A stretch of 64,000 nucleotides of DNA, from positions 2,048,001 to 2,112,000 of the forward strand of contig OY969767.1 in the NCBI GenBank assembly GCA_963702895.1, written 5' to 3'. This DNA comes from an uncultured Elusimicrobia bacterium (GTDB taxonomy: Bacteria > Elusimicrobiota > Elusimicrobia > 2-01-FULL-59-12). The position numbers and the translations under genes are program-made. Within the stretch, counting starts at the first letter, position 1, and each line of letters opens with the position of its first letter. Below are positions 1-64,000 of the stretch, in pieces. Below the pieces are notes generated by a model. It was not told the DNA's origin. It ran no database searches and saw only the letters and a program-made list of their open reading frames with translations.

Positions 1-1524
1 CCCCATGAGGCCATGATGATCTTGACGATTAACCTGGCGATCGCTTTCGTCGAGCAAACGCGGCGCCGCGTCCTGGTGCTGGATGCTGGGCTGCGCTCAG
101 GCGACATGGCACGCGCCTTGGGGCTGACTTCGCCTCCGGCTCAAGAAGCCTTGCACAGGGCCGAGGACCTTCTGGATCTTCAAATTCTTCACAAACTGCT
201 CGCGATCCACCCTTCCGGCTTAGAATTCCTCTCCTTGCCGCCGAAGCTCCTCAAGGAAAGCCTCTTCAACGCGGTCCCTTCGTTTATGAGCTTTCTCAAA
301 GACCATTATGATTTCGTTTTGACCCTGGCCCCCGTCGAGAAGGACCCTTTGAGCCAGATGCTGCTTCAGGAGTCGGACCATATTTTCTTCATCTCCTGGG
401 ACCAAGCGGACGATCTCGTGACACCCTCTCACGAAACGCTGCAGAACAATATGAAGGACCCGACGATCCCCGTGCAAACCGTCCGTCTGCTCCATCCCAG
501 CCGCGCCCTGGCAGGCACGGCAACGGCTGATTTTCGTGTCCCCTGGAGCGAACTGTATCATCAACCCTTTCGCGAGAGCGGGTCCCCTTATCTTCCGATG
601 GCCATCGCGAAGCCAGCGGTGGCGGCGCTTGAGCGCATCGCCCGCACCTTGGCGCATCTTCAGGTGGGCCTGGCGATGGGCTCCGGCGCGGCTTATGGTT
701 ATGCCTTGATCGGGATTCTCAAGGTCTTCGAAAGAGAGGGCATCCCGATCGACATGGTGGCCGGCACCTCGATGGGAGCCTTGCTGGGTAGTTTTTACTG
801 CGCGGGGAAATCCCCTGAGGAGATCCGCGAGATCGCAAAAACCATAACCAAACATTGGTTGCGCCACAACATCTTGGGTGATCTCACTTTTCCTCATGGA
901 GGGTTCCTCGCAGGACAAACCTTAAGCGCCTTCTTGCGCAGCGTTCTGGGTCATGTGGAATTTAGCCAATTGCATCGGCCTTTCGCCGCCATTGCGACCG
1001 ACATCCGCTACGGTGAAGAGGTGGTGATCCGGGAAGGGCGTGTCGCCGACGCCGTCCGCGCCTCCACGTCCCTCCCCATTATTTTCAGGCCCTTCCTCCA
1101 CAGAGGGCACTATTTGGTCGATGGCGGTCTCACGAACCCCGTGCCGACGTCCGTGGTCGCCAAGATGGGCGCTGATATTCTGGTTTCGGTAAACCTGACG
1201 GCAAAGCCTTCCGTCCGTCGAGGTCTTGCCAGCGAAAAAAAGATATTCCCCCTTGCCCCACGCTCCCCCGGCATGGCGGAGGTGTTCTTCAAGATGCTCT
1301 ACACCATGCAGTACGAGATCGCTCAAGCCAGGACCGAAATCGCTCATGTGGTGATCGCGCCGGACATGCACGACTTTCTCTGGACGGAATTTCATAGGTC
1401 AGAGGAGATTTCGAAGGTGGGCGAAGCGGCCGCAGAGGAGGCGGTCGCCAAGGTCAAAGCCCACCTGCCTTTCTTCTCGGACTACTGTAAAGTTCCTCTC
1501 GGGATTTCTCTTCGGGCTTACTAA
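1..1524 (+). CDS. MinD/ParA-like domain fused to patatin-like phospholipase (RssA/NTE family); probably 5'-truncated by window edge
   Basis: Frame is open from base 1. The N-part has NLAIA...RVLVLDA (MinD-like, P-loop presumably upstream). The C-part has patatin motifs GSGAAYG, GTSMG and DGG. Confidence 0.8.
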   Translation, partial: PHEAMMILTINLAIAFVEQTRRRVLVLDAGLRSGDMARALGLTSPPAQEALHRAEDLLDLQILHKLLAIHPSGLEFLSLPPKLLKESLFNAVPSFMSFLKDHYDFVLTLAPVEKDPLSQMLLQESDHIFFISWDQADDLVTPSHETLQNNMKDPTIPVQTVRLLHPSRALAGTATADFRVPWSELYHQPFRESGSPYLPMAIAKPAVAALERIARTLAHLQVGLAMGSGAAYGYALIGILKVFEREGIPIDMVAGTSMGALLGSFYCAGKSPEEIREIAKTITKHWLRHNILGDLTFPHGGFLAGQTLSAFLRSVLGHVEFSQLHRPFAAIATDIRYGEEVVIREGRVADAVRASTSLPIIFRPFLHRGHYLVDGGLTNPVPTSVVAKMGADILVSVNLTAKPSVRRGLASEKKIFPLAPRSPGMAEVFFKMLYTMQYEIAQARTEIAHVVIAPDMHDFLWTEFHRSEEISKVGEAAAEEAVAKVKAHLPFFSDYCKVPLGISLRAY

Positions 1525-1547
1525 CCATAAATCTTCGATTCTACGTA

Positions 1548-1640
1548 CCCCCCCTCTCCCGGCGTAAGACGGGAGAGGGCGGGGGTGAGGGCTAATCGTG
1601 CCCTCATCCTAGCCTTCTCCCGCCTTCGGCGGGAGAAGGA
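1548..1640. repeat. REP-like palindromic element (CCCTCTCCC/GGGAGAGGG-CCCTCA family) between convergent genes
   Basis: Hairpins ctctcccg-gcgtaaga-cgggagag and ccttctcccgcc-ttc-ggcgggagaagg. The first hairpin recurs reverse-complemented near 31572-31594. Confidence 0.7.
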
Positions 1641-1706
1641 ACAATAAAGGACGGGTTTGTCCATCGGTCATAAGGGGAACGACATGCCGGGATGACAGCC
1701 TAAAAC

Positions 1707-2870
1707 CTACTTCGTGTCGGGATGGGTGTCCGGTTCGTTGTGTTTGAGCGCGGCTTTTCGGCGGGCCATTTCTTCATTGGCGGTGCGCCGGAGTCCTGAT
1801 TCCAGCTGTTTGAGGGACGTCCGGAGTGCTTCTTCTTCTCTTCGAAAACGGGCCGAGAGCTCCGCCTCACGCCTGGCCGCTTGCTGTTCCAACTCAAGGC
1901 GCTTGACCTCCAGCGCCCCTTCTTTTGCTTGCAGATCGGCCAAATACTTTTCGCGAAGGGCGGTTTCCTTTTCCTGAAAGAGAGTCTCAAGGGCCTTTTC
2001 TTTTTCGGCGCGCGCTGCCTCGAGACCCTGCAGTTTTTGTTCATACATGGACTGAAGTTCCAGCCGTTCCTGATGGAGCGACCCCAGGCGGGACTGGTAT
2101 TGCGCCTGCCATGTTGATTCGGTTTGCGCGCGCGCCTGCTCCATCTGCTTCCAGGCTTCTTCCTCGCGCGCGCGCCAGAGCGCTTCCAGCTCCTGCCGTT
2201 TGCGATGGAATTCTGTTTGCCATGTTTCTTCTCGCGCCGCTCGCTCCACCTCGGTGCGCTGCAGAGCATCTTTCAATTCTGTCTTCTCTTTAGCCCACTG
2301 CGCTTTGAGCTCCCGAACCTCTCGATCTTTTTCACTTTGAGCGACCTCGAGGGCTTCTTGGAGGGTATGCCTGGACCGCTCTAAGATGGAGATGATCTCC
2401 GACTGGGCCCTGTGCTCAAAGGCGATTTTTTCCTGCTCAAGCCTCTGCACATCGCGCTCTCGGTCATCATGCATCTCTTTGACCCTGGCCAGTTCCGCTT
2501 CCCTGAGCTCGCGCGCCTTTTGCCACTCTTGCAGAAGGGTTTGCAGTTTTGTGATCTGGGCTTGCCACTTCTCATGCTCTTCGGCCGCGATCTCCTGTCG
2601 CAGTTGCGAGGAGAGCTCGGACTTATACTCCTGAAGAAGCGTCTGACTCTCTTGCCAACGGTCGTGGATCTCGGAGAGGCGCTGTTCCATCGTTTCGACG
2701 CGCGCCTTCCAGGCTTTTTCGCGCACGACCAGTTCCTGATTCTCCGATTTGAGGCTGGTCATCATGTCCTGAAGGTTTCGTAAAGACGCGACGGCTCCGC
2801 GCAGGGCGAGCCTTGCCGTATCAAGGTCAGACACGTCGTGAGAAGAGGAGGGCTCTTCGCTAGCGCTCAT
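1707..2870 (-). CDS. Long coiled-coil protein, function unknown
   Basis: 387-aa E/Q/K/R/L-rich heptad sequence. Its start overlaps the stop of the upstream gene. Confidence 0.75.
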   Translation of the reverse strand: MSASEEPSSSHDVSDLDTARLALRGAVASLRNLQDMMTSLKSENQELVVREKAWKARVETMEQRLSEIHDRWQESQTLLQEYKSELSSQLRQEIAAEEHEKWQAQITKLQTLLQEWQKARELREAELARVKEMHDDRERDVQRLEQEKIAFEHRAQSEIISILERSRHTLQEALEVAQSEKDREVRELKAQWAKEKTELKDALQRTEVERAAREETWQTEFHRKRQELEALWRAREEEAWKQMEQARAQTESTWQAQYQSRLGSLHQERLELQSMYEQKLQGLEAARAEKEKALETLFQEKETALREKYLADLQAKEGALEVKRLELEQQAARREAELSARFRREEEALRTSLKQLESGLRRTANEEMARRKAALKHNEPDTHPDTK

Positions 2871-4813
2871 TAGAAATTTGCGGCGGGACGCAGTTGCCGT
2901 TGGAGGCGGGCCTTCTGCTTCTGCATGACCTTCTCGAACCGATCAATTTCACGCAACACCTTGGAGAGGGGCTCCAGTGTCCTGCCCTGTGCGATGTTAT
3001 GCCATGTTTCGAGCTTGTATTCATCCATCCCAATCAGAATCTCTTCGACCATCGCCAAAAGGGCCGGTGCCAGACCTGGGATCCGCCGCAAGAGAACCGC
3101 GGAGAGACGTCCCACCTCTGAGCCGACCTCCTCCTGCTGGGCGGCGGGACGAGGAACGACCGCTAAATCATGGAAGAGTGCCGCCAAGGCCATGGCATAA
3201 CGGTGCTCGGGTGAGGCACCGGCTTCCTCAGCGCCGGTCAGGGCCATCAAGACCGTCCGCGCGACATGGGCCGGGAGATTCCCGGGCTCCACGGACCTCG
3301 CGAGGTAGCGCGCGAGCACATCATGGCCCTCGGGTAGAAACTCACTCGACTCCTGCAAAAGCGGGCTGACCGATTCCAACACCCCTTCCGGCGCCTGCAG
3401 GGCAGGCGAGTAAAGAAGTTTGGCGACTTCCACCCATCGCTCATAGAGGGAGGCCGCCTTTTGCGTCAAGGGATCGGCAGGGAGCTCCGGCGTGACCACT
3501 TCGAGCGCGACCGCGCTCGGAGGCGGTTCCGGGACGGAGGACGCCGTTGGTTGAGCCGATGGGACTTTCCACAAGCCATCGAGAGGCAAAGGTTCGGAGA
3601 CGATCTTCTTCGACTTTTTGGCGCGCCTCATCACGACACCCAGAAGGGCCACCGCCAGAACGCCTCCGGCCAGAACAGGCCAGCCCTCCACCCGCCGGGG
3701 CCATGTCGGCTTCTGGAACGGACGCGCTAAGGTCCATAAGGATTTGGCTTGTTTCTCTTCCTTCGCCAGCGCCTCTGCGCGGCGGCCGAGGTAGCCCATC
3801 CAGACTTTGGTCTCATTGATCTGACGATCATAAATCGAGAGTTTCTCGGTCAATCGGGTGGATCGGCGCCCTGTTTTTCCAAGCAATTCTTTAATTTGTT
3901 GACCCAACTGAGCGATATCGGTGTGCGTCGGGTAATTTTCAATCAAGAGGTTCCTGCGGGCTTTTAAGGACTCAATTTGGGCGATGAGCTGCGCGTTCGG
4001 CGTGGTCGGGACGGGGCCCATGAGGAGCGCCTTGCGTTCAAGAGCAAGCTGCTTCAAATTTGTCTCGAGGTTCTGTTGCTGTTTCTGGAACGTTACCACC
4101 TTCTTGTGGAGGGCGTCCTTTTCTCGGGCCAGAGAAGACGCGATGACCGCTTGGACGACCCTGCTTAAGCGCTCCATCAGCTTGCCTGGCATGGACGCCG
4201 TGCCACGGACGAGTATCTGAGGCGGCTCGCCAGGGACCTTTTCGAGGGTCGCCTCCGCCAATGGAATGGAAGGGTCCGCACGAAGTTGTCCCACTTCTTC
4301 TTCCAGATTCTTGGGGTCCCCCCCATAAACGAGGGTGGCTTCTGATTCAAACCTCAACCGTGGAAGGCGCAGATATTGAGGTTTCAAGAAGGAGTGGAAA
4401 TCGATCGATTTTTTGGCGGGGGCCTGGGCTTGCGTGCGGGCCAACTCCAGCTTCTGGTTCAGTGCCGTGTATTCCGCTTCCAGTTGCGGCAGTTTCTCGA
4501 GCGCCGTGCGCATGGTGGCAATTTGCTCATCCAGGATTTTGATGTCCGGGTGCCCGTTGGGATAATGGCGAAGGAGCTGGTTTTTTCGTCCTTCAAGATC
4601 GATCATACGACCCGCGAGAGATCCGCCGGGACGCAGCTGCTTAATACGAACGATAAATTCTTGCTTTTGAGCGGAAAGGCGCTCGACTTCAGGGCTCGTC
4701 GCGGCTCGTGCATGGGCTTCCTTAATAATAAATGGGGAGTAGCTGGGCCACCACCGGACCCCAAGAATTCCGACGATCACCACCAGGACAACGAAAATTA
4801 GGATTTTCTTCAT
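2870..4813 (-). CDS. Wzz/GumC (polysaccharide co-polymerase)-like membrane protein with C-terminal degenerate HD-like domain
   Basis: N-terminal TM, coiled coils with YPNGHPDI and YPTHTDI motifs, Pro-rich segment before a second TM (WPVLAGGVLAVALLGVVM), then a cytoplasmic H...LAALFHDL segment. SD AGGAGG upstream. Confidence 0.6.
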   Translation of the reverse strand: MKKILIFVVLVVIVGILGVRWWPSYSPFIIKEAHARAATSPEVERLSAQKQEFIVRIKQLRPGGSLAGRMIDLEGRKNQLLRHYPNGHPDIKILDEQIATMRTALEKLPQLEAEYTALNQKLELARTQAQAPAKKSIDFHSFLKPQYLRLPRLRFESEATLVYGGDPKNLEEEVGQLRADPSIPLAEATLEKVPGEPPQILVRGTASMPGKLMERLSRVVQAVIASSLAREKDALHKKVVTFQKQQQNLETNLKQLALERKALLMGPVPTTPNAQLIAQIESLKARRNLLIENYPTHTDIAQLGQQIKELLGKTGRRSTRLTEKLSIYDRQINETKVWMGYLGRRAEALAKEEKQAKSLWTLARPFQKPTWPRRVEGWPVLAGGVLAVALLGVVMRRAKKSKKIVSEPLPLDGLWKVPSAQPTASSVPEPPPSAVALEVVTPELPADPLTQKAASLYERWVEVAKLLYSPALQAPEGVLESVSPLLQESSEFLPEGHDVLARYLARSVEPGNLPAHVARTVLMALTGAEEAGASPEHRYAMALAALFHDLAVVPRPAAQQEEVGSEVGRLSAVLLRRIPGLAPALLAMVEEILIGMDEYKLETWHNIAQGRTLEPLSKVLREIDRFEKVMQKQKARLQRQLRPAANF

Positions 4814-4828
4814 AAAACCTCCTGCCTT

Positions 4829-4856
4829 AGCCTAGCTGGATTAGCGCTATTTTCAA
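4829..4856 (-). promoter_or_regulatory. Putative sigma70-type promoter TTGAAA-N16-TAGGCT
   Basis: Read directly upstream of the SD of 2870..4813. The same motif recurs at 15546, 27317 and 30560. Confidence 0.5.
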
Positions 4857-4858
4857 CC

Positions 4859-7171
4859 TTAATTTGCACTCTGAAGCTCTTCATCAAAGGTGGCCTCAAA
4901 CTCCTGATAAGCCAGCCTGCAATCGAGATTGGCCTGCTGGCAGCTGGCGAGGATTTTCTTTAACAGCTTGATGCGTTCGGCGATCGTAGCGCCTGCAGCG
5001 ACCTTGCGGGAGTACTGCAACAACGCCTTTTCATAGCGAATTTGCGACTCGGAGCGCATTTCTTGGGCCTTTTGGGCGGTCGGCGGTTTTGGCGCCACCT
5101 CGGGCACCGTGACGACTGGTTTTGGCGCAGGCGCTGCCTTCGCAGGACCTGCGGTTCGGATAGGTTCTGGCGGCTCATGCTCATAGCGGATCGCTTTGTT
5201 CACAATCCGTTGGAGGGACGCGATTCCATCATTCATCGACATCCCCTGTGCGGGCAAGGACCGCTGGTAGTTCCAGGCCAGGTGCAGCCAAGCCATGTAA
5301 CGCAAGTCCCGCGCGTCTTGGAGGTTCCAGGGACGATTCACCAGGATGTTTTCCAGATACTTCTCCAGGGTGCGCATCAGATAATTCACGCGCTCAGGCT
5401 CTGAGGCTTGGCGCGATCGCAAGTGCGCGTAATAATTCTTTGTGTTCTGCAGTTCATCTTCCAGGTCCATAAACTCCGTGAGTTCCTTCTGAGAGCTCTC
5501 GAAGTAGCTCTTCCAAAGATCGAACTGGGCCTCAAAAGCACCGACACGATGCGCGGACGGCGCCATGAGCAGCGAAGAAACACGCACCAGGAGCTCCTCG
5601 ATGTTTTTCACTTGGGGCACGGGCGACACTCCCAGCGGTCGCGCAGCCGTCAGAGGCACCTGAAGATCTTCCAAAGTCACCGTGGGTGTCGTGGTTGTTG
5701 GGTCCTCCATGATCCCCTTCATCGCTTTGTCCGAAGGCGGCTCTATCTTGGGCGCTTCTTTTGCGAGATGCCCGAGCATCATCTCTGCAGTGACCTGTTC
5801 TTCGGAAGGCGTTCCCGCTCCGGCGCTTGGAGGAATGATGACGATGACGGCAGATCCCGGCTGAGCGGATTTTTGGGCTTGAGCAATCAGCTTCGAAACG
5901 TCTGACACGGATTGAGGCGCCGCGGCTTTTGCCCCTGATGAACCGCGTTGGGGCTGTCCCTGGATCAGCTGTTCCATCTCATTCAGTTCCTGGGCATAGG
6001 CCGAAGACGGCGTCTTGCGAGGTTTTTGCGTCACAGACTTTGGCGTGGCTTTCTTTGCGACAAGTAATTCACCAAGCACGACTGACTCTTCTTTCTTGGG
6101 CTCTTCTTTTTTGGTCTCTTTTTGCCTTGCTTTCAGGATGGGCTGGGCCGGCGCCTCGGGCACACCAAAGCGATAGCTCATCGAGAACCGATGTGTCCCG
6201 GAGGTATCGCCCAGCGTGATGCCGCCCAGATTAAAGACGAACGTATAGTCAAAACCGAGGGCCCCCATCTCATAGCCGCCTCCGAGCGCAAGCTGACGAT
6301 ACTGGCGACTTCCGGCGGCCAAAGACCCGCGGACCGCGACGCGGTCCCCGCCGATCAAACTCCACTTGCGTTCCGCGGCACCGGTCGCGATCGTGTCGCT
6401 CTGGTTGGAGAGTGTTTGCCGTCTTTGCAGGGCACCGGCAAAGCTCAGGTAGCGATTGCGGGCGTAGGAGATGGCCAGTCTTGTCGTGCGCGGGACAATT
6501 TCATGATCAGCGCTTGAGAGCGCGATATTGGGCTCATTGATGTCCTGGAGCGAGAGCGCCAGCGTCGTCTTATCCGTCCACCGGTACAGGGCGCCCAGGT
6601 CCGCGGAGTAGGCGGTGTTCGAGTGGCCGTTTTGCGTGAAGAAGTCGGGCGTGCCGGATTGAACGTTGCCGTTGTTGTCGACGATGATCTGGGGCACGCC
6701 AAAGGAGTGATAAAGCTGCTTGAGGGCCCCGCCAATGGCAATCTTGGACGTCAGCCACTCCCCGTAGCCTAAGGAGAGCGTGCGCTCCTTATAGAGGTCG
6801 TCGAGCCCGAACTGTTTCCAACTTACGGCCAGCGTCCCACCCCAGGACACGGGCTGGCCGTAAGCCAGATAGGTCTGTGATAAATTGGAGCCGTCGGAGA
6901 GGCCCGCGAAGAGTTTCGCGTACTCGGACGTGACTTCTTTCTGCCGGACGCGGGCCAAGGCCGCCGGGTTGTAGGCGAGAGACAGCACGTCATCGCCCAT
7001 CACCACATAGGTGTCACCCAGCGCGGTGCCGCGGGCGCCCGTCCCCTTATCCTCAAACGCCGCGTGGACGGGTACGGCAAACAGCGTAAATAGTGAATAG
7101 AAAATAGGAAGCGCAAGCGCTTGAACTATTGACCATTTACCATTCACGATGTTTGCCTTTGCTGTCATCAT
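4859..7171 (-). CDS. Outer-membrane beta-barrel (PorV/FadL/UPF0164-like) with long Pro-rich linker and C-terminal helical region
   Basis: Signal peptide ending VHA, then GARGTALG...DDVLSLAYNPAAL (PorV/FadL-like N-terminal motif), amphipathic strands ending THRFSMSYRFG, and a ~430-aa extension. Confidence 0.7.
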   Translation of the reverse strand: MMTAKANIVNGKWSIVQALALPIFYSLFTLFAVPVHAAFEDKGTGARGTALGDTYVVMGDDVLSLAYNPAALARVRQKEVTSEYAKLFAGLSDGSNLSQTYLAYGQPVSWGGTLAVSWKQFGLDDLYKERTLSLGYGEWLTSKIAIGGALKQLYHSFGVPQIIVDNNGNVQSGTPDFFTQNGHSNTAYSADLGALYRWTDKTTLALSLQDINEPNIALSSADHEIVPRTTRLAISYARNRYLSFAGALQRRQTLSNQSDTIATGAAERKWSLIGGDRVAVRGSLAAGSRQYRQLALGGGYEMGALGFDYTFVFNLGGITLGDTSGTHRFSMSYRFGVPEAPAQPILKARQKETKKEEPKKEESVVLGELLVAKKATPKSVTQKPRKTPSSAYAQELNEMEQLIQGQPQRGSSGAKAAAPQSVSDVSKLIAQAQKSAQPGSAVIVIIPPSAGAGTPSEEQVTAEMMLGHLAKEAPKIEPPSDKAMKGIMEDPTTTTPTVTLEDLQVPLTAARPLGVSPVPQVKNIEELLVRVSSLLMAPSAHRVGAFEAQFDLWKSYFESSQKELTEFMDLEDELQNTKNYYAHLRSRQASEPERVNYLMRTLEKYLENILVNRPWNLQDARDLRYMAWLHLAWNYQRSLPAQGMSMNDGIASLQRIVNKAIRYEHEPPEPIRTAGPAKAAPAPKPVVTVPEVAPKPPTAQKAQEMRSESQIRYEKALLQYSRKVAAGATIAERIKLLKKILASCQQANLDCRLAYQEFEATFDEELQSAN

Positions 7172-9111
7172 CGGGCGACGACCACGGTTCCCGTGGCACT
7201 CTCCTTTCCGGCCTGGATCTTGTAGAGGTAGACGCCGCTCGGCACGACAGCGCCGTTTCCGTCTCTTCCATCCCAGACCAGGGAGTTGGAAGTCGGCGAG
7301 AGACTGCTGAAGGTGATGTCTCGGACCACGGCACCGCGGATGTCGTAAATCGTTCCGGTCACGGGGTCACCCGACGGGTTGTCGAAGAACCAGAAGACGC
7401 GGTTGTTCTGCGACGGATCGTTGGGCGTGATCACGCGCGGGTAAGGCGAGTTCTGTGAGAGTTTGAAGACGGTTCCAATTTGGGTGGCGCGGACCTGGTA
7501 GATTCCGATGTTCCGAACGCTCACGGCGATCTGCTGGGCCGAGGTCAGGACAGGATCGCTCAGCCGGATGTAAGCGGCGCCGTTGTACCAGTAGACCGAG
7601 ACGATTTGAGCGATCGAACCCGGGCCAGGGTCAAGAAATTTCGTGCGGTAGTGGCCAGTTCCTAAAATTGCTCCAAGGCCCAGCTGGACCTGCATGTCGT
7701 TTCGCGAGAAGGCGAAGTTCGGCAACGGCCTGCCGGACTGAGCCAAATAGGCTTCAACGCGGTAGGACCGCAGGGTGACATCCACTTCGTCCTGGGCTCG
7801 GCGCACAATGACCAGCTCAACATCCTCGCCATAGCCGTTGAACCCAGCGTTCAGTTCATGAAGGAGCGCCGCAGGGACCACCACGCGCGTTGTCGGATCA
7901 TCGGCGGCCACGACAATGCGGTTCTCAAGGGTGTCCACATAATCAGAGGCCGCCGATGTGAAGCCGCCCACACCAACAGCAAAGACGCGGTAGTAATAGG
8001 TCTGTGCCCCCACCGCCTCGGAGTAGCTCAAGGTGTCGGCCCCTAAGGTCCCTACGAGCGTCGGAGTGGATTCAATCGCGTCGTACCGGTAGACCGAATA
8101 GTGGTCAAGAGTGATCGGCAGGTAATCTGTCGCGAGGGTGACGGAACTCCAGCTCACGGTAAAGAGACCCCCCGCATTGGAAGCGACAAGTCCATTGGGC
8201 CGCAAGGGTGTCCGGATGATCTGCAGACGTTCGGCAACGACTTCTGAAGAGGGCGGGCTCTCCCAGGCCGTGCCAGGATAGGTCGGCGCCCCTCGATCAA
8301 GGGCCGTGATGATGTAGTAGTAGGAGGTCCCTAGGACAACCGAGTTGTCGCTATAAGAGGTCCCCGTTGACGAACTGAGCAGAACGTAGCCGGTCCCGCT
8401 CTCTGTGGACCGATAAATTTGGTAGGCATCAAAATCAGGCCCTTTCTGGACCGTAGTGAGGTCGGTCCAGGCAAGGTCAATGGACGAGAGAGTGCCGGTC
8501 GCGCTGAGCCCGCTCGGCGTTCCAGGCACCAGATCAACAGGACTCGCTTGGGCAACCCCAGCGATATCGGACCAGAAATCGAGCGAGACGCCCACATCAT
8601 CGGCGGAACGGACGGCGATGTAATACGTGGCCCCAGGGAACAGTGCCAAGGTGTGGTCGGACCCGGTGCCGGGTGGCCCCAAGGTCCTTGTGACGGCATC
8701 CCCTGGAGACTCTCCGTAAAATCCTTGGGCTGTGAAACCGCCAGCGGTATTCCACCAGGCGGTCGTGCTCCCGCCAACGCTGGCCAGTGAAATCGTTTGG
8801 ATCCTGACTTGGTAGGCCTCAAGCGTACTCCCGGGGAATACGGTCGGCGCTGTCCAATCAAGGCGTAGTTGTCCTTCAACGGCCACAGGCGTGGTCGAAA
8901 GGTCAACAATCGTGGCTGGAGGAACTCCAGCAAACGGCCTGACGCTCAGAGAGGCGTCAACGAATGAAGCGGCATAAACCGGTCCGGGCGGGCCGAGTAA
9001 ACACAAAGCTCCCCCGACGAGCACCAGGTGCCGTATCCAACGCGTTACACGCGCGATGAAATTGTTCTCGCTCGTAAGTGCTCCTTTAACTTCCTTCCAT
9101 AACTCCTCCAC
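7168..9111 (-). CDS. Secreted fibronectin type III repeat protein with C-terminal FlgD-Ig / gliding-motility-type sorting domain
   Basis: FN3 motifs (LDWTAP, YQIYRS...YSD...YYYIITALD). The C-terminus reads PRVITPND...WDGRDGNGAVVPSGVYLYKI...GTVVVAR. Start position uncertain. Confidence 0.75.
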   Translation of the reverse strand: MEELWKEVKGALTSENNFIARVTRWIRHLVLVGGALCLLGPPGPVYAASFVDASLSVRPFAGVPPATIVDLSTTPVAVEGQLRLDWTAPTVFPGSTLEAYQVRIQTISLASVGGSTTAWWNTAGGFTAQGFYGESPGDAVTRTLGPPGTGSDHTLALFPGATYYIAVRSADDVGVSLDFWSDIAGVAQASPVDLVPGTPSGLSATGTLSSIDLAWTDLTTVQKGPDFDAYQIYRSTESGTGYVLLSSSTGTSYSDNSVVLGTSYYYIITALDRGAPTYPGTAWESPPSSEVVAERLQIIRTPLRPNGLVASNAGGLFTVSWSSVTLATDYLPITLDHYSVYRYDAIESTPTLVGTLGADTLSYSEAVGAQTYYYRVFAVGVGGFTSAASDYVDTLENRIVVAADDPTTRVVVPAALLHELNAGFNGYGEDVELVIVRRAQDEVDVTLRSYRVEAYLAQSGRPLPNFAFSRNDMQVQLGLGAILGTGHYRTKFLDPGPGSIAQIVSVYWYNGAAYIRLSDPVLTSAQQIAVSVRNIGIYQVRATQIGTVFKLSQNSPYPRVITPNDPSQNNRVFWFFDNPSGDPVTGTIYDIRGAVVRDITFSSLSPTSNSLVWDGRDGNGAVVPSGVYLYKIQAGKESATGTVVVAR

Positions 9112-9262
9112 AAAGGGACATGATTACCCCATGGGGCGATCTTTCCCCTTCCAAGGACAGCGTGGCGGACCCTCCCGAACTTTCGGGTGATCACGCGGCA
9201 ATGGCCAATGAACCTGCCGTGGCCTTAATGCACTCGTAGCAGCCCTCCTTGAAGGCGTCTCC

Positions 9263-9823
9263 TTACTGCGCCGTTCCGGTGAAACGTACTGTGATTTCCC
9301 GTGCGCTGTTGTCGGCGACACTCGTCGGCATATCCAGCCGGAACCACAGATCAACACTCGGCAATGAGCCGCCGGATGTTGTGACCACCGGACTACTTCC
9401 TCCCAACCCTCGCAGGGGGTTGGCTCCTGTTCCATCGAACAAGTGACTGGCCACGCTAAACGCACCACTGGCTGGACGAACGGCTGCCGTCGCCACGTAG
9501 AGCGCGTACGTATTCGCCGCATTGTTCGGTGAAGCGATCGTAGAGGCGAACCAGCCCGCAGGACTTGATTGCGTCTGGATTCGCTTATCGACCGTCACAT
9601 CCACTGAACCGTTATTCGACAAGCTCAGCGCAGAGGCCGTCACGGTTGTGACACCCACATCCAGCGACCCGAACGCATAAGTGGTCGGCGACAACGTCAG
9701 ATCCACCGTCGCGACAGGCGTGACTGTGATGGTGCCATCAACAGGGTTTGAGGCCCTTGCTTGACTGCTGGCCAGCGTTACGAAGACTCCGCATAGCGCA
9801 AGCCATTTGTGTGAATTACGCAT
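9263..9823 (-). CDS. Secreted pilin-like subunit, divergent paralogue (putative minor subunit)
   Basis: Signal peptide (ARA|S). The mature part aligns along its full length with the 188-aa tandem subunits (NPVDGTITVTPVATVDLTLSPTTYAFG...LWFRLDMP...REITVRFTG). Confidence 0.7.
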   Translation of the reverse strand: MRNSHKWLALCGVFVTLASSQARASNPVDGTITVTPVATVDLTLSPTTYAFGSLDVGVTTVTASALSLSNNGSVDVTVDKRIQTQSSPAGWFASTIASPNNAANTYALYVATAAVRPASGAFSVASHLFDGTGANPLRGLGGSSPVVTTSGGSLPSVDLWFRLDMPTSVADNSAREITVRFTGTAQ

Positions 9824-9891
9824 GCATACTCACCCCCCTATTCACATGGTTGTCCTCTCATCGAGGAGTCCTTTTCCATCTGGACTCCCTC

Positions 9892-10458
9892 TTACAGTGC
9901 CGATCCAGTGAAGCGCACCGTGATTTCACGTGCGGTCTGCGCGCTGACTGCGCTCGGCATCGCCAGCTTGAACCACAGGCTCACGTTCGGCGTCGCTCCG
10001 CCTGAAGTCGTGATGGTGGGATCTCCACCGCCCAAGCCCTTCAAGCCGTTGGCTCCGGTCCCGTTGAACAGGTGGTCCGCGTCAACGAAGTCCCCTGTCG
10101 CAGGGCGTGCCGCCGCTGTCGCCACGTAGAGCGCGTACTTGTTCAGCGCTACTGCCGGCGAGCCGATCGTCGCGGCCGTCCAGCCCGCGGGACTTGACTC
10201 GGTCTGGATGTTCTTCTGGACGGTCACGTCCACACTGCCCGAGTTCGACAGCGTGATGGCTGTCGCCGCCACAGACGACGTATTGACGGTGAGCGGCCCG
10301 TAGGCGTAGGTGGTCGGTGACAAGGTCAAGTCCACCGTCGCCACGGGTGTCACCGTGATCGTGCCGTCTACGGGGTTGGCGGCTTGCGCCGTCCCCAGTC
10401 CCAACAACCCAATGCCCAACATCCCAAGCACAACCTTCCATCTTGTTCTGGTGTTCAT
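9892..10458 (-). CDS. Secreted pilin-like subunit, copy 1 (putative major subunit)
   Basis: 188 aa, signal peptide AQA|A, beta-rich T/V/A/G composition, SD AAGGAGG. Confidence 0.75.
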   Translation of the reverse strand: MNTRTRWKVVLGMLGIGLLGLGTAQAANPVDGTITVTPVATVDLTLSPTTYAYGPLTVNTSSVAATAITLSNSGSVDVTVQKNIQTESSPAGWTAATIGSPAVALNKYALYVATAAARPATGDFVDADHLFNGTGANGLKGLGGGDPTITTSGGATPNVSLWFKLAMPSAVSAQTAREITVRFTGSAL

Positions 10459-10645
10459 GTGTGTAGACCCTCCTTAAAGGTCGTTTGTCTGTTCGTCCTT
10501 GATGTCATCCCGGCGGTCCGTTCGCCATTCCTCCTGCCCACAAGGGACGGTCCCTCCCCTTGGAGCTTCCAGGACGGCAGCCGAGACCCGTGGCGTTCAT
10601 AAGCGCCACAGACATCCCGATAACGTCTCGGGGATGACGGTCTCT

Positions 10646-11212
10646 TTACAGTGCCGATCCAGTGAAGCGCACCGTGATTTCACGTGCGGTCTGCGCGCTG
10701 ACTGCGCTCGGCATCGCCAGCTTGAACCACAGGCTCACGTTCGGCGTCGCTCCGCCTGAAGTCGTGATGGTGGGATCTCCACCGCCCAAGCCCTTCAAGC
10801 CGTTGGCTCCGGTCCCGTTGAACAGGTGGTCCGCGTCAACGAAGTCCCCTGTCGCAGGGCGTGCCGCCGCTGTCGCCACGTAGAGCGCGTACTTGTTCAG
10901 CGCTACTGCCGGCGAGCCGATCGTCGCGGCCGTCCAGCCCGCGGGACTTGACTCGGTCTGGATGTTCTTCTGGACGGTCACGTCCACACTGCCCGAGTTC
11001 GACAGCGTGATGGCTGTCGCCGCCACAGACGACGTATTGACGGTGAGCGGCCCGTAGGCGTAGGTGGTCGGTGACAAGGTCAAGTCCACCGTCGCCACGG
11101 GTGTCACCGTGATCGTGCCGTCTACGGGGTTGGCGGCTTGCGCCGTCCCCAGTCCCAACAACCCAATGCCCAACATCCCAAGCACAACCTTCCATCTTGT
11201 TCTGGTGTTCAT
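10646..11212 (-). CDS. Secreted pilin-like subunit, copy 2
   Basis: Protein identical to copy 1. Confidence 0.75.
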   Translation of the reverse strand: MNTRTRWKVVLGMLGIGLLGLGTAQAANPVDGTITVTPVATVDLTLSPTTYAYGPLTVNTSSVAATAITLSNSGSVDVTVQKNIQTESSPAGWTAATIGSPAVALNKYALYVATAAARPATGDFVDADHLFNGTGANGLKGLGGGDPTITTSGGATPNVSLWFKLAMPSAVSAQTAREITVRFTGSAL

Positions 11213-11399
11213 GTGTGTAGACCCTCCTTAAAGGTCGTTTGTCTGTTCGTCCTTGATGTCATCCCGGCGGTCCGTTCGCCATTCCTCCTGCCCACAAGGG
11301 ACGGTCCCTCCCCTTGGAGCTTCCAGGACGGCAGCCGAGACCCGTGGCGTTCATAAGCGCCACAGACATCCCGATAACGTCTCGGGGATGACGGTCTCT

Positions 11400-11966
11400 T
11401 TACAGTGCCGATCCAGTGAAGCGCACCGTGATTTCACGTGCCGTCTGCGCGCTGACCGCGCTCGGCATGTTCAGCTTGAACCACAGGCTCACGTTCGGCG
11501 TCGCTCCGCCTGAAGTCGTGATGGTGGGATCTCCACCGCCCAAGCCCTTCAAGCCGTTGGCTCCGGTCCCGTTGAACAGGTGGTCCGCGTCAACGAAGTC
11601 CCCTGTCGCAGGGCGTGCCGCCGCTGTCGCCACGTAGAGCGCGTACTTGTTCAGCGCTACCGCCGGCGAGCCGATCGTCGCGGCTGTCCAGCCCGCGGGA
11701 CTTGACTCGGTCTGGATCCTCTTCGTGCAGGTCACGTCCACACTGCCCGAGTTCGACAGCGTGATGGCTGTCGCCGCCACAGACGACGTATTGACGGTGA
11801 GCGGCCCGTAGGCGTAGGTGGTCGGTGACAAGGTCAAGTCCACCGTCGCCACGGGTGTCACCGTGATCGTGCCGTCTACGGGGTTGGCCGCCTGCGCCGT
11901 CCCCAGTCCCAACAACCCAATGCCCAACATCCCAAGCACAACCTTCCATCTTGTTCTGGTGTTCAT
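11400..11966 (-). CDS. Secreted pilin-like subunit, copy 3
   Basis: As copy 1 but VQKN>CTKR and LAMP>LNMP. Confidence 0.75.
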   Translation of the reverse strand: MNTRTRWKVVLGMLGIGLLGLGTAQAANPVDGTITVTPVATVDLTLSPTTYAYGPLTVNTSSVAATAITLSNSGSVDVTCTKRIQTESSPAGWTAATIGSPAVALNKYALYVATAAARPATGDFVDADHLFNGTGANGLKGLGGGDPTITTSGGATPNVSLWFKLNMPSAVSAQTAREITVRFTGSAL

Positions 11967-12153
11967 GTGTGTAGACCCTCCTTAAAGGTCGTTTGTCTGT
12001 TCGTCCTCGATGTCATCCCGGCGGTCCGTTCGCCATTCCTCCTGCCCACAAGGGACGGTCCCTCCCCTTGCAGCGTCCAGGACGGCAGCCGAGACCCGTG
12101 GCGTTCATAAGCGCCACAGACATCCCGATAACGTCTCGGGGATGACGGTCTCT

Positions 12154-12720
12154 TTACAGTGCCGATCCAGTGAAGCGCACCGTGATTTCGCGTGCCGTCT
12201 GCGCGCTGACCGCGCTCGGCATCGCCAGCTTGAACCACAGGCTCACGTTCGGCGTCGCTCCGCCTGAAGTCGTGATGGTGGGATCTCCACCGCCCAAGCC
12301 CTTCAAGCCGTTGGCTCCGGTCCCGTTGAACAGGTGGTCCGCGTCAACGAAGTCCCCTGTCGCAGGGCGTGCCGCCGCTGTCGCCACGTAGAGCGCGTAC
12401 TTGTTCAGCGCTACCGCCGGCGAGCCGATCGTCGCGGCTGTCCAGCCCGCGGGACTTGACTCGGTCTGGATCCTCTTCGTGCAGGTCACGTCCACACTGC
12501 CCGAGTTCGACAGCGTGATGGCTGTCGCCGCCACAGACGACGTATTGACGGTGAGCGGCCCGTAGGCGTAGGTGGTCGGTGACAAGGTCAAGTCCACCGT
12601 CGCCACGGGTGTCACCGTGATCGTGCCGTCTACGGGGTTGGCCGCCTGCGCCGTCCCCAGTCCCAACAACCCAATGCCCAACATCCCAAGCACAACCTTC
12701 CATCTTGTTCTGGTGTTCAT
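12154..12720 (-). CDS. Secreted pilin-like subunit, copy 4
   Basis: As copy 1 but VQKN>CTKR. Confidence 0.75.
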   Translation of the reverse strand: MNTRTRWKVVLGMLGIGLLGLGTAQAANPVDGTITVTPVATVDLTLSPTTYAYGPLTVNTSSVAATAITLSNSGSVDVTCTKRIQTESSPAGWTAATIGSPAVALNKYALYVATAAARPATGDFVDADHLFNGTGANGLKGLGGGDPTITTSGGATPNVSLWFKLAMPSAVSAQTAREITVRFTGSAL

Positions 12721-12765
12721 GTGTGTAGACCCTCCTTAAAGGTCGTTTGTCTGTTCGTCCGTGAT

Positions 12766-12845
12766 GTCATCCCCGTCCAACCGGGGATCCATTCTTTCCA
12801 TTCGTTTTTCCTCTTGGATCCCGGCTTGCGATCCGCCGGGATGAC
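12766..12845. repeat. REP-like palindrome pair (GTCATCCC...GGGATGAC family)
   Basis: gtcatccccg...cggggatcc ... ggatcccgg...ccgggatgac. Related elements lie in each 754-bp spacer and at 56829-56929. Confidence 0.75.
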
Positions 12846-12852
12846 AAAAGGG

Positions 12853-13416
12853 TTACAGTGCCGTTCCAGTGAAGCGCACCGTGATTTCGCGTGCCGTCTG
12901 CGCGCTGACTGCGCTCGGCATGTTCAGCTTGAACCACAGGCTCACGTTCGGCGTCGCTCCGCCTGAAGTCGTGATGGTGGGATCTCCACCGCCCAAGCCC
13001 TTCAAGCCGTTGGCTCCGGTCCCGTTGAACAGGTGGTCCGCGTCAACGAAGTCCCCTGTCGCAGGGCGTGCCGCCGCTGTCGCCACGTAGAGCGCGTACT
13101 TGTTCAGCGCTACCGCCGGCGAGCCGATCGTCGCGGCCGTCCAGCCCGCGGGACTTGACTCGGTCTGGATCCTCTTCGTGCAGGTCACGTCCACGGTCCC
13201 GGTATTGCTCAACGTGACCGCTGTTGCCGATACCGAAGACGCGCTCACGGCGAGCGGCCCAAAGGCGTAAGTGGTGGGTGCAAGCGTCAAGTCCACCGTC
13301 GCCACGGGTGTCACCGTGATCGTGCCGTCCACGGGGTTAGCGGCTTGCGCCGTCCCCAGTCCCAAAAACCCGAAGCCCAACACCCACGTCATGATTCTTT
13401 TCATGTTCGTATGCAT
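12853..13416 (-). CDS. Secreted pilin-like subunit, copy 5 (first in operon; different signal peptide and N-terminal patch)
   Basis: 187 aa. The C-terminal two-thirds are near-identical to copy 3; the segment around LAPTTYAFGPLAVSASSVSATAVTLSNTGT differs. Confidence 0.75.
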   Translation of the reverse strand: MHTNMKRIMTWVLGFGFLGLGTAQAANPVDGTITVTPVATVDLTLAPTTYAFGPLAVSASSVSATAVTLSNTGTVDVTCTKRIQTESSPAGWTAATIGSPAVALNKYALYVATAAARPATGDFVDADHLFNGTGANGLKGLGGGDPTITTSGGATPNVSLWFKLNMPSAVSAQTAREITVRFTGTAL

Positions 13417-13431
13417 AAGTTCTCCCTTTCC

Positions 13432-14727
13432 TTACTTCGCCACGCTGATATAGACGCGGCTGTAGACTTCCACCGGAATATCCCGTCCCTGCAGGCCGCC
13501 CTGGATGACAAACATGAAGCGTTTCCCGCGTATGGCTGGGTCATCGGGAAGTTCCAGGGTGATGGAGGTGCTCTTGATACTGTCACCGGGGACTTTGAGG
13601 TCCGTGTGTTTGACTTTGATCCACTCCGGCTTTCCGTACTCGTACCCGGACGCCGCGGCCATTCCGCCTGGCGCTGGCACCGAGGCAACCTTGAAGTTCA
13701 AGGTTTGAGGGCTGCGATTGATGAGGCTGAGTCGAACCCCCATCTCGGAGAGGTCCACCTTCTTCCCTGGCACCATAAAGCCGGGGACATACTGAAGGTC
13801 CGGCTCAAGGGTAAAGTTGAGCATCTGGTAGATGCCCTGTTTCTGCAGGCGGCGAATTTCTTCGGGGCCCGCCGAGCCGACGCTAAAACGCAATCGGCTC
13901 GACAACGCAATCCCGAAGGACAACGCTGTGACCTGCCCAGGCGGTGGTTCCGGTGTGGTCGCTGTCAGATGGGCCTGGAAATGCCGTCCCACATACTCTT
14001 CACCCGGCGGGACTTGAAGAATGACATCCACGAGACCCTCTTCGCCGGCGGCCAGCTTGAGGCGGCCAGGGACCAATTTGATCCAGGACGGATCGACAAT
14101 CGCCTCATAACCAGGCTTGAGCTGCTCTTTGCTGGGGATTTCGACTTCCACCTGGAGTTCGACTTCGCCGTTGGAGCGGTTCTCCACACGGTAAGGCAGG
14201 TTCCGCATGGTCCGGAGGTTGTAGATTTTGCCCGGCTGGACATGCTCCATGATGACGTCGGCGAACTTGGTGCCCACGTTGTAGCCGGCTTCCGCTGGCG
14301 TCGCGGAAAAGCCCAACGCGCCTGCGAGCAGCACGGCGATGAGCCCTTTCCAGAAACGACCGGTGTCGGAAGGGTAATCACCGCCTCGTTCGGCAAGCGC
14401 AACGGCCTCGAGGGTCTTACGAATACCCCGGAAACGCGCCTGTCCATACCATGGCCGGAAGGGCGTGGTCTTGGGAGCTGGCGTGGAGGCCGCTTTGACC
14501 ACATCCAAGGCGTACATCTCTTCCGCTGGAGTGGCCAACTGGTAGCGGTGAGGCTTCTCTTCGATGAGAAGCCCACCGGAGGTGAGGTTTTCCAGGATCG
14601 CGACGCAAGAGTCGAAGGGGACCCCCTGTTCGCGGCTGATGTCATGAGCGGAGCGCCATGACGTGCTCTTGTCCTTGAAGGCGCGCAGGCACATCAAGGC
14701 ATACTGAATGCTTTGCTGATTATTCAC
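13432..14727 (-). CDS. Rrf2-like winged-HTH fused via internal signal/TM segment to two Ig-fold chaperone-like domains
   Basis: N-term YALMCL...SAHDISREQGVP...ILENLTSGGLL...YQLATPAEEMYALDVV resembles Rrf2. It is followed by RFWKGLIAVLLAGALGFSATPAEA and a domain aligning with 15621..16097. GTG start with SD AAGGAG. Confidence 0.65.
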   Translation of the reverse strand: MNNQQSIQYALMCLRAFKDKSTSWRSAHDISREQGVPFDSCVAILENLTSGGLLIEEKPHRYQLATPAEEMYALDVVKAASTPAPKTTPFRPWYGQARFRGIRKTLEAVALAERGGDYPSDTGRFWKGLIAVLLAGALGFSATPAEAGYNVGTKFADVIMEHVQPGKIYNLRTMRNLPYRVENRSNGEVELQVEVEIPSKEQLKPGYEAIVDPSWIKLVPGRLKLAAGEEGLVDVILQVPPGEEYVGRHFQAHLTATTPEPPPGQVTALSFGIALSSRLRFSVGSAGPEEIRRLQKQGIYQMLNFTLEPDLQYVPGFMVPGKKVDLSEMGVRLSLINRSPQTLNFKVASVPAPGGMAAASGYEYGKPEWIKVKHTDLKVPGDSIKSTSITLELPDDPAIRGKRFMFVIQGGLQGRDIPVEVYSRVYISVAK

Positions 14728-14832
14728 GTGTGACTCCTTATGATGTTGGTAGGGCGTCTTCGCCTGAGGGAGCGGCGATCATCACCGCTGGTTGCGACGG
14801 GTGTTTCGGTAGGTACGGCCGGGGTGGGCCCT

Positions 14833-14886
14833 AAAAAGAAATAAGGCTTATCCCGTTATCCCCTTCTTCGAGGACAAGGACAAGCC
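14833..14886 (-). terminator. Intrinsic terminator/attenuator in leader of subunit operon
   Basis: Minus strand GGCTTGTCC-TTGTCCTC-gaagaa-GGGGATAA-cg-GGATAAGCC followed by TTATTTCTTTTT. Confidence 0.75.
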
Positions 14887-14920
14887 CCATGCTTGTCATG
14901 CGGCGGCCTTCTTGGCCGCC
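14879..14920 (-). promoter_or_regulatory. Putative ANTAR-binding dual-hairpin RNA element
   Basis: Minus strand GGCGGCC-AAGAA-GGCCGCC, 4-nt linker, GACAAGC-ATGGG-GCTTGTC. Hairpin 2 overlaps the terminator 5' arm. It begins ~10 nt after the ANTAR gene stop. Confidence 0.7.
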
Positions 14921-14929
14921 AGGTCTATG

Positions 14930-15538
14930 TTAAGCGGCTCTCTTGGCTTTTGTCTTTCCGCCTAAAACCATCCGGACCTGAATCAAGGAACGACACAGTT
15001 CCTTGAGTGTGATGCCCTGATCTTGGGCCATTTTTTGAAGCGTCCGGTGCGCTTCATCTTCCGTGTAGCCTTGCTGATCCATCAAAATCCCTTTGGCTTT
15101 TTCGAGAAGTTTGCGTGTTTCCAAAGTTTCGGAAAGCGTCTTCATTTCTTCTTTGAGGGATTTGATCGTTAGGAAACGGTGCCAGGCGCCCTCGATCATC
15201 GGAACGACTTGGGAGGTTTCGATGGGCTTGGCCATATAGGCGCTAGCGCCCAAATCCAAGGCTTGACGGCCGATCTTCGCTGATCCGTCTGCCGTCAAGA
15301 TGACCACAGCGGTCGTTTGAAGGGGCACGATTTGCGCAAGCGCCTCGAGGCCACTCGACTGTGGCATGTGAACATCCATCACGATAACGTCTGGCTTTTT
15401 TTCTTTCACAAGCGCCACAGCTTCCAGGCCGTTGTTGGCGATCCCGAGGATTTGATATTGGGATTGGCAGACGAGTTGCAGAACATTCAGAATGTCCAGT
15501 TGATCATCAGCAAACGCTACAGTTTTAACTCGTTCCAT
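14930..15538 (-). CDS. REC-ANTAR response regulator (AmiR/NasT/EutV type RNA antiterminator)
   Basis: Receiver motifs ADD, MDVHMP, LTA, AKP; coiled coil; ANTAR motif RKLLEKAKGILM...TEDEAHRTLQKMAQDQ. Start moved to the ATG at 15538. Confidence 0.93.
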   Translation of the reverse strand: MERVKTVAFADDQLDILNVLQLVCQSQYQILGIANNGLEAVALVKEKKPDVIVMDVHMPQSSGLEALAQIVPLQTTAVVILTADGSAKIGRQALDLGASAYMAKPIETSQVVPMIEGAWHRFLTIKSLKEEMKTLSETLETRKLLEKAKGILMDQQGYTEDEAHRTLQKMAQDQGITLKELCRSLIQVRMVLGGKTKAKRAA

Positions 15539-15545
15539 CGGCTCA

Positions 15546-15574
15546 AGTCTATGGTGAATCCGTAGTGATTTCAA
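15546..15574 (-). promoter_or_regulatory. Putative promoter TTGAAA-N17-TAGACT with AT-rich upstream element; likely leaderless mRNA
   Basis: The -10 box ends 7 nt before the ATG at 15538. No SD. A/T tract at 15575-15620. Confidence 0.6.
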
Positions 15575-15620
15575 TGTTTTTTATTGTTAAAAAGTAAATT
15601 AAACAGTTTGATATTTAGAT

Positions 15621-16097
15621 CTATTTCTCTATGGTAAAGCGCAGTCTCGAAAGTAGTCCGGGACTCACGGACACAGCTGCATCGCTCATCGGTGCTCCTC
15701 GAGTCCAGATCATGATTTGGTAGGGTTGCTCATGACGTTTCACAGAACGTGGGACGATGAGGGTGATCTGGAAGATGCCTTCCCCCCGCGCCGGGAGAAT
15801 TAATTCGTCAGGATCCAGGCGTACCCAAGCCGTCTCAGAAATGGGGATCGCCCCATCCTTCAGCTGGGCCTGGGTTGGAACGAGAGCTTGGACTTTGACA
15901 CGGATGGGCGTGTTTCCTAAGTTTTTGAGCACCAAGCCTTTGCCGCTAGGCCCGCTCACGACATAAGGCTGCCCGCTTGGAACTCCCCGAACGAAGACAT
16001 CACTGAAAGACGTGGATAGACCTTCGGCACACTCACCAAGCGGAGAAAGCGCCCCTAGCATGACACCCAAGATCAAAAAGCAACGTATTCTTATCAT
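15621..16097 (-). CDS. Small secreted Ig-fold chaperone-like protein (PapD-N/DUF916-like, inferred)
   Basis: The ATG overlaps the adhesin stop (ATGA). Signal peptide present. LVLKNLGNTPIRV...WVRLDPDELILP...SRLRFTI is paralogous to domain 1 of 13432..14727. Confidence 0.6.
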   Translation of the reverse strand: MIRIRCFLILGVMLGALSPLGECAEGLSTSFSDVFVRGVPSGQPYVVSGPSGKGLVLKNLGNTPIRVKVQALVPTQAQLKDGAIPISETAWVRLDPDELILPARGEGIFQITLIVPRSVKRHEQPYQIMIWTRGAPMSDAAVSVSPGLLSRLRFTIEK

Positions 16098-19000
16098 GGC
16101 GCGGTCGCCGTCACCGTCAGAATCATTTGCTGCTGATTGGTCGTGCTCGTGGTCGGAGGCGTATCCAGGCGAAGCCAAAGATTGCGGCTAGCGCTCACAG
16201 GAACAGACACGCCTGTCTGGTTGGCTCCGTAAATGCCCGGCGTCGATGCGGTCGGAGTGCTGATGATGATGTCGGTCGAAGAAAAGATATCGCTCAGAGG
16301 CTGGACCGAATTGAACTTACCGAACATGGCAAAGGTGTTGCGCGACGTGGGGAGAGCAGTCCCTACCCCCCACACCGTTGTCGGGCCTGAGGTTGTAATC
16401 GAAAGGGAAAATGTCTCTGCGACATTGCCCGTATTGGTGACGGCGATGGCAGATCCTGAGACGACGGTGCTGGCGACAGGAACGGAACCAAAGTCATAAC
16501 TCGAGGGGGACAAGCTCAGCGACAGGATAACGAAGGTCCAATTGGTGTTATTTTCAGAATCGATGGAATCGGGCCCCGCGGCGATCACGACACCCGCGCT
16601 CGCGCTGGAATAAGCGACATCGACATACGATACCGTATTTGTGGACGTGTTGTTCAAATACCACATTTGGTCCGGAGGCGTCGGCCGGATCCACACGGTG
16701 TTGCCACTCGACCCCCTCAGGACGAGATTGGCAATCGTAAACGTGGAATGGGCGTTGAAGTAGACCGTCGTCGCGCTGGCCAGGCCGGCGCCATCGACGG
16801 TAAGTTTGGTGGCGGTGAAGCTCGAAGCAAACGTCACGCCGCCGCTGGAGGTGTTCGAATCAATTAAGACCCAGAAGGGCAGGCCGGCATTCGTGATGGT
16901 TTGGGCCGAGGAGCCCGTCAGGGCCACGGTGCTCCGGTTGACCGTAAAGGCCCCGCTGTTGAGCTGCATGTCGCCGCCCAAATCCACCCGGTAGGAATTG
17001 GCGTTGGTGTTCATGGTCCCACCGCTAATGATGAAATCACCGTCAATCGCGATATCGGAACCCAGCGTCCACACCATACTTCCCCCCAAGGTGAGGTTCC
17101 CCACAATGGGAGAGGTAAAGGTCGTGCAGGTCTTGGCGCCGCTGCCGCTAAAGGTCAGGTTGTAGTATTGGGCGTTCTTGCAGGTTTGCGCGCCCGCCAA
17201 GGCGTAGTTCACCGTGTTGGAACTCGACACAAAGTCGACGGTGGTGACGGCCATGGCGTTGGTCGTGGCGCCGCTGGCGTTTAGGACAGAATCCAACCCT
17301 TGCGTCCAAGACCCGCCGCCGGTCAAGGTGCTCGAGGCGTTGACCGTGCCGTTGTTCGTGACTGACCCTGTCACGGTGAAGACGCCCGGGGTGGTGAGCG
17401 TCCCGTTGTTGGTCAAGGTCATGCCGGCTGCTACGGTGAGCGTCGTGATGCTCATGGTACCGCTGAGCGCTTGATTGTTGGTGTTGAAGGTGGCCGTACC
17501 AGTGATGGCGATGCTTCCGGAAGTCCGGGTGAGGCCGCCTCGAAACACGATCCCGGTGCTGGCGCCGCTGAGCGTTCCGCCGCTCACCGTGACCAGTCCC
17601 GCGAAGAGTTTTGAGCCTGTGTCGCTGGTGAGCGATACCGTTCCCCCTGAGAGCGTCGAAGCCCCTGTCACCCAGAACTGAAACGCGCCGGTGGTGAGCG
17701 TGCCGCCGGAAGCAAGAATCCCGCCATTGACCGTTACGGATGAGCCCAGCGTCCAGGCGGCGGTCCCGCCCATTTCGATATTCCCTAAGATCGGAGACGT
17801 AAAGGTGGTGCAAGTCTTGACGCCGCTGCCTCCGAAGGCGAGGTTGTAGTACTGGATATTCCTGCAGGTCTGGATGCCGGCGAAATTGTAGCGGACGGTG
17901 TTGCCACTGGCATTCGCTGTCAGCGTCGTGATTCCGGGCGTGCCGGTGAAGTTGAGGTTGAGCGTGCCGCCGGCGGCGTTGGTGAACCCACCTGTTCCGT
18001 TGAGCGCGGTGTTGACCGTAATCGTGCCTTGGTTGGTGAGCGTGGTTCCCGTAATCGTCAAGGTGGCCAGGTTGAGACTGGCGGTGTTGGTGTAGGCGGT
18101 GGTGAACGTGGGGCTGCCAAAGTCTGTGGCGCCCGCTGTGCCGCTGATGGTGCCCCCACCCACCTTGGCAAAGGCCGGCAGGAACGTCGTGGCGGCAGCG
18201 CCGGAGGTCGTACCGTTCATCACCAGATTTCCGTTGATATTGACCGTTTCAGCCGCTGTCACATTGAAATCACCATCCACGGTGAGTGTGTCGTTAAAGG
18301 TCTTGGAGCCGGTCGTGCTGGGAATCTGAAGCGTCCCGCCAGCATCCACTTGAACATCCACAAATATGGAAGTGCCTGTATCCGTGTTGAGTATTCCACC
18401 GTTTCCGATCGTCACGGTCTTATTAAACGTCTTGTTGCCCGTCGCGTTGGTGAGCGTCAAGGTCCCGTAGACATCGACGCTGCCGTTGGCGGTAAAGTCG
18501 AATCCGGCCGTGGTCAGTGTGCTGCCGCTGCGAACCGTAAGACTGGAGATCGTCACAGCCGCCGTGGGGACAGGCATGAAGGTGGCCGTGGACACGATCA
18601 ACACGGAATCCTGGGACGTGGGATACCCCTCATCCCAGTTGGACCAGTTCCACCAGTTGGTGTCGACAGCTCCCCACCAGGTCCGGATTTGTCCGGTGAG
18701 AAAACTCCAAAAGAAATTGTTCCCTGAATTGACGCTCGTGCCGTCATTGGCCACGATCGCTCTTCCCGAACGAGCGTCGGAATCCCGCACGTCCACATAC
18801 ACCCCGGAACTCGTCCCCGTATTGTTCAAATACCAGTTGGTGTCATCGATCGTAGACCTCAGCCAGATCTTTTTGCCGCTGGCACCTACCAGAGACAGGG
18901 TCGTGATGGTAAAAGTTGAATTGGCATTGAAGTAGACCGTCGTTTCGTTCGCCAAGTCGGCGCGGTTGATCATGAGCTTGGTGGCGGTGAAGCTCGAAGC

Positions 19001-22000
19001 AAACGTCACACCGCCGCTGGAGGTGTTCGAATCAATCAAGACCCAGAAGGGCAGGCCGGCATTCGTGATGGTTTGGGCCGAGGAGCCCGTCAGGGCCACG
19101 GTGCTCCGGTTGACCGTAAAGGCCCCGCTGTTGAGCTGCATGTCGCCGCCCAAATCCACCCGGTAGGAATTGGCGTTGGTGTTCATGGTCCCGCCGCTAA
19201 TCACAAAATCCCCGGAAATCGCGATATCGGAACCCAGCGTCCACACCATACTTCCCCCCAGCGTGAGGTTCCCCACAATGGGAGAGGTAAAGGTCGTGCA
19301 GGTCTTGGCGCCGCTGCCGCTAAAGGTCAGGTTGTAATACTGGGCGTTCTTACAGGTCTGAGCGCCCGCCAAGGCGTAGTTCACGGTGTTGGAGCTCGAC
19401 ACAAAGTCGACGGTCGTGACGGCCATGGCGTTGGTCGTGGCGCCGCTGGCGTTTAGGACAGAATCCAACCCTTGCGTCCAAGACCCGACACCGGTCAAGG
19501 TGCTCGAGGCGTTGACCGTGCCGTTGTTGATGACGGCTCCGGTGACCGTGACCACGCCGCTTGCTGTGAGACTCCCGTTGTTCGTTAGGGTTTTTGTGCC
19601 AGCGATGTTGATCGTGGCCGCCGAGATAACGCCGGCACTGTCATTAACAAAATCCTCGTTGATGGTGAGGGTCCCACCGACCGAGAGCGTTGCGACGCTA
19701 TTGGTATAGGCGGTGGAAAAAGTCGCATTGGTGATCGCAACGCTTGTTGCAGTGCCTGAGAGACTTCCCCCGCCCCCCACTTTGTTGAACGTCCAAAGCC
19801 CGGTATTGGACGTGATGCTGCCAGTCCCGTCCACCTGCAGGTCGCCGCTCACGCTTGTGGGCTCGGCGGCCGTGAAATTCACAAGCCCTCCGTTATTGAC
19901 CGTGATCGTGCCAAAGACAACCGAACCCAGTGTCGTGGTGACCGAGAGCGTGCCACTCACATCGACCGCTCCGAAATTCACAGCGGCGTTGTTGCCCTTG
20001 GTCACGGTGGTCCCATTGCCAACAGTCAGGGTGCCGGAAATGGTGCTGGCGGCACTTAGCGACCAGGACGCGGTCCCGCTTAAGGTAATGTTTTGAACAT
20101 TGTTGGCGCCCCCCACGAGAGCACATGTCTTGGCCCCACTATTGCCCAGCTCGAGCGTGTCATAGTTGGTCAGCCTACAGGTTTGTACTCCGGCGAAATT
20201 GTAGCGGACGGTGTTGCCACTGGCATTCGCTGTCAGCGTCGTGATTCCGGGCGTGCCGGTGAAGTTGAGGTTGAGCGTGCCGCCGGCGGCGTTGGTGAAG
20301 CCGCCGGTCCCGCTGAGCGCGGTGTTCACCGTGACGGTCCCTTGGTTGGTGAGGGTCGTCCCCGTGATCGTCAAGGTCGCCAGGTTGAGACTGGCGGTGT
20401 TGGTGTAGGCGGTGGTGAACGTGGGGCTGCCAAAGTCTGTGGCGCCCGCTGTGCCGCTGATGGTGCCCCCACCCACCTTGGCAAAGGCCGGCAGGAACGT
20501 CGTGGCGGCAGCGCCGGAGGTCGTACCGTTCATCACCAGATTTCCGTTGATATTGACCGTTTCAGCCGCTGTCACATTGAAATCACCATCCACGGTGAGT
20601 GTGTCGTTAAAGGTCTTGGAGCCGGTCGTGCTGGGAATCTGAAGCGTCCCGCCAGCATCCACTTGAACATCCACAAATATGGAAGTGCCTGTATCCGTGT
20701 TGAGTATTCCACCGTTTCCGATCGTCACGGTCTTATTAAACGTCTTGTTGCCCGTCGCGTTGGTGAGCGTCAAGGTCCCGTAGACATCGACGCTGCCGTT
20801 GGCGGTAAAGTCGAATCCGGCCGTGGTCAGTGTGCTGCCGCTGCGAACCGTAAGACTGGAGATCGTCACAGCCGCCGTGGGGACAGGCATGAAGGTGGCC
20901 GTGGACACGATCAACACGGAATCCTGGGACGTGGGATACCCCTCATCCCAGTTGGACCAGTTCCACCAGTTGGTGTCGACAGCTCCCCACCAGGTCCGGA
21001 TTTGTCCGGTGAGAAAACTCCAAAAGAAATTGTTCCCTGAATTGACGCTCGTGCCGTCATTGGCCACGATCGCTCTTCCCGAACGAGCGTCGGAATCCCG
21101 CACGTCCACATACACCCCGGAACTCGTCCCCGTATTGTTCAAATACCAGTTGGTGTCATCGATCGTAGACCTCAGCCAGATCTTTTTGCCGCTGGCACCT
21201 ACCAGAGACAGGGTCGTGATGGTAAAAGTTGAATTCGCATTAAAGTAGACCGTCGTTTCGTTCGCCAAGTCGGCGCGGTTGATCATGAGTTTGGTGGCGG
21301 TGAAGCTCGAAGCAAACGTCACACCGCCGCTGGAGGTGTTCGAATCAATCAAGACCCAGAAGGGCAGGCCGGCATTCGTGATGGTTTGGGCCGAGGAGCC
21401 CGTCAGGGCCACGGTGCTCCGGTTGACCGTAAAGGCCCCGCTGTTGAGCTGCATGTCGCCGCCCAAATCCACCCGGTAGGAATTGGCGTTGGTGTTCATG
21501 GTCCCGCCGCTAATCACAAAATCCCCGGAAATCGCGATATCGGAACCCAGCGTCCACACCATACTTCCCCCCAAGGTGAGGTTCCCCACAATGGGAGAGG
21601 TAAAGGTCGTGCAGGTCTTGGCGCCGCTGCCGCTAAAGGTCAGGTTGTAGTATTGGGCGTTCTTGCAGGTTTGCGCGCCCGCCAAGGCGTAGTTCACCGT
21701 GTTGGAACTCGACACAAAGTCGACGGTGGTGACGGCCATGGCGTTGGTCGTGGCGCCGCTGGCGTTTAGGACAGAATCCAACCCTTGCGTCCAAGACCCG
21801 CCGCCGGTCAAGGTGCTCGAGGCGTTGACCGTGCCGTTGTTCGTGACTGACCCTGTCACGGTGAAGACGCCCGGGGTGGTGAGCGTCCCGTTGTTGGTCA
21901 AGGTCATGCCGGCTGCTACGGTGAGCGTCGTGATGCTCATGGTACCGCTGAGCGCTTGATTGTTGGTGTTGAAGGTGGCCGTACCAGTGATGGCGATGCT

Positions 22001-25000
22001 TCCGGAAGTCCGGGTGAGGCCGCCTCGAAACACGATCCCGGTGCTGGCGCCGCTGAGCGTTCCGCCGCTCACCGTGACCAGTCCCGCGAAGAGTTTTGAG
22101 CCTGTGTCGCTGGTGAGCGATACCGTTCCCCCTGAGAGCGTCGAAGCCCCTGTCACCCAGAACTGAAACGCGCCGGTGGTGAGCGTGCCGCCGGAAGCAA
22201 GAATCCCGCCATTGACCGTTACGGATGAGCCCAGCGTCCAGGCGGCGGTCCCGCCCATTTCGATATTCCCTAAGATCGGAGACGTAAAGGTGGTGCAAGT
22301 CTTGACGCCGCTGCCTCCGAAGGCGAGGTTGTAGTACTGGATATTCCTGCAGGTCTGGATGCCGGCGAAATTGTAGCGGACGGTGTTGCCACTGGCATTC
22401 GCTGTCAGCGTCGTGATTCCGGGCGTGCCGGTGAAGTTGAGGTTGAGCGTGCCGCCGGCGGCGTTGGTGAACCCACCTGTTCCGTTGAGCGCGGTGTTGA
22501 CCGTAATCGTGCCTTGGTTGGTGAGCGTGGTTCCCGTAATCGTCAAGGTGGCCAGGTTGAGACTGGCGGTGTTCGTGTAGGCGGTGGTGAACGTGGGGCT
22601 GCCAAAGTCTGTGGCGCCCGCTGTGCCGCTGATGGTGCCCCCACCCACCTTGGCAAAGGCCGGCAGGAACGTCGTGTCGGCAGCGCCGGAGGTCGTGCCG
22701 TTCATCACCAGATCAGCATTGATCGCGACCGTTTCAGCCGCCGTCACATTCAAGTCGCCATCCACGGTGAGTGTGCCGTTAAAGGTCTTGGAGCCGGTGG
22801 TGTTGGAGATTCGCAGCACTCCGCCGCTATTGACCGTAACCGCATCATTAAAAACAACGGTGCCGGTGTCGGTGTTGAGTATTCCACCGTTTCCGACCGT
22901 CACGGTCCCATTAAACGTTTTGTTGCCCGTCGCGTTGGTGAGGGTCAAGGTCCCCGAAAGAGACGTGGGACCGTAGACCGTGAAATTGTACCCTGCAGTG
23001 GTTAATGATCCCGTGATCGTAAGGCCGGCCATGGAGAGGTGGCTGGTCGGCACGGGCATCACCAAGGCCGTTGACACAATCAGCACGTAATCATCCGTAC
23101 TGGGAACACCCGATTCCCAGTTCGAAGGGTTCCACCAATTGGTATCGACCGTCCCCCACCAGGTTCGTGTTTGCCCCCCGCTACCGAAATACCAGTTATA
23201 GTTGTTCCCTGAATTCTGGCTGCCTCCGTCATTGGCTTGTATGATAGACCCGGCGCGGGCATCGGAGTCCCGCACGTCGACATACGTGATGGAATTCGTC
23301 CCCGTATTATTCAAATACCAGTTGGTGTCATCGACTGTAGACCGGAGCCATATCTTTTTGCCGCTGGCGCCTGCCAGAGACAGGGTCGTGATGGTAAAAG
23401 TTGAATTCGCATTAAAGTAGACCGTCGTTTCGTTCGCCAAGTCGGCGCGGTTGATCATGAGTTTGGTGGCGGTGAAGCTCGAAGCAAACGTCACACCGCC
23501 GCTGGAGGTGTTCGAATCAATCAAGACCCAGAAGGGCAGGCCGGCATTCGTGATGGTTTGGGCCGAGGAGCCCGTCAGGGCCACGGTACTCCGGTTGACC
23601 GTAAAGGCCCCGCTGTTGAGCTGCATGTCGCCGCCCAAATCCACCCGGTAGGAATTGGCGTTGGTGTTCATGGTCCCACCGCTAATGATGAAATCACCGT
23701 CAATCGCGATATCGGAACCCAGCGTCCACACCATACTTCCCCCCAGCGTGAGGTTCCCCACAATGGGAGAGGTAAAGGTGGTGCAGGTCTTAGTACCGCT
23801 GCCAGTCATACGGAGGTTGTAATATTGAGCGTTCTTGCACGTTTGGTTGCCGCCCAGGGCATAGTTCACCGTGTTGGAACTGGCGGAGAAATTGACGGTG
23901 GTCACCGCCATGGCGTTGGTCGTGGCGCCGCTGGCGTTCAGGACAGAATCCAACCCTTGCGTCCAAGACCCGCCGCCGGTCAAGGTGCTCGAGGCGTTGA
24001 CCGTGCCGTTGTTCGTCACAGACCCCGTCACCGTGAAGACGCCCGGGGTCGTGAGCGTCCCGTTGTTGGTGAGCGTGATGCCGGCTGCTACGGTGAGCGT
24101 CGTGATGCTCATGGTACCGCTGAGCGCTTGGTTGTTCGTGTTGAAGGTGGCCGTACCAGTGATGGCGACGCTTCCGGAAGTCCGGGTGAGGCCGCCGCGA
24201 AAGACGATCAGGGCGCTGGCGCCGCTCAGCGTCCCTCCACTCACTGTAACCAAGCCGACCATGACTTTCGACCCTGTGTCGCTGGTGAGCGATACCGTTC
24301 CCCCTGAGAGTGTCGAAGCCCCTGTCACCCAGAACTGAAACGCGCCGGTGGTGAGCGTGCCGCCGGAGGCAAGAATCCCGCCATTGACCGTCACCGAAGA
24401 AGCTAAGGTCCAGGCGGCGGTCCCTCCCATTTCGATATTCCCTAAGATCGGTGAGGTAAAGGTGGTGCAGGTCTTAGTACCGCTGCCAGTCATACGGAGG
24501 TTGTAATATTGAGCGTTCTTGCACGTTTGGTTGCCGCCCAGGGCATAGTTCACCGTGTTGGAACTGGCGGAGAAATTGACGGTGGTCACCGCCATGGCGT
24601 TGGTCGTGGCGCCGCTGGCGTTCAGGACAGAATCCAACCCTTGCGTCCAAGACCCGCCGCCGGTCAAGGTGCTCGAGGTGTTGACCGTGCCGTTGTTCGT
24701 CACAGACCCCGTCACCGTGAAGACGCCCGGGGTCGTGAGCGTCCCGTTGTTGGTGAGCGTGATGCCGGCTGCTACGGTGAGCGTCGTGATGCTCATGGTA
24801 CCGCTGAGCGCTTGGTTGTTCGTGTTGAAGGTCGCCGTGCCGGTGATCGACACGCTCCCCGAAGTCCGGGTGAGGCCGCCCCGAAAGACGATCGCTGTGC
24901 TGGCGCCGCTCAATGTGCCGCCGCTCACCGTGACCAGTCCCGCGAAGAGTTTTGAGCCTGTGTCGCTGGTGAGCGATACCGTTCCCCCTGAGAGCGTCGA

Positions 25001-27310
25001 AGCCCCTGTCACCCAGAACTGAAACGCGCCGGTGGTGAGCGTGCCGCCGGAGGCAAGAATCCCGCCATTGACCGTCACCGAAGAAGCTAAGGTCCAGGCG
25101 GCGGTCCCTCCCATTTCGATATTCCCTAAGATCGGTGAGGTAAAGGTGGTGCAGGTCTTAGTACCGCTGCCAGTCATACGGAGGTTGTAATATTGAGCGT
25201 TCTTGCACGTTTGGTTGCCGCCCAGGGCATAGTTCACCGTGTTGGAACTGGCGGAGAAATTGACGGTGGTCACCGCCATGGCGTTGGTCGTGGCGCCGCT
25301 GGCGTTCAGGACAGAATCCAACCCTTGCGTCCAAGACCCGCCGCCGGTCAAGGTGCTCGAGGCGTTGACCGTGCCGTTGTTCGTCACAGACCCCGTCACC
25401 GTGAAGACGCCCGGGGTCGTGAGCGTCCCGTTGTTGGTGAGCGTGATGCCGGCTGCTACGGTGAGCGTCGTGATGCTCATGGTACCGCTGAGCGCTTGGT
25501 TGTTCGTGTTGAAGGTGGCCGTACCAGTGATGGCGACGCTTCCGGAAGTCCGGGTGAGGCCGCCCCGAAAGACGATCGCTGTGCTGGCGCCGCTCAATGT
25601 GCCGCCGCTCACCGTGACCAGTCCCGCGAAGAGTTTTGAGCCTGTGTCGCTGGTGAGCGATACCGTTCCCCCTGAGAGCGTCGAAGCCCCTGTCACCCAG
25701 AACTGAAACGCGCCGGTGGTGAGCGTGCCGCCGGAGGCAAGAATCCCGCCATTGACCGTCACCGAAGAAGCTAAGGTCCAGGCGGCGGTCCCTCCCATTT
25801 CGATATTCCCTAAGATCGGTGAGGTAAAGGTGGTGCAGGTCTTAGTACCGCTGCCAGTCATACGGAGGTTGTAATATTGAGCGTTCTTGCACGTTTGGTT
25901 GCCGCCCAGGGCATAGTTCACCGTGTTGGAACTGGCGGAGAAATTGACGGTGGTCACCGCCATGGCGTTGGTCGTGGCGCCGCTGGCGTTCAGGACAGAA
26001 TCCAACCCTTGCGTCCAAGACCCGCCGCCGGTCAAGGTGCTCGAGGCGTTGACCGTGCCGTTGTTCGTCACAGACCCCGTCACCGTGAAGACGCCCGGGG
26101 TCGTGAGCGTCCCGTTGTTGGTGAGCGTGATGCCGGCTGCTACGGTGAGCGTCGTGATGCTCATGGTACCGCTGAGCGCTTGGTTGTTCGTGTTGAAGGT
26201 CGCCGTGCCGGTGATCGACACGCTCCCCGAAGTCCGGGTGAGGCCGCCCCGAAAGACGATCGCTGTGCTGGCGCCGCTCAGCGTCCCTCCACTCACTGTA
26301 ACCAAGCCGACCATGACTTTCGACCCTGTGTCGCTGGTGAGCGATACCGTTCCCCCTGAGAGCGTCGAAGCCCCTGTCACCCAGAACTGAAACGCGCCGG
26401 TGGTGAGCGTGCCGCCGGAGGCAAGAATCCCGCCATTGACCGTCACCGAAGAAGCTAAGGTCCAGGCGGCGGTCCCTCCCATTTCGATATTCCCTAAGAT
26501 CGGTGAGGTAAAGGTGGTGCAGGTCTTAGTACCGCTGCCAGTCATACGGAGGTTGTAATACTGAGCGTTCTTGCACGTTTGGTTGCCGCCCAGGGCATAG
26601 TTCACCGTGTTGGAACTGGCGGAGAAATTGACGGTGGTCACCGCCATGGCGTTGGTCGTGGCGCCGCTGGCGTTCAAAATGGAATTGGCTCCTTGGTTCC
26701 ACGTGCCAGCTCCCGTCAGTGTCCCCAGGGTTGACGCGGTGCCGTTATTGGTCATAGTGCCGGTCACGGTCATGGTGCCGGCCACCGAGATCGTCCCGTT
26801 ATTCGTCACCGTCCCAGCCGATATCGTAAGCGCTCCCGCAAAAGAGAGGTTCGCCGTGCCCTGAATGGTTTTGTTGTTGGTTAAGGTGGTCAGGCCGGTG
26901 AGGGTGTTGGATCCAGTTCCGTCAATCGTCGTCCCGGCGCCCGTGAGCGTGAGGGCACCGCCACCGCTGTTGGTGCCGTTGTTGGTGTAATTGCCGGTGC
27001 CTGTCAGAGTGAATGTGTTATTGATGGTGAGTATCCCCCCATTGTTAATGGTGATCGCTGTAACAGCTTGAGCGGGGGTGGCGGTCACCGTGACGGTATG
27101 GCCATTGGCAACGGTCATACTGTCGGCCGTTCCGGGAAAATCAACTCCTTGCGTGCAGGCCGCCGCGCAGGCGCCGCCCCACGTCGTGCCGATATTGAAA
27201 TTCCCGGACTGCGATGAAGTGAAAGCGGCTGCCTGGGCGGGAGTCTGCATGAGAAAAAATGCAGCCGCACTAGCACCGCAAAGGAGCGCTAATCTTTGAA
27301 TCCGTAACAT
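16094..27310 (-). CDS. Giant (3738 aa) repetitive beta-helix-type adhesin with C-terminal pilin-like domain
   Basis: Signal peptide AQA|A, T/G/N/S/V-rich repeats, W-rich WWxxSNW motifs. The last ~144 aa align with the tandem subunits. Confidence 0.85.
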   Translation of the reverse strand: MLRIQRLALLCGASAAAFFLMQTPAQAAAFTSSQSGNFNIGTTWGGACAAACTQGVDFPGTADSMTVANGHTVTVTATPAQAVTAITINNGGILTINNTFTLTGTGNYTNNGTNSGGGALTLTGAGTTIDGTGSNTLTGLTTLTNNKTIQGTANLSFAGALTISAGTVTNNGTISVAGTMTVTGTMTNNGTASTLGTLTGAGTWNQGANSILNASGATTNAMAVTTVNFSASSNTVNYALGGNQTCKNAQYYNLRMTGSGTKTCTTFTSPILGNIEMGGTAAWTLASSVTVNGGILASGGTLTTGAFQFWVTGASTLSGGTVSLTSDTGSKVMVGLVTVSGGTLSGASTAIVFRGGLTRTSGSVSITGTATFNTNNQALSGTMSITTLTVAAGITLTNNGTLTTPGVFTVTGSVTNNGTVNASSTLTGGGSWTQGLDSVLNASGATTNAMAVTTVNFSASSNTVNYALGGNQTCKNAQYYNLRMTGSGTKTCTTFTSPILGNIEMGGTAAWTLASSVTVNGGILASGGTLTTGAFQFWVTGASTLSGGTVSLTSDTGSKLFAGLVTVSGGTLSGASTAIVFRGGLTRTSGSVAITGTATFNTNNQALSGTMSITTLTVAAGITLTNNGTLTTPGVFTVTGSVTNNGTVNASSTLTGGGSWTQGLDSVLNASGATTNAMAVTTVNFSASSNTVNYALGGNQTCKNAQYYNLRMTGSGTKTCTTFTSPILGNIEMGGTAAWTLASSVTVNGGILASGGTLTTGAFQFWVTGASTLSGGTVSLTSDTGSKLFAGLVTVSGGTLSGASTAIVFRGGLTRTSGSVSITGTATFNTNNQALSGTMSITTLTVAAGITLTNNGTLTTPGVFTVTGSVTNNGTVNTSSTLTGGGSWTQGLDSVLNASGATTNAMAVTTVNFSASSNTVNYALGGNQTCKNAQYYNLRMTGSGTKTCTTFTSPILGNIEMGGTAAWTLASSVTVNGGILASGGTLTTGAFQFWVTGASTLSGGTVSLTSDTGSKVMVGLVTVSGGTLSGASALIVFRGGLTRTSGSVAITGTATFNTNNQALSGTMSITTLTVAAGITLTNNGTLTTPGVFTVTGSVTNNGTVNASSTLTGGGSWTQGLDSVLNASGATTNAMAVTTVNFSASSNTVNYALGGNQTCKNAQYYNLRMTGSGTKTCTTFTSPIVGNLTLGGSMVWTLGSDIAIDGDFIISGGTMNTNANSYRVDLGGDMQLNSGAFTVNRSTVALTGSSAQTITNAGLPFWVLIDSNTSSGGVTFASSFTATKLMINRADLANETTVYFNANSTFTITTLSLAGASGKKIWLRSTVDDTNWYLNNTGTNSITYVDVRDSDARAGSIIQANDGGSQNSGNNYNWYFGSGGQTRTWWGTVDTNWWNPSNWESGVPSTDDYVLIVSTALVMPVPTSHLSMAGLTITGSLTTAGYNFTVYGPTSLSGTLTLTNATGNKTFNGTVTVGNGGILNTDTGTVVFNDAVTVNSGGVLRISNTTGSKTFNGTLTVDGDLNVTAAETVAINADLVMNGTTSGAADTTFLPAFAKVGGGTISGTAGATDFGSPTFTTAYTNTASLNLATLTITGTTLTNQGTITVNTALNGTGGFTNAAGGTLNLNFTGTPGITTLTANASGNTVRYNFAGIQTCRNIQYYNLAFGGSGVKTCTTFTSPILGNIEMGGTAAWTLGSSVTVNGGILASGGTLTTGAFQFWVTGASTLSGGTVSLTSDTGSKLFAGLVTVSGGTLSGASTGIVFRGGLTRTSGSIAITGTATFNTNNQALSGTMSITTLTVAAGMTLTNNGTLTTPGVFTVTGSVTNNGTVNASSTLTGGGSWTQGLDSVLNASGATTNAMAVTTVDFVSSSNTVNYALAGAQTCKNAQYYNLTFSGSGAKTCTTFTSPIVGNLTLGGSMVWTLGSDIAISGDFVISGGTMNTNANSYRVDLGGDMQLNSGAFTVNRSTVALTGSSAQTITNAGLPFWVLIDSNTSSGGVTFASSFTATKLMINRADLANETTVYFNANSTFTITTLSLVGASGKKIWLRSTIDDTNWYLNNTGTSSGVYVDVRDSDARSGRAIVANDGTSVNSGNNFFWSFLTGQIRTWWGAVDTNWWNWSNWDEGYPTSQDSVLIVSTATFMPVPTAAVTISSLTVRSGSTLTTAGFDFTANGSVDVYGTLTLTNATGNKTFNKTVTIGNGGILNTDTGTSIFVDVQVDAGGTLQIPSTTGSKTFNDTLTVDGDFNVTAAETVNINGNLVMNGTTSGAAATTFLPAFAKVGGGTISGTAGATDFGSPTFTTAYTNTASLNLATLTITGTTLTNQGTVTVNTALSGTGGFTNAAGGTLNLNFTGTPGITTLTANASGNTVRYNFAGVQTCRLTNYDTLELGNSGAKTCALVGGANNVQNITLSGTASWSLSAASTISGTLTVGNGTTVTKGNNAAVNFGAVDVSGTLSVTTTLGSVVFGTITVNNGGLVNFTAAEPTSVSGDLQVDGTGSITSNTGLWTFNKVGGGGSLSGTATSVAITNATFSTAYTNSVATLSVGGTLTINEDFVNDSAGVISAATINIAGTKTLTNNGSLTASGVVTVTGAVINNGTVNASSTLTGVGSWTQGLDSVLNASGATTNAMAVTTVDFVSSSNTVNYALAGAQTCKNAQYYNLTFSGSGAKTCTTFTSPIVGNLTLGGSMVWTLGSDIAISGDFVISGGTMNTNANSYRVDLGGDMQLNSGAFTVNRSTVALTGSSAQTITNAGLPFWVLIDSNTSSGGVTFASSFTATKLMINRADLANETTVYFNANSTFTITTLSLVGASGKKIWLRSTIDDTNWYLNNTGTSSGVYVDVRDSDARSGRAIVANDGTSVNSGNNFFWSFLTGQIRTWWGAVDTNWWNWSNWDEGYPTSQDSVLIVSTATFMPVPTAAVTISSLTVRSGSTLTTAGFDFTANGSVDVYGTLTLTNATGNKTFNKTVTIGNGGILNTDTGTSIFVDVQVDAGGTLQIPSTTGSKTFNDTLTVDGDFNVTAAETVNINGNLVMNGTTSGAAATTFLPAFAKVGGGTISGTAGATDFGSPTFTTAYTNTASLNLATLTITGTTLTNQGTITVNTALNGTGGFTNAAGGTLNLNFTGTPGITTLTANASGNTVRYNFAGIQTCRNIQYYNLAFGGSGVKTCTTFTSPILGNIEMGGTAAWTLGSSVTVNGGILASGGTLTTGAFQFWVTGASTLSGGTVSLTSDTGSKLFAGLVTVSGGTLSGASTGIVFRGGLTRTSGSIAITGTATFNTNNQALSGTMSITTLTVAAGMTLTNNGTLTTPGVFTVTGSVTNNGTVNASSTLTGGGSWTQGLDSVLNASGATTNAMAVTTVDFVSSSNTVNYALAGAQTCKNAQYYNLTFSGSGAKTCTTFTSPIVGNLTLGGSMVWTLGSDIAIDGDFIISGGTMNTNANSYRVDLGGDMQLNSGAFTVNRSTVALTGSSAQTITNAGLPFWVLIDSNTSSGGVTFASSFTATKLTVDGAGLASATTVYFNAHSTFTIANLVLRGSSGNTVWIRPTPPDQMWYLNNTSTNTVSYVDVAYSSASAGVVIAAGPDSIDSENNTNWTFVILSLSLSPSSYDFGSVPVASTVVSGSAIAVTNTGNVAETFSLSITTSGPTTVWGVGTALPTSRNTFAMFGKFNSVQPLSDIFSSTDIIISTPTASTPGIYGANQTGVSVPVSASRNLWLRLDTPPTTSTTNQQQMILTVTATAP
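23770..26680. repeat. Intragenic tandem repeat, 684-bp (228-aa) unit, >4 copies
   Basis: Shadow ORFs recur at 23871, 24555, 25239, 25923 and 26607. Boundaries approximate. Confidence 0.92.
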
Positions 27311-27316
27311 CGATCA

Positions 27317-27345
27317 AGCCTAGGGGGAATTGATCGATATTTCAA
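27317..27345 (-). promoter_or_regulatory. Putative promoter TTGAAA-N17-TAGGCT; likely leaderless adhesin mRNA
   Basis: The -10 box ends 6 nt before the ATG at 27310. No SD. AT-rich upstream. Confidence 0.6.
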
Positions 27346-27398
27346 TCACTTTTTAAGTTTTTTGAGATGTGGGACGCGATGAATTTCAGTGGCTGATT

Positions 27399-28751
27399 TT
27401 ATGAAGCGATGCCGCCGACTACGACACCCTTGGGAATGCGCAGCGTAGGGAGTCCATCGGACACGGGGGCGCCCTGGCCATCTTTGCCGCAGGTTCCTAC
27501 AGACCAGCCCATATCGGAACCCACGAGATCAATGGCTTTGAGCACATCCGGGCCGTTGCCGAGGAGATTGGCGGATCGGATGAGCGGACCCGCCTTCCCG
27601 TCTTTGATCAAAAATCCTTCTTCCACTTCAAAAACAAAATCGCCGGTCGCGGGCTCCACCTGCCCGCCGCCCATCTTGGTCACGAGAAGCCCATTCTCGA
27701 CGGAGCGTAAGATCATGGCGGGATCATCTGGCCCTGAGGCGACAAAGGTATTGGCCATGCGCGGAATGGGCCGATGACGGTACGACTCGCGCCTTCCGTG
27801 ACCGTTGGAAGCAACGCCGTCCTTTTTTGATGTTTGCCTGTCGTAAATGTAGGTCTTAAGCACCCCGTGATCGACGAGAACAGAGCGTTGCGAGGGAGTT
27901 CCTTCGTCATCAAAAGCGTAAAAGCCGCGCTGGCCAGGCATCGTGGGATCTTCGAGGACGCTCACCTTTTCGTTTCCGATCACCTTTCCGACGGCGCCCC
28001 TATACATCGGCGACACACCTTTTTGCACAGCATCGGCCTCAAGGGGATGGCCAATCGCTTCATGAATGAGGGTCCCCCCCGCTTCGGCCGCGATGATGAT
28101 CGGCATCTCACCCAAGGGCGCGTCGGGTGCGGTTAAACGATCGACCGCCCGCTGTGCCACTTTTTGGGAGAGTCGGGCAACATCCACGCGACTCAAGAAC
28201 TCAAAACCTGACGAGCCGCTCACCGCGTCATAGGCGGTTTGGAGGAGGCCGTCCTTTTCGGCAACGACCGAAATGGAGAAGGTGAGAACAGCCCGCCATT
28301 CTTCCGTCGATGATCCTTCTGAAGTCCAAATCCGGACGTGTTTGTCAGTCTCCCCGTAAGAAATGGAAATCTGGCGGACCCGGGGGAGCTTGGCCGCCTG
28401 GTAGCACTGCTGCAACAACTTTACTTTTTCGTCAACCGCAACCTGGGAGGCCTCGCGGAGGACTTGGGGTTGATAGGACCTGGGGGCCATGAGGAATTTG
28501 CTCCTGAGAAGCTCTTTCGCCCATCGGTCAAGATCCTCGGAGGAGGGGTGGTCGACGCTGGCGTAACGACATTCTTCACCCTGGAGAGCGCGAAGTCCCG
28601 CCCCACATTCTTGGTTCTGGGTCAGGCGCTCGATCTTGCCTTCTTCCCAACGAAGCGTGAAGGATCGCGCGTCTTCCCAGTAGAGGTCGGCGTAATCGCC
28701 AAATCGCAGTATGGACGAAAGGTCTGATGGCATCTGACGGATGGCAGTCAT
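27399..28751 (-). CDS. tldD: TldD/PmbA family metalloprotease (TldD)
   Basis: HEAIGHPLEAD, GHGRRESY...PRMANT, GTCGKDGQ. Start moved to the ATG at 28751 because the longer ORF runs through a REP element. Confidence 0.92.
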   Translation of the reverse strand: MTAIRQMPSDLSSILRFGDYADLYWEDARSFTLRWEEGKIERLTQNQECGAGLRALQGEECRYASVDHPSSEDLDRWAKELLRSKFLMAPRSYQPQVLREASQVAVDEKVKLLQQCYQAAKLPRVRQISISYGETDKHVRIWTSEGSSTEEWRAVLTFSISVVAEKDGLLQTAYDAVSGSSGFEFLSRVDVARLSQKVAQRAVDRLTAPDAPLGEMPIIIAAEAGGTLIHEAIGHPLEADAVQKGVSPMYRGAVGKVIGNEKVSVLEDPTMPGQRGFYAFDDEGTPSQRSVLVDHGVLKTYIYDRQTSKKDGVASNGHGRRESYRHRPIPRMANTFVASGPDDPAMILRSVENGLLVTKMGGGQVEPATGDFVFEVEEGFLIKDGKAGPLIRSANLLGNGPDVLKAIDLVGSDMGWSVGTCGKDGQGAPVSDGLPTLRIPKGVVVGGIAS

Positions 28752-28804
28752 AGAACGGGCATGATTGTAACTTATCAGAGAGAATCGCCTGCGGGCATCA
28801 AGCG

Positions 28805-28916
28805 CCCTCACCCTCGGCGCTCGCTGCGCTCGGCCTCTCCCTCTCCCGCGTGCACGCGGGAGAGGTCGCCAAGACTGCCGGCGACTCGCCGGACGTCTGG
28901 CGAGGTGGGGTGAGGG
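28805..28916. repeat. REP-like palindromic element (CCCTCACCC...GGGGTGAGGG family)
   Basis: Terminal inverted repeat plus internal ctctcccgcgtgcacgcgggagag hairpin. Confidence 0.7.
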
Positions 28917-29000
28917 CACCCCCGTTTAGCTGAGATTTCTACGACCCGTTGCCAGGCTTGTTGTTCTTGAGAATAGAGATGGAAACGCCGGTTTCTGAGA

Positions 29001-30548
29001 TTACGGCAGAGGCAGACTGACGACGAAGGTGCTCCCTTGTCCGAGCTCGGACTCCACGCGGACGCGCCCGCCATGTTCTTCGACAACGCGCTTCACGAGG
29101 GCGAGCCCCAGGCCCATTCCCTGGACCTGGCCGGTGAAGCTGCCTTCGATCTGATAAAACTTATTAAAGATCTTTTCCCATTCCTCGTGCGGGATGCCGG
29201 GGCCATTATCCTTGAAAAGAATCTCCAGCGTACGCTCTTTCACTCGGGCGGAAAGCGCGAGCTGCCTTGGCGTCCGTGGATTAAACTTGACGGCGTTCTC
29301 AATCAGGTTTCGGAAGACTTCTTTCATCCAGATCTTATCAAGGCTCAGCACAGGCGCGCTGTTGAGGCTCTCGTCGCGCACAATGTCCGCCTCGGTGGTG
29401 CGCAAATAGGAAGCCAGATCGGAGAGCGCCATATCAAAGAGCGAAAGGATCGAATAGGGTTTTACGGTGAGCTCCATCTTTTCACCTTCCAGTGCCGCAA
29501 ACCACACAATCTTTTCGACGAGGTTCGCGAGCTGCTGGCTGTTCCGGTCGATCGTCTCCAGTGCCGTCTTCTGGAAGGACGTGAGCTCTTCAGGCTTTTC
29601 CAGAAGCATGGGCGTAAAACCGCGAATCGCGACGAGCGGAGTCTTCAGTTTGTGCGACACAAGAGCTAAAAAGTTTTTCTTCAGCTGCGCTTCGCGACGC
29701 TCTTCGGTCACGTTGGAAAACACCACGAGATAGCCGCTGACCTTGCCTCGGTCATTGCAGACCTGATTGATGACCCCTGCCAGGATGAGAGGTGGTTCGC
29801 CTTGACGGAGAAGCTCCACACCGCAGGCTCCTCCGAGGGTCGGCACTTCCGACCAAGGAGGTTTGACCTCAAAGGAAGATTCGATGTCCTTCCAGGTCAT
29901 GCCCTCGAGCCTTTCCCTGCCCAAGAGGTGATGAGCGGCAGGATTTCCGAGGACCACTTTTCCGCATGGCTCCAGCAACAAGGCCCCTTCGGCCATCTCC
30001 CCCAGGATGGTCGACATCTTCTCTCGTTCCTGGCGGATGGATTCGAAAAGCCTGGCATTTTCGATGGCAATCGCGGCCTGGGCGGCAAACGTCTCGAGCA
30101 TCTGAACATCGTGTTCGATAAACGGTGAGCCATCTGCCCGATTGATGGCTTCCATCACGCCAATGAGCTTGTCTTTCATGAGCATGGGAACAGCCAGAAT
30201 CGCTTTGGTTTGAAATTGGGTTTGCTTGTCGGCTTTTTGCGTCCAGCGAGGGTCATGGGCCACATCATTGACCACGGCAGGCTTCTTGTTTTCCGCGACC
30301 CAACCAGCGATCCCCTCCCCTTTCTTGAGCCGGACCTGCTGAAGGGCCTCGCCCTTTTCACCCAGCGCCACATCGAAATAGAGTTCGCCGGTGGCGTGGT
30401 CCATCAGAAGAAGGGACCCCGCCTCGGCCCGGACGACTTCACTGGCGAGTTTCACAACGGTGGCTAAGAGCTCGGATAATCGGAGGGTCGACGCGATCGC
30501 GCGTGTCGCTTCAAAGATTCTGACGAGATCCTGTTCCGCAAGCAGCAT
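29001..30548 (-). CDS. Cytoplasmic GAF-PAS sensor histidine kinase
   Basis: GAF (GEGIAGWVA...ILAVPM...EAIN), H-box SHKLKTPL, N-box NLIENAVKF, DNGPGI, GMGLGL. Confidence 0.92.
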   Translation of the reverse strand: MLLAEQDLVRIFEATRAIASTLRLSELLATVVKLASEVVRAEAGSLLLMDHATGELYFDVALGEKGEALQQVRLKKGEGIAGWVAENKKPAVVNDVAHDPRWTQKADKQTQFQTKAILAVPMLMKDKLIGVMEAINRADGSPFIEHDVQMLETFAAQAAIAIENARLFESIRQEREKMSTILGEMAEGALLLEPCGKVVLGNPAAHHLLGRERLEGMTWKDIESSFEVKPPWSEVPTLGGACGVELLRQGEPPLILAGVINQVCNDRGKVSGYLVVFSNVTEERREAQLKKNFLALVSHKLKTPLVAIRGFTPMLLEKPEELTSFQKTALETIDRNSQQLANLVEKIVWFAALEGEKMELTVKPYSILSLFDMALSDLASYLRTTEADIVRDESLNSAPVLSLDKIWMKEVFRNLIENAVKFNPRTPRQLALSARVKERTLEILFKDNGPGIPHEEWEKIFNKFYQIEGSFTGQVQGMGLGLALVKRVVEEHGGRVRVESELGQGSTFVVSLPLP

Positions 30549-30584
30549 AGACTGTTTGGAGTTTAGAAGGATCGAGCTGAATTT

Positions 30585-31634
30585 TCAATAGGAATTTTGC
30601 TGCTGTGTCCTAGGGCGCCGGCGGGGTGGTCGGGGTTTGTGTGCCGGATGACGAGAAGGCGGCACGACAAACTTTTTTCGGAGGTCTTTGCGGACCGTCG
30701 GGGTAAAGGCTGTCCATGTCCGTTGGATGGCCTGATGACGCTCTCGAAGTCGCCCGCGCTTGCCCGCATAGACGCGCATCGGCCCTGAGGGCTCTTTGAG
30801 CCGGCGCAGGGGTTTTCCACGCGCCGCAAGCACTTCCTCGCCGGAATTCACCCGCATCGCTTGGCCAGGTCCTTGCGCACTTTCGGCGGGTTGCATTTCA
30901 ACCGTCCCTTCAAAAACTCCCAAGCGCGAGCCTTCCGAGCGAGAAAAGGTTAACGCAAATGCCGTCCCGCGGACGGCCACCACCGCCACCGGCGTGTTGA
31001 GCTCCCAGCGTTGAGCTCTGCCCACAGCGCGCGCGGAATCCACAATACCCAGAAGTGTCCCGGAAGTGAGATGAAATCGGCCGGCACTCATCTCCAGGTG
31101 GTCTATGACCAGTTCTGTTTCTGGTTCGAGCATCCAAAGCGCGGTCTCTCCTGCCACCAGCTCCACACGCCCATCCTCGCCAGTGCGGAGTTGGTCCCCC
31201 GGCTCAAGCGGCAGCCCGTCATGAGGCACAATCCATTCCGCAGCGCCCTGCGTGAGCAACCCGACATCGCCGGAGAGCGCGCCAAGGCGGGCCTGGTTAT
31301 CGGACAAATCCTCTGCATCAAGTGGACCCATGAGCGATCCCATCATGAAAATGAGCACCAGACCGAAGTTCCTTCTCCCGACCGGAGTGTCGGGAGACCC
31401 GCGCTTCCACAATTTTCCTATAGCGCGTCCCGTCCACCCTGCGGGTGAAGGGACAGTCCCTACAGTCGCCTCAGGCGACCTGTCGGGACGCAGGTCCCAC
31501 GGTCGTAAGTGGGAAGGTTGGGATGAGGGCACGTCAGACTTGCCCTCACCCGTGGCCCTGTGGGCCACGCCCTCTCCCGTCTTACGCCGGGAGAAGGGAC
31601 TGGACCACTTCCGATCAGCGTTTCTTCTTGGCAT
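30585..31634 (-). CDS. FecR-domain protein (true start probably ~31350-31415)
   Basis: PLEPGDQLRTGEDGRVEL...TPVAVVAVRGTAF...GVFEGTV. The N-terminal ~70 codons overlap a REP element and are probably not coding. Confidence 0.75.
   Translation of the reverse strand: MPRRNADRKWSSPFSRRKTGEGVAHRATGEGKSDVPSSQPSHLRPWDLRPDRSPEATVGTVPSPAGWTGRAIGKLWKRGSPDTPVGRRNFGLVLIFMMGSLMGPLDAEDLSDNQARLGALSGDVGLLTQGAAEWIVPHDGLPLEPGDQLRTGEDGRVELVAGETALWMLEPETELVIDHLEMSAGRFHLTSGTLLGIVDSARAVGRAQRWELNTPVAVVAVRGTAFALTFSRSEGSRLGVFEGTVEMQPAESAQGPGQAMRVNSGEEVLAARGKPLRRLKEPSGPMRVYAGKRGRLRERHQAIQRTWTAFTPTVRKDLRKKFVVPPSRHPAHKPRPPRRRPRTQQQNSY
31511..31600. repeat. REP-like palindromic element
   Basis: gggatgagggc...gccctcaccc and ctctcccgtcttacgccgggaga (reverse complement of the hairpin at ~1555). 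Confidence 0.7.
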
Positions 31635-32556
31635 TCAAGTGTTCCTTGTAGTACCGGGAGAAGCGGTGTGTGCCCTGCCCATCTGAAACAAAAAAAAGCA
31701 TCTCCGTCACCGCCGGATGCGCGGCCGCCTCGAGCGAAGCCAGGCCTGGATTGCAAATCGGCCCAGGAGGAAGTCCAGGATGCCGATACGTATTGTAGGG
31801 AGAATCCACTTGGAGATCTTTGTAGAGGAGACGGGGCTTCCAAGTGCCCAAGGCGTACTCGACCGTCGCACAGGACTCGAGGTACATCCGTTTCTTAAGC
31901 CTGTTGTGGAAAACTCCCGCGATGAGAGCGCGCTCGTCCGGGACACGCGCCTCTTTCTCAATGATCGAGGCGAGCGTCACGAGCTGCTTCGTGGTGAGCT
32001 TGAGCGCTTGGGCCTGCTGAGCAAAGTCTTGGGGCTCATTCTCCTGAAATCGCTCTCGAAGTCGGGTCACCACGCGATGGGCAGGTGTCGCCTGCTCAAA
32101 GAAATAAGTGTCGGGGAAAAGAAAACCTTCCAGTTTCTCGCGCTGCACAATCTCGAGAAATTCTTTAGCGCTTGTGACACCTTTGGACTCGAGGAGCGCT
32201 GCCATTTGCTTGGCCATCCAGCCTTCCGGGAACGTCACGCGAACAAGAGGTGGCCCTTTTTCAAACTGGCGGTAGAAGGCGAGCCCTGACGAACGAGGAG
32301 ACAGCTCATAAATTCCGGGCCGTATCCGATGCGCTCCCAAGAACTTGGCCCAGACCCAAAATGTGGAGGGATGATACAGGAGCCCTTGTTCATAGAGGTC
32401 GCGGGCAATCTCCTGTCCGGAAAGACCCTTGCGAAGCTCAAAAGGAACGACGCCCGCGGAGGTCCCAGGTCGACGTGATAAAGAAAGCGCAAGAAGCAGG
32501 ACCAGCGCAAACGAAAGGCTGAGGAGGAGAACCTTAAATCGACTACCTGGAAACAA
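31615..32556 (-). CDS. mltG: Endolytic transglycosylase MltG (YceG)
   Basis: LEGFLFPDTY, LASIIEKE, SPYNTY...GLPPGPICNPG. Confidence 0.93.
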   Translation of the reverse strand: MFPGSRFKVLLLSLSFALVLLLALSLSRRPGTSAGVVPFELRKGLSGQEIARDLYEQGLLYHPSTFWVWAKFLGAHRIRPGIYELSPRSSGLAFYRQFEKGPPLVRVTFPEGWMAKQMAALLESKGVTSAKEFLEIVQREKLEGFLFPDTYFFEQATPAHRVVTRLRERFQENEPQDFAQQAQALKLTTKQLVTLASIIEKEARVPDERALIAGVFHNRLKKRMYLESCATVEYALGTWKPRLLYKDLQVDSPYNTYRHPGLPPGPICNPGLASLEAAAHPAVTEMLFFVSDGQGTHRFSRYYKEHLNAKKKR

Positions 32557-33301
32557 GAGGGAAGGTGTTGTCCATCGGCGATAGCGGCAGAGGACCGTCC
32601 TGCGCTTGCTCGATGCCCAAGAGCTGAGAGACCGTCACAAAATGGTATCCCTGACGTCGCAAATCAGCGATCACGCGGGGCATCATCGCGATGGTATTGG
32701 GAATTCCAGAATGCATGAGAACGATGCCCCCATCCGAAATATGACGATGGATTTTTCGCTCCATGACGCTGATCGCGGTGCCGTTCACATCCTTCGTCAG
32801 GACCGTCCATAGCACCATGCGATAGCCGGCGGCGGAGGCCGCCTTAAACGTCTTTCGTGAGTAGACACCCCCGGGGGGCCGATAGAGATACGTGTCCTGA
32901 CCGGACAGTTTCTCAATGACGGCCCGAGTCTGCGCCAGCTCATTGAGCATGGCACCGGGTTTGACATGAGAAAGATTGGGGTGGCTGAAGGTGTGATTGG
33001 CGAGTTCATGGCCTTGTCGCGCGATCTCGCGGACGATGTCAGGATAGCGCACGGCCATCTTTCCGACCACAAAAAATGTGGCTGGGACGCCTTCGCGTTT
33101 AAGTACCTCCATGAGGCGCTCGGTCAGGACGGGGTGTGGGCCATCATCAAAGGTCAGGGCAACCCAGGGGCGGCTCGGCATTTCCCCCACCAAGGGTCTT
33201 GGATAGCGATAGCGCAGGGGCTCATGACTGGAATAACTGACAGCCCCGCTCAGCAGGGTGGCAGCTCCGAAAAGGATGGCGTGGTAACGGCGTATAATCA
33301 C
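32543..33301 (-). CDS. Polysaccharide deacetylase (NodB/CE4)
   Basis: LTFDDGP, ATFF, NHTFSHP, YRPPGG, IVLMH. The GTG start at 33301 is inferred and sits 8 nt after TTGTAA-N17-TAGTCT. Confidence 0.88.
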   Translation of the reverse strand: MIIRRYHAILFGAATLLSGAVSYSSHEPLRYRYPRPLVGEMPSRPWVALTFDDGPHPVLTERLMEVLKREGVPATFFVVGKMAVRYPDIVREIARQGHELANHTFSHPNLSHVKPGAMLNELAQTRAVIEKLSGQDTYLYRPPGGVYSRKTFKAASAAGYRMVLWTVLTKDVNGTAISVMERKIHRHISDGGIVLMHSGIPNTIAMMPRVIADLRRQGYHFVTVSQLLGIEQAQDGPLPLSPMDNTFPLVSR

Positions 33302-33332
33302 GACGCTTAAGACTACAGGAAACGGATGCCGA

Positions 33333-34721
33333 TTACAAGTCCAATTCCCGGAGCATATTGAGCATGCCCAGGACGGCCTTGGCGCGGACCGTGTCTCGGG
33401 ATCCTCGAAACTGAACACGCATGCTTCTTGTATAGCCAGGACCAGCCACGGCGAGGAAGACAAGACCCACAGGTTTGCCGGTGGTCCCGCCGGATGGACC
33501 AGCGATCCCCGTAATCGCCGCACCCCAGGTGCTCCCCAAGGACGCCCTCACACCTCTGGCCATGGCAATCGCGGTTTCCTTGGATACCGCACCATGAGTC
33601 CGTAAGGTGGCTTGGGCAACGCCTAAGAGAGACTGCTTGGCGCGGTTGTGATAGGTGACATAGCCACCCAAAAAATACTTGGAACTCCCTGGAACACTGG
33701 TCAGCCGTCCTGCCAAAGTCCCTCCTGTGCAGGATTCCGCGACGGCAAGTGTGGCGCTGCTGGTCACGAACTTATCCATAATGACCTTCTCAAGCGGGAA
33801 ATCGGCGTCCCGGCCGTAAAACGCAGGCCCTGTGCTCTTGCGCACAGAGCGTACGATGCGATCCAGGCGCGCCGCCGCCAGCTGTCGCGTTTTCGCATGG
33901 ACAAATATATCGAGATCGACCAGTCCAGGGTGGGCCAAGATCGTAAAGTCCACACCCGCCTCTTTCTGGATCATGGGGCGGATCTTATGATCAATGACGG
34001 ACTCCGGCACACCGACAAAATGCAAATGCGCTTCTGAATGGGCGCCTCTCTCAAACAGGCGCGCGAGCCTGGGGATCACAAACCGGTCCAACATCGGCTC
34101 CATCTCCGAGGGTGGACCAGGCAGCAAGATCAACAAGGAGGGGATAGGGGACAGAGCACAGGCGACAGGGAACGGCTGAGGCGTGATCGGTGTGACTTCA
34201 AAGAGGCTCTCCCGATCACGTTCCCCTTTCCCCTTTCCCCTTTCCTTTCGGCCTTGAATCCATTGTCCAGGCGCCGTACCCACGGAGTTCGAGATGGCCT
34301 TCGCCCCGTCGAGTAAATAGGCTTGACGCTTGTTGGCGGGAGGCATCTTTCGGTGTCCCGCCCGGCGAAATTTCTTTTTTATCCCCTGAAGCAGGAGGGA
34401 AGACAGAACGAGCGGCCGTCCGGAAGCCTCGGAGGCCGCCTCACGGGTCAGATCATCAAAGGTGGGGCCAAGCCCACCGGTCACGATCACAACTTCATAA
34501 GAAAAGAGAGCTCTGCGAATGCACCGGGTGAGTGACTCGAGATCATCGCCCGCCGTCTGTTCCGAAGAAAGGGTCAGCCCAATCGCCCCCAGGTGACGCG
34601 CGATGATCGAGGCATGGGTGTTGATTTTGCCGCGCAGCAGTTCACTCCCGACGCAAATCAAGCAGAGTTTTGGATTTTGGATTTTGGATTTTGGATTCGT
34701 GATGATCAGCCTCATACTCAC
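33333..34721 (-). CDS. cinA: CinA family (MoCF-binding + NMN deamidase PncC)
   Basis: VGSELLRG, TGGLGPTFDDLTRE, LPGPPSEM, AESCTGG, ITGIAGP. Confidence 0.92.
   Translation of the reverse strand: MSMRLIITNPKSKIQNPKLCLICVGSELLRGKINTHASIIARHLGAIGLTLSSEQTAGDDLESLTRCIRRALFSYEVVIVTGGLGPTFDDLTREAASEASGRPLVLSSLLLQGIKKKFRRAGHRKMPPANKRQAYLLDGAKAISNSVGTAPGQWIQGRKERGKGKGERDRESLFEVTPITPQPFPVACALSPIPSLLILLPGPPSEMEPMLDRFVIPRLARLFERGAHSEAHLHFVGVPESVIDHKIRPMIQKEAGVDFTILAHPGLVDLDIFVHAKTRQLAAARLDRIVRSVRKSTGPAFYGRDADFPLEKVIMDKFVTSSATLAVAESCTGGTLAGRLTSVPGSSKYFLGGYVTYHNRAKQSLLGVAQATLRTHGAVSKETAIAMARGVRASLGSTWGAAITGIAGPSGGTTGKPVGLVFLAVAGPGYTRSMRVQFRGSRDTVRAKAVLGMLNMLRELDL
34668..34697. repeat. Heptamer repeat (TTTTGGA)x4, left flank of four-helix-bundle gene
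   Basis: Direct reading; inverted relative to 35077-35107. Confidence 0.85.
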
Positions 34722-35071
34722 AGTCGTTTCCGGAGCGTTTTCATGGATGCCACTATCATGGCCACAATTTCGTTAGCTTCCTGTAATACAAGAGATACAT
34801 CCGAGACATCCAGGATTTCGGAATCCACAAGAACTTCAAGCCAGAATTGACTCTCGTCCGCCTCTTCTTCGACGATAGCGAGTTTTGCCAGCATGTCGGG
34901 CACTGATTTCGCGCGGCATACAGCCCGATAATTGGCCCCCACAGAACCCGCTGCACGGACCAGTTGGCGGCCGATAACCTGTGCAGCGATCGTCTTGGGT
35001 AGTCTGCCCACAAGTCGCACAATCAATACAGTAAAACGTTTGGTTCGTGCTTTGAACTCTTCTTCGTTCAT
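34718..35071 (-). CDS. Four helix bundle protein (23S rRNA IVP / TIGR02436-like)
   Basis: RTKRF...QLVRAAGSVGANYRA...KLAIVEEEADESQFWLE...EANEI. Confidence 0.9.
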   Translation of the reverse strand: MNEEEFKARTKRFTVLIVRLVGRLPKTIAAQVIGRQLVRAAGSVGANYRAVCRAKSVPDMLAKLAIVEEEADESQFWLEVLVDSEILDVSDVSLVLQEANEIVAMIVASMKTLRKRL

Positions 35072-35076
35072 CTTAA

Positions 35077-35107
35077 CCCAAAATCCAAAAATCTAAAATC
35101 CAAAATC
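35077..35107. repeat. Heptamer repeat (TCCAAAA)-like x4, right flank
   Basis: cccaaaatccaaaaatctaaaatccaaaatc. Confidence 0.85.
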
Positions 35108-35816
35108 ACTGTACCCCGAGATACGCTTGCTTCACCTGCGCGTGGTTCATGAGGTCGCGGGCATTTCCCTCCAGCACGATTTTTCCTGTTTCAAGAACGT
35201 AGGCGCGCTGGGCGACTTCGAGCGCCTTGTACGCATTCTGCTCGACCATCAGAATGGTCATCCCCTGCCGATGGATCTCTTGGATAATCGTAAATATTTT
35301 CTCGACCAGCATGGGGGCCAGGCCCATCGAAGGTTCATCGAGCATCAGGACTTTGGGCCGGGCCATAAGAGCCCGCGCGATCGCGAGCATCTGCTGTTCG
35401 CCCCCGGACAGTGTTGAGCCCGGCTGCTTCTGACGATCACGAAGGATGGGGAAGAGGCTCATCATGCGCTCCTGGTCTCCGACGATGCTGGATCGGTCGC
35501 GACGGAGGTAGGCCCCCATCATGAGGTTTTCCAGAACCGTTAAGCGTGGGAACACCCGTCGCCCCTCCGGCACATAGACGATGCCAAGGGCCGCCACGTG
35601 ATGCGGGGCTTTGCCTTTGATCGACTGGCCTTCAAAAGTGATTTCGCCGCCATCGGGAGGCAGGAGCCCGGCGATGGACTTGAGCAGCGTGCTTTTCCCG
35701 GCGCCGTTGGCGCCAATGAGCGTCACGATTTCCCCGGGGAAAAGCTTGAGGCTCACCCCTTTGAGGGCTTCGATCTGGCGGCCATGCAAGGTGCGCAGGT
35801 CCTGAACTTCAAGCAT
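35106..35816 (-). CDS. livF: Branched-chain amino acid ABC transporter ATPase
   Basis: GANGAGKST, VPEGRRVF, LSGGEQQMLAIARAL, LDEPSMGL. Confidence 0.93.
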   Translation of the reverse strand: MLEVQDLRTLHGRQIEALKGVSLKLFPGEIVTLIGANGAGKSTLLKSIAGLLPPDGGEITFEGQSIKGKAPHHVAALGIVYVPEGRRVFPRLTVLENLMMGAYLRRDRSSIVGDQERMMSLFPILRDRQKQPGSTLSGGEQQMLAIARALMARPKVLMLDEPSMGLAPMLVEKIFTIIQEIHRQGMTILMVEQNAYKALEVAQRAYVLETGKIVLEGNARDLMNHAQVKQAYLGVQ

Positions 35817-36573
35817 GTTGTGTCCCCAAATAAGCTTCGATCACGGCAGGGTTCTTTTGGACTTCCTCGGGCGCATCATCCGCGATCTTTTCCCCATAGT
35901 CGAGCACGACCACACGATGGCAGAGATTCATCACAATGCGCATCTGGTGCTCAATCAAAAGGACCGAAACCCCGCGCTTTTGGATGCGCTCAACCAGGCG
36001 CATGAGCTCCTGGCTTTCGGCGGGGTTCATGCCGGCGGTGGGCTCATCCAAAAGAAGAAGCCGAGGCTCCAGCGCCAGCGCCCGGGCAATCTCGAGCTTC
36101 CGCTGTTCCCCGTAGGGAAGATTTTTCGCCAGGGCGTTACCCCTTTCCAGGAGTCCCACCTCCGCCAGAAGGTCGCGTGCCGAGCGCTGAATCGCTTGTT
36201 CTTCCATGCGAAAAGAAGAGCTGAGCAAGATGGCGCTCAAAAAGTCCGACCGAGTTCGACAGTGACGGGCCACCATCACATTTTCCATCGCGGTCATGTT
36301 CGTAAAAAGCCGGATGTTTTGAAAGGTCCTGGCAATTCCGAGGGCTGAAATCTGGTGCGGCTCAAGGCCATCAATGCGTTGATCACGAAAGAGAATCTCT
36401 CCTTTGTCTGGCTTGTAGAGCCCGCTCAGGACATTAAAGAAAGTCGTCTTTCCCGCCCCATTGGGCCCAATGAGTCCCAGGATTTCGCCCTCTTTGATGG
36501 AAAGATCAATGTGATCCAGGGCAGCGATCCCACCAAAGACCTTCGAGATCGATAAAGCCTCTAAAAAACTCAT
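35809..36573 (-). CDS. livG: Branched-chain amino acid ABC transporter ATPase
   Basis: GPNGAGKTT, RTFQNIRLF, LPYGEQRKLEIARAL. Start moved to ATG 36573. Confidence 0.93.
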   Translation of the reverse strand: MSFLEALSISKVFGGIAALDHIDLSIKEGEILGLIGPNGAGKTTFFNVLSGLYKPDKGEILFRDQRIDGLEPHQISALGIARTFQNIRLFTNMTAMENVMVARHCRTRSDFLSAILLSSSFRMEEQAIQRSARDLLAEVGLLERGNALAKNLPYGEQRKLEIARALALEPRLLLLDEPTAGMNPAESQELMRLVERIQKRGVSVLLIEHQMRIVMNLCHRVVVLDYGEKIADDAPEEVQKNPAVIEAYLGTQHA

Positions 36574-36655
36574 AAACGGTTCGTCCGACGTTCTACGTCC
36601 GACGTCAAACAGGCTGATCTGCCTTGGACCTCGGACGTCGGACGCCGGACGGCAG

Positions 36656-37723
36656 TCATTTTCTTTCCTCGTCGTAGAGCGTTTCGTGGTCGGCCTCCTC
36701 ATTCGACTCGTGGGGCGTGAGCTCAAGGGTCCTTCGCTTGCTGGGCCAGAGCCCTTGCGGCCGATAAATCGCCATCAGGATGAGCGACAGCCCAAAGAGA
36801 AGATAGCGGGTGTTGGCAAACGAGCTTCCCAAAACGCTACGGAGAATTTCAGGCACAAGCACAATACAGAGGGCTCCCAGGATGACACCTGGGACGCTCC
36901 CCATTCCCCCCAGCACCACCGCGCACACCAGGAGCACCGACTCCCAAAATGTGAAGGACTCGGGGGTCACAAAACCTTCCCAGTGAACAAAGATCGCGCC
37001 CGCCAAGCCCGCGAAGGCGGCAGAGAGGCCAAACGCCACCACTTTCTGCCGGGTCACTTCCACCCCCATGAGTTCTGCGGCCACTTCGTCCTCGCGAATG
37101 GCCACCCAGGCCCGCCCGACACGCGAGTGCTTGAGACGTTGCGAGACCCACACCGCGGCCAGCACACACGCAAGGATCAGATAATAGTAATGAAGGTTCG
37201 TGGAGAGGGTGATCCCGAGCACGGACGCCGGTGGGATCGATTCCCCGACGCGTGGAAGTCCCTTCGGACCGTTGGTGAGCGTATCCCAGTTTGAAACGAC
37301 GAGGCGTACCACCTCTCCGAAACCAAGCGTCACGATCGCCAAGTAATCACCGCGCAGACGAAGCGCGGGAAATCCCATCAGGACTCGGACCAAACACGCC
37401 ACCAGGACCGCGGCAAGAACGCAGAGCACAAACGGAACATGGTGAATGGAAAGGACCGCCGCCGTATAAGCGCCAATGGCATAGAAGGCCATAAAGCCAA
37501 GGTCCAGGAGTCCAACAAACCCAATCACAACATTGAGCCCCAGCGCCAGGAGCATATAGAGGCCTGCGATCCCGGCAAGGCGAATCGAGAACGCGGCAGA
37601 GGTCGACTGCAGAACGTAAGGAAGGAAAACGAGAAGCACGAGTCCCGCCGCCCACAACAGGAGCCTGGCCGACTTAGAACCCATGGCGACGGTGGGTCTG
37701 GAAAGGAATTCTCGCCATATCAA
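36656..37723 (-). CDS. livM: Branched-chain amino acid ABC transporter permease
   Basis: GLLDLGFMAFYAIGAY, LRLRGDYLAIVTLGFGE, GRAWVAIREDE. Confidence 0.93.
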   Translation of the reverse strand: MIWREFLSRPTVAMGSKSARLLLWAAGLVLLVFLPYVLQSTSAAFSIRLAGIAGLYMLLALGLNVVIGFVGLLDLGFMAFYAIGAYTAAVLSIHHVPFVLCVLAAVLVACLVRVLMGFPALRLRGDYLAIVTLGFGEVVRLVVSNWDTLTNGPKGLPRVGESIPPASVLGITLSTNLHYYYLILACVLAAVWVSQRLKHSRVGRAWVAIREDEVAAELMGVEVTRQKVVAFGLSAAFAGLAGAIFVHWEGFVTPESFTFWESVLLVCAVVLGGMGSVPGVILGALCIVLVPEILRSVLGSSFANTRYLLFGLSLILMAIYRPQGLWPSKRRTLELTPHESNEEADHETLYDEERK

Positions 37724-38616
37724 ACCTTATCCGGAACGTGTTTTCCGAAGAGGCCGTCTGGCCGGAAGAGCAGGATAAAAAGAAGGACCACGAACGCGAT
37801 CACATCTTTCCAGTCGGAACCGTTGGGGATGAAGCCGGCGACCAAGGCTTCCAGGACGCCTAAGATGATCCCGCCCCACATCGCTCCAGGGATGTTGCCA
37901 ATCCCTCCCAAAACAGCCGCTGTAAAGGCCTTGGTGCCTGGAACAAAACCCATGTTGTACTTGATGGAGCCGTAATACATGCCGTTCAAGGCCCCCGCGA
38001 CGCCCCCCAGGGCGCCTCCAATAAAAAAAGTGATCGCGATGATCGCGTTGACCGGAATGCCCATCAGGGAGGCTGTCGCCGGGTCCTGGGCGGTCGCGCG
38101 GATGGCCGTGCCTAAACGCGTTCGGTTCACGAAGAAATGCAGCGCGAGCATGAGGGCGAGTGAGACGCCGAGGATCAACAGCTGAAGGGTGTTGATTTGC
38201 GCGCCCATAAACTCCAGATGTCTCACCTCAAAGGCTTGGGGATACGCCAAGGATTGATCCGAGACCCATAAAAAAACAGCGTTCTGCAAGAGGATGGAGA
38301 CGCCAATCGCGGAGATCAAAGGGGTAAGCCGTGCCGCGCGTCTGAGCGGCCGGTAGGCGATGCGCTCGATCAGGAGGGCCAAGAGTGCGCAGACAACAAA
38401 GGAGAGAACGATCCCCGCCAGAAAGGCCTCCACCGGAGGCATGAACGCGCTGAATCGGCTGTAGCTGAGAAGACTGACCACCGCTCCGCACATGAAAATC
38501 TCGGAATGAGCGAAATTGATCATGAGGAGCACACCATAGACCATGGTATAGCCTAGGGCAATCAGCGCGTAGAGCGAACCGAGCGTGAGACCGTTCACCA
38601 GTTGTTGAAGGATCAT
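37720..38616 (-). CDS. livH: Branched-chain amino acid ABC transporter permease
   Basis: QQLVNGLTLGSLYALIALGYTMVYG...INFAH, KAFTAAVLGGIG. Start moved to ATG 38616. Confidence 0.93.
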   Translation of the reverse strand: MILQQLVNGLTLGSLYALIALGYTMVYGVLLMINFAHSEIFMCGAVVSLLSYSRFSAFMPPVEAFLAGIVLSFVVCALLALLIERIAYRPLRRAARLTPLISAIGVSILLQNAVFLWVSDQSLAYPQAFEVRHLEFMGAQINTLQLLILGVSLALMLALHFFVNRTRLGTAIRATAQDPATASLMGIPVNAIIAITFFIGGALGGVAGALNGMYYGSIKYNMGFVPGTKAFTAAVLGGIGNIPGAMWGGIILGVLEALVAGFIPNGSDWKDVIAFVVLLFILLFRPDGLFGKHVPDKV

Positions 38617-38710
38617 GGTTCGGCGACGCTCACCATGACCTGGTTCGACAAGCTCACCACCCTGAGCATCGTCGAAGGGCTGAGCGAGCACGCTATGCGT
38701 GTCGAACGGG
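38617..38710. repeat. REP-like element (TTCGACAAGCTCA / CTGAGC..GTCGAA family)
   Basis: ggttcgacaagctcacc...ctgagcatcgtcgaaggg between livK and livH. Confidence 0.6.
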
Positions 38711-39865
38711 TCACTTCAGCGGGACAAACTTCCCGTTTTGAACCTGGAAGATGGTGATCGTTTTGTTGAGAGTATCGCCCTTCCGATCAAATTGTGTTAC
38801 CCCCAGAACACCCTCATGCTTGATATGGGGAAGGGCCGTCAGGATTTTCTCCCGGTCTGGTCCTTCCTGACGGATGAGATCCAGAACAATGCTCATGGCT
38901 TCGTACCCCCAGTGGTCATAGGCTTTGAGCTCATCATCGGGGTAGCGCGCCTGATAGCGCTTCACAAAGTCGCGGGCGGAGGCCAGCTCCGAAGCCGGCG
39001 CTCCAAGAAAGGTGATGAAAGTTCCTTCCGCGCTGGACCCTGCGACACGGAGATATTCGGGGTCGAGGTTCGCCTCCGAAAGGATGACCGGAACCCGAAG
39101 GCCCGCGCCGCGAGCCTGGCGGACAACAAGACCTCCCCCCGCGTAATCACCTCCCCAGTAAAGGAGTTGGGGACGCTCGTTCTGGATCCTGGTCAGAAGG
39201 GCATTGAAATCCTTGTCTGCGACACTCACACCATCGAAAGAAAGGGCTTGCCCGCCGAGCGCTTCAAGGCGTTTCTTGAATTCCTCCGCTACACCTTGGC
39301 CGTAGGCCGTCTTATCATGAATGATAGCGACTCGCTTGGCTTTGATCGTCTTGATGGCATAGTCGGCCGCGAAGGGGCCTTGGACATCATCGGTCGTGTT
39401 GACACGGAAGATGTTGCGAGGATATTTCCAGTCGGGCTCCAGTTGTTGGAGCGTCAGTTTGGGATTCGAAGCGGCTGGCGAAATCATGGGCATTCGCGCC
39501 CGCGCGTAAACCTGTGAGGCGGGGATGGAACAGCCGGAGTTAAAGTGGCCAACGACCGCCACGATGGAGGGATCGGACACGATGCGGTTCGCGACGCTGA
39601 CCGCCTCTCTCGGGTCGCTCCGGTCATCAAAGACCTTGGCCTCGACTTGATAGCCCTTGAAGTGACCCTGTGCATGGGCTTCTTCAAGCGCCAGGAGACA
39701 GGCCCGTCGCAGGCCCTGTCCGAGAGCGGCGATATCCCCCGTGACGGGAATGGCGACCGCAACTCTTGCGACTTTCTCTTTTGGCGCGCAACCGCTCAGC
39801 AGAAAGGTCCAAGCGATAAGCGTCAGCCGAGGAAACACCAGCTTGGTTCTGGACCGGGTCGCCAC
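38711..39865 (-). CDS. livK: Branched-chain amino acid ABC transporter substrate-binding lipoprotein
   Basis: Lipobox LSGC; DDRSDP, VVGHFNSGCSIPAS, HDKTAYGQG. Confidence 0.9.
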   Translation of the reverse strand: MATRSRTKLVFPRLTLIAWTFLLSGCAPKEKVARVAVAIPVTGDIAALGQGLRRACLLALEEAHAQGHFKGYQVEAKVFDDRSDPREAVSVANRIVSDPSIVAVVGHFNSGCSIPASQVYARARMPMISPAASNPKLTLQQLEPDWKYPRNIFRVNTTDDVQGPFAADYAIKTIKAKRVAIIHDKTAYGQGVAEEFKKRLEALGGQALSFDGVSVADKDFNALLTRIQNERPQLLYWGGDYAGGGLVVRQARGAGLRVPVILSEANLDPEYLRVAGSSAEGTFITFLGAPASELASARDFVKRYQARYPDDELKAYDHWGYEAMSIVLDLIRQEGPDREKILTALPHIKHEGVLGVTQFDRKGDTLNKTITIFQVQNGKFVPLK

Positions 39866-40941
39866 TACAGCCCGATCGCTTTCAGGACAGCCGACTTCTC
39901 TGGCGGAATGGGGGCCGTCACCTTCATGATCTGGGTCGCCGTATCGGGATCCTTCAAGCCATGGCCCGTCAGGGTACAGACGATGATCTGACCTTCCTTG
40001 AGCAGCCCCTTTTGGGCCTGCTTGATCAATCCGGCGATCGAAGCGGCGCTGGCCGGCTCGGCGAAAATTCCTTCCTGGCTCGCCAGATACCGATAAGCCT
40101 CCAGTATCTCCTCATCGGTGACCTCGTCCACGAGGCCGCCGGACTCTTCGATCGCCATCGTCGCAAGTTTCCACGAGGCCGGATTGCCAACCCGAATAGC
40201 GGTTGCCAGGGTCTCGGGTTTTTCGATGGCATGGCCGCGCACCAGAGGCGCGGCGCCAGAGGCCTGAAATCCCCACATGCGAGGCACGCGCGTGCAGCGG
40301 CCGTGGGCTTTGTATTCCTGATAGCCTTTCCAGTAAGCCGAAATGTTGCCCGCGTTGCCGACGGGTATACAGTGAAGATCAGGCGAGTCTCCCAGGACGT
40401 CGACAATCTCAAAGGCCGCTGTTTTTTGGCCTTCGAGACGATCGGGATTTAAGGAGTTCACAAGCGTAATGGGATGGGACTGACAAACCTCGCGCGCCAG
40501 GCGCAGGGCGACGTCGAAATTTCCTGAGATCTGAATGACCCGGGCCCCGTGGATGAGCGCCTGGGCGAGTTTCCCCAGCGCGATTTTCCCGTCCGGAATG
40601 AGTACCGCGCAATGGAGGCCGCCTCGCACGGCGTAGGCCGCCGCGGACGCTGAGGTGTTGCCCGTGGAGGCGCAAAGGACAGCCTTCGCACCTCTTTCGA
40701 TGGCCTTCGAAACCGCGACGGTCATGCCCCGATCCTTAAAAGAGGCCGTGGGGTTTAATCCTTCATATTTGAAGTAGATCTGGACTTTGACCCCCAGACG
40801 ATCCGCAAGATACTTCGCCGGGATTAAGGGCGTGTCACCTTCCAGGAGCGTGATGACGGGCGTGCTGGGCGTGACGGGAAGGAAGGAACGGTAATGCTCG
40901 ATGACGCCGTAATGGGCGCGGCCCGTGGCGGATGATTTCAC
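39865..40941 (-). CDS. thrC: Threonine synthase
   Basis: [38 protein letters not shown]. Confidence 0.96.
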
Positions 40942-42248
40942 TCTTCGATCCTGTAGAGCACGGTGCGCGCGCGGATATAGGACTTCCCGCCGATTTCCTT
41001 GAGCGCCCGTTCCATGACGGACTCGGCCACCGGATGGGTCAAAATCATAATGGGCACGCCTTTAATGTTTTTAAAACCGTGTTCCGGCTGATAGACGCCC
41101 GAAATCGACACGCCGAGCTTGCTCAAGATGCCGGAGATGCTGGCGAGCACCCCGGGGTGGTCCGAAACGGTGAAGCGCAAGTAAAATCGCGAAATCATCG
41201 CCTCTTTGGGCACCGCGCTCAAGTGCCGCCGGAAATCGCCTGAAATATAGGGGAGGCGGCCAGCCGTTCCCGCGGCGACTTGGCGGGCCAGGCACGCGAT
41301 ATCCGATACGATGGCGGAGGCCGCCGCCATTTGCCCGGCCCCTTTGCCGTAGAGCATGACATCCCCCACGGCATCGCCGTGAATCTCAATCGCGTTATAC
41401 TCGTTTTGGACATTCGCGAAAGGATGATTTTCGGGGATGAGCGTCGGATGAACGCGGACCTCAACGGAATTCTCCGAGAGTCTTGCGATTCCCAGCAGCT
41501 TGATCACATAGCCAAACTCACGGCGCACAAAACTCATGTCCCTGGGATCAACACGGGTGATCCCCTCCGTCACCACATCCCCCAGTCTCACCCAAGTCCC
41601 CGATGCAATGGAAGCAAGGATCGCGATTTTATGGGCGGCATCAACCCCTTCGACATCAAAAGTCGGATCGGCTTCCGCAAAACCCGCTTTCTGAGCTTCC
41701 TTAAGCGCCGCGAGGTAGCTGAAACCTGCCTGGCTCATGCGGGTGAGGACGTAATTGGTCGTGCCGTTCAAAATCCCCGTGATTTTAGAGATGCGGTTGC
41801 CAGCCAGGCCCTCGTTTAAAGCCTGGATGACCGGAATGCCTCCTCCGACAGAAGCCTCAAAATAGACCAGGCGCCGGTACATGCGGGTGTGCTCAAAGAC
41901 ATCCCCCCAATACTTGGCGAGCAGGGCCTTGTTGGCGGTCACCACGTGTTTGCCGGCACGGAGTGCTTTGAGGACCAAGGTGCGTGCCGGCTCATAGCCG
42001 CCAATGAGCTCGATAAAGATATCGATGTCGGGGTGGAGGATGACATCGTCCGCCTTGCGGGTGAAGATATTGTCCAGGCCTAATTTCCGGACCTCGGCCT
42101 TTGGCGTGCGTTTATCGCAAACCAAGGAAAGAATCACAGGCGCACCCACTTTAGCTTCAATCAGCGCGCGGCTTTTCTGAAGCATCTGAACGACGCCCGT
42201 CCCCACCGTCCCCAGCCCCACCAGGCCTAATCGTACGGGGTGTTTCAT
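40938..42248 (-). CDS. hom: Homoserine dehydrogenase (with ACT domain)
   Basis: [37 protein letters not shown]. Confidence 0.96.
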
Positions 42249-43447
42249 GACGAAACCTTCGTTTTGATGGAAGCCATAAGTTTTTTAAAACGTAAAAGGA
42301 CGTCGTGAAACCGGTTATCATGGGTCACCAAAGACATTCGGATAAACCCTTCCCCTCCCGCGCCAAAACCCACGCCTGGCGCGACGGCGACGCCGGTTTC
42401 CCGCAACAATTTTTCAGCAAAGGCCAGCGACCCCATCGCACGAAAGGGCTCCGGCAGCGGCGCCCAAACGTACATGGTCGCCTTGGCTTTGGGGACTTGC
42501 CATCCCATCTTATTGAGACCCTCCACCAGATGGTCCCGCCGCTTGCGATACACGTCGAGCGTCGGGCGTACATTGGACGGCCATCCTTCCAGGGCCGCGA
42601 CGGCGGAGAGCTGAATAAAAGTGGGGGCGCCATAATCCAGAAAGGACTTAAACTTTTCTACGGCAGCCACGACGCGGGCGTTGCCGCACATCCAGCCGAT
42701 ACGCCACCCCGCCATGTTGTAAGTCTTGGAGCAAGAGTGGACTTCCAGACCCACCTGCATGGCGCCTTCGACTTCGAGGAAGCTGGGCGCCACGTAGTCA
42801 TCAAACGTGACTTCCGAATAGGCATTATCGTGGCAGACGATCAGATCGTACTTCTTCGCGAAGGCCACCCACTCTTTAAACACAGCCTTGTCCGGTACGA
42901 CAGCGGCGGTGGGGTTGTTGGGATAATTCAAGAAAAGGAGTTTTGATTTCCTGGCAACGCTTTCTGGAATTTTTTCAAGCTCAGGCAAATATTGGTTCTC
43001 GGGCTTCAGGGGAATCGAATACACCTCTCCCCCCGCAAGGATCACGCCGTTGAAATGAGCGGGGTAAGCAGGGTCTCCCACGAGCACCGTGTCCCCGGGA
43101 TTTAAGACCGCCATCGCCAGGTGCGCGATGCCCTCCTTGGAGCCGATGAGCGCCGTCACTTCCTGTTCCGGATCCAGTGACACCCCAAAACGCTTCTGCA
43201 TCCAGGCCGCAATGGTCTTGCGAAACTTGGGGATCCCTTTGGCCTGCGGATACCGATGTGTGGAAGGATGATGCTGAACGGTGTCGCAAAGACGATGCAC
43301 GATCGGGGCAGGGGTCGGTTGATCAGGGTTTCCCATGCCCAGGTCGATCACGTCCAATTTCTTGGCGTAGGCCTCCTTCTTAAGCTGCGTGATACGAGTG
43401 AATAAATAAGGAGGAAGCCGATTCAAACGATCGGAAAAATCCGGCAT
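42245..43447 (-). CDS. Class I/II PLP aminotransferase (AlaC / LL-DAP aminotransferase-like)
   Basis: DLGMGNPD, GSKEG, NYPNNPT, DNAY, SKTYNMAGWRIG. Confidence 0.9.
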   Translation of the reverse strand: MPDFSDRLNRLPPYLFTRITQLKKEAYAKKLDVIDLGMGNPDQPTPAPIVHRLCDTVQHHPSTHRYPQAKGIPKFRKTIAAWMQKRFGVSLDPEQEVTALIGSKEGIAHLAMAVLNPGDTVLVGDPAYPAHFNGVILAGGEVYSIPLKPENQYLPELEKIPESVARKSKLLFLNYPNNPTAAVVPDKAVFKEWVAFAKKYDLIVCHDNAYSEVTFDDYVAPSFLEVEGAMQVGLEVHSCSKTYNMAGWRIGWMCGNARVVAAVEKFKSFLDYGAPTFIQLSAVAALEGWPSNVRPTLDVYRKRRDHLVEGLNKMGWQVPKAKATMYVWAPLPEPFRAMGSLAFAEKLLRETGVAVAPGVGFGAGGEGFIRMSLVTHDNRFHDVLLRFKKLMASIKTKVSS

Positions 43448-43494
43448 ATAACGCCGTTATCCTATCAAATATCGAGATTCGGTAACGAAGTCTA

Positions 43495-43821
43495 CTAGGC
43501 GGCCTGCGTTGGCGGCGGATTGGACGGCGCCACGACAGGGGCTGTGGACAGGCGAACCAGCTTCTTCAGCGAAAAGCTTGGCTTGAAAGAAACCTTCCGC
43601 CCGACGGGGATCTGAATGGTCTCACCCGTTTTGGGATTGCGCCCTTTGCGCGCCTTGCGGGATTTCACCTTGAAAGTGCCAAGACCAGAGAGCGAGACTT
43701 TATCGCCCACGCGCAGAGCTTCCCGGATCGTCTTGACGAGAGCTTTGACCGATCTTGAAGCCTGGGACTTTTTGACTCGTGCCTCTTTGGATACACGCTG
43801 GATTAACTGTACTTTATTCAT
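43495..43821 (-). CDS. hup: HU family DNA-binding protein
   Basis: MNKVQLI...GLGTF...RKGRNPKTGE...FKP. Confidence 0.93.
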   Translation of the reverse strand: MNKVQLIQRVSKEARVKKSQASRSVKALVKTIREALRVGDKVSLSGLGTFKVKSRKARKGRNPKTGETIQIPVGRKVSFKPSFSLKKLVRLSTAPVVAPSNPPPTQAA

Positions 43822-43947
43822 CTCTGCTCCCCTCCTCCTAACACACCTTTAAAAATTGACCTTAAATACATATCGATTCTTCACTACTCTTGCCAGTCGA
43901 TTTCTAACAGATTTAATTTTGACTGTCAATGGCTATTTTTCAATACG

Positions 43948-43978
43948 AAAAAGAAGCCCCGATGATGGAGATCGGGGC
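43948..43978 (-). terminator. Intrinsic terminator after rplM-rpsI
   Basis: GCCCCGAT-ctccatc-ATCGGGGC followed by TTCTTTTT on the minus strand. Confidence 0.8.
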
Positions 43979-44013
43979 CTTCCTTAATAGGACGTACATA
44001 AATGAGGCTAAAT

Positions 44014-44421
44014 TTAGCGTTTGGAGTACTGGAAGCGTTTGCGAGCTTTTGGACGCCCTGGTTTTTTGCGCTCTACCATACGAGAATCGCGGGTCAAAAG
44101 GCCTTCTTTTCGCATAGCGATTCGCATTGAATTATCAAGCCGTGAAAATGCCCTGGCCACGCCGTGTGCAATAGCACCTGCCTGCCCTGTGACGCCGCCG
44201 CCAAGAACATCCACCCAAATATCATATTGCTGGCCGACTTTGGCGACTTCGAAGGGCCGCATGACGCCCCATTTCGCTCGGGTATGACCGCCAAAATACT
44301 CTTCCAAGTTCTTGTCATTGATCACAAGCTTTCCGCTGCCCGGCACAAGCCGCACACGTGCCGTCGCGTTCTTCCGACGACCGGTAGCCCAAACGGGATA
44401 AGCGATATTGGCGGGTGACAT
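44014..44421 (-). CDS. rpsI: 30S ribosomal protein S9
   Basis: TGRRKNATARV, GGGVTGQAGA, ERKKPG...QYSKR. Confidence 0.98.
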   Translation of the reverse strand: MSPANIAYPVWATGRRKNATARVRLVPGSGKLVINDKNLEEYFGGHTRAKWGVMRPFEVAKVGQQYDIWVDVLGGGVTGQAGAIAHGVARAFSRLDNSMRIAMRKEGLLTRDSRMVERKKPGRPKARKRFQYSKR

Positions 44422-44426
44422 AAATT

Positions 44427-44864
44427 TTAAGAGAGCGCGTACGCCTGCGGCTGCTGAGCGGCATGGGGGTGCTTGGCATCCCGGTAGACCTTGAGGCGGG
44501 TCATCATCCGTTCTCGGAGCTTGCTTTTGGTGAGCATCGTGCTCACGGCTTTTTCGACGGCTCGTTCAGGATTTTCAACCATCAACCGGCTATAGGGAAC
44601 GAGTTTGAGCCCTCCTGGATACAGGGAGTGGCTGTAGGCGACTTTCTGTTCCAGCTTTTTGCCGGTCAATTTCACGTCGGCGGCATTAATCACGACGACA
44701 AAATCACCCTCGTCAAGATACGGCGTAAAGGTTGGCTTCCCCTTACCGCGTAAAAGTTGCGCCACACGAGTCGCTAAACGTCCAAGCACCTGGCCTTTGG
44801 CGTCAATCATATGCCACTGGCGCGTGGGCGCGTGGCCTTGCTTGGGAAAATAGGTGGTTTTCAT
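44427..44864 (-). CDS. rplM: 50S ribosomal protein L13
   Basis: IDAKGQVLGRLA, GKGKPTFTP, HPHAAQQP. Confidence 0.98.
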   Translation of the reverse strand: MKTTYFPKQGHAPTRQWHMIDAKGQVLGRLATRVAQLLRGKGKPTFTPYLDEGDFVVVINAADVKLTGKKLEQKVAYSHSLYPGGLKLVPYSRLMVENPERAVEKAVSTMLTKSKLRERMMTRLKVYRDAKHPHAAQQPQAYALS

Positions 44865-44879
44865 GAAGCGGCAATTGTA

Positions 44880-45521
44880 TCAAAGGTGCTGATAATGGGC
44901 AAGGCCAAAGGGCTGGTTCAAAGCGGCCTGCGACAGACGCAAAAGGAAGAAGGTAAAGGCCTTCAAGGCTTCCGGGCCTGAGCGCTCTGAGACGAACGGG
45001 ACCTTTTCGGGGTTGCCGTAGAGACCGAGCGAGTTGCGCAGGATGAAGTGATGGCCGAGACAAAGGACCCCGTCAACAGCCTGGCCGGAGGAAGCCCCTA
45101 GAAAGGAAGTCAGTTCTGACAGAGAAATAGGCTCAAAGCTGACGGCCAGGCACGCGATCTCCGACTTGCGCTTCTTGTCGAGCTTTTTAAGCTGCTTCAC
45201 GAGCGCCCCATACTGCGTCAGGTCATGTTCCGACCAGTTCTTAATTTGTAGCGTAAAGACGACTCCATCAGCCAAGAAGCTGCTCGCGTTTCCCTGCCCA
45301 AAAGGCGGAAAATTATCCGTTGTGGCGATGGCGTCAAAGGGACCCGCCTGCCTCTCTTTGAGATCAATAATCGTGCCGGGGCCCATTCGGATGGAGGTGG
45401 GAAGCAAGTTCCGGATTTGCCCAGCGAAGAAGCCGACGGCGGCCGACGGCTTTTTCGCTTTTTTATACTCCCCGAGAAGATGCTCGGTCAAATTGGAAAA
45501 ACTCTCGGTGATCGCTCCCAT
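44880..45521 (-). CDS. Hypothetical protein (possibly degenerate PD-(D/E)xK/DUF6602-like fold)
   Basis: 213-aa ORF in operon context; LP...GTIID...D pattern. Confidence 0.55.
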   Translation of the reverse strand: MGAITESFSNLTEHLLGEYKKAKKPSAAVGFFAGQIRNLLPTSIRMGPGTIIDLKERQAGPFDAIATTDNFPPFGQGNASSFLADGVVFTLQIKNWSEHDLTQYGALVKQLKKLDKKRKSEIACLAVSFEPISLSELTSFLGASSGQAVDGVLCLGHHFILRNSLGLYGNPEKVPFVSERSGPEALKAFTFFLLRLSQAALNQPFGLAHYQHL

Positions 45522-45531
45522 AAGCTCCTTT

Positions 45532-46260
45532 TTAGCAAAGTTCCGCGAACGTCGCCAGCGAAATACACCGCTTTTGAAGTTCCTCTCGAATGGCGGTGGA
45601 GGTGCAATGGGAAAGCTCTTTTTCCCTCCAAGGTTCCCCTTGTCCTGGATGCACCATCAGTTCTGCCGTTTCGAACGGAAGCGACAAATCCAAATAGCGA
45701 TAGCCGGGAAGACTGGACTCGACCGCTTCCCAGCCTGCGAAAAAAGTGTCGACGCAACACAAACCAAAACGAGACAGCAAATCTTTGACCCAGGCTGTCG
45801 GCAGGCCTGGGTAGAGGCCCTCATAATAACCCTCGAAATACCGGATCATGGGAATCTTGTGTTTTGCGGCCAGCGCCGCAATCGTCGCGATGAGCTCTGG
45901 CCTGAGGTGGACGTGATGGTGGCCATCCAAATGATGGACCGGCAGACCGGTTGATCGTGCTGCGTTGATTTGCGCTTCCGTCTCTGTGGCGATCGCCTCC
46001 AGGGGTAGTCCAGGGTCCTTATAAGCGACCAGCCGTCCCGCGCCGTGTTCCACCTCAAAAAAAGAGTCGAGATCCAGATGCAGCCCAATCCCCAATCTCG
46101 GGTTGGCTTTGGCGAAGTTCACGGCTTCCTCAAACCCCTCGCGCGTGGTCATGAGACTGGCGCTGGTCACGATCCCCTTTTGGTGCGCTTCGATGATGCC
46201 CTGGTTGATCGAGGAGGAACGACCGAAATCATCAGCGTTTACGACCAGTTTCTTGGTCAA
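45532..46260 (-). CDS. ChbG/YdjC family carbohydrate deacetylase
   Basis: NADDFG, TSASLM, GLHL, HLDGHHHVH, ELMVHPG. Confidence 0.9.
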   Translation of the reverse strand: MTKKLVVNADDFGRSSSINQGIIEAHQKGIVTSASLMTTREGFEEAVNFAKANPRLGIGLHLDLDSFFEVEHGAGRLVAYKDPGLPLEAIATETEAQINAARSTGLPVHHLDGHHHVHLRPELIATIAALAAKHKIPMIRYFEGYYEGLYPGLPTAWVKDLLSRFGLCCVDTFFAGWEAVESSLPGYRYLDLSLPFETAELMVHPGQGEPWREKELSHCTSTAIREELQKRCISLATFAELC

Positions 46261-47285
46261 AGAAAGCCTTTTTCAATCATCACTTCGGCGATCTGCACAC
46301 CGTTGAGCGCAGCCCCTTTGAGCAGCTGATCTCCGGCCACAAAGAGTGCAATGGATTTCCCGGAAGGGTCACTCCAGTCCTGGCGTATCCGCCCGACGAG
46401 CACCTCCCCTTGCCCCGTCGCATCCTTGGGCATTGGAAAATAGTTTTTCTCGGGATCGTCCACCACTTTCACACCAGGCGCGCTTTGAAGAAGAGATTTC
46501 ACCTCCGCTGGACTGATGGGGCGCTCACACTCAAGGGTCAAGGCCTCGGAGTGCGCGCGCAGAACGGGGACGCGCACACAGGTGGCGCTCACCCGGATGT
46601 CAGGGTCGCCAAATATCTTTCGCGTTTCGTTGGCCATCTTGATTTCCTCTTCGTTGTAGCCGGTCGCTGGATCCACTTTGGAATTGTGGCTGAAGAGATT
46701 AAACGCATAGGGGTGTGGAAGGACCGTGTGCTGATACTCTTTCTTGTCCAAATGCGCGCGTGTGGACTCCATGAGCTCCTTCATAGCCGCCGCCCCGGCA
46801 CCGGAGGCGGCCTGGTAGGTGGCAGCGATCAGCCTGCGGATGCGATTTTTCTTATGGATCGGCCAGAGCGGCGTGATCGCGATAATGGTGGAGCAATTGG
46901 GATTAGCGATAATGCCCGGATGGCCAAGGATGGCCTCTGGATTAATCTCCGGAATCACGAGAGGTACTTTCGGATCCATACGAAAAGCGGAAGAATTATC
47001 AATGACCACCGTACCCGACTGCACCGCAAGGGGAGCAAATTTCTTGGAAATTGACCCGCCCGCGCTAAAAAACGCCAGGTCGATCCCAACAAAACTCTTC
47101 TCCGTCAATTCATCGACGGTGATCTTCTTCCCGCAAAAAACCATCTGTTTGCCTTTGGAGCGAGCGGAAGCCAGGAGCGTCATCTCCGCTATGGGGAACT
47201 TGCGGTCCTCAAGGCATCGTAGAAACTCCACCCCAACGGCTCCGGTGGCGCCAACAACGGCTACGTGATACTTTCGAGTTGCCAT
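46257..47285 (-). CDS. asd: Aspartate-semialdehyde dehydrogenase
   Basis: VGATGAVG, DNSSAFRM, NPNCST, TCVRVPV, DQLLKGAALN. Confidence 0.97.
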   Translation of the reverse strand: MATRKYHVAVVGATGAVGVEFLRCLEDRKFPIAEMTLLASARSKGKQMVFCGKKITVDELTEKSFVGIDLAFFSAGGSISKKFAPLAVQSGTVVIDNSSAFRMDPKVPLVIPEINPEAILGHPGIIANPNCSTIIAITPLWPIHKKNRIRRLIAATYQAASGAGAAAMKELMESTRAHLDKKEYQHTVLPHPYAFNLFSHNSKVDPATGYNEEEIKMANETRKIFGDPDIRVSATCVRVPVLRAHSEALTLECERPISPAEVKSLLQSAPGVKVVDDPEKNYFPMPKDATGQGEVLVGRIRQDWSDPSGKSIALFVAGDQLLKGAALNGVQIAEVMIEKGFL

Positions 47286-47556
47286 AGAAGCGGCTATTTT
47301 AGCAGGCCCTTCCTTTATAGTGCAATTCTCGCAGAGGCATCCTGTTTGCCCGGCCCGACGACGTAAGAATTAACTTACGCGTAACACAATCGTCATATTG
47401 CTGTAACTTCACCGGGATACCATTGGGGTCGACAGTATCGAGGTTTGTTGGGGGGGTGGAATTTCCCCTTGACCATCAAAAAAGCCTCTGTTAAACTGGC
47501 CATGGACAAATGGGGTCAAAATGCTCATCGATATTGCCGCTTAAAATCAACCTACA

Positions 47557-50500
47557 ATGAAAAGGTCATTAACATCTTTTGAGAGGCCAAGGTTTCTGCG
47601 CGTTATCTGCGCGGGAATCCTGACTTGGTGTTCAACCTTCAATCTGGGACTTGAGGCCCAGGAGAAAAAAGTTTTCTCCCATGTCGCTGATGTGAAGCTT
47701 GGCAATGACGATGCCCTTCTCGATGTTTACAAATCCCTCTCGGAGCGCTTTGAGGACGAATATCGCGCCATTGGGACCGCCTATACGGTTGGCGAAAATC
47801 TTTATATGCAAAAACGATTCGATGATGCCATCAAGAATTTTGACATGGTCATCGCACGGGCCAGCAAGAAGCACGCTTTTCTGGCCGACGCAGCTCGACT
47901 GCGCCTCGCCCAATCTTATCTTATGAACGGCGCGTCCTCCATGGCTCTTGTGAAAGCACGCGACGTGGCGAATTCTTCGAATAAATTCCTCGCCGCGGAG
48001 GCGTGGTACGCGTTGTCTCGGGGGTATCTGGCCAGCGGCAAAATCGACCGCGCCGAAGACGCCTATAAAAACATTCTGACCGTCAACCCTGTCTATGGGG
48101 GTCGTCTGAAGGTCGATCTCCTTTCCGGGCTTTTGGCCTACGAGAAGGGAGCTTATTTGGACGCCGCGATCCACTTTCAAAAACATTCGGACAATATTCC
48201 ATCGCTCTACTATTCCATCGCGTGTTTCTGCCAGATGAAGGACATCGCCAAGGCCGTTTCGGCCTATCAAAATCTTCTCGCCAGGGCTAAGAAGGGCACC
48301 TGGGTCGACCGCGCGCGCATCCTGATCGGCGAAGCCATCTACCAGACCAAAGATTATGACCTCGCGATGACCTTCTTTGGTCCAGTCAGCCGTCGGGACG
48401 CTCCAGTCCATTTGCGCGTGCTGGCCCTGTATCGCCTGGCCTGCATCGACTTTCAAAAGAAAAACTACACGCGCTGTGAGCTCACCTTGCAAAACCTTCT
48501 TAAAGATTTTCCCAACCACGCCCTGCGGACCGATTGGCTCTATCTGATCGCGACCATTCCGGTCTATCAGCGCGACTGGAACCGCACGATCAAGGAAGAA
48601 GGACGCTTTGCTTCCAGCGGCAAAGGCTCAACGCCAGCCCCGCGTTCGATTCCCCAAGACCAGCTCGCCCCCGAAGCTCAGTTCCGCGTCATTTGGGCGA
48701 CCATGGCCCTTGGAAAATACGCCGACGTCACACGACTTACGGACAAGTTCTACCGAAAGTATGAGCAGAACCCCTTAAGCGGCTACGCCTTGCTCTTGCA
48801 AGGGGTCGCTTACGATCAACTGAATAACACGGACAAGGCCATTGACGCCTATCAGACCATTGTCGACCTCTATCCTCATAGTCCAGCCGCTGGCAAAGCC
48901 GTCTACCTCATGACGCTAAGCCTCCACAAAGCGAAGGAACCGACCAGGATCGTGAGCGCCTTGAACCATCTCAATGAAAACCTGCAGCGCCAAGAAGAGA
49001 TCAAGTCCGACGCGTGGCGCAAGATCACCCTCTATTGGATCGCGGAGGGGTATTACTCCATTCAGGACTATGTTCATGCGGAACAAACCTATCAACGGTT
49101 TGTGGATCTTGCACCCGATCATCCGATGACCCCCTACGCCCTTCAAGGCCTTGCGGCAAGCCTTGCCTCTCAGGGGCCTGAGAAAATCGACAAAGCCAAG
49201 GTCTATATGCAACAAGCCATGCAGCGCGCCCAGGAGCTGGGCAACGGCCCTGTGGCGGCTGACGCGAAACTCCAGTACGGCAAGATCCTCTTTAATCAGA
49301 AGAACTATGATCTCGCCCTGGCCCAATTTGACAGCTATGTGCAGGAATCGACCAGCACCGCCCGCGTCGCGGAAGCGCTCTTTGCGGCCGGCAAAACGTT
49401 GTACAACCAGCAGTATTTCACGGAGGCCATCGCGCGGTGGAAGCAGCTGATCGATGGCTATCGCTTCTCCCCCCTACGCATTGAATCTTATCTGAAAACG
49501 GGCCAGACCCGGTTTGGACTGGGCCAGTACGATCAAGCGATCGCCGCTTATCAGTCGCTTGTGGCCAACTATCCCAACACCCCCCAAGCGCAGGAGGCCC
49601 AGTTCCAGATTATTCAGTGCTACTACAACAAAGGGGACCTGCGGAGCGCCTATCAGCAATTCTCCGCGTTTAAAAACAGTTTTCCTGCGGATGAGCGGAT
49701 CCGGGGAGTTTGCGAAAACCTTCTGGCCTCCTACCAAAACCAGGCTGGCGCCTCCTCGACGCTCCACTCCGCGGAACTCAGCGATCTCTTGAGGTCCTGT
49801 CAGGGCTCGGGCACGGCTTCCGCGATCCTCTGGGAGCGCGGGGCGAATCTTTTCAACAAGAAGGATTATGCCGCCGCGCAAAAATATTTCCAACGCATCA
49901 TGCTATCGTACCCCAACGATGATTACGCCGGCCAAGCTTACTATTACAACGCGGAATGCTATTTCTTCCTGAACGACATGGACCAGGCGGCTGGCGCCTA
50001 CAAGAGCTTTTTCATCAACTACCCCAATGACAAAATGGTTCCGCAGGCCATGTACCAGGTGGGCGTGAGCTTCTTTAAGAAATCCGACTTTAAAAAAGCG
50101 GCAGAGGCTTTCGATGAGTTCGTCAAGCGCTACCCGCAGCATTCGCTGGCCAAAGACGCCGCCATCAATGTGGCGCTGTGCTACAAAAAGGCCTTCCGCT
50201 TAGATGAGGCGATCACGTCCTATCGCAACTATCTGCTGCTTTATCCGAACGACCCCAAAGTGCCCTTCGTCCGCATGCAAATCGGGTCGCTCAAAGCCAC
50301 CAAAGGAAATTTCAAAGAGGCCATCGCTGAATACGAGTCCGTGCCCTCCGGCACCGCCGAACGGGCCGAGGCCCAGTACCGAATAGGTGAGGCTTACCAA
50401 AACCTCCATCAGACGGACCAGGCCCTGGCCGCATGGCAAAGACTTTTGACCATCGGGCCTCGTGACAACGAATTTCGTATCGCAGGGCTTCTCGAGGCTG

Positions 50501-50637
50501 CTAAAATCCTCGAAGCCAAAGGGTCTTCGCAAGGGTTGGCCACGATTTACTCGGATATTGCCGGATCGAGCAAGAACCAGCAGATCGTGCTCCACGCCCG
50601 GCAACAATTGAAGCAGCTAAAAGGAGGAGCACAATAA
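47557..50637 (+). CDS. Large secreted TPR protein (YbgF/BamD-like repeats)
   Basis: Signal-like N-terminus; many A-Y-x-x-G...YP TPR units over 1026 aa. Confidence 0.85.
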   Translation: MKRSLTSFERPRFLRVICAGILTWCSTFNLGLEAQEKKVFSHVADVKLGNDDALLDVYKSLSERFEDEYRAIGTAYTVGENLYMQKRFDDAIKNFDMVIARASKKHAFLADAARLRLAQSYLMNGASSMALVKARDVANSSNKFLAAEAWYALSRGYLASGKIDRAEDAYKNILTVNPVYGGRLKVDLLSGLLAYEKGAYLDAAIHFQKHSDNIPSLYYSIACFCQMKDIAKAVSAYQNLLARAKKGTWVDRARILIGEAIYQTKDYDLAMTFFGPVSRRDAPVHLRVLALYRLACIDFQKKNYTRCELTLQNLLKDFPNHALRTDWLYLIATIPVYQRDWNRTIKEEGRFASSGKGSTPAPRSIPQDQLAPEAQFRVIWATMALGKYADVTRLTDKFYRKYEQNPLSGYALLLQGVAYDQLNNTDKAIDAYQTIVDLYPHSPAAGKAVYLMTLSLHKAKEPTRIVSALNHLNENLQRQEEIKSDAWRKITLYWIAEGYYSIQDYVHAEQTYQRFVDLAPDHPMTPYALQGLAASLASQGPEKIDKAKVYMQQAMQRAQELGNGPVAADAKLQYGKILFNQKNYDLALAQFDSYVQESTSTARVAEALFAAGKTLYNQQYFTEAIARWKQLIDGYRFSPLRIESYLKTGQTRFGLGQYDQAIAAYQSLVANYPNTPQAQEAQFQIIQCYYNKGDLRSAYQQFSAFKNSFPADERIRGVCENLLASYQNQAGASSTLHSAELSDLLRSCQGSGTASAILWERGANLFNKKDYAAAQKYFQRIMLSYPNDDYAGQAYYYNAECYFFLNDMDQAAGAYKSFFINYPNDKMVPQAMYQVGVSFFKKSDFKKAAEAFDEFVKRYPQHSLAKDAAINVALCYKKAFRLDEAITSYRNYLLLYPNDPKVPFVRMQIGSLKATKGNFKEAIAEYESVPSGTAERAEAQYRIGEAYQNLHQTDQALAAWQRLLTIGPRDNEFRIAGLLEAAKILEAKGSSQGLATIYSDIAGSSKNQQIVLHARQQLKQLKGGAQ

Positions 50638-51270
50638 ATGGAACACATGACATTGATCGGTATTCTCAAAATCAGTCTGGTCATTCCCGTCCTGATGGTC
50701 TGTTCGGTCATTATGGTGGCGTACTTCTTCGAGCGTTTCTGGGCGTTCATGAGAGTCGGAAGCTTGGACGGCGTCGTCGCCGAGCGCATCAAACAGTGCG
50801 TTCGCCAGGGACAAATCAAGGAAGCGATCGCGCATTGTGCGAAGAACCCGGGCTTCATCACCCACGCGCTGGAAGTCGCCCTCAATGCCGCCCACTTCCC
50901 GAGAGAAGAGATGGAGAGCATTCTTTCGCTCTACCACATGAAACTCCAGGGCCTCTTGAACAAGCACCTGGCGGTTTTCGGGACCTTCGCCTTCATCGGG
51001 CCTCTCCTGGGGCTTTTGGGGACCGTCCTCGGCGTGATCCGCGCCTTCCGTGACCTTGCTCTGTCGGGGTCCGGTGGTCCGACCATCGTCGCTGCAGGGA
51101 TCGCAGAAGCCTTGATCGCAACGGCGGTCGGAATCGCTGTGGCGGTCACGTCTTCACTGATCTACAACTACTTCACGGCACGCGTGCGCACCATTGTCAC
51201 GCAGTTTGACCTCTTAAGCCAAGAAGTTGCGATTCTCGTTTATACAGGAAGCGAGAAAGGGCATAGGTGA
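50638..51270 (+). CDS. exbB: MotA/TolQ/ExbB proton channel
   Basis: GPLLGLLGTVLGVIRAF, GIAEALIATAVG. Confidence 0.9.
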   Translation: MEHMTLIGILKISLVIPVLMVCSVIMVAYFFERFWAFMRVGSLDGVVAERIKQCVRQGQIKEAIAHCAKNPGFITHALEVALNAAHFPREEMESILSLYHMKLQGLLNKHLAVFGTFAFIGPLLGLLGTVLGVIRAFRDLALSGSGGPTIVAAGIAEALIATAVGIAVAVTSSLIYNYFTARVRTIVTQFDLLSQEVAILVYTGSEKGHR

Positions 51271-51273
51271 TTT

Positions 51274-51696
51274 ATGTCTGACGTCAGGCAGACGGATTCG
51301 GGGGACCCCCTCAACGAAGTGAACGTCATTCCGCTGGCGGATCTTTCGCTGGTGCTGCTCATTATCTTGATGGTGATTTCCCCCATGATCATGCAGTCCA
51401 TGATCAAGGTGCAGTCGAGCCGCGCGACGATCGCCCGATCGGCGGCAGAGAAGGACCAGGAGCCTCCGCTCATCCTCGCGCTGAACAAATCAGGAGTTTC
51501 GCTCAACACCGTTGTGATGAAAGACGATGTCGACCTGGCCTCCAGGCTCGCTGCGGCCCTCGGAAACCGTGAGGACAAGACCGTTCTTATCACGGCGGAC
51601 CCCGCGGTGGAGCATGGCCGCTTTGTGCGGGTGTTGGACCTCGTCAAACAGCAAGGGGCAGAAAAGATCGCGCTCCTGAAGAAGGCAAAATCATGA
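51274..51696 (+). CDS. exbD: ExbD/TolR family protein
   Basis: VNVIPLADLSLVLLIILMV, ITADP. Confidence 0.9.
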   Translation: MSDVRQTDSGDPLNEVNVIPLADLSLVLLIILMVISPMIMQSMIKVQSSRATIARSAAEKDQEPPLILALNKSGVSLNTVVMKDDVDLASRLAAALGNREDKTVLITADPAVEHGRFVRVLDLVKQQGAEKIALLKKAKS

Positions 51697-52121
51697 AATA
51701 TAAACCACGCTCGGAAGACTTCGAGTCGCTTTCGGGGGTCAACATCATCCCGGTGATTGATGTGTCGCTGGTGCTCCTGATCATTCTTCTGGCCACCTCT
51801 CCCATCCTCAATCTGCCGGGTTTTGAGGTCAAACTCCCGAAAGCGGTCACGGCCGAAAGCAAAGAAAAAAACATCAGCATCAGCCTCTCTCTCCAAGGAT
51901 ACATGGCCGTCAACGAACAGAGCGTCGATGAAACAACGCTCGTGCGCGTTCTGCGCAAGGAACTCAAAGATAAACCTGAATTTTTAGTCATCATCCGGGC
52001 CGACCAGGGTGCCCCGTATGGGAAGGTGGAACGCATGATGGACCTCGCCAAACAAGCCGGGGCCCGTCGAATCGCGATCGCCACACAGCAAGAACAGGAA
52101 AAGGTGGTGAAAACCCAATGA
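51693..52121 (+). CDS. exbD: ExbD/TolR family protein (second copy)
   Basis: VNIIPVIDVSLVLLIIL, VKLPKA, IRADQGAPYG. Confidence 0.9.
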   Translation: MKYKPRSEDFESLSGVNIIPVIDVSLVLLIILLATSPILNLPGFEVKLPKAVTAESKEKNISISLSLQGYMAVNEQSVDETTLVRVLRKELKDKPEFLVIIRADQGAPYGKVERMMDLAKQAGARRIAIATQQEQEKVVKTQ

Positions 52122-53371
52122 TCCTCGCTATCGACACGCGCCTGAGTTCCACCAAAACGCAGGAAACGGTCAGCATGACGCTGGCGATCCTCTTGCACGC
52201 GCTCCTGCTGTATTGGGATCCCACGCTCCTGACCAGCCATTACAAACCCATCCACGATTTCGTCACGATCGATATCGTGGAGCAAGCGGCACCCGGCGGT
52301 TTTGAGCAGCCGGCGCCCAAAAAGATGAGCCTGATGGACACTTTGAAGGACATGCTCATGAAGCCTCGCGAGGAGCAAATCGCGCATGTGGCGCCACAGC
52401 AGCCCTTCGTGAACAAAGTGGCCGCCCCGGTGCAGCCTGCTCTTCAAAACAAGAACATGCCGAAACCCATCGCCACGAGCTTTCAGCCCAAGAGCCAGAT
52501 GGAAGACCTCGCCTCGGCGAGCTCTCCGAATGCCATTAAAACGGATTCCAAGAATTTCAATATTCCTACGCCCGGCCCTACCCTCACGACAAAGAGCTAT
52601 GGCGGGATCAAAGCCAAGGACCTTCCGTTCCAAGTGGGGACCGACCAGCAGTTGGCAGGCGGCTCAGCCGTTATACCCATCGCGGTTGGCAATTCGTCCG
52701 CCAAAGGCGCTCTGGGCTACAGCAATCCCTCCTTGAAGGATGCGGGTAAAAGCAAAGGGATCAGCGTGTCCAGTCTTGGATCAGGCCCTTCCCGTGATAT
52801 CAGTTCGATCGGTGGCGGAGCATCTTCCACCATCGAGATTTCAGGCACCGGCGGCACGGGCAACGCTCCGACCGGAGCCACCCATGGGCAAGTTCTCAGC
52901 GATCGATCCGGTGGACCGGGAGGCGGCGGGCGCGTGGCAGGGAGCTGGTTCGGATCGGGACGCAGTGGCGGCGGTTTTGGGGCAGGTGTTCAAGGCATCC
53001 CCAGCGCGGCAGCGGACTTGGACGCGCAACTCGCAGCTTCCGCCAGCGGCTCAGGCCGCGGCATGAAATCGAAGAAAGGCTTTGAGATTGCCGGCCCCCT
53101 CAACAACCGAACGATTGTGAGAAAAGTAATCCCACAATATCCGGCTTGGGCCGAAGAACAGGGCATTATCGGCTCTGTTCGTATATGGTTCATGGTCACA
53201 GGCGATGGGCAGGTGCGCTCCAATATGCGTCTGACCAAGACCACGGGATACCCCGAGCTGGACAAATTGGCTCTGGACGCCCTCCGACAATGGCGATTTG
53301 CCAGCTTCAGCTCGGGGGATGAAGCCGGCCAATGGGGCATCATCACCTTCACGTTCTCGCTGTCCTCTTAA
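52118..53371 (+). CDS. tonB: TonB family energy transducer
   Basis: TM helix with S...LLH, P/G-rich linker, C-terminal PQYPAWAEEQGIIGSV...LDKLALDALRQWRF. Confidence 0.88.
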   Translation: MILAIDTRLSSTKTQETVSMTLAILLHALLLYWDPTLLTSHYKPIHDFVTIDIVEQAAPGGFEQPAPKKMSLMDTLKDMLMKPREEQIAHVAPQQPFVNKVAAPVQPALQNKNMPKPIATSFQPKSQMEDLASASSPNAIKTDSKNFNIPTPGPTLTTKSYGGIKAKDLPFQVGTDQQLAGGSAVIPIAVGNSSAKGALGYSNPSLKDAGKSKGISVSSLGSGPSRDISSIGGGASSTIEISGTGGTGNAPTGATHGQVLSDRSGGPGGGGRVAGSWFGSGRSGGGFGAGVQGIPSAAADLDAQLAASASGSGRGMKSKKGFEIAGPLNNRTIVRKVIPQYPAWAEEQGIIGSVRIWFMVTGDGQVRSNMRLTKTTGYPELDKLALDALRQWRFASFSSGDEAGQWGIITFTFSLSS

Positions 53372-53382
53372 GGAGAAAACGG

Positions 53383-54432
53383 ATGTCGAACAGGCCTTAT
53401 CCATCGAAGCATGGGAGCGCGAACCAGGGACTCTCGGTCCTGGTGCTCTTCACGCTTCTGTCCTCGGCAGGGTCCACTCCTGTCTGGAGCGCCAAGCCGG
53501 CCAAGACGGGATCCGCCACCAAGAAGGCGGCGCCCGCTCCGGCGGCAGCCCCTGCTGACACACACGCGCCAGCGCCGAAGGCGGTCCCGACTTCGACGGT
53601 CAAGCAAGTCAAAGAAGGAGAACTTAACGTCAGTATCACAGGCGAGCTCAAAGACAAGATGACAATTGGGAAAATCGATCCACCCGCGGCCTTCAACCTG
53701 GAGGACATCCAGAACTTCCCTCAGGAGAGGCTGCAGCCCGTGCTGAACAATCCCATTACCTTTGAAGAAGGGCGAGACTTCTCAAGCATGATGGACTCCC
53801 TCGATGATAAAGTGGTCCACCCGTGGCTCCCCGAGATCCCCCGAGAGCCCTTTTTGACCATGAAGGTGCAGTTGGAGAAGCCCACCAAGGACTGGCGCTT
53901 CTCCGTGATCGACCAGGGCGGCACGCCCGTGTCCTCCCAGGAGGGAAAAGGCTCTCCCCCCGACACGTTCACCTGGTCGGGTGAAGACAAGAGCCGCGGC
54001 CATATGGCGGTGGATACCGTCTACATCCCCCAGCTTTCGACCACCGACAAAGAAGGCTACCGGCACACGTATATGGGCCATCCGGCGCAATTTGCCACTT
54101 TTCTATTGAATGACAAGGGCCGTTCTACGATCGAGATCTCAAGTAAAAGGCTCTTTTTAGAAAACAAAGCAGAGTTCACCAAAGAAGCGCCGGTCCTTCT
54201 TGAGAAGGTCTGCGATTTCATCCGTGAAGAAGCGCGCATCCCTTTCGCGATCCAGGTCTTTGACATGAATCTGGAGTTGGGCAAGTCCCGCCAAGACACG
54301 CTTGCGAAATATCTCAGCGAAAATCTCATGATTTCCCCTTCCCAAATCACGCTCCTTGGCACGGCTGCCGCGGATAAGCGTGGACAGGCGATCGCGCTCA
54401 CGTTGAATAACACGCCGGGAGGCTCCGAATGA
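53383..54432 (+). CDS. Secreted protein with FlgD-Ig-like and degenerate OmpA-like domains
   Basis: ATG 53383 with SD AGGAGA; WRFSVID...FTWSGED and LF...LLEKV...LELGKSR patterns. Confidence 0.55.
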   Translation: MSNRPYPSKHGSANQGLSVLVLFTLLSSAGSTPVWSAKPAKTGSATKKAAPAPAAAPADTHAPAPKAVPTSTVKQVKEGELNVSITGELKDKMTIGKIDPPAAFNLEDIQNFPQERLQPVLNNPITFEEGRDFSSMMDSLDDKVVHPWLPEIPREPFLTMKVQLEKPTKDWRFSVIDQGGTPVSSQEGKGSPPDTFTWSGEDKSRGHMAVDTVYIPQLSTTDKEGYRHTYMGHPAQFATFLLNDKGRSTIEISSKRLFLENKAEFTKEAPVLLEKVCDFIREEARIPFAIQVFDMNLELGKSRQDTLAKYLSENLMISPSQITLLGTAAADKRGQAIALTLNNTPGGSE

Positions 54433-55028
54433 AAACCTCAAGGATTCTTCTCCGTTGGTCCGTGCTCCTGGCAGCGTTTTGTGTTCTATCTCCGGGTGCG
54501 CAAGCGGAAGACCGGACGGGCTCTGCCGATCAGAGCGACAGTAACTATTACTGGCAGGGAACGCAGCTCTACAACCTCGGACGGCTGGGGGAGGCCTTTG
54601 AGAGCTTTGAGAAGGCGATCCAGCGTAAACAAAACTCCAAAGAAGCGGAAGCCTATTTGCTCCAGATCCGTCAAGAAATCGTGACCAACGCCAAGAAACG
54701 CTCGAACGAGAGCAGGGCTCTGGAATATGGCGGCAACAGCCCCGACACGGCGCTCAACATCGCTTATGTCGAGAAAGGTTTTATTCGCGTGACGGTGCTG
54801 GCGAAGTTCCTCTTCGATGAAAACACCACGTCACTGAAGACCGGCGCGATGGAAGTGATCAACAAACTGGCGAACGTCCTGCAGAACAAAGAAGGCCAGC
54901 GCGTGCAGGTGACACTTGTGAATGAACTCGATAATATTGTGAATGCTCGCGACGTCGACGCGGAACGGGCGCTGCTCGTCTTTTCACTTCTGAACCTTAA
55001 GCGCCTGGCCCCTGAAAACCCCGCCTAA
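54429..55028 (+). CDS. Secreted TPR plus degenerate OmpA-like protein
   Basis: Signal peptide AQA; one TPR (YWQGTQLYNLGRLGEAFESFEKAI); LFDENTTSLK...INKLANVL. Confidence 0.55.
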   Translation: MKTSRILLRWSVLLAAFCVLSPGAQAEDRTGSADQSDSNYYWQGTQLYNLGRLGEAFESFEKAIQRKQNSKEAEAYLLQIRQEIVTNAKKRSNESRALEYGGNSPDTALNIAYVEKGFIRVTVLAKFLFDENTTSLKTGAMEVINKLANVLQNKEGQRVQVTLVNELDNIVNARDVDAERALLVFSLLNLKRLAPENPA

Positions 55029-55043
55029 AGCTCGAAGCTCCCC

Positions 55044-55532
55044 TCAAGCAAGACGTTTTTTCACAAAGGGCATCAGTCCGCCCGCGCGGATCAGTTCCTG
55101 CATAAAGGGTGGGAAGGCTTGCGCCTGGTAGGTTTTCCCCTTCGTGCTGTTTCGGATGAGGCCTTTGTCGAGATCGACCTCGAGCTGGTCACCGGACTCC
55201 GCCTCGCGAGCGGCCTCCGGGCATTCCAGGATCGGCATGCCGATGTTGATGCAATTACGGAAGAAGATCCGTGCAAAAGACTCGGCGATCACCAGCCCCA
55301 GACCCATCCCTTTGATGGCCAGCGGCGCATGCTCACGGCTTGAGCCGCAACCGAAATTGCGTCCGGCCACAAGAATATCTCCGGCCTTGGCCTTGCGTGG
55401 AAAGTCCGCGTCTGCGATTTCCATGCAATGCTGAGCGAGTTCCTTGGGATCCGTCGTGACCAGATACTTGGCAGGGATAATTTGATCAGTGTCGACATTA
55501 TCGCCGAACTTATAAGCAGTTCCCTTCATCAT
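55044..55532 (-). CDS. leuD: 3-isopropylmalate dehydratase small subunit
   Basis: DNVDTDQIIPA, NFGCGSSREHA, SFARIFFRN. Confidence 0.95.
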   Translation of the reverse strand: MMKGTAYKFGDNVDTDQIIPAKYLVTTDPKELAQHCMEIADADFPRKAKAGDILVAGRNFGCGSSREHAPLAIKGMGLGLVIAESFARIFFRNCINIGMPILECPEAAREAESGDQLEVDLDKGLIRNSTKGKTYQAQAFPPFMQELIRAGGLMPFVKKRLA

Positions 55533-56812
55533 ATGGCCACCTTCCTCTTTCCAACGATCTCCTCCGGATGACAGACGTAGCCCGCGATGGCGCTCGCGGT
55601 CACCACGGCGGGGTTGGCGAGATAAACTTTGGAATCCCGGTGGCCCATACGGCCGGGGAAGTTCCTGTTCGAGGACGAAATACAGACTTCATCGGGCCCC
55701 AAGACGCCCATATGGCCCCCCAGGCACGGCCCGCAAGTGGCGGCCGATACAATGGCCTCCGACTCCATAAAGATATCGATGAGACCCTCCTTGAGGGCCT
55801 GCCGGTAGATGTTCTGTGTGGCCGGGATCACCATGAAGCGGATCCCCTTGGCCACTTTCTTGCCTTGAAGGATTTTGGCCGCGATACGCAGGTCCTCGAT
55901 GCGACCATTGGTGCAAGAACCCAGGAATGCGGAATGGATTTTTGCGCCTGAGACTTTGCTCACACCTGCCACCTTGTCGGGCAGATTCGGTTGGGCGACC
56001 TGCGGTTCCATGCCGGTCATGTCCCAGTCATAGGAGGCGCAGAATTTGGCGTCTGGGTCACTTTTGACGATCGTATAAGGGCGTTTGGCGCGTCCTTTGA
56101 GATAGGCCTCCGTGACCTCATCGGCTTCAATGAAACCGCTTTTACCACCAGCCTCAATCACCATATTGGTGATGGTGAGGCGCGCCTCCATGGAGAGACC
56201 CCGGACCGCGGGTCCCGTAAATTCCATGTTGCGGTAGAGAGCGCCATCAAACGTGATTTGGCCAATGGTGTAGAGAATGAGATCTTTCCCTGTCACCCAA
56301 GGATCGAGCTTCCCGCGGTAGTGAAAGCGCATCGTCTCCGGCACCTTGAGCCAGATCTCGCCGGTGGCCATGACGGCGGCCAGGTCCGTTGAACCCACCC
56401 CTGTGGAAAAGAGTCCCAGTCCGCCGTAGGTACAGGAATGAGAATCCGCGCCAATCACGACATCCCCCGGAACGACGAGCCCCAGTTCCGGCAAAAGCGA
56501 ATGTTCGACGCCGCCGCGCCCCTCGTCAAAGAAGAGTGGGAGGTCGTAGTGTGTCGCGAAAGCCCGCGCGACCGCGGCCTGGGCCGCCGATTGGATATCC
56601 TTGGCCGGCACGAAGTGCGAAAAGACGATGGCGATCCGTTCTTTGTTCCAGAGCTTGTGAATGCCGTGCTGTTCCAGCGCCTTAATCGCGATGGGAGCGG
56701 TCACATCATTGGCCATGGCCAGATCCGCTTTGGCCAGAATAAATTCCCCTGGCTCCACCGATTTCTTCCCCGCGTGAGACGCGAGGATCTTCTGCATCGC
56801 TGTCTGTCCCAT
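55529..56812 (-). CDS. leuC: 3-isopropylmalate dehydratase large subunit (homoaconitase-like clade)
   Basis: GADSHSCTYG, GSCTNGR, CGPCLG, NRNFPGRMG. Confidence 0.95.
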   Translation of the reverse strand: MGQTAMQKILASHAGKKSVEPGEFILAKADLAMANDVTAPIAIKALEQHGIHKLWNKERIAIVFSHFVPAKDIQSAAQAAVARAFATHYDLPLFFDEGRGGVEHSLLPELGLVVPGDVVIGADSHSCTYGGLGLFSTGVGSTDLAAVMATGEIWLKVPETMRFHYRGKLDPWVTGKDLILYTIGQITFDGALYRNMEFTGPAVRGLSMEARLTITNMVIEAGGKSGFIEADEVTEAYLKGRAKRPYTIVKSDPDAKFCASYDWDMTGMEPQVAQPNLPDKVAGVSKVSGAKIHSAFLGSCTNGRIEDLRIAAKILQGKKVAKGIRFMVIPATQNIYRQALKEGLIDIFMESEAIVSAATCGPCLGGHMGVLGPDEVCISSSNRNFPGRMGHRDSKVYLANPAVVTASAIAGYVCHPEEIVGKRKVAI

Positions 56813-56828
56813 AACTACCCTTTCACTT

Positions 56829-56929
56829 CGTCACCCCGGCGTAAGCCGGGGTCTATCATGATGGATCCGACACACTGCAGTCGGACGCCTGTTGTGTGGC
56901 GTCCCGGCTTACGACGCGCCGGGATGACG
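56829..56929. repeat. REP-like palindrome pair (GTCAYCCC...GGGATGAC family) overlapping leuA 3' end
   Basis: cgtcaccccggcgtaagccggggtc ... gtcccggc...gccgggatgacg. Confidence 0.7.
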
Positions 56930-58471
56930 TTTTTTATCTCTTCTTCTTTTTGCTTGACTTAGCTTGTTGATCGCGTTGAGATAGGCCTTGGCGCTGGCTT
57001 CAATGATATCCGTGGAGGCTCCGCGTCCGAGGATCGTGAGGCCGCCGTCTTCGATACGGATCGTGACCTCGCCCTGAGCGTCTTTGCCGCTGGTAATGGC
57101 ATGCAGGTTGTAGTCCACGAGCTTCGGTTTGAGTCCCACCACCTTATCAATCGCCTTGGTGGTCGCATCGACTGGGCCGTCCCCTTGGGCTGTGCCTTCC
57201 AAAACCTCGCCATCCGCTTTGCGGATACGGACAATGGCCGTCGGGGTCGCGTCCGATCGGGAAGAGGCCTCGAAAAATTCCAGAACATAGTCTTCCTTCA
57301 CGTCCGTCACTTCTTGCTCGACCAGGGCCAGCAAATCATCGTCAAAGACATAGCGCTTTTTGTCCGCGAGGGCCTTAAAACGAATAAACATATCATCCAG
57401 CTGCTTCTTGTTGAGCTTATAACCCAGGTGTTTGAGGCGGTTTCCTAAAGCGTGACGACCGCTCCGCGAGGTGAGCAGAAGCTGGGACTCTTCCACTCCG
57501 ACATCCTCCGGGTTCATGATTTCATAGGTTTGCCGGTATTTCAGGATGCCGTCCTGGTGGATGCCGGAAGAGTGAGCAAAGGCATTGGCGCCCACAATCG
57601 CCTTATTCGGAGGGACCACGACCCCCGTCAGCGAGGAGACCAGCCGGCTGGTTTTCGCAATCTCCTTAGTATGAATGCCGGTCGTAACACCAAAAAGGGA
57701 GGACCGCGTTTTGAGCGCCATCACCACTTCTTCAAGGCTCGTGTTGCCCGCGCGCTCGCCAAGACCATTGATCGTACACTCCACCTGACGCACACCCGCC
57801 TGCACAGCCGCCAGGGAATTGGCGACCGAAAGCCCGAGATCATCCTGGCAATGGGTGGACATGATGGTTTGATGGATATTCGGTACCATTTCAAAGATTT
57901 TCCGGAACATGTTCCCGTACTCCCAGGGAATCGCAAAGCCGGTTGTGTCCGGTAGGTTGACGGTCGTGGCCCCGGCGGCAATAACGGCCTCGACCACTTT
58001 GGCCAAGAAGTGAATGTCGGTCCGCGTCGAGTCTTCCGCGGAAAACTCGACGGAATCCGCGTACTTGCGAGCCAGTTTCACCGATTCCACGGCGCGCGCC
58101 AAGACCTGATCGCGCGTCATATGCAGCTTGTGTTCCAAGTGGATATCGGAGGTCGCGATAAAGACGTGGACGCGCGGTCGTTTGGCGGGCTTGACCGCTT
58201 CCGCGCAGGCCTCAATGTCACCCTTGACGCAACGGGCAAGGCCGCAGATCTCCGGGGCATTGGGTGCTCGCCCTACGGATTTGGCGATATTTTTTACCGC
58301 TTCGAGATCTCCCAAAGAGGATACTGGAAACCCCCCTTCAATGACGTCGACACCCAAACGGTAGAGCTGCTCCGCCACCTGCAATTTCTGCTCCGGCCCC
58401 AGGCTACAGCCCGGCGCCTGCTCCCCGTCCCTTAAGGTTGTGTCAAAAATGATGATTCGGTTCTTGTCCAT
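56909..58471 (-). CDS. leuA: 2-isopropylmalate synthase
   Basis: FDTTLRDGEQ, GLGERAGN, HSSGIHQDG, GDGPVDA regulatory domain. Start at ATG 58471. Confidence 0.95.
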   Translation of the reverse strand: MDKNRIIIFDTTLRDGEQAPGCSLGPEQKLQVAEQLYRLGVDVIEGGFPVSSLGDLEAVKNIAKSVGRAPNAPEICGLARCVKGDIEACAEAVKPAKRPRVHVFIATSDIHLEHKLHMTRDQVLARAVESVKLARKYADSVEFSAEDSTRTDIHFLAKVVEAVIAAGATTVNLPDTTGFAIPWEYGNMFRKIFEMVPNIHQTIMSTHCQDDLGLSVANSLAAVQAGVRQVECTINGLGERAGNTSLEEVVMALKTRSSLFGVTTGIHTKEIAKTSRLVSSLTGVVVPPNKAIVGANAFAHSSGIHQDGILKYRQTYEIMNPEDVGVEESQLLLTSRSGRHALGNRLKHLGYKLNKKQLDDMFIRFKALADKKRYVFDDDLLALVEQEVTDVKEDYVLEFFEASSRSDATPTAIVRIRKADGEVLEGTAQGDGPVDATTKAIDKVVGLKPKLVDYNLHAITSGKDAQGEVTIRIEDGGLTILGRGASTDIIEASAKAYLNAINKLSQAKRRRDKKRHPGAS

Positions 58472-58473
58472 CG

Positions 58474-59307
58474 TTATCTCCCTGTTGTGCTCGTCCACTC
58501 GTCCTTGGAGCCCACGTCCGTCTTGCGCCGGCCGTAGAGGCTATCGCCGGCCATGCTTTTGGCTCGCTGGGCACGATAGAACCGCCAAGCGAGCGAGAAA
58601 AGCCCGGCCAGCACATACAGAGAAAAGACAATAAAGATCATGTTCTGCGGGTACGTAAAAATGAGCAGGATCCCGACGAGAAGAAACGCGAGATTTTGCA
58701 GGGACTTGGGACGACCCAGTTTCATCTGTTTAAAATTGCTGTATTGGACCGTGGAAACCATGAGAAACGAAAGCATGATCATCGCCAGCGGCACGAACTT
58801 GAAAAAGAACGGCATCCTTTTCATGAGGATCGGAATCGTCTTGAACGTGATGATCCCCTCCCCAAAGAGCTCATAGCTTAGGACAAAGGATGCCAAGAGA
58901 ACGGCCGCCGCTGGCACCGGTAGTCCCACGAAATAAGCGGAGGTTTCCCCGGCCTGGGCACGGAGGTTGAAACGCGCCAGGCGCACGGCTGCCATCATGA
59001 CGAAAAAGACCGCGATCATGTACCCTGGGCGTCCCAAGGGCTGCAGCGCGACCTGGTACATTAAAAAGGCTGGAGCCACACCAAAGGTGACGACATCGCA
59101 CAGAGAATCAAGCTCCACGCCAAACTGGCTTGTGGCACCGGCCCATCGCGCCACACGACCGTCCAGAATGTCCAGGATGACGCCCGCGATGATGCACCAA
59201 GCCGCGGATGACAAGTGATCCCCGGCCGCGTAGATGATCGACATCACGCCCGCGGCGAGGTTGCCTAAGGTGAGGAGGCTCGGGAATAAGTAGATGCCTT
59301 TTTTCAT
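58474..59307 (-). CDS. pssA: CDP-diacylglycerol--serine O-phosphatidyltransferase
   Basis: DILDGRVAR...SQFGVELDSLCDVVTFGVAP, RLARFN. Start at ATG 59307. Confidence 0.95.
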   Translation of the reverse strand: MKKGIYLFPSLLTLGNLAAGVMSIIYAAGDHLSSAAWCIIAGVILDILDGRVARWAGATSQFGVELDSLCDVVTFGVAPAFLMYQVALQPLGRPGYMIAVFFVMMAAVRLARFNLRAQAGETSAYFVGLPVPAAAVLLASFVLSYELFGEGIITFKTIPILMKRMPFFFKFVPLAMIMLSFLMVSTVQYSNFKQMKLGRPKSLQNLAFLLVGILLIFTYPQNMIFIVFSLYVLAGLFSLAWRFYRAQRAKSMAGDSLYGRRKTDVGSKDEWTSTTGR

Positions 59308-59951
59308 CGCCTTGCCAAAATGGTATCCCCCGCCGTGACCCGATCGCCCGCTTTCACTCGGACCTCGCACGCCTTGGGCAACACCACGTCCACCTGGGAA
59401 CCAAACCGGATGAGCCCGATCCGCTCGCCAGCCTTCACGGACTGGCCCTCACGGACCCAGCAGACGATTCGCCGCGCGATCAGCCCCGCAATCTGGGTCA
59501 CAACAAGCCGCATCGGTCCGTGGGTGGCTTCGATGACCACGCGGTTTTGCTCATTTTCAAACGCCGCACGGGGGTCTCGCGCGTCCAGGAACTTCCCCCT
59601 TTTATAGTCGATTTTCTGCACACGGCCAGAGACCGGGGAGCGCTGAAGATGCGGGTCGAAAACCGATAAAAAAATCCGGATGATCCAAACCGGCCCAGAC
59701 AAGGTCGGGTCGGTCCCTTCGATGACTTCCAGAACTTTGCCGTCCGCGGGACAAAGCACGAGCGACTCGTCCTGGGGGATGACCCGCAGTGGATCGCGAA
59801 AGAAATAGACACAAAACGCGGTGAGAAGAAAGAAGACCACGGCCAACGCGAGGAAGGAGCGGAGCATCAGAAAGATGCTGCTCAGAAGAAAGAAATGACT
59901 GACGAGCAGGCATCCGATGATGAACGGCCAACCTTCGCGAACGATACGCAT
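59304..59951 (-). CDS. psd: Phosphatidylserine decarboxylase
   Basis: FFRDP, PADG, QIAGLIARRI, IRFGSQVD. Confidence 0.95.
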   Translation of the reverse strand: MRIVREGWPFIIGCLLVSHFFLLSSIFLMLRSFLALAVVFFLLTAFCVYFFRDPLRVIPQDESLVLCPADGKVLEVIEGTDPTLSGPVWIIRIFLSVFDPHLQRSPVSGRVQKIDYKRGKFLDARDPRAAFENEQNRVVIEATHGPMRLVVTQIAGLIARRIVCWVREGQSVKAGERIGLIRFGSQVDVVLPKACEVRVKAGDRVTAGDTILARR

Positions 59952-59963
59952 GCGCGTGTGGGG

Positions 59964-61004
59964 CTAGTGGGAGGCCACGGGTTTGCGTGCTGGGGCGTTC
60001 CGGTCCATGCCCTTTTTCTGAAGCCAGGGCATCATGGAGCGCAGCACAGCGCCGACCTTTTCGATGGGGTGTGAAGCGTAGGCCTCTTTCATACGGGTAA
60101 AGTTTTTCCGTCCCGCTTTGTCTTCGGCGATCCACTCCTTCGCGAAGGCGCCGGATTGGATTTCACCCAGAATCTTTTTCATCTCTTCTTTGGTCTTGGG
60201 TGTAATGATGCGCGGCCCGCGTGTAAATTCCCCGTATTTGGCGGTATCGGAGATCGAGTGGTTCATCCAGTCAAGGCCGCCCTCGTAGATGAGGTCGACA
60301 ATGAGCTTCACTTCATGGAGACATTCAAAATACGCGGATTCCGGCTGATAGCCGGCCTCGATGAGGGTCTCATACCCGTTTTTGATAAGCTCCACGAGAC
60401 CCCCGCACAGAACCACCTGCTCGCCGAAGAGATCCGTCTCCGTCTCTTCCTTGAAAGTGGTCTCCAGGGTCCCCGCTTTGGTGCAGCCAATGCCCTTCGC
60501 GTAGGCGAGCGCCATGGCTTTGGCATCACCTGTCGCGTCTTGGAAGATGGCGACCAGGCCCGGTGTGCCTCCCCCCTCCTCAAACGTGCGGCGCACGAGG
60601 TGCCCAGGACCTTTGGGAGCGACCATCACCACATCCAAGTGATTCGGCGGAAGGATCGTTTTAAAGTGAATATTAAAGCCATGGGAAAAACCCAGCACGG
60701 CGCCTTTCCGGATATGGGGAGCGACGTCTTGGGCCCAAACCTCCGCTTGCGCGGTATCCGGAAGGAGCATCTGCACGTAATCAGCGCCTTTGACGGCATC
60801 CGCGACGGTTTGCACGTTCCAGCCATGGCTCGCCGCCAAGTCCCACGTTTTGCCGCCAGGGCGGGTCCCAATGACAACCTGGGCGCCCGAATCGCGAAGA
60901 TTGAGCGCATGGGCGTGCCCTTGAGAGCCGTAGCCCAGCATGGCGATCTTTTTGTGCTTGAGTAAATTAAAATCCGCGTCTTTGTCGTAATAGACCGTAG
61001 CCAT
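59964..61004 (-). CDS. ilvC: Ketol-acid reductoisomerase
   Basis: [25 protein letters not shown]. Confidence 0.97.
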
Positions 61005-61534
61005 CAGTTCTCTCCGTCTTTCTTTTTTCCCCCGCGCGCCATCGCGATGATGCCGGTGCGAACCATCTCTTTGATCCCGAAAGGCTTGAGCAGGGTTTCC
61101 AGGGCCTCGATTTTATCCTCGCCGCCCGTGATTTCCACAATCAGGGAATCTCCGGCGACGTCGACGATGCGGGCGCGGAAGATATCGACAATCTGGAAAA
61201 TCTCACTTTTCGTGCTCTTGTCCGCCTTGACTTTGATGAGGGCCAGATCGCGCTCAATATGCGCTTGGCCCTCGTAGTTCTGGACTTTGATGACATCGAT
61301 GAGCTTGTTGAGCTGCTTTTCCACCTGTTCCAGGACCGCTTCGGAGCCACTGGCGACAATCGTCATCCGCGAGACCGCGGGATCCTCGGTTTCACCGACC
61401 GCCAGGCTGTCGATATTAAACCCCCGCGCGGCGAAGAGCGTGGCGATGCGGGCCAGCACCCCGAATTTATTTTCGACCGTGACCGAAATCGTGCGCTTCA
61501 GAATCGGCGATAGGGTGGCTTCTGTTCCGTTCAT
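61004..61534 (-). CDS. ilvN: Acetolactate synthase small subunit
   Basis: [11 protein letters not shown]...[23 protein letters not shown]. Confidence 0.96.
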
Positions 61535-61887
61535 TTTTGAGTTCTCTCGATCAGTTCGTTAATGAGTTCCGCCAAATGCACGAGCGGATCTCCATCGCGT
61601 AAATTCAATTTATGCCGGGGGTTCGCCCCATGCAGCAGGGCGTCCAAATCCTTCTCGATGCGGTACAGGGGCCCCGCGATTTTGCGTGACACCAAGATGG
61701 ACGCGATCGCGCCAAAGCCAATCGCTGGCGCGATACGCCATACCCAGTCTTTGATCCACAGTGAGAGCCAAGCCGTTGCCCCCAAAGAAAAAAAGACCCC
61801 TGCGGCAACCAGCCAGAGGATTCTCATTTGCGTTTCTTTCGTAACGATAAGACGCAGCGGATTGCGCCGCTCGGAAGTGCCAGACAC
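61531..61887 (-). CDS. Small two-TM membrane protein with HAMP-like C-terminus
   Basis: Two hydrophobic helices, then SRKIAGPLYRIE...LRDGD...LAELINEL. TGcTATAAT lies just upstream of the GTG. Confidence 0.6.
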   Translation of the reverse strand: MSGTSERRNPLRLIVTKETQMRILWLVAAGVFFSLGATAWLSLWIKDWVWRIAPAIGFGAIASILVSRKIAGPLYRIEKDLDALLHGANPRHKLNLRDGDPLVHLAELINELIERTQK

Positions 61888-61938
61888 TGAGAGGCATTAT
61901 AGCAAGAACTCTTGACTCGGGGACGTCTCCCGTCTGTC

Positions 61939-63501
61939 TCAGCGGCGGGTTTTGACGTTATCTTTGAGGAATTTGTATTCGACGGCGTCGACCAGGGCGA
62001 GCCACGAGGCTTCGATGAGGTTGGTGGAGACCCCCATCGTCGTCCATTCGTCCCGATGATCACGGGACTCGATGAGGACACGGACTTTAGCGGCCGTACC
62101 CGCGGAAGCGTTCACGACACGGACCTTGTAATCGGTCAGGATCATGTCCTTCAAAGAGGGATAAAACTTTTCAAGGGATTTGCGGAGCGCTTTGTCCAGG
62201 GCATTGACCGGACCGTCGCCTTCGCCGACCGTGTGATCGGCTTTGTCGCCCACGTGGAGTTTGACGGTCGCTTCGGTGCTGACCTTACCGGCACCAGAAC
62301 TCTCCACCTCAACACGGAAATGGTCCAGTTGAAACGCGGGCTTGTGTTTGCCCAAGGCGCGTTGCACCAAGAGCTCAAAAGAAGCCTCCGCGCCTTCGAA
62401 ATGATAGCCTTCCAGCTCCTTGTTCTTCAGGAGGTTCAGGACCGCCGCGCTTGCTTTTTCATTTCCTTCCAGCAAGTGCGTCTTCATCAGGAGATTGCTT
62501 TTCCCGGAAAGCTCCGAGACGAGGATGCGCCTCGTGTTGCCCACCCGCATTGGATCGATATGCTCGTAGGTGGCGGCATGGCGAGAGACAGCCGAGACAT
62601 GCACGCCGCCCTTGTGAGCAAAAGCGGAGTGCCCCACGTAGGGCTGCCGGTCGTTCGGCACCATGTTGGCGATTTCCGAGATCACCCGTGAGGCTTCGGT
62701 GAGAGACCGGAGTTGTTCGTCAGAGACGACGTTGTAGTTCATCTTGAGCTTGAGATTGGCGATGATCGTGGTGAGGTCCGCGTTGCCGCAGCGCTCCCCG
62801 AAACCATTCACGACGCCCTGGACGAGCGTGCACCCGGCCTCAACGGCCGCCAGGGCATTGGCCACCGCGCAGCCGGAATCGTTGTGGGTATGGATCCCGA
62901 GCTCGGCCTGCGGCAAGGCCCGCTGGACGGAGAGAATGGCTTCGGAGATCTGCCGAGGGATGGAGCCGCCATTGGTATCACAGAGCGTCAGGTTGATCGC
63001 TCCGGCCTCCAGGGCCGCTTTGAGCGTTTGAATCGCGTAGGACGGGTTCGCACGGTAGCCATCAAAGAAATGCTCGGCGTCATAAATGACATCCAGTTTC
63101 TTTGAGCGAAGGAAGCGGACCGAGTCCCGGATCATATTCAGATTTTCATCGAGCGAGGCACGCAAAGCCTGCGTGACCTGCATGTCCCAGGATTTGCCAA
63201 AAATGCAGGCGACAGGAGCTTGGGAGGCCACAAGGGCTTTGAGGTTGGGGTCCTCCGAAGCGCGAATTCCCTTGCGGCGCGTGGAACCGAAGGCGACCAA
63301 GCGCGCTGTTTTGAATTTGATCTTGCGCGCATCACGAAAGAACTGGTTGTCCTTGGGGTTGGACCCCGGCCAGCCGCCTTCAATGAAGTTCACCCCCAGG
63401 CGGTCGAGTTCCTGGGCAATGCGAAGCTTGTCATGCGGAGAGAAGGAAATCCCCTCCGCCTGAGAACCGTCCCGCAAGGTGGTGTCGAAGAGTTTGATCA
63501 C
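61939..63501 (-). CDS. cimA: Citramalate synthase
   Basis: DTTLRDGSQAEG, EGGWPGSNPKD, YDAEHFFDG, AFAHKGGVH. Confidence 0.95.
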   Translation of the reverse strand: MIKLFDTTLRDGSQAEGISFSPHDKLRIAQELDRLGVNFIEGGWPGSNPKDNQFFRDARKIKFKTARLVAFGSTRRKGIRASEDPNLKALVASQAPVACIFGKSWDMQVTQALRASLDENLNMIRDSVRFLRSKKLDVIYDAEHFFDGYRANPSYAIQTLKAALEAGAINLTLCDTNGGSIPRQISEAILSVQRALPQAELGIHTHNDSGCAVANALAAVEAGCTLVQGVVNGFGERCGNADLTTIIANLKLKMNYNVVSDEQLRSLTEASRVISEIANMVPNDRQPYVGHSAFAHKGGVHVSAVSRHAATYEHIDPMRVGNTRRILVSELSGKSNLLMKTHLLEGNEKASAAVLNLLKNKELEGYHFEGAEASFELLVQRALGKHKPAFQLDHFRVEVESSGAGKVSTEATVKLHVGDKADHTVGEGDGPVNALDKALRKSLEKFYPSLKDMILTDYKVRVVNASAGTAAKVRVLIESRDHRDEWTTMGVSTNLIEASWLALVDAVEYKFLKDNVKTRR

Positions 63502-64000
63502 TATTTTTTATCGAGCCCGAACGCCTTGTGCAGCACCCGCACGGCATCATCCACGTGGTCTCGAGAGATGACACAAGAGATCTTGATCTCGGAAGTCGAG
63601 ATCATCTGAATGTTGATTTTGGCCTCGGCGAGCGCCTCAAACATCTTGGAGGCCACCCCCGCATGGCTGCGCATCCCCACACCCACGACGGCAACTTTGC
63701 CGATGTTGGCCGTATGCACGAGGTCCTCGGCCTCGAGCGCGACTTTCACGGGGCGCAACGCCCGGAGCGCCTTTTTGAGGTCGCCTTCGCTCACCGTAAA
63801 GGAGATATCGTTTTTCCTGTCGACCGCTTCTGACTGAATGATCATGTCGACGTTAATGCCCGCCTTGCCGAGCGCGCCAAAGATCTTGGCCGCCACGCCG
63901 GGCCGATCGGGAATTTCCACGATCGAAATTTTGGCCTGCTTGCGATCAAAGGCCACGCCTGAGACCACCACATTTTCCATGTGCCTCACCTCCTTGTGCA
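63501..64000 (-). CDS. lysC: Aspartate kinase, C-terminal ACT domains (5'-truncated)
   Basis: PDRPGVAAKIF...INVDMIIQ, VGVGMRSHAGVA, STSEIKISC. The frame stays open to the window edge. Confidence 0.93.
   Translation of the reverse strand, partial: HKEVRHMENVVVSGVAFDRKQAKISIVEIPDRPGVAAKIFGALGKAGINVDMIIQSEAVDRKNDISFTVSEGDLKKALRALRPVKVALEAEDLVHTANIGKVAVVGVGMRSHAGVASKMFEALAEAKINIQMISTSEIKISCVISRDHVDDAVRVLHKAFGLDKK

Follow-up and report, generated by a model that had tools for sequence, protein, structure and literature searches.

Can a diderm bacterium assemble a donor-strand fibre without an usher? To our knowledge, donor-strand fibres of diderms are thought to need one; usher-less donor-strand fibres are known from monoderms and archaea. 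The question is raised by a gene cluster of an uncultured Elusimicrobia bacterium whose genome (GCA_963702895.1) is complete, 2.72 Mb long and contained in one contig (completeness 98%). The window analysed here is a stretch of 64,000 nt (contig OY969767.1, positions 2,048,001-2,112,000, forward strand), and all coordinates below refer to it. An initial annotation had described a co-oriented block comprising small secreted subunits, a giant adhesin, a pair of Ig-like proteins, a regulator, an FN3 protein and a barrel; every item was found, and all the genes listed below lie on the minus strand. I argue that the locus probably encodes a new chaperone-assisted, usher-less donor-strand fibre, anchored via a CTD protein and its PorV-like partner.

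Results

Subunits and giant protein

The window contains six paralogous secreted subunits of 186-188 aa: s1 (187 aa, the major type, 12853..13416), s2 (12154..12720), s3 (11400..11966), s4 (10646..11212) and s5 (9892..10458), the last four of 188 aa each, and the diverged s6 (186 aa, 9263..9823). The DNA of s1-s5 is 90-100% identical, s4 and s5 being identical to each other, while s6 is about 65% identical to the rest; its orthologue is the last subunit gene of a close locus, L001 (82% amino-acid identity). Searched against the complete genome, the subunit-family profile recovered exactly these six, as annotated initially, plus the C-terminus of a 3738-aa protein. The subunit signal peptides end in A-x-A and hold no cysteine.

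This 3738-aa protein, the tip-adhesin candidate (16094..27310), carries a signal peptide, roughly ten copies of a repeat (228 aa, rich in T/G/S/N) organized in higher-order repeats (offsets of 228/456/684/724/771/1495 aa) and a C-terminal subunit-like domain. No Pfam family matched it with a passing stretch; inside the repeats, WxLIP_PGBD gave a sub-threshold stretch of 22.6 bits. The C-terminal domain (residues ~3595-3738, 16097..16528), which is of the acceptor type, is homologous to the subunit, as had been claimed (BLASTP E 2e-7, 24% identity; profile E 4.8e-14, covering positions 40-183 only). No CTD was found in the protein, whose C-terminus is this domain. Other adhesin-type members of the family carry a mannanase GBD, LamG, CBM11 or FN3 at their N-termini.

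The fold of the subunit was examined on an AF2 monomer model (pLDDT 89.1). Its top Foldseek matches in the PDB are the TasA fibre (E 1.1e-3), cannulae, TLP-1, CS20, CfaB, Pyrobaculum bundling pili, and Fim/Pap and Csu subunits, all fibre matches being at E 1e-3 or weaker with TM <=0.44, and VIA aligns 134-143 residues of the model to TLP-1b and cannulae. The best structural alignment of the monomer is with a complete ASH/PapD-like domain, 6fvi (Z 8.1, rmsd 2.4, 98 residues); fibre subunits score Z 6-7.4, a range that the tool rates as common background. The donor-strand type of fibre proposed initially is thus favoured insofar as the best Foldseek matches are donor-strand fibres, but these matches are weak and complete ASH/PapD-like domains also align well. 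Profiles of the subunit and chaperone-like families matched no Pfam family and no PDB sequence. WxL (PF13731) gave no Pfam match at E<=0.01 in the locus and none among the 44 subunit-family members at E<=10, ESM Atlas returning WxL for the family only as a 0.84 lead; Peptidase_M73 matched one of the 44 members (E 0.11).

A short extension and its modular distribution

In free-standing members of the subunit family, the signal peptide is followed directly by a conserved extension of about 13 residues; over an alignment of 44 sequences, T34, T36 and P37 never vary and I33 and V35 hardly do. In s1 this candidate donor strand spans residues 26-39 (13300..13341), directly after the signal-peptide cleavage site; it is not a DSSP strand in the monomer model. 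The extension is absent from the adhesin-type members, which align from profile position ~40 only, another domain preceding. It reappears in the FN3/CTD protein described below, hereafter the base protein: a motif scan located a subunit-type motif at residues 48-61 (8929..8970), and in this protein and its orthologues the extension, which follows the signal peptide directly, precedes the first of the FN3-type domains, and an acceptor domain is lacking. The motif D[GA][ST][IL][ST]V.P was present in seven of the genome's 6480 six-frame ORFs, namely those of the six subunits and that of the base protein; once their residues were shuffled, the ORFs yielded 0 matches.

Alignments and motif scans define a three-way split: the adhesin has the acceptor only, the subunits have extension plus acceptor, and the FN3/CTD protein has the extension only. 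As read from sequence, this tip/shaft/base logic matches that of donor-strand-exchange pili.

The extensions of subunits and base proteins also covary. Over 20 loci, the mean best 9-mer BLOSUM62 score was 28.65 for cognate pairs versus 18.07 for non-cognate pairs, the segments compared including a few signal-peptide residues; the cognate base ranked first in 9 of 20 loci and was not the best in the other 11, and 0 of 100000 permutations reached the cognate mean. With 10 representatives the scores were 27.3 versus 17.4, the cognate base led in five cases, and the cognate mean was reached by 16 of 100000 permutations. Gene conversion, or a recognition partner common to both proteins, could also produce the covariation. 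What is new here is the split of extension and acceptor among adhesin, subunits and base, together with the covariation of the extension.

The candidate base protein and its barrel neighbour

The base or anchor candidate (647 aa, 7168..9111) is composed, in order, of a signal peptide, the extension, FN3-type domains and a T9SS-type CTD. Pfam identifies FlgD_ig (E 1.5e-8) and a weak fn3, and the type A-like CTD (residues 561-645, 7177..7431) matches TIGR04183 at 27.1 bits (cut-off 23), in agreement with the FN3/FlgD-CTD protein annotated. Orthologues are present in every locus examined; besides the window protein, about 3-4 of 10 orthologues from other loci have a CTD above the cut-off.

The next gene (4859..7171), whose start overlaps the end of the base gene by 4 nt, encodes a PorV/PorQ-family-like outer-membrane barrel (residues ~43-335) followed by a C-terminal extension of about 430 aa, namely a low-complexity linker and then a region of unknown fold. 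The PorV/FadL-like character assigned to it initially holds in a divergent form: the alignment to PorV_fam is full-length (E 1.7e-12) at 47.6 bits, below the cut-off of 90. The distant orthologues behave likewise, 7/7 matching PorV_fam full-length and 1/7 above the cut-off. A CTD gene stands directly upstream of a PorV-family gene at three places in the genome. PorV binds CTDs. The outer-membrane route postulated earlier is retained in part: a role in holding the base protein's CTD at the surface is more plausible for the barrel than one as a pore for export.

The surrounding genome was searched for usher and T9SS components. Neither Usher (PF00577) nor PapD_N (PF00345) had a match in the complete genome, the E. 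coli controls being matched in both cases, which upholds the claimed absence of a PapC/FimD usher. There are 19 CTD domains over the cut-off, that of the base protein included, and 12 PorV-family places, of which nine are over the cut-off. An SprA-like protein of 1811 aa is encoded elsewhere (170.9 bits, cut-off 200); 352 of the phylum's 401 sampled genomes encode proteins of this kind, families devoid of the fibre locus included, and none of these proteins is over the cut-off. GldL and GldM had no match in the genome, a weak result since control genomes gave no match either, and the PorU search matched through the C-terminal CTD part only.

PapD-like proteins

Upstream of the subunit genes lies a gene for a 431-aa chaperone-like protein (13432..14727) with a weak Rrf2-like wHTH (residues 5-83; Pfam Rrf2 at 21.5 bits, below the cut-off), a single hydrophobic segment and a pair of Ig domains of PapD-like type (~150-431). 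Its two-domain part appears PapD-like in the AF2 model (pLDDT 87.5): Foldseek aligns the model with FimC, CsuC, Caf1M, SafB and SfaE at E 4e-8 to 3e-7, TM being only 0.25-0.31, and better with ASH arrays (hydin, E 1e-11 to 1e-8). No PDB chaperone sequence was matched by the family profile. The family (n=35) consists mostly of proteins of ~309 aa, 32 of the 35 being about 266-357 aa, and most lack the wHTH; PF02082 is on record for two relatives. The family is conserved more strongly than the subunits.

The second Ig-like protein (15621..16097) is a small one-domain PapD-like paralogue of the first, as claimed (E 8e-16, 29% identity; E 3.5e-18 against the chaperone-like profile). Its length is 158 aa if translation starts with the ATG at 16097 and 185 aa if it starts with the TTG at 16178; the latter start, adopted initially, gives way to the former as the most likely one, this ATG overlapping the TGA stop of the giant gene (ATGA). 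The small gene also follows an adhesin-type gene in loci L002, L022, L028, L029, L033 and L050. Neither Ig-like protein has a Pfam match to DUF916/DUF3324.

A regulator and a folded leader

The REC-ANTAR response regulator (14930..15574) has both domains by Pfam (Response_reg E 6.3e-22, ANTAR E 4.5e-20), and an attenuator-like leader of ~200 nt (14728..14929) lies downstream of its gene, as had been annotated. The predicted fold of the leader (-79.5 kcal/mol, z -4.07) comprises hairpin 1 and a long stem of terminator type followed by a U-run, with hairpin 2 as an alternative; both hairpins would have 7 bp, and hairpin 2 uses bases that also belong to the 5' arm of the long stem. Targets of ANTAR proteins have two hexaloop hairpins with A at position 1 and G at position 4, the second of which competes with a terminator. 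The loops of the present leader are 5 nt long (AAGAA, AUGGG) and are not canonical hexaloops; no Rfam match was obtained for it. Among the fetched loci, a REC-ANTAR orthologue was present in L002 only, where the leader, in this single comparison, has a comparable hairpin, long stem and U-run. The RNA-level switch suggested earlier, a putative pairing of the REC-ANTAR protein with a terminator-type leader, is confined to the closest relatives, and its loops depart from the canonical form.

Conservation of the core

Genes for the subunit, chaperone-like, base and PorV-like proteins occur together in 7/7 distant Elusimicrobiota loci, where the core is syntenic and the PapD-like gene adjoins the subunit genes every time. 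The close loci L001-L003 also retain the four core genes; of another 35 loci, many of them truncated by a contig end or by the 6-kb flanks, 13 have all four. The subunit profile matches 68 of 401 genomes sampled from the phylum and 644 cluster representatives at E<=1e-3.

Two genes that had been counted in the system probably do not belong to its core, neither being found in the seven distant loci. One (2870..4813) encodes a protein of 647 aa in which coiled-coil-like sequence is accompanied by two hydrophobic segments, and its orthologue was found in L001 only among the fetched close loci; the other (1707..2870) encodes a 387-aa coiled-coil-like protein that lacks a signal peptide, L001 having its orthologue and L002 matching it in part. 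Neither has a Pfam or NCBIfam match.

Discussion

The preferred reading is as follows. All components would be Sec-exported, to judge only from their typical signal peptides. The mature subunit, of ~160 aa, would consist of an Ig-like (PapD/ASH-like) domain behind a ~13-residue amphipathic N-terminal extension, which is predicted to insert into the domain of a neighbouring subunit, yielding a linear polymer. Because it has an acceptor domain without an extension, the giant protein would cap one end only, as the tip; because it has an extension without an acceptor domain, the FN3/CTD protein would terminate the other end only, as the base. The PorV-family barrel, whose gene comes next downstream, would bind the CTD of the base protein and so keep the fibre attached to the outer membrane. 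In the periplasm, the two-domain PapD-like protein would cap and prime subunits, and its one-domain paralogue, translationally coupled to the adhesin gene, may serve the acceptor domain of the adhesin likewise. The five near-identical subunit genes would provide dosage for the shaft. In this lineage, the REC-ANTAR regulator probably controls terminator read-through ahead of the chaperone and subunit genes.

Do the small proteins form a polymer at all? They might instead be monomeric Ig-like surface proteins of the choice-of-anchor-D/HYDIN type, the N-terminal motif being a sorting or recognition tag that the PapD-like protein, or some machinery for export or attachment, would read. The subunits do have weak matches to NCBIfam choice_anch_D (E 5.6e-5 to 9.4e-4, below the cut-off), a complete ASH domain is their best structural match (Z 8.1), and one receptor binding both client N-termini would also give covariation. 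I nevertheless consider this unlikely: the giant protein and the other adhesin-type members have the domain and a signal peptide but no tag, and a sorting tag would therefore leave them unsorted. Moreover, the complementary spread of domain only, tag plus domain and tag only is what strand exchange predicts, and a five-fold amplified subunit gene fits the major subunit of a polymer.

If a fibre is formed, its assembly could dispense with chaperones, as in self-assembling matrix fibres of the TasA, cannula or archaeal bundling-pilus kind. The top Foldseek matches (TasA fibre, cannulae, TLP-1) and the VIA alignments to TLP-1b and cannulae speak for such a fibre. The PapD-like proteins would then be otherwise employed, for example as a membrane sensor or regulator, because the 431-aa copy carries a wHTH (its weak Rrf2-like N-terminus and PF02082 in two relatives fit such a role), and CTD and barrel would form a separate T9SS-like cargo pair. 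This seems improbable given that the PapD-like gene adjoins the subunits in all seven distant loci and is conserved above them, that most chaperone-like copies lack the wHTH, that the base protein is tied to the fibre by a shared, covarying extension, and that Peptidase_M73 matches a single family member (E 0.11). Still less credible, at the far end of the scale, is an ordinary T9SS adhesin cluster resembling SprB/SprF of gliding Bacteroidota, in which the giant and FN3 proteins would be cargo, the barrel a PorP/PorV-type partner and the small proteins accessory lectin-like factors. The CTD over the cut-off, the PorV-family-like barrel and the genome's complement of CTD, PorV-family and SprA-like proteins agree with it; yet the giant protein has no CTD and ends in a subunit-like domain, GldL and GldM are unmatched (weakly informative, the controls being silent too), PorU is matched through its CTD part only, and the SprA-like protein is below the cut-off and occurs also in families that lack the locus.

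A bolder version of the donor-strand fibre, which I put forward tentatively as a serious possibility, is that the locus represents a third, independently evolved chaperone-assisted donor-strand pilus pathway, the first usher-free one in diderms, whose base docks via a T9SS-type CTD into a dedicated PorV-family barrel. If so, T9SS-style sorting and anchoring parts would be linked to pilus biogenesis in a phylum that appears to lack a canonical T9SS motor, and a single acceptor domain would allow modular tips, the longest of several thousand residues, to be exchanged. More generally, such a conserved Elusimicrobiota system would be a further way of assembling a fibre and anchoring it in an envelope of two membranes, one in which the subunit and chaperone-like families are new and a T9SS-type CTD and a PorV-family barrel are put to use again for the base. 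The system would give a function to two unannotated protein families and bear on the roles of PorV-family paralogues and CTDs outside Bacteroidota. With CBM, LamG or mannan-binding modules on its tips, it would also offer a testable handle on the attachment of the largely uncultured Elusimicrobiota to surfaces and polysaccharides.

Several known families were considered and rejected for the locus. Subunits of the type V pili of Bacteroidota are lipoproteins with a lipobox cysteine, which the A-x-A signal peptides found here lack. Membership of the TasA/camelysin family was discarded on the Peptidase_M73 result, and that of the chaperone-usher family, by sequence, on the PF00577 and PF00345 searches of the complete genome; the WxL/Elr family was set aside for want of WxL and DUF916/DUF3324 matches.

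TasA fibres, archaeal bundling pili, threads and cannulae resemble the system in being usher-less donor-strand fibres and are the best, if weak, Foldseek matches of the subunit; as far as the accounts of them go, they differ in lacking a PapD-like chaperone gene, modular tip adhesins and a CTD/barrel pair, and no sequence relation to the locus subunits was found. Chaperone-usher pili (Fim, Pap, Csu, Caf1) share with it a diderm host, a putatively periplasmic protein, here PapD-like in two domains by its model, whose gene adjoins the subunit genes, an N-terminal extension on the subunit and a tip adhesin with a C-terminal pilin-type domain, and the models match their structures weakly. In contrast, neither an usher nor a PapD_N sequence was matched in the present genome, and the profiles found nothing among PDB sequences; the proposed base, a large FN3/CTD protein, also differs from a pilin-like terminator.

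For the anchor, a close parallel is provided by T9SS type B CTD proteins, which are described as anchored by cognate PorP-like barrels (PMC9143113). There too, as far as that account goes, the CTD gene adjoins that of a cognate FadL-type barrel of the PorV/PorQ/PorP superfamily, which suggests non-covalent surface anchorage; the CTD of the locus is, however, type A-like, and its barrel is a divergent PorV-family-like protein with the ~430-aa C-terminal extension. No GldL, GldM or full PorU was found here, a weak negative for GldL and GldM, and the CTD protein bears a pilin-like N-terminal extension.

A close counterpart in logic is the Elr/WxL pilus of Enterococcus faecalis. According to a preprint (10.64898/2026.10.17.759780), its pilin consists of an N-terminal donor strand and an Ig-like acceptor domain, its tip adhesins of a variable payload and a C-terminal acceptor domain with no donor strand, and its base has a donor strand, no acceptor domain and a cell-envelope anchor; a dedicated non-CU chaperone with Foldseek similarity to CU chaperones is described, with no usher, and the system is reported as confined to Bacillota. 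The locus differs in having no WxL (PF13731) or DUF916/DUF3324 matches and in residing in a diderm of another phylum. Where Elr, according to the same source, has LPXTG and sortase, the locus has a T9SS-type CTD and a PorV-like barrel, and where the Elr chaperone is anchored by a C-terminal helix, most chaperone-like copies here look soluble and periplasmic. What the two systems appear to have in common is an usher-less logic of tip, shaft, base and chaperone, a resemblance of logic and not of homology.

Organization and conservation of the locus

The window, G000:C1:2048001-2112000, belongs to a complete, single-contig genome of 2.72 Mb (98% complete), and its relatives are Elusimicrobiota MAGs. 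Every part listed by the initial annotation was recovered, in a locus read from the minus strand. It opens with the gene of a giant secreted repeat protein of 3738 aa (27310-16094), the candidate tip adhesin, whose TGA overlaps the ATG (16097) of a gene encoding a small Ig-like protein. There follow a regulator with strong REC and ANTAR domain matches (15574-14930), a structured leader of 200 nt (14728-14929), a two-domain PapD-like protein of 431 aa (14727-13432), six subunit genes (13416-9263), a 647-aa FN3/CTD protein (the base protein, 9111-7168), a 770-aa barrel protein (7171-4859) whose gene overlaps the preceding one by 4 nt, and finally two further genes (4813-1707). TldD and GAF histidine kinase genes lie upstream, and a divergent gene encoding a patatin-like phospholipase lies downstream (13-1524, plus strand); the N-terminal region of the latter weakly resembles a tyrosine-autokinase/ParA-type domain (TIGR03018, 18.6 bits).

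Some ten copies of a 228-aa repeat make up the giant protein (16094-27310); they are nested in higher-order repeats whose offsets, measured by script, are 724, 771 and 1495 aa. TRF found nothing on these repeats because their periods exceed 500, and blastp of the protein against itself gave the identity match only. Some repeats are near-identical, which at the sequence level suggests recent expansion and may also entail assembly uncertainty.

The close loci L001-L003 have the same gene order. In all seven distant loci, from six genomes, the genes for the subunit(s), the two-domain PapD-like protein, the FN3/CTD protein and the PorV-like barrel lie side by side in the same orientation, and adhesin-type genes are close by. 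The neighbourhood is therefore conserved for these four core genes, but the block originally drawn from 1707 to 27345 is probably too wide, since the genes at 1707-4813 were not found in the seven distant loci searched. They have orthologues in L001, the 387-aa protein also matching part of an L002 ORF, and among the fetched loci L002 alone has an orthologue of the ANTAR gene; all three genes are treated here as lineage-specific additions.

A profile built from 44 subunit-family members (A1) detects the family in 68 of the 401 Elusimicrobiota genomes sampled and, by genus, in 48 of 123, but in none of the 118 and 89 genomes of families f2 and f16, respectively. A scan anchored on the PapD-like protein yielded 39 loci, mostly from Elusimicrobiota with a few from Poribacteria and FCPU426, plus partial matches in Planctomycetota, Omnitrophota and Methylomirabilis. 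All four profiles matched in 13 of the 35 new loci, many of the others being cut by contig ends or the 6-kb flanks, or having parts possibly too divergent for narrow HMMs. The Poribacteria locus L044 combines a chaperone-like gene with subunit and adhesin-type genes, and the FCPU426 loci L051 and L057 combine one with CTD and PorV-like genes. These loci outside Elusimicrobiota suggest a wider range or horizontal spread.

The subunit family and its fold

The subunit genes s1-s5 are 90-100% identical at the DNA level, s4 and s5 being the same, and s6 is about 65% identical. Searching the whole genome with A1 retrieved exactly these six genes and the C-terminus of the giant protein, which bears out the earlier proposal that the adhesin ends in a subunit domain. 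The family has 51 close relatives, and in a library of 1.84 billion proteins it takes in 644 cluster representatives at E<=1e-3. The majority are about 180 aa long; a minority are long and carry the domain at the C-terminus, and in a scan of 22 members the N-termini of such long proteins included mannanase GBD, LamG, CBM11 and FN3 domains. The family has no Pfam model: at E<=10 the 44 A1 members matched no consistent Pfam family, and the single matches to SCPU (0.19), Peptidase_M73 (0.11) and Enas (4.6) were rejected as noise-level. Comparison of A1 with PDB sequences gave nothing meaningful, and the ESM Atlas returned unnamed Elusimicrobiota clusters and, as a lead only, WxL at 0.84. One 302-aa member, P0103, joins a Sigma70_r2 domain to a subunit-like domain, either as a genuine fusion or through an error of gene calling. 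Between the amplified genes, the 187-nt spacers (10459-10645, 11213-11399, 11967-12153) differ very little from one another and are highly structured (-78.1 kcal/mol, z -3.26), and do not contain a U-run terminator.

The AF2 model of the subunit, a confident one (pLDDT 89.1, pTM 0.78), is a beta-sandwich that begins at residue 43, residues 27-42 being devoid of strand. Does this sandwich resemble a fibre subunit, as the initial annotation would have it, or a self-contained Ig domain? With Foldseek, donor-strand fibres account for nearly all of the best PDB matches (the TasA fibre, cannulae, TLP-1, CS20, CfaB, Pyrobaculum bundling pili, and Fim, Pap, Csu and CupE subunits), but all are weak, with E values of 1.1e-3 or worse and TM scores of at most 0.44. 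An independent aligner has as its best match a complete ASH/PapD-like domain, that of 6fvi (Z 8.1, 98 residues), and gives the fibres Z scores of 6-7.4, a range that the tool itself flags as common background. For this reason the fold is best described as a PapD/ASH-like Ig, and the fibre resemblance of the model is suggestive, not decisive.

An N-terminal extension shared by subunit and base protein

Free-standing members of the subunit family carry, directly after the A-x-A cleavage site, a conserved N-terminal extension of about 13 residues. Across the 44 A1 members, T34, T36 and P37 never vary in it, and I33 and V35 hardly do. Distant free-standing members also retain some version of it. 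In adhesin-type members, the alignment begins at the first strand of the domain and what lies upstream is the last strand of the preceding domain, so that there is no free extension. The FN3/CTD protein displays the same motif immediately behind its signal peptide, ahead of its first FN3-type domain, and has no subunit domain. The pattern D[GA][ST][IL][ST]V.P occurs in 7 of the 6480 six-frame ORFs of at least 100 aa in the genome, namely the six subunits and the FN3/CTD protein, and in none of the shuffled ORFs; since the motif was derived from these very sequences, only its absence elsewhere is informative.

The extension varies by lineage and the base-protein version varies alongside, several locus-specific variants being nearly identical between the subunit and the base protein of one locus (the cognate pair). 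This co-variation was quantified on loci in which both N-termini were located, leaving out L026, L027, L042 and L005-L007, which duplicate a record, as well as L018 and L020, each the second half of a split locus. For the resulting 20 non-redundant loci, the best 9-mer score averaged 28.65 for cognate pairs versus 18.07 for non-cognate ones; the cognate partner ranked first in 9 loci and third or better in 14, and none of 100000 permutations reached the cognate mean. Ten representative loci gave 27.3 versus 17.4 (cognate first in 5; 16 of 100000 permutations), and a smaller set of 11 loci 27.45 versus 17.02 (12 of 720 permutations for six lineages). Judged by sequence, the three putative classes, acceptor only, donor plus acceptor and donor only, are the pattern shown by donor-strand polymers.

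Chaperone-like proteins

The two Ig-like proteins are paralogues (E 8e-16), the small one corresponding to the first domain of the two-domain protein. The periplasmic part of the latter defines a well-conserved family of 35 members, mostly 51-85% identical and mostly about 309 aa long, and its AF2 model (pLDDT 87.5) contains two Ig-like domains. With Foldseek this model matches ciliary ASH-domain arrays (E 1e-11 to 1e-8) and the chaperone-usher chaperones FimC, CsuC, Caf1M, SafB and SfaE (E 4e-8 to 3e-7), the TM scores being low (0.25-0.31); by sequence, the family showed no relation to PapD_N nor, when searched with its profile (A2), to any PDB entry. The one-domain gene follows an adhesin-type gene in the window and in six other loci. 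The two-domain protein is predicted to prime the subunits, and its one-domain paralogue to cap the putative acceptor domain of the adhesin.

Residues 1-84 of the 431-aa protein (14476-14727) weakly resemble an Rrf2-type winged helix (21.5 bits, below cut-off) and precede a single hydrophobic segment. This longer form, possibly a fusion of a membrane-bound regulator with the chaperone-like module, is found in only 3 of the 35 family members, two of which have PF02082 on record.

The outer-membrane side

Profile searches for Usher and PapD_N gave no match anywhere in the complete genome, E. coli being positive in both, which extends the reported lack of a PapC/FimD usher from the window to the whole genome. 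Two models match the base protein, FlgD_ig (E 1.5e-8) and that of the T9SS type A CTD (27.1, cut-off 23); of its 10 orthologues, 3 also pass the CTD cut-off. The barrel aligns end to end with PorV_fam below cut-off (47.6 versus 90); all seven distant barrels likewise align over their full length, one of them above cut-off. The C-terminal region of the window barrel gave no usable match in the ESM Atlas. In the genome there are 19 type A CTD proteins and 12 PorV-family places, 9 of the latter over cut-off; at three places, this locus included, a PorV-family gene is directly preceded by a CTD gene. Many distant loci have, between the base and PorV-like genes, an ORF of about 130-160 aa whose match to the base protein is confined to the CTD (L021:2417-2893, L023:5046-5444, L024:7013-7453 and others); the window has none. 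Thirteen of the 19 CTD proteins are encoded outside the window in one stretch of about 47 kb (G000:C1 2185285-2232100).

FadL-type 14-strand barrels are narrow. Type B CTD proteins, according to PMC9143113, are anchored by cognate PorP-like barrels. For both of these reasons, the barrel is read as the predicted anchor of the base CTD and not as a conduit. The suggestion of export or anchoring by a different outer-membrane route is accordingly favoured for its anchoring half, with which the CTD-PorV-like gene pairing agrees, export through this barrel being less plausible.

A SprA/Sov-like protein of 1811 aa (L063:4973-10408, G000:C1:1185972-1191407) scores 170.9 bits against a cut-off of 200; such proteins, about 1800 aa long, were found in 352 of the 401 genomes of the phylum, always below cut-off, and their near-universality in the phylum makes this one uninformative about the locus. 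Its gene sits near that of an M6-like metalloprotease with a CTD. GldL and GldM had no match in the genome, the control genomes being silent too, and the PorU model was matched through its CTD part only; four secretins are encoded elsewhere. Together, the CTD proteins and the PorV-family set look like a T9SS-like sorting set devoid of the known motor, in a phylum outside Bacteroidota.

A possible RNA-level control

Two 7-bp hairpins can form in the leader (14728-14929). Some bases of the second also belong to the 5' arm of a long stem with a U-run behind it; the L002 leader has a comparable layout. The RNA-level switch initially proposed draws some support from this terminator-like arrangement and the REC-ANTAR gene. 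The loops are of 5 nt, differing from the hexaloops of canonical ANTAR targets, Rfam gave no match at E<=1 over positions 1-32000, and among the fetched loci the regulator has an orthologue in L002 only. Antitermination at the leader is plausible but weakly supported on sequence grounds, and would be limited to this lineage.

A candidate donor-strand fibre

I favour, with moderate confidence, the reading that the locus encodes a new usher-less, chaperone-assisted donor-strand fibre. The tip of such a fibre would be modular, its shaft would be made of the amplified subunit, and the CTD-PorV-like pair would anchor its base subunit; I infer that strand insertion between subunits would be its central step. 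The original interpretation is thereby partly supported, and sharpened by the modular distribution of the extension. No literature linking Elusimicrobia or PorV with donor-strand fibres was found in the library searched. Papers mentioning both Elusimicrobia and type IX secretion seemed irrelevant from their titles and the beginnings of their abstracts; in PMC7031533 the term is confined to the reference list.

A close parallel is the Elr/WxL pilus which, as described in a 2026 preprint (10.64898/2026.10.17.759780), follows the same pattern, with the tip ElrA, the pilin ElrD carrying an N-terminal donor strand, the base ElrB and the chaperone ElrE. An acceptor-only tip, a donor-plus-acceptor pilin and a donor-only base would be common to the two systems.

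Follow-up and report, generated by a model that had tools for sequence, protein, structure and literature searches.

A putative antitermination switch with non-canonical hairpin loops behind a divergent REC-ANTAR gene in an uncultured Elusimicrobia bacterium

Among described ANTAR regulators, EutV provides the closest model for the element reported here. According to the parts of PMC8934654 drawn on here, the EutV-RNA structure shows loop nucleotide G4 stacked on Tyr164 and recognized by Arg142, Lys149, and Glu160, with Met172 acting as a plug in the loop and Asn173, Arg175, and Arg177 gripping the stem. The authors proposed that Met172 bars smaller loops, such as tetraloops, and suggested that A1, which contacts no protein in the structure, serves the fold only. 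Binding was abolished by M172A and by N173A/R175A/R177A, and Y164A reduced it 55-fold. Mycobacterial ANTAR targets often act on translation, as stated in part of PMC8164766. In the portions of PMC3369931 and PMC8164766 that describe them, published ANTAR motif searches required or nearly required A1/G4 hexaloops, and the variant family described below would therefore be missed by them. We found no non-hexaloop ANTAR targets, no clade with His164 and Gln172, and no ANTAR-controlled pili in the ANTAR literature, where supplementary motif tables might differ.

Layout and folding of the attenuator

We analyzed a window of 64,000 nt from an uncultured Elusimicrobia bacterium, in which two tandem hairpins, P1 and P2, were located 3' of a REC-ANTAR response regulator gene (Table 1). 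P1 began 9 nt past the stop codon and was separated from P2 by a 4-nt linker, and both hairpins had a C-G closing pair. The 2.72-Mb genome contained 44 perfect 7-bp A-N-G pentaloop hairpins, of which this locus held the only tandem pair. A hexaloop re-reading, with the closing pair opened, was rejected; it would need a bulge in P1 and failed in P2. Two DNA sequencing runs gave no coverage of 14434-14997 and hence no independent reads over the pentaloops. An assembly error at the pentaloops is disfavoured because pentaloop P2s were also present in the closest relatives (loci L013 and L022).

The minimum free energy of positions 14935-14820 was -52.7 kcal/mol (z = -4.74), and 0 of 200 shuffled sequences were as stable. 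P1 was kept in this fold, and the loop and 3' arm of P2 formed the 5' arm of the terminator (14886 pairs with 14845). Forcing P2 cost 8.4 kcal/mol. In growing transcripts, P2 had a probability of 0.99 until the 3' arm of the terminator emerged, and of 0 thereafter. The original prediction had called tandem 7-bp pentaloop hairpins with a 4-nt linker, and a P2 that cannot coexist with a terminator of about 17 bp; both claims were confirmed, the second by folding of the alternative conformers. The apical hairpin of the terminator persisted in the antiterminated fold, and similar loops were seen in units L013a and L022a.

P2 was also predicted to be stable alone (-8.8 kcal/mol), unlike the 3-4-bp P2 stems of canonical sites, and in L013a and L022a the terminator was favoured by <2 kcal/mol in folding. 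Such stability would suit an attenuator that is independent of protein or otherwise controlled. Kinetic competition between P2 and the terminator might then allow a constant leak and thereby tune the ratio of regulator to pilin, or the RNA might be acted on by another factor, for which the GAF-ANTAR protein of the same genome is one candidate; the regulator residues that bear on this alternative are given below.

Two further hairpins of the family type lie downstream of the terminator. The third is probably the remnant of a second attenuator unit, as seen at loci L004, L013, L014, and L022. Arrays of G4-type hairpins occurred in several leaders, and this leader had five.

Table 1. Features of the locus and of the related sites discussed in the text
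Feature	Position	Strand	Basis
AT-rich conserved element adjoining the -35 box (possible UP element or operator)	15575..15590	minus	
Sigma70-type promoter, TTGAAA-17-TAGACT	15546..15574	minus	consensus scan, conservation
REC-ANTAR response regulator, 202 aa, H164/Q172 clade	14930..15538	minus	Pfam, alignment, residue counts, tree
REC-ANTAR stop codon	14932-14930	minus	
P1 hairpin, perfect 7-bp stem, loop AAGAA, G at register 4	14902..14920	minus	
P2 (antiterminator) hairpin, perfect 7-bp stem, loop AUGGG	14879..14897	minus	alignment, pair counts, co-transcriptional folding
Predicted intrinsic terminator, 17-bp core 14886-14845, extending to 14890-14841	14833..14886	minus	
Apical hairpin of terminator, loop GAAGAA, obeys family G4 rule	14856..14877	minus	
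U-rich tract of terminator	14844-14833	minus	
Third hairpin of the family type, 7-bp stem, pentaloop AUGAU, 3' of terminator	14771..14789	minus	
Fourth family-type hairpin, GAAGAC register, just 5' of ribosome-binding site, no terminator after it	14753..14764	minus	
First putatively gated gene, with Rrf2-like winged-helix domain (residues 1 to about 120) and chaperone-like part	13432..14727	minus	
Six secreted fibre-subunit genes	13416-12853, 12720-12154, 11966-11400, 11212-10646, 10458-9892, 9823-9263	minus	ORFs
Genes for FlgD-Ig/CTD-type surface protein and PorV-like beta-barrel protein	4859..9111	minus	
Canonical A1/G4 ANTAR attenuator before amt-glnB-gltB (L197/L218)	G000:C1:490306-490380		
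G1-hexaloop sites of L170, before glnA-like ORFs	L170: 2940-3010 and 5070-5165	minus (2940-3010)	ORF reading
G1-hexaloop site of L135	about 4.8 kb upstream of its ANTAR gene		

The RNA family and the regulator clade

Close homologues of the REC-ANTAR protein were found in 4 of the 10 other genomes of the family (5 loci) and at 11 metagenome loci (two duplicate genome loci). Eighteen attenuator units were present at 14 distinct loci, the four loci with a second unit carrying two in series. The leaders shared a near-invariant P2, GACAGGC[loop]GUCUGUC, which overlapped a U-tailed terminator by folding in 18/18 units, and the P2 of our locus aligned as a homologue of the family form GACAGGC[GAUGAR]GUCUGUC. 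Terminator columns were 96.7% paired (0/500 shuffles) and P2 columns 95.2% (9/500), in shuffles that ignore relatedness and with alignment row L004b off by one column; covariation of P2 is weak, since its sequence hardly varies. A linked three-way change in our locus (A in the P2 5' arm, U in the shared arm, and A in the terminator arm, where the family has G, C, and G) preserves both structures. The closing pair, at alignment columns 9/17, was C-G in 17 of the 18 units, the exception being the misaligned L004b.

A covariance model (R1) trained on the 18 units was run over the window and 170 loci. Besides the training units, it detected one new unit, L025 (40.2 bits, E 1.9e-7 in a held-out test), and none among the 153 loci outside the clade, where the best score was 21.0 bits. 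This brought the total to 19 units, with a unit at 15 of 16 distinct clade loci. The sequence of the sole clade locus lacking one, L007, ends 505 nt past the stop codon; at L018, which is syntenic with L007, the unit lies 1037 nt past the ANTAR stop. The L025 unit follows a promoter-like TTGACA-17-TAGATT, precedes the ANTAR gene itself, and has loops GAUGGA and GAUGGG. A G4-type P1 was present within 48 nt in 16/19 units and absent in 3/19, and was more than 12 nt from P2 in 4 of the 16. When R1 was used in a regulon search of 12 genomes (150 candidates scored per genome), strong matches (44-64 bits) occurred only beside variant ANTAR genes, and all other scores were <=23 bits. The consensus pattern gave no match in viral contigs, no clade member was found among the 80 loci retained from a protein scan of genome contigs, and a 401-genome sample of the phylum yielded no new clade member. 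The clade probably belongs to Elusimicrobiota, a guess made because the Atlas neighbours are mostly Elusimicrobiota. Conservation beside orthologues, covariation of both structures across orthologous loci, and strict co-occurrence with one ANTAR clade all agree with the earlier assignment of the element as an ANTAR-type attenuator.

We then compared the loops. P2 loops of the 19 units had six nucleotides in 14 (mostly GAUGAG or GAUGAA), five in 4, and four in 1, and position 1 was G in 15, C in 3, and A in 1. Pentaloop P2s were found in our locus, in its close relatives L013a and L022a, and in L004b. P1 loops, present in 16 units, had four nucleotides in 7, five in 2, six in 5, and seven in 2. 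G at register 4 occurred in 19/19 P2 loops and 28/33 upstream hairpins, against 282/952 genomic hairpins and 40/136 hairpins 3' of other REC-ANTAR genes, under a rule defined after seeing the same and related sequences and with the register set by hexaloop homologues. A1 was found in 4/35 variant loops versus 29/32 loops at 16 Firmicutes eut-type sites, which were selected visually from a scan that left position 1 free; six amt sites, found by requiring A1, were kept out of this comparison. P-values for the G4 and A1 contrasts are overstated, one lineage being essentially one evolutionary event. P2 stems were 7-8 bp in 18/19 variant units versus 3-4 bp in 19/22 canonical sites.

The non-canonical A-N-G-R-R pentaloops of the original prediction stood in part. 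They are present at this locus and A1 is lost, but in the alignment to homologues their A corresponds to hexaloop position 2, register position 1 being a paired C in both hairpins, and pentaloops are not the rule, since our locus alone among the 19 units had twin pentaloops. Judged from the sequences, what sets the variant apart is that A1 is lost, loop size varies, and stems are long, with G retained at register 4. The element is not a plain member of the known ANTAR targets, because it lacks the A1 hexaloop and its regulator lacks five RNA-contact residues.

Ordinary ANTAR attenuation with relaxed specificity, in which the adjacent protein antiterminates here but reads any G4 hairpin, as other ANTARs can, pentaloops are tolerated drift on long stems, and true insulation is absent, would also be compatible with the many six-nucleotide P2 loops (14/19), with A1 contacting no protein in the EutV structure (PMC8934654, in part), with Gln172 and His164 each being common among ANTARs, and with G1 at P2 in 3/16 canonical Firmicutes loops of EutV-type loci, one of which is GAUGAG, the commonest variant loop. 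The P1 loops fit this explanation poorly and make us regard it as unlikely: A1 was present in P1 at 16/16 Firmicutes sites versus 3/16 variant units, and in 9/16 variant units the P1 loop is closed down to 4 or 5 nt, several times by a G-C pair. SELEX with NasR gave hexaloops with A1/G4 (PMC7496416, in the part considered), which also argues against relaxation.

We also examined whether the loops could be CsrA/RsmA sites or another orphan twin-hairpin motif. The P2 loop region of our locus resembles the CsrA loop consensus, and a few family loops contain GGA. Most family loops are devoid of GGA, a scan of the window at Rfam gathering thresholds returned no match, and this explanation appears very improbable. 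The CsrA reading itself was rejected, no CsrA being found in the 98%-complete single-contig genome in a search whose control was detected in 3/14 genomes.

The regulator matched Pfam Response_reg PF00072 and ANTAR PF03861 above cut-off, and alignment to EutV, NasR, and Rv1626 indicated that its ANTAR numbering is collinear with that of EutV. The clade was taken as the 113 top protein matches, delimited by a sharp drop in score. Its members kept the G4-reading residues (R142 in 113/113, K149 in 110/113, and E160 in 111/113) and carried replacements elsewhere (H164 in 111/113, Q172 in 110/113, D173 in 104/113, and G/A175 in 108/113). The 153 outgroup loci had F/Y/W164 in 145 and M172 in 114, and L025 was the only one of them with both His164 and Gln172. 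In a tree of a 109-sequence subsample, all 32 His/Gln tips, L025 included, formed one clade with support of 0.999. Neither change is unique: Gln172 was present in 30 and His164 in 31 of the best 150 representative ANTAR matches. AmiR also has His at position 164.

The clade differs from EutV at all five positions whose mutation harms EutV binding. RNA binding by the clade is not assured, because EutV mutants at these positions lose or weaken binding (PMC8934654, in part), as would be expected if the His/Gln protein no longer bound RNA and the attenuator were protein-independent or otherwise controlled. We consider that alternative quite improbable: a kinetic switch leaves the invariant loop G and the upstream arrays of G4 hairpins unexplained, the units are strictly linked to the His/Gln clade, even the relocated L025 unit, and the clade strongly conserves its own ANTAR surface.

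A phospho-acceptor pocket was recognized in the receiver domain (D11, D12, D55, T82, and K104-P105). D55 was present in 106/112 clade proteins, and the DNA-linked members L007 and L025 had no acceptor Asp. These residues make phosphorylation dependence of the regulator plausible. No cognate histidine kinase was found for it. The nearest kinase gene (30548-29001) was syntenic in L021 only, among the loci checked, and was present in 10/11 family genomes, with or without the module; it was rejected as a specific cognate. At L025 (7870-8576), a clade member with a pseudo-receiver lies behind its own attenuator and is followed by a response regulator gene and FlgD/PorV-like genes. Positive autoregulation is possible there.

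Putatively gated genes and the second ANTAR system

A promoter-like sequence precedes the regulator gene. The consensus scan gave 3 sites versus 2.1 expected by chance. The promoter TTG and A-N-ACT were kept in 9/9 upstream regions, and the AT-rich element T-AACA-N3-AAAAAC was invariant in the same 9/9 aligned regions, which had been picked from 13 for showing this element. The predicted transcription start is at or next to the ATG, with the same spacing in L013, and the regulator mRNA may be leaderless. In the strongly conserved promoter region (15590-15546, minus strand), the invariant upstream box forms a weak inverted repeat over the -35 box. It may be a candidate operator for the Rrf2-like protein, with feedback on the regulator promoter.

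Gene order was conserved as adhesin, chaperone-like genes, promoter, REC-ANTAR, attenuator, Rrf2-like gene, subunits, FlgD/CTD, and PorV-like gene. In the first putatively gated gene of our locus, an Rrf2-like domain is joined in frame, through a signal or transmembrane segment, to a secreted two-domain Ig-like putative chaperone. This fusion was found in our genome, G003, and G004; most relatives have separate ORFs. Rrf2 PF02082 was matched by 10/12 family members at E<=0.05 (best 6e-12), our protein scoring below the curated cut-off, and the best PDB match of the domain was an Rrf2-family regulator. Its two conserved cysteines are C13 and C41. The chaperone-like C-terminal part lies near WxLIP clusters at 0.86, which is a lead only. 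The chaperone-like gene was present in 6/11 family genomes, namely the five with the variant ANTAR and G003, whose contig begins inside the Rrf2-like domain. This gene module behaves as a unit.

The gene directly behind the unit was Rrf2-like at 12/15 loci, and the other three had a truncated ORF (L019), a protease-like ORF (L010), and an ANTAR gene (L025). L010 (G005:C75) carries a second clade paralogue, with the attenuator before a trypsin-like protease ORF and a P1 loop devoid of G. At L007 a subunit gene directly follows the ANTAR gene. The switch travels with the Rrf2-like gene, because at L018 one subunit gene lies upstream of the attenuator. Gating of the subunits is likely in our locus, because the first subunit gene starts 15 nt after the stop codon of the fusion gene. 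The consensus terminator scan was silent over 14800-9100, which is weak evidence for co-transcription, as the same scan missed the bulged terminator of the attenuator.

The subunit model had a pLDDT of 95.6. The top Foldseek matches were the TasA fibre (E=3e-3), TLP-1a, archaeal bundling pili, and cannulae, none of which reached E 0.001, and the VIA Z score of 6.7 for TasA was tied with unrelated Ig folds, the scores being middling. The first subunit matched no Pfam family, Pfam WxL included, and gave an Atlas WxL lead at 0.82. On the basis of these models, a donor-strand fibre is probable. The expectation of a surface-structure target was thus upheld in so far as the subunit fold is closest to TasA and other donor-strand fibres, but the immediate target is the Rrf2-like winged-helix gene.

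Four near-identical subunit genes (12720-9892, minus strand) repeat with a 754-bp period. The spacers between them are long and palindromic, with GTCATCCC...GGGATGAC-like ends, and a palindrome resembling them is found upstream of the GAF-ANTAR gene (L001). The length of this array could be assembly-sensitive. Upstream of the regulator, 27310-16094 (minus strand) encodes a secreted adhesin of 3738 aa, which contains long internal repeats and ends in a subunit-like domain. The FlgD-Ig/CTD and PorV-like genes were syntenic with the fibre cluster in L198, L199, L018, and L025, the PorV assignment resting on NCBIfam matches below cut-off. This linkage suggests a T9SS-like route of export or anchoring.

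The genome has two ANTAR genes. The second encodes a GAF-ANTAR protein with Phe164/Met172 (G000:C1:1293885). A canonical A1/G4 attenuator was located before amt-glnB-gltB, with loops AACGAA and AUAGAG, 3-4-bp stems, and a terminator. Loose dual-hairpin scans of the genome gave 13 to 17 mostly chance matches per loop class, and this site was selected for the strength of its terminator, for its gene context, and because it recurs in relatives, in which A1/G4 dual sites preceded amt genes at about 6/20 loci. A promoter-like TTGACC...TATCCT lies upstream of it. An ANTAR domain was found in 11/12 genomes of the order, and the 5 with the variant protein all carry a second, canonical-type ANTAR; of the 11 second copies, the 10 amenable to alignment had Phe/Tyr and Met. 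The GAF-ANTAR/amt system shares with our locus a G-G-C[loop]G P2 core, G4, and the overlap with a terminator. It differs in its A1 hexaloops, 3-4-bp stems, Phe/Met protein, and nitrogen targets. The presence of two ANTAR systems in one cell offers a reason for divergence, and we infer insulation of the fibre switch from the nitrogen ANTAR system.

Proposed mechanism and comparison with known systems

We think it likely, on sequence and folding evidence, that the element mediates dedicated antitermination by the adjacent REC-ANTAR protein, whose specificity would have shifted. The conserved promoter would transcribe the regulator gene. While the regulator is inactive, the terminator would displace P2, and transcription would stop near 14835. 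Phosphorylation of Asp55 and dimerisation, as in EutV, would activate the protein, which would bind the exposed loop G of P1 and P2 and hold P2 folded, and RNA polymerase would then go on to transcribe the Rrf2-like gene as well as, in this genome, the genes for the fibre subunits. With Gln in place of the Met172 plug and His in place of Tyr164, recognition could proceed with no need for an A1 hexaloop. The variant RNAs would offer loops of 4-7 nt on long, pre-folded stems, which may compensate for the missing stem-clamp residues, and loops of 4-5 nt may be accommodated where the Met plug is gone. The RNA-binding surface of the clade and its RNA targets appear to have shifted together, and the altered recognition would separate the fibre switch from the canonical nitrogen ANTAR system.

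A stronger version, which we hold tentatively, is that the two systems form a naturally orthogonal ANTAR pair, in which replacement of Met172 and Tyr164 allows the reading of tetra- and pentaloops that canonical ANTARs reject, giving two insulated circuits. If so, residue 172 would be a general loop code, an idea raised because two other non-Met172 lineages adjoin non-canonical loops. Phe164/Gln172 ANTARs of Actinomycetota MAGs (L135 and L170) had G1 hexaloops (GCAGAA, GACGTG, and GACGGG) overlapping terminators, at 2 of 11 Phe/Gln loci. The His164/Arg172 REC-ANTARs L009 and L012, from the class of our organism, had attenuator-like elements within about 100 nt 3' of the stop, with 7-nt C-first loops (CACGAUA and CAGGACC) and, in L012, two terminators in series.

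The clade provides a natural test of the proposed exclusion of small loops by Met172, for which the same genome supplies a canonical pair as a control. The mechanism, if confirmed, would show how ANTAR paralogues escape cross-talk, extend ANTAR control beyond nitrogen metabolism to the assembly of surface fibres in an uncultured lineage, and provide an orthogonal RNA switch for synthetic circuits.

With fibres of the TasA/WxL/Elr type, which form by donor-strand exchange (PDB 8aur; bioRxiv 10.64898/2026.10.17.759780, in part), the cluster has in common a subunit with an N-terminal extension and a predicted Ig-like fold, chaperone-like genes, and a large adhesin. Its subunits differ from WxL/Elr in having no Pfam WxL match and a Foldseek match above E 0.001. 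The abstract of the bioRxiv report confines the WxL system to Bacillota and does not mention ANTAR control.

NasR (Klebsiella oxytoca nasF leader) and Rv1626/PdtaR (Mycobacterium tuberculosis) share the homologous ANTAR domain and the dual-hairpin logic, and differ from our regulator in having Met at 172 and Trp or Phe at 164. EutV/EutW and the E. faecalis eut leaders, as described in parts of PMC3369931 and PMC8934654, share the REC-ANTAR architecture, tandem hairpins, P2-terminator overlap, C-G closing pair, and loop G4, and R142, K143, K147, K149, and E160 are kept. The linker of our locus is 4 nt, compared with 5-12 nt at the E. faecalis eut sites (PMC3369931, in part). In contrast to the eut system, loops of our clade have 4-7 nt and no A1, P2 stems are 7-8 bp rather than 3-4 bp, and the protein carries Y164H, R168Q, M172Q, N173D, R175G, and R177T relative to EutV. 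The switch lies directly behind the gene of its own regulator, for which no linked kinase was found, and its target is a regulator and fibre operon rather than nitrogen or ethanolamine genes.

Follow-up and report, generated by a model that had tools for sequence, protein, structure and literature searches.

The DNA analyzed here is a stretch of 64,000 nt (the window) from an uncultured Elusimicrobia bacterium (GCA_963702895.1, contig OY969767.1, positions 2,048,001-2,112,000, forward strand), and its own genome, G000, is 98% complete. The window contains a cassette of genes (Table 1) in which six tandem subunit genes, encoding secreted proteins of 186-188 aa (~160 aa when mature), are accompanied by genes for a giant secreted protein, two proteins with Ig-like domains, an FN3-domain protein and an outer-membrane barrel. 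For comparison we used ten other Elusimicrobiota loci, 11 loci in all with the window, and the cassette recurs in 10/10 of these others.

Table 1. Features of the cassette and its surroundings, in order of position in the window
Feature	Position	Strand	Remarks
Two co-oriented genes, for a 647-aa coiled-coil membrane protein and a 387-aa coiled-coil protein	1707..4813	-	Syntenic in L001
Outer-membrane barrel of the PorV/PorQ/PorP kind (N-terminal ~340 aa) with long C-terminal extension	4859..7171	-	NF033709, TIGR03519
FN3 protein, 647 aa, putatively donor-only	7168..9111	-	Signal peptide, extension-like strand, FN3 domains, T9SS-type C-terminal domain; no pilin domain
Extension-like strand of the FN3 protein, ASFVDASLSVRPFAGV	8923..8970	-	Directly after predicted signal peptide; hhalign and co-variation
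Subunit gene 6, 186 aa	9263..9823	-	Most divergent copy, 63% identity to subunit 5
Subunit gene 5, 188 aa	9892..10458	-	Modelled: pLDDT 94.8, pTM 0.87
Extension of subunit 5, ANPVDGTITVTPVAT, proposed donor strand	10336..10380	-	Mature residues 1-15
Subunit gene 4, 188 aa	10646..11212	-	
Subunit gene 3, 188 aa	11400..11966	-	
Subunit gene 2, 188 aa	12154..12720	-	
Subunit gene 1, 187 aa	12853..13416	-	Signal peptide, N-terminal extension, pilin-like core
Two-Ig-domain periplasmic protein	13432..14727	-	Here fused to N-terminal Rrf2-like wHTH and membrane segment
Response regulator with ANTAR output domain	14930..15574	-	Pfam Response_reg 6.3e-22, ANTAR 4.5e-20; conserved in L002
Small secreted one-Ig protein, ~158 aa from ATG at 16097	15621..16097	-	ATG overlaps TGA of the giant gene (ATGA)
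Pilin-like C-terminal domain of the giant, putatively acceptor-only; subunit homologue without N-terminal extension	16094..16528	-	Last 144 residues and stop of the giant's ORF; BLASTP, hhalign, AF2, domain boundary
Giant secreted protein, 3,738 aa	16094..27310	-	Sec-type signal peptide, T/G/S/N-rich repeat modules, C-terminal pilin-like domain

Four of the six subunit genes are nearly identical. The array has a period of 754 bp, and Tandem Repeats Finder, run with periods <=500, returned nothing. The preliminary description of this DNA had reported a segment, NPVDGTITVTPV, as invariant in all six subunits and had proposed it as a donor strand; the segment is indeed identical in 6/6. It belongs to the N-terminal extension, where conservation within the subunit family is highest, in an alignment of 31 sequences and likewise in one of 54. 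Among the 31 sequences T35, T37 and P38 never vary, and D31 and I34 hardly do. In the monomer model of subunit 5 the extension is unpaired as a strand, an outcome that is neutral with respect to strand exchange. Donor segments of the Elr pilins are likewise unpaired in monomer models, according to the preprint that describes them (10.64898/2026.10.17.759780).

The preliminary description also held that the C-terminal domain of the giant is a subunit homologue that lacks the N-terminal extension, and our results agree. In BLASTP the last 155 aa of the giant matched subunit 5 with 23% identity over 146 aa (E 1e-8), and the match spanned subunit residues 42-187, i.e. the part past the extension. 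A profile alignment, proposed earlier as a check and carried out with five C-terminal domains against 31 subunits, gave an hhalign probability of 99.6% (E 7.8e-24, 142 columns) and covered subunit residues 39-187. The peptide strings that had been quoted for the comparison are found in the translations of both the giant and the subunit. AlphaFold2 models of the C-terminal domain and the subunit share the order of seven strands and one short helix; the model of the giant's domain reached a pLDDT of 77.3, and the other four models 47-62. The domain boundary points in the same direction. The residues that precede the domain (...ENNTNWTF) are the end of a repeat module that occurs three more times upstream (...GNNYNWYF, ...GNNFFWSF), and only two residues (VI) lie between the last module and the first core strand, so that the giant has no counterpart of the extension. 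The C-terminal domain of the giant is homologous to the subunit core, and the extension is missing.

The giant had further been named an adhesin. Pfam placed no family over its cut-off in the passenger except for a summed Big_15 signal, and since no binding domain or binding family is recognizable there, that label is unsupported. The accompanying remark that the protein is far larger than classical tip adhesins holds, as it exceeds the 279-residue FimH chains more than tenfold. A default-filter hmmsearch missed the giant's own domain, presumably because of the composition filter; a six-frame profile search of G000 recovered it and returned 7 matches, namely the giant and the six subunits. The genome thus has only one large bearer of the domain, adjoining the subunit genes.

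Outside this genome the domain behaves as a general module. The pilin-domain profile matches 66/301 genomes of the phylum Elusimicrobiota, and a phmmer search with the C-terminal domain gave 621 representatives (50% clustering) at E <= 1e-3. Among the best 150 of these 621, 149 carry the domain, and in 145/149 it ends <=8 aa from the C-terminus. More than 100 aa stand ahead of the domain in 104 of these 149 proteins from the best 150, and in 102/104 it is C-terminal. The bearers are unrelated large proteins with payloads that include VCBS/FG-GAP, SBBP and FN3 repeats; the small domain-bearing forms have a signal peptide and an alternating strand. For 10 representatives the cluster members yielded neither informative names nor taxa.

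The FN3 protein encoded next to the subunit array presents the converse arrangement. By hhalign its strand aligns with the signal peptide and extension of the subunits, and a search of 22,192 six-frame ORFs of G000 found the strand pattern in the six subunits and in this protein only. Its orthologues in 9 other loci (all those reaching far enough) carry, behind the signal peptide and ahead of the first FN3 domain, a short strand of alternating pattern. With 27.1 bits the protein of the window passed the cut-off of 23 for the C-terminal domain TIGR04183, and with 34.9 bits that of 27 for FlgD_ig; it stayed below that of CHU_C (17.9, cut-off 27), which was exceeded in 3/4 of the orthologues scanned (L003, L005, L006). 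At the level of sequence, we show that the giant has a core without the strand and the FN3 protein the strand without a core.

The strand of the FN3 protein and that of the cognate subunit vary together between loci. In seven divergent loci, chosen by hand and with registers set by landmarks, the own-locus sum of similarity between base and subunit strand came to 145, whereas the permutations averaged 99.9 (sd 15.6). Of 5,040 permutations, 10 reached this sum when 9-mers were compared, 26 did so for 7-mers and 12 for 11-mers. An example is L005, where the subunit strand reads DTFQITFTP and that of the base protein DSFSITFTP. The result should be read with some caution, since the own locus was the best match for just 3 to 5 of the 7 base proteins and L009 scored low. 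Conservation of the extension, the position of the pilin-like domain at the C-terminus of unrelated large proteins, the putative donor-only protein and strand co-variation together lend the earlier proposal of a donor strand indirect support.

The gene that comes after the FN3 gene, in 10/10 loci reaching far enough, encodes an outer-membrane barrel. In the window it matched NF033709 (E 1.7e-12, 47.6 bits, cut-off 90) and TIGR03519 (E 9e-4, 18.7 bits, cut-off 90.55), and it is a relative of the PorV/PorQ/PorP family, not a member by curated score. Two of three orthologues scanned, those of L002 and L003, end in LysM. We propose the FN3 protein as terminator and outer-membrane anchor at the base of a fiber, and the barrel as the docking partner of its C-terminal domain.

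The two-Ig protein adjoins the subunit genes in every locus examined (11/11 with the window), the base protein and barrel are present in 10/10 loci reaching far enough, and a large protein with the pilin-like C-terminal domain is found in 8/11. No significant Pfam or PDB sequence match was obtained for the two-Ig protein, and its nearest ESM Atlas clusters are all hypothetical proteins of Elusimicrobiota. Sub-threshold ASH- and MSP-type matches were seen in 1/10 members each, and DUF916 (PF06030), of the DUF916/DUF3324 type of chaperone found with WxL pili, matched 1/10 with E 0.027; an ESM Atlas cluster at 0.86 has PF06030 in 22% of its members. The one-Ig protein and the first periplasmic domain of its two-Ig neighbor are paralogous (BLASTP E 6e-16), and a one-Ig gene also follows the large gene in L002, L006 and L009. 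We infer that the two-Ig protein is a candidate chaperone of the subunits and that the one-Ig protein is a candidate chaperone of the giant's C-terminal domain.

The response regulator encoded between the two Ig proteins is likely the regulator of the cassette. Whether the two coiled-coil genes beyond the barrel gene form part of the system is uncertain. In L002 a coiled-coil protein of >2,000 aa is encoded at their place. A scan for promoters and terminators in the window performed no better than on shuffles, and the sequencing runs for the genome list no RNA run and three DNA runs with small shares.

Family and fold searches placed the subunit and the C-terminal domain less firmly. Neither was assigned to a family by Pfam or NCBIfam, where weak matches to choice-of-anchor D and HYDIN/VesB Ig families were seen, and a profile search of the PDB gave 0 matches at E <= 10. 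With either model Foldseek found no PDB match at E <= 1e-3; the best E-values for the two, 2.3e-3 and 9.0e-3, are weak. For both models the top Foldseek rows were donor-strand fibers, led by the TasA fiber 8aur, and further neighbors were TLP-1a/b, archaeal bundling pili, cannulae, the 0406 thread and Fim, Pap, Csu and CFA/I pilins. VIA gave Z <= 8.1, a range typical of common arrangements, with complete PapD-like, ASH and MSP Ig domains in the top rows. The ESM Atlas returned only unnamed Elusimicrobiota clusters, with a WxL cluster as a lead at 0.84.

We hypothesize, and consider it likely, that the locus encodes a donor-strand-exchange fiber with three kinds of building block. According to this hypothesis the six subunits would carry both the N-terminal extension as donor and the pilin-like beta-sandwich core as acceptor. 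The giant, with a core and no extension, could only accept a strand and would consequently sit at one end of the chain; the FN3 protein, with a strand and no core, could only donate and would sit at the opposite end. The predicted order is giant protein <- subunit(n) <- base protein, where each arrow stands for an N-terminal strand entering the preceding core, and the two-Ig protein and its one-Ig paralogue would be the best candidates for keeping the cores assembly-competent. Most likely the donor-only end is cell-proximal and the giant distal, because the FN3 protein ends in a domain of T9SS type and the next gene encodes a PorV/PorP-like barrel. We therefore propose the giant as distal cap or payload of the fiber. 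The same features could be read with the polarity reversed, the giant forming the cell-proximal base, perhaps embedded in a surface layer, and the FN3 protein the distal tip. We regard this as most unlikely, since the sole anchoring signal of the giant is a cleavable signal peptide and it is the FN3 protein that combines the T9SS-type domain with a following barrel gene, LysM-ended in two of three orthologues.

It could also be argued that the proteins share an Ig-like domain and form no polymer at all, the C-terminal domain being a sorting or surface-attachment signal read by the cassette machinery and the small proteins secreted paralogues. Like sorting domains, the domain is found at the very end of many large proteins; T9SS-type C-terminal domains and PorV-like barrels abound in the genome; and the absence of significant fold matches together with the weak choice-of-anchor D and HYDIN/VesB similarities would fit such a role. 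However, it leaves unexplained why conservation in the small forms peaks in the extension and why a co-varying copy of it stands on an unrelated FN3 protein, and G000 has a single large bearer beside the subunit genes, not tens of them scattered; on balance we consider it improbable. The N-terminal segment might instead be a tag recognized by the two-Ig protein or during export, and not an inserted strand. In both classes of protein it comes immediately behind the signal peptide, and in the monomer model it is unpaired. Yet the giant would need the same export step and has no tag, and the segment, alternating hydrophobic and one strand long, has the look of the donor strands of the Elr system. 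Such segments also typify Fim and Pap donor strands. Its co-variation with the core-bearing subunit of the same locus agrees with a common groove, and with a common chaperone too; taken together, we find a tag very unlikely. Strand exchange could, finally, build a short tether only, in which the giant is linked to the anchored base through a single adaptor subunit or a few of them, without a long pilus. Dedicated proteins cap both ends, L003, L006, L007 and L009 have only a single subunit gene, and no machinery for extruding a long fiber was found in the genome. Against this, six subunit genes are present in the window and four of them hardly differ, which suggests a high demand for subunits, and because the subunits would both accept and donate, their sequence sets no limit to chain length. 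We judge a short tether to have a low probability, and retain the fiber as the preferred reading.

With slightly more confidence than doubt, we further suggest that Elusimicrobiota possess an unrecognized diderm class of usher-less strand-exchange pili. An acceptor-only domain would plug payloads of up to about 5,900 aa onto the fiber, and a donor-only base would be fastened via a T9SS-type C-terminal domain and a PorP/PorV-like barrel. Such pili might represent an independent invention of the logic of tip, pilin and base, or an ancient relative of chaperone-usher and WxL pili beyond detection by sequence. Strand exchange is known from the chaperone-usher pili of Proteobacteria, TasA-type matrix fibers, several archaeal filaments and the WxL pili of Bacillota. 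If correct, our hypothesis would add a diderm phylum without a cultured model for surface structures, as well as a new sequence family each for pilin, chaperone candidate and base, and it would link strand-exchange fibers with anchoring parts of T9SS type. It would also describe a general way to display giant surface proteins, give a concrete annotation to hundreds of "hypothetical" proteins (the 621 representatives) and offer a small, testable gene set for heterologous reconstitution.

In the literature searched we found no account of donor-strand fibers in Elusimicrobia or Elusimicrobiota, and none that joins donor strand, PorV and pili. The anchoring parts have their closest parallel in T9SS cargo of type B, whose C-terminal domains reportedly associate with PorP-like proteins in surface anchorage (PMC9143113). 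The pairing of a CHU_C/Por_Secre_tail-type domain with a PorP-like barrel is matched here by the base protein and the adjacent barrel gene; the T9SS, in contrast, is described in the sources at hand as a system of Bacteroidota (FCB group), and the present host belongs to Elusimicrobiota. In G000 the SprA model matched as four collinear pieces in one 1,813-aa ORF (best 63 bits, cut-off 200), and the body of the PorU sortase was not found in the genome, the PorU model matching via its C-terminal-domain end only. We know of no T9SS cargo with a donor strand.

Archaeal bundling pili, Sulfolobus threads, cannulae and Tafi resemble the proposed fiber insofar as they are described, in the accounts at hand, as strand-donation polymers of small beta-sandwich subunits, chaperone-free or little understood. 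They are fold neighbors over 128-131 aligned residues (VIA Z 6.2-6.9), but they come from another domain of life and have no sequence relation to the subunits, and those accounts describe no such tip and base proteins. In the TasA/TapA system of Bacillus subtilis a fiber is joined by N-terminal strands, and the accessory TapA inserts its N-terminus into TasA without itself polymerizing, much as we propose here (PMC10151520; PMC9674648). The structural match of 8aur_A to the subunit model is weak (Foldseek E 2.3e-3, TM 0.45; VIA Z 6.7 over 136 residues). Membership of the TasA family by sequence was rejected, as Peptidase_M73 (PF12389) matched 1/54 subunits with E 0.11, and the host of TasA is monoderm. 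To our knowledge, no acceptor-only giant cap is known for TasA fibers.

Chaperone-usher pili share more of the proposed architecture. The tip adhesins FimH and PapG have two domains, of which the pilin domain is completed by the N-terminal extension of the next subunit. In both systems a payload is thus followed by a C-terminal pilin domain without its own donor strand, the subunits have an N-terminal extension, and a terminator stands, or here would stand, at the base; Fim, Pap, Csu and CFA/I pilins are also among the fold neighbors (Z 5.8-6.8; Foldseek E > 0.05). The base would differ, however, in being a donor strand without a pilin core, whereas PapH and FimI are complete pilins, and the subunits have no sequence relation to known pilins. 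Membership of this class was rejected, since the 98%-complete genome gave 0 matches to the usher (PF00577), for which an E. coli control was positive, and 0 matches to PapD_N (PF00345).

The closest counterpart in logic is the Elr/WxL pilus of Enterococcus faecalis, built from the ElrD pilin, the ElrA tip and the ElrB base with ElrE as chaperone, as set out in the preprint (10.64898/2026.10.17.759780). There, the pilin begins with a donor strand, followed by an incomplete beta-sandwich; the tip joins a variable payload at its N-terminus to a C-terminal domain that accepts a strand and has none to donate; and the base has a strand to donate, lacks an acceptor domain and bears a signal for anchoring at the surface. 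A screen of 4,698 genera reported in the same preprint (October 2026) placed the system in Bacillota only, although its supplements may list matches from other phyla. By sequence, membership of the WxL family was rejected: WxL (PF13731) matched 0/54 subunits at E <= 1, and neither the subunit nor the C-terminal domain matched it at E <= 0.1. Going by the preprint, the two systems would differ in their host, which is diderm here, and in the attachment of the base, by a T9SS-type C-terminal domain and barrel here and by LPxTG and sortase there. They would agree in modular tip payloads, in an Ig-like chaperone that is anchored in the membrane there, just like the two-Ig protein of the window, and in the same division into acceptor-only tip, donor-plus-acceptor pilin and donor-only base, which for the present locus is deduced from sequence alone.

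The C-terminal domain of the giant protein, encoded by the final 144 codons and stop of its ORF (16094-16528), is homologous to the six tandem subunits, as the preliminary description had proposed. In BLASTP the last 155 aa match the subunit at 9892-10458 with an E of 1e-8 (23% identity over 146 residues). Four more proteins ending in this domain and 73 subunit homologues were gathered, and the profile alignment called for in that description, with five C-terminal domains on one side and 31 subunits on the other, gave a probability of 99.6% and an E of 7.8e-24 over subunit residues 39-187. In the AF2 models of subunit and domain, seven strands and one short helix follow each other in identical order; the subunit model has a pLDDT of 94.8 and a pTM of 0.87, the domain model 77.3 and 0.71, with its four other models reaching just 47-62. 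The accompanying claim, that the giant protein has nothing equivalent to the N-terminal extension of the subunits, is likewise borne out. The BLASTP alignment begins at subunit residue 42, right behind the extension, and a repeat module occupies the corresponding position: the ...SENNTNWTF before the domain is the end of a module found three more times upstream (...SGNNYNWYF, ...SGNNFFWSF), and two residues only separate it from the first core strand. Given the homology matches, the matching strand order and the repeat module ending two residues before the first core strand, we consider the observation real and the giant protein to be without an extension. A family search recognised no binding family in its payload.

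The extension itself, ANPVDGTITVTPVAT, is identical across the six subunit genes apart from the residue preceding it. No block is better conserved among 31 aligned subunits (T35, T37 and P38 invariant, D31 and I34 almost so) or in an alignment of 54 sequences, and its residues alternate between polar and hydrophobic over the length of one strand. The extension is not a paired strand in the AF2 monomer model of the subunit, which we regard as neutral, since the donor segment of Elr pilins is described as likewise unpaired in monomer models in a preprint (10.64898/2026.10.17.759780). Four of the subunit genes are nearly identical and lie at 754-bp spacing on the minus strand (9892-12720; starts at 10458, 11212, 11966 and 12720), differing in mosaic fashion (VTVQKN or VTCTKR; KLAMP or KLNMP). 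Together, near-identity, spacing and mosaic differences suggest recent tandem amplification with gene conversion.

Run of genes in the window, listed from the giant gene downstream
Feature	Position	Strand	Basis or remark
Giant ORF, 3,738 aa	16094-27310	-	ORF call
Small ORF (one-Ig)	about 15621-16097	-	start codon shares an ATGA with the stop codon of the giant gene
Response regulator with ANTAR domain	14930-15574	-	family match
431-aa protein (two-Ig)	13432-14727	-	ORF call
Six tandem genes, 186-188 aa (subunits)	12853-13416 down to 9263-9823	-	ORF calls
647-aa protein (donor-only, proposed base protein)	7168-9111	-	ORF call
770-aa protein (barrel)	4859-7171	-	ORF call
Two coiled-coil proteins	1707-4813	-	ORF calls

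All listed genes are co-oriented. Upstream of the giant gene, on the same strand, lie genes for a TldD/PmbA-family metallopeptidase and a GAF-domain histidine kinase (27399-30548). The ATGA shared by the giant gene's TGA and the one-Ig gene's ATG (16094-16097) has a parallel in L002, a locus from another Elusimicrobiota genome, where the start of the one-Ig gene (1184) and the end of the large ORF (1187) produce the same 4-nt overlap; this recurrence suggests translational coupling of the pair. The antitermination (ANTAR) response regulator also lies inside the cassette in these two genomes (L002 1726-2388).

We compared the window with ten loci from other genomes (L001-L010); genome collections yielded relatives from Elusimicrobiota only. 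All 11 loci encode the two-Ig protein, and all 10 that extend far enough encode the donor-only protein followed by the barrel, L004 stopping after the subunit genes. A large protein with a C-terminal pilin-like domain is encoded in 8/11 loci, and was not seen in L001 and L010, both cut by contig ends, or in L004. In the window, L002, L006 and L009, a one-Ig paralogue lies 3' of the large gene. The barrel is related to PorV/PorQ/PorP at a score below threshold (NF033709, E 1.7e-12; 47.6 bits, cut-off 90), and its orthologues in L002 and L003 terminate in LysM. Across the phylum, the pilin-domain profile matched in 66 of 301 sampled genomes and 43 of 98 genera, in ORFs of up to 5,915 aa, often with small matches within a few kb. 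The two-Ig proteins of the window and L002 have a membrane segment and, N-terminally, a winged-helix domain of Rrf2-like type (E 2.8e-4, below cut-off), in place of which those of L003-L010 have a signal peptide only; the winged-helix form may be a chaperone-regulator fusion reporting assembly state. Between the two-Ig and subunit genes of L004 lies an ORF (2763-3620) that by eye resembles a lytic transglycosylase.

The pilin core is absent from the base protein, which consists of a signal peptide, ASFVDASLSVRPFAGV, FN3 domains and a C-terminal T9SS-type domain (TIGR04183, 27.1 bits, cut-off 23; FlgD_ig, 34.9, cut-off 27). Its N-terminus gives a short match to the signal peptide and extension of the subunits (hhalign, pairwise E 0.011), and a strand pattern composed after the base protein had been seen retrieves, from the 22,192 six-frame ORFs of the window's own genome, the six subunits and the base protein only. 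Every one of the orthologues from nine other loci has a short alternating strand between signal peptide and first FN3 domain, and CHU_C, the type B T9SS signal, scored above cut-off in three of the four scanned. The base strand tracks the local subunit strand: DGTITVTPVATV occurs with DASLSVRPFAGV in the window, DTFQITFTP with DSFSITFTP in L005, and DTCVMTVTP with DSIQMTCRP in L006. Summed over only seven divergent loci of our own choosing, own-locus similarity came to 145, with permutations averaging 99.9 (sd 15.6); of the 5,040 permutations, 10 attained the own-locus value when 9-mers were used, 26 for 7-mers and 12 for 11-mers. No more than 3 to 5 of the 7 base proteins had their own locus as best match, and L009 scored poorly.

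The acceptor-only domain is found well beyond the giant protein. A phmmer search with it against 1.84 billion representatives returned 621 proteins at E <= 1e-3, 174 of them at <= 1e-10. Among the best 150 of the 621, the profile detected the domain in 149, ending at most 8 residues from the C-terminus in 145; more than 100 residues precede it in 104 proteins, and it is C-terminal in 102 of these. Payloads vary (VCBS/FG-GAP repeats, SBBP repeats, FN3), and an FN3 domain usually leads directly into the first core strand. By a crude sorting, an alternating hydrophobic stretch abuts the core in 19 of 28 short entries of this set that have an apparent N-terminus of their own and whose core is preceded by 24 aa or more, the other nine being eight that resemble fragments of large proteins and one with the stretch slightly offset. 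In two small representatives, P0111 and P0164, the signal peptide is joined directly to the pilin-like core, with neither extension nor payload; they may be minimal acceptor-only caps. The domain is also repeated within single chains, with 10 matched stretches in the 1,630-aa P0142, 3 in P0104 and 2 each in P0105 and P0185, and these multi-domain chains are at odds with a simple tip model. One cassette, L008, holds a tandem pair of large genes ending in the pilin-like domain (2248-9210; 1,474 and 830 aa), which may encode alternative tips.

Known families were also considered. No usher or PapD_N was found in the 98%-complete genome of the window; 0/54 subunit sequences match WxL and 1/54 matches Peptidase_M73, at E 0.11. 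No sequence-related chain was found in the PDB. With either model, donor-strand fibres head the Foldseek ranking, all at E > 1e-3: the TasA fibre 8aur, TLP-1a/b, bundling pili, cannulae, the 0406 thread, and Fim, Pap, Csu and CFA/I pilins. VIA wide gave Z <= 8.1, its list headed by PapD-like/ASH/MSP domains together with TLP-1b (Z 7.5, 141 residues), cannulae (Z 6.9, 130 residues), and FimA and Csu (Z 6.8). These neighbours of the predicted folds are consistent with a pilin-like sandwich but do not prove it. As regards T9SS, the genome encodes nine PorV-family barrels above the family cut-off and, in at least 19 ORFs, a T9SS-type C-terminal domain; the PorU sortase body was not found in it, and a 1,813-aa ORF (G000:C1:1187754-1190987) has four collinear sub-threshold matches to the translocon protein SprA (best 63 bits, cut-off 200). 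Beyond the window, G000:C1:2185315-2224423 holds a cluster of large ORFs (at least 11, of 655-1,653 aa) on a single strand, each with a T9SS-type domain at its C-terminal end.

As read from sequence, three protein classes share one conserved cassette: acceptor only, donor plus acceptor, and donor only. All support for the donor-strand model that we infer for it is comparative. Each N-terminal strand would complete the core of the preceding protein, such that subunits donate to the giant protein and to one another, and the base protein to the subunits. The C-terminal domain of the base protein, together with the adjacent barrel, would fasten it to the outer membrane, surface anchorage of a kind that the title of PMC9143113 gives for type B C-terminal-domain proteins with PorP-like proteins. 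The two-Ig and one-Ig proteins would act as chaperones. Our search of the published literature found no link between donor strands and either Elusimicrobia or PorV.

In its logic, the cassette comes closest to the Elr/WxL pilus of Enterococcus. According to the preprint (10.64898/2026.10.17.759780), ElrD pilins carry their donor strand N-terminally, the ElrA tip combines a variable payload with an acceptor domain at its C-terminal end, and the ElrB base bears a donor strand without an acceptor, plus LPxTG. Older precedents are the FimH/PapG tips of chaperone-usher pili and the strand donation from TapA to TasA (PMC10151520). The Elusimicrobia cassette has its logic in common with the Elr/WxL, chaperone-usher and TasA systems, but it does not pass the sequence tests for any of these families, and there are differences in host envelope and anchoring.
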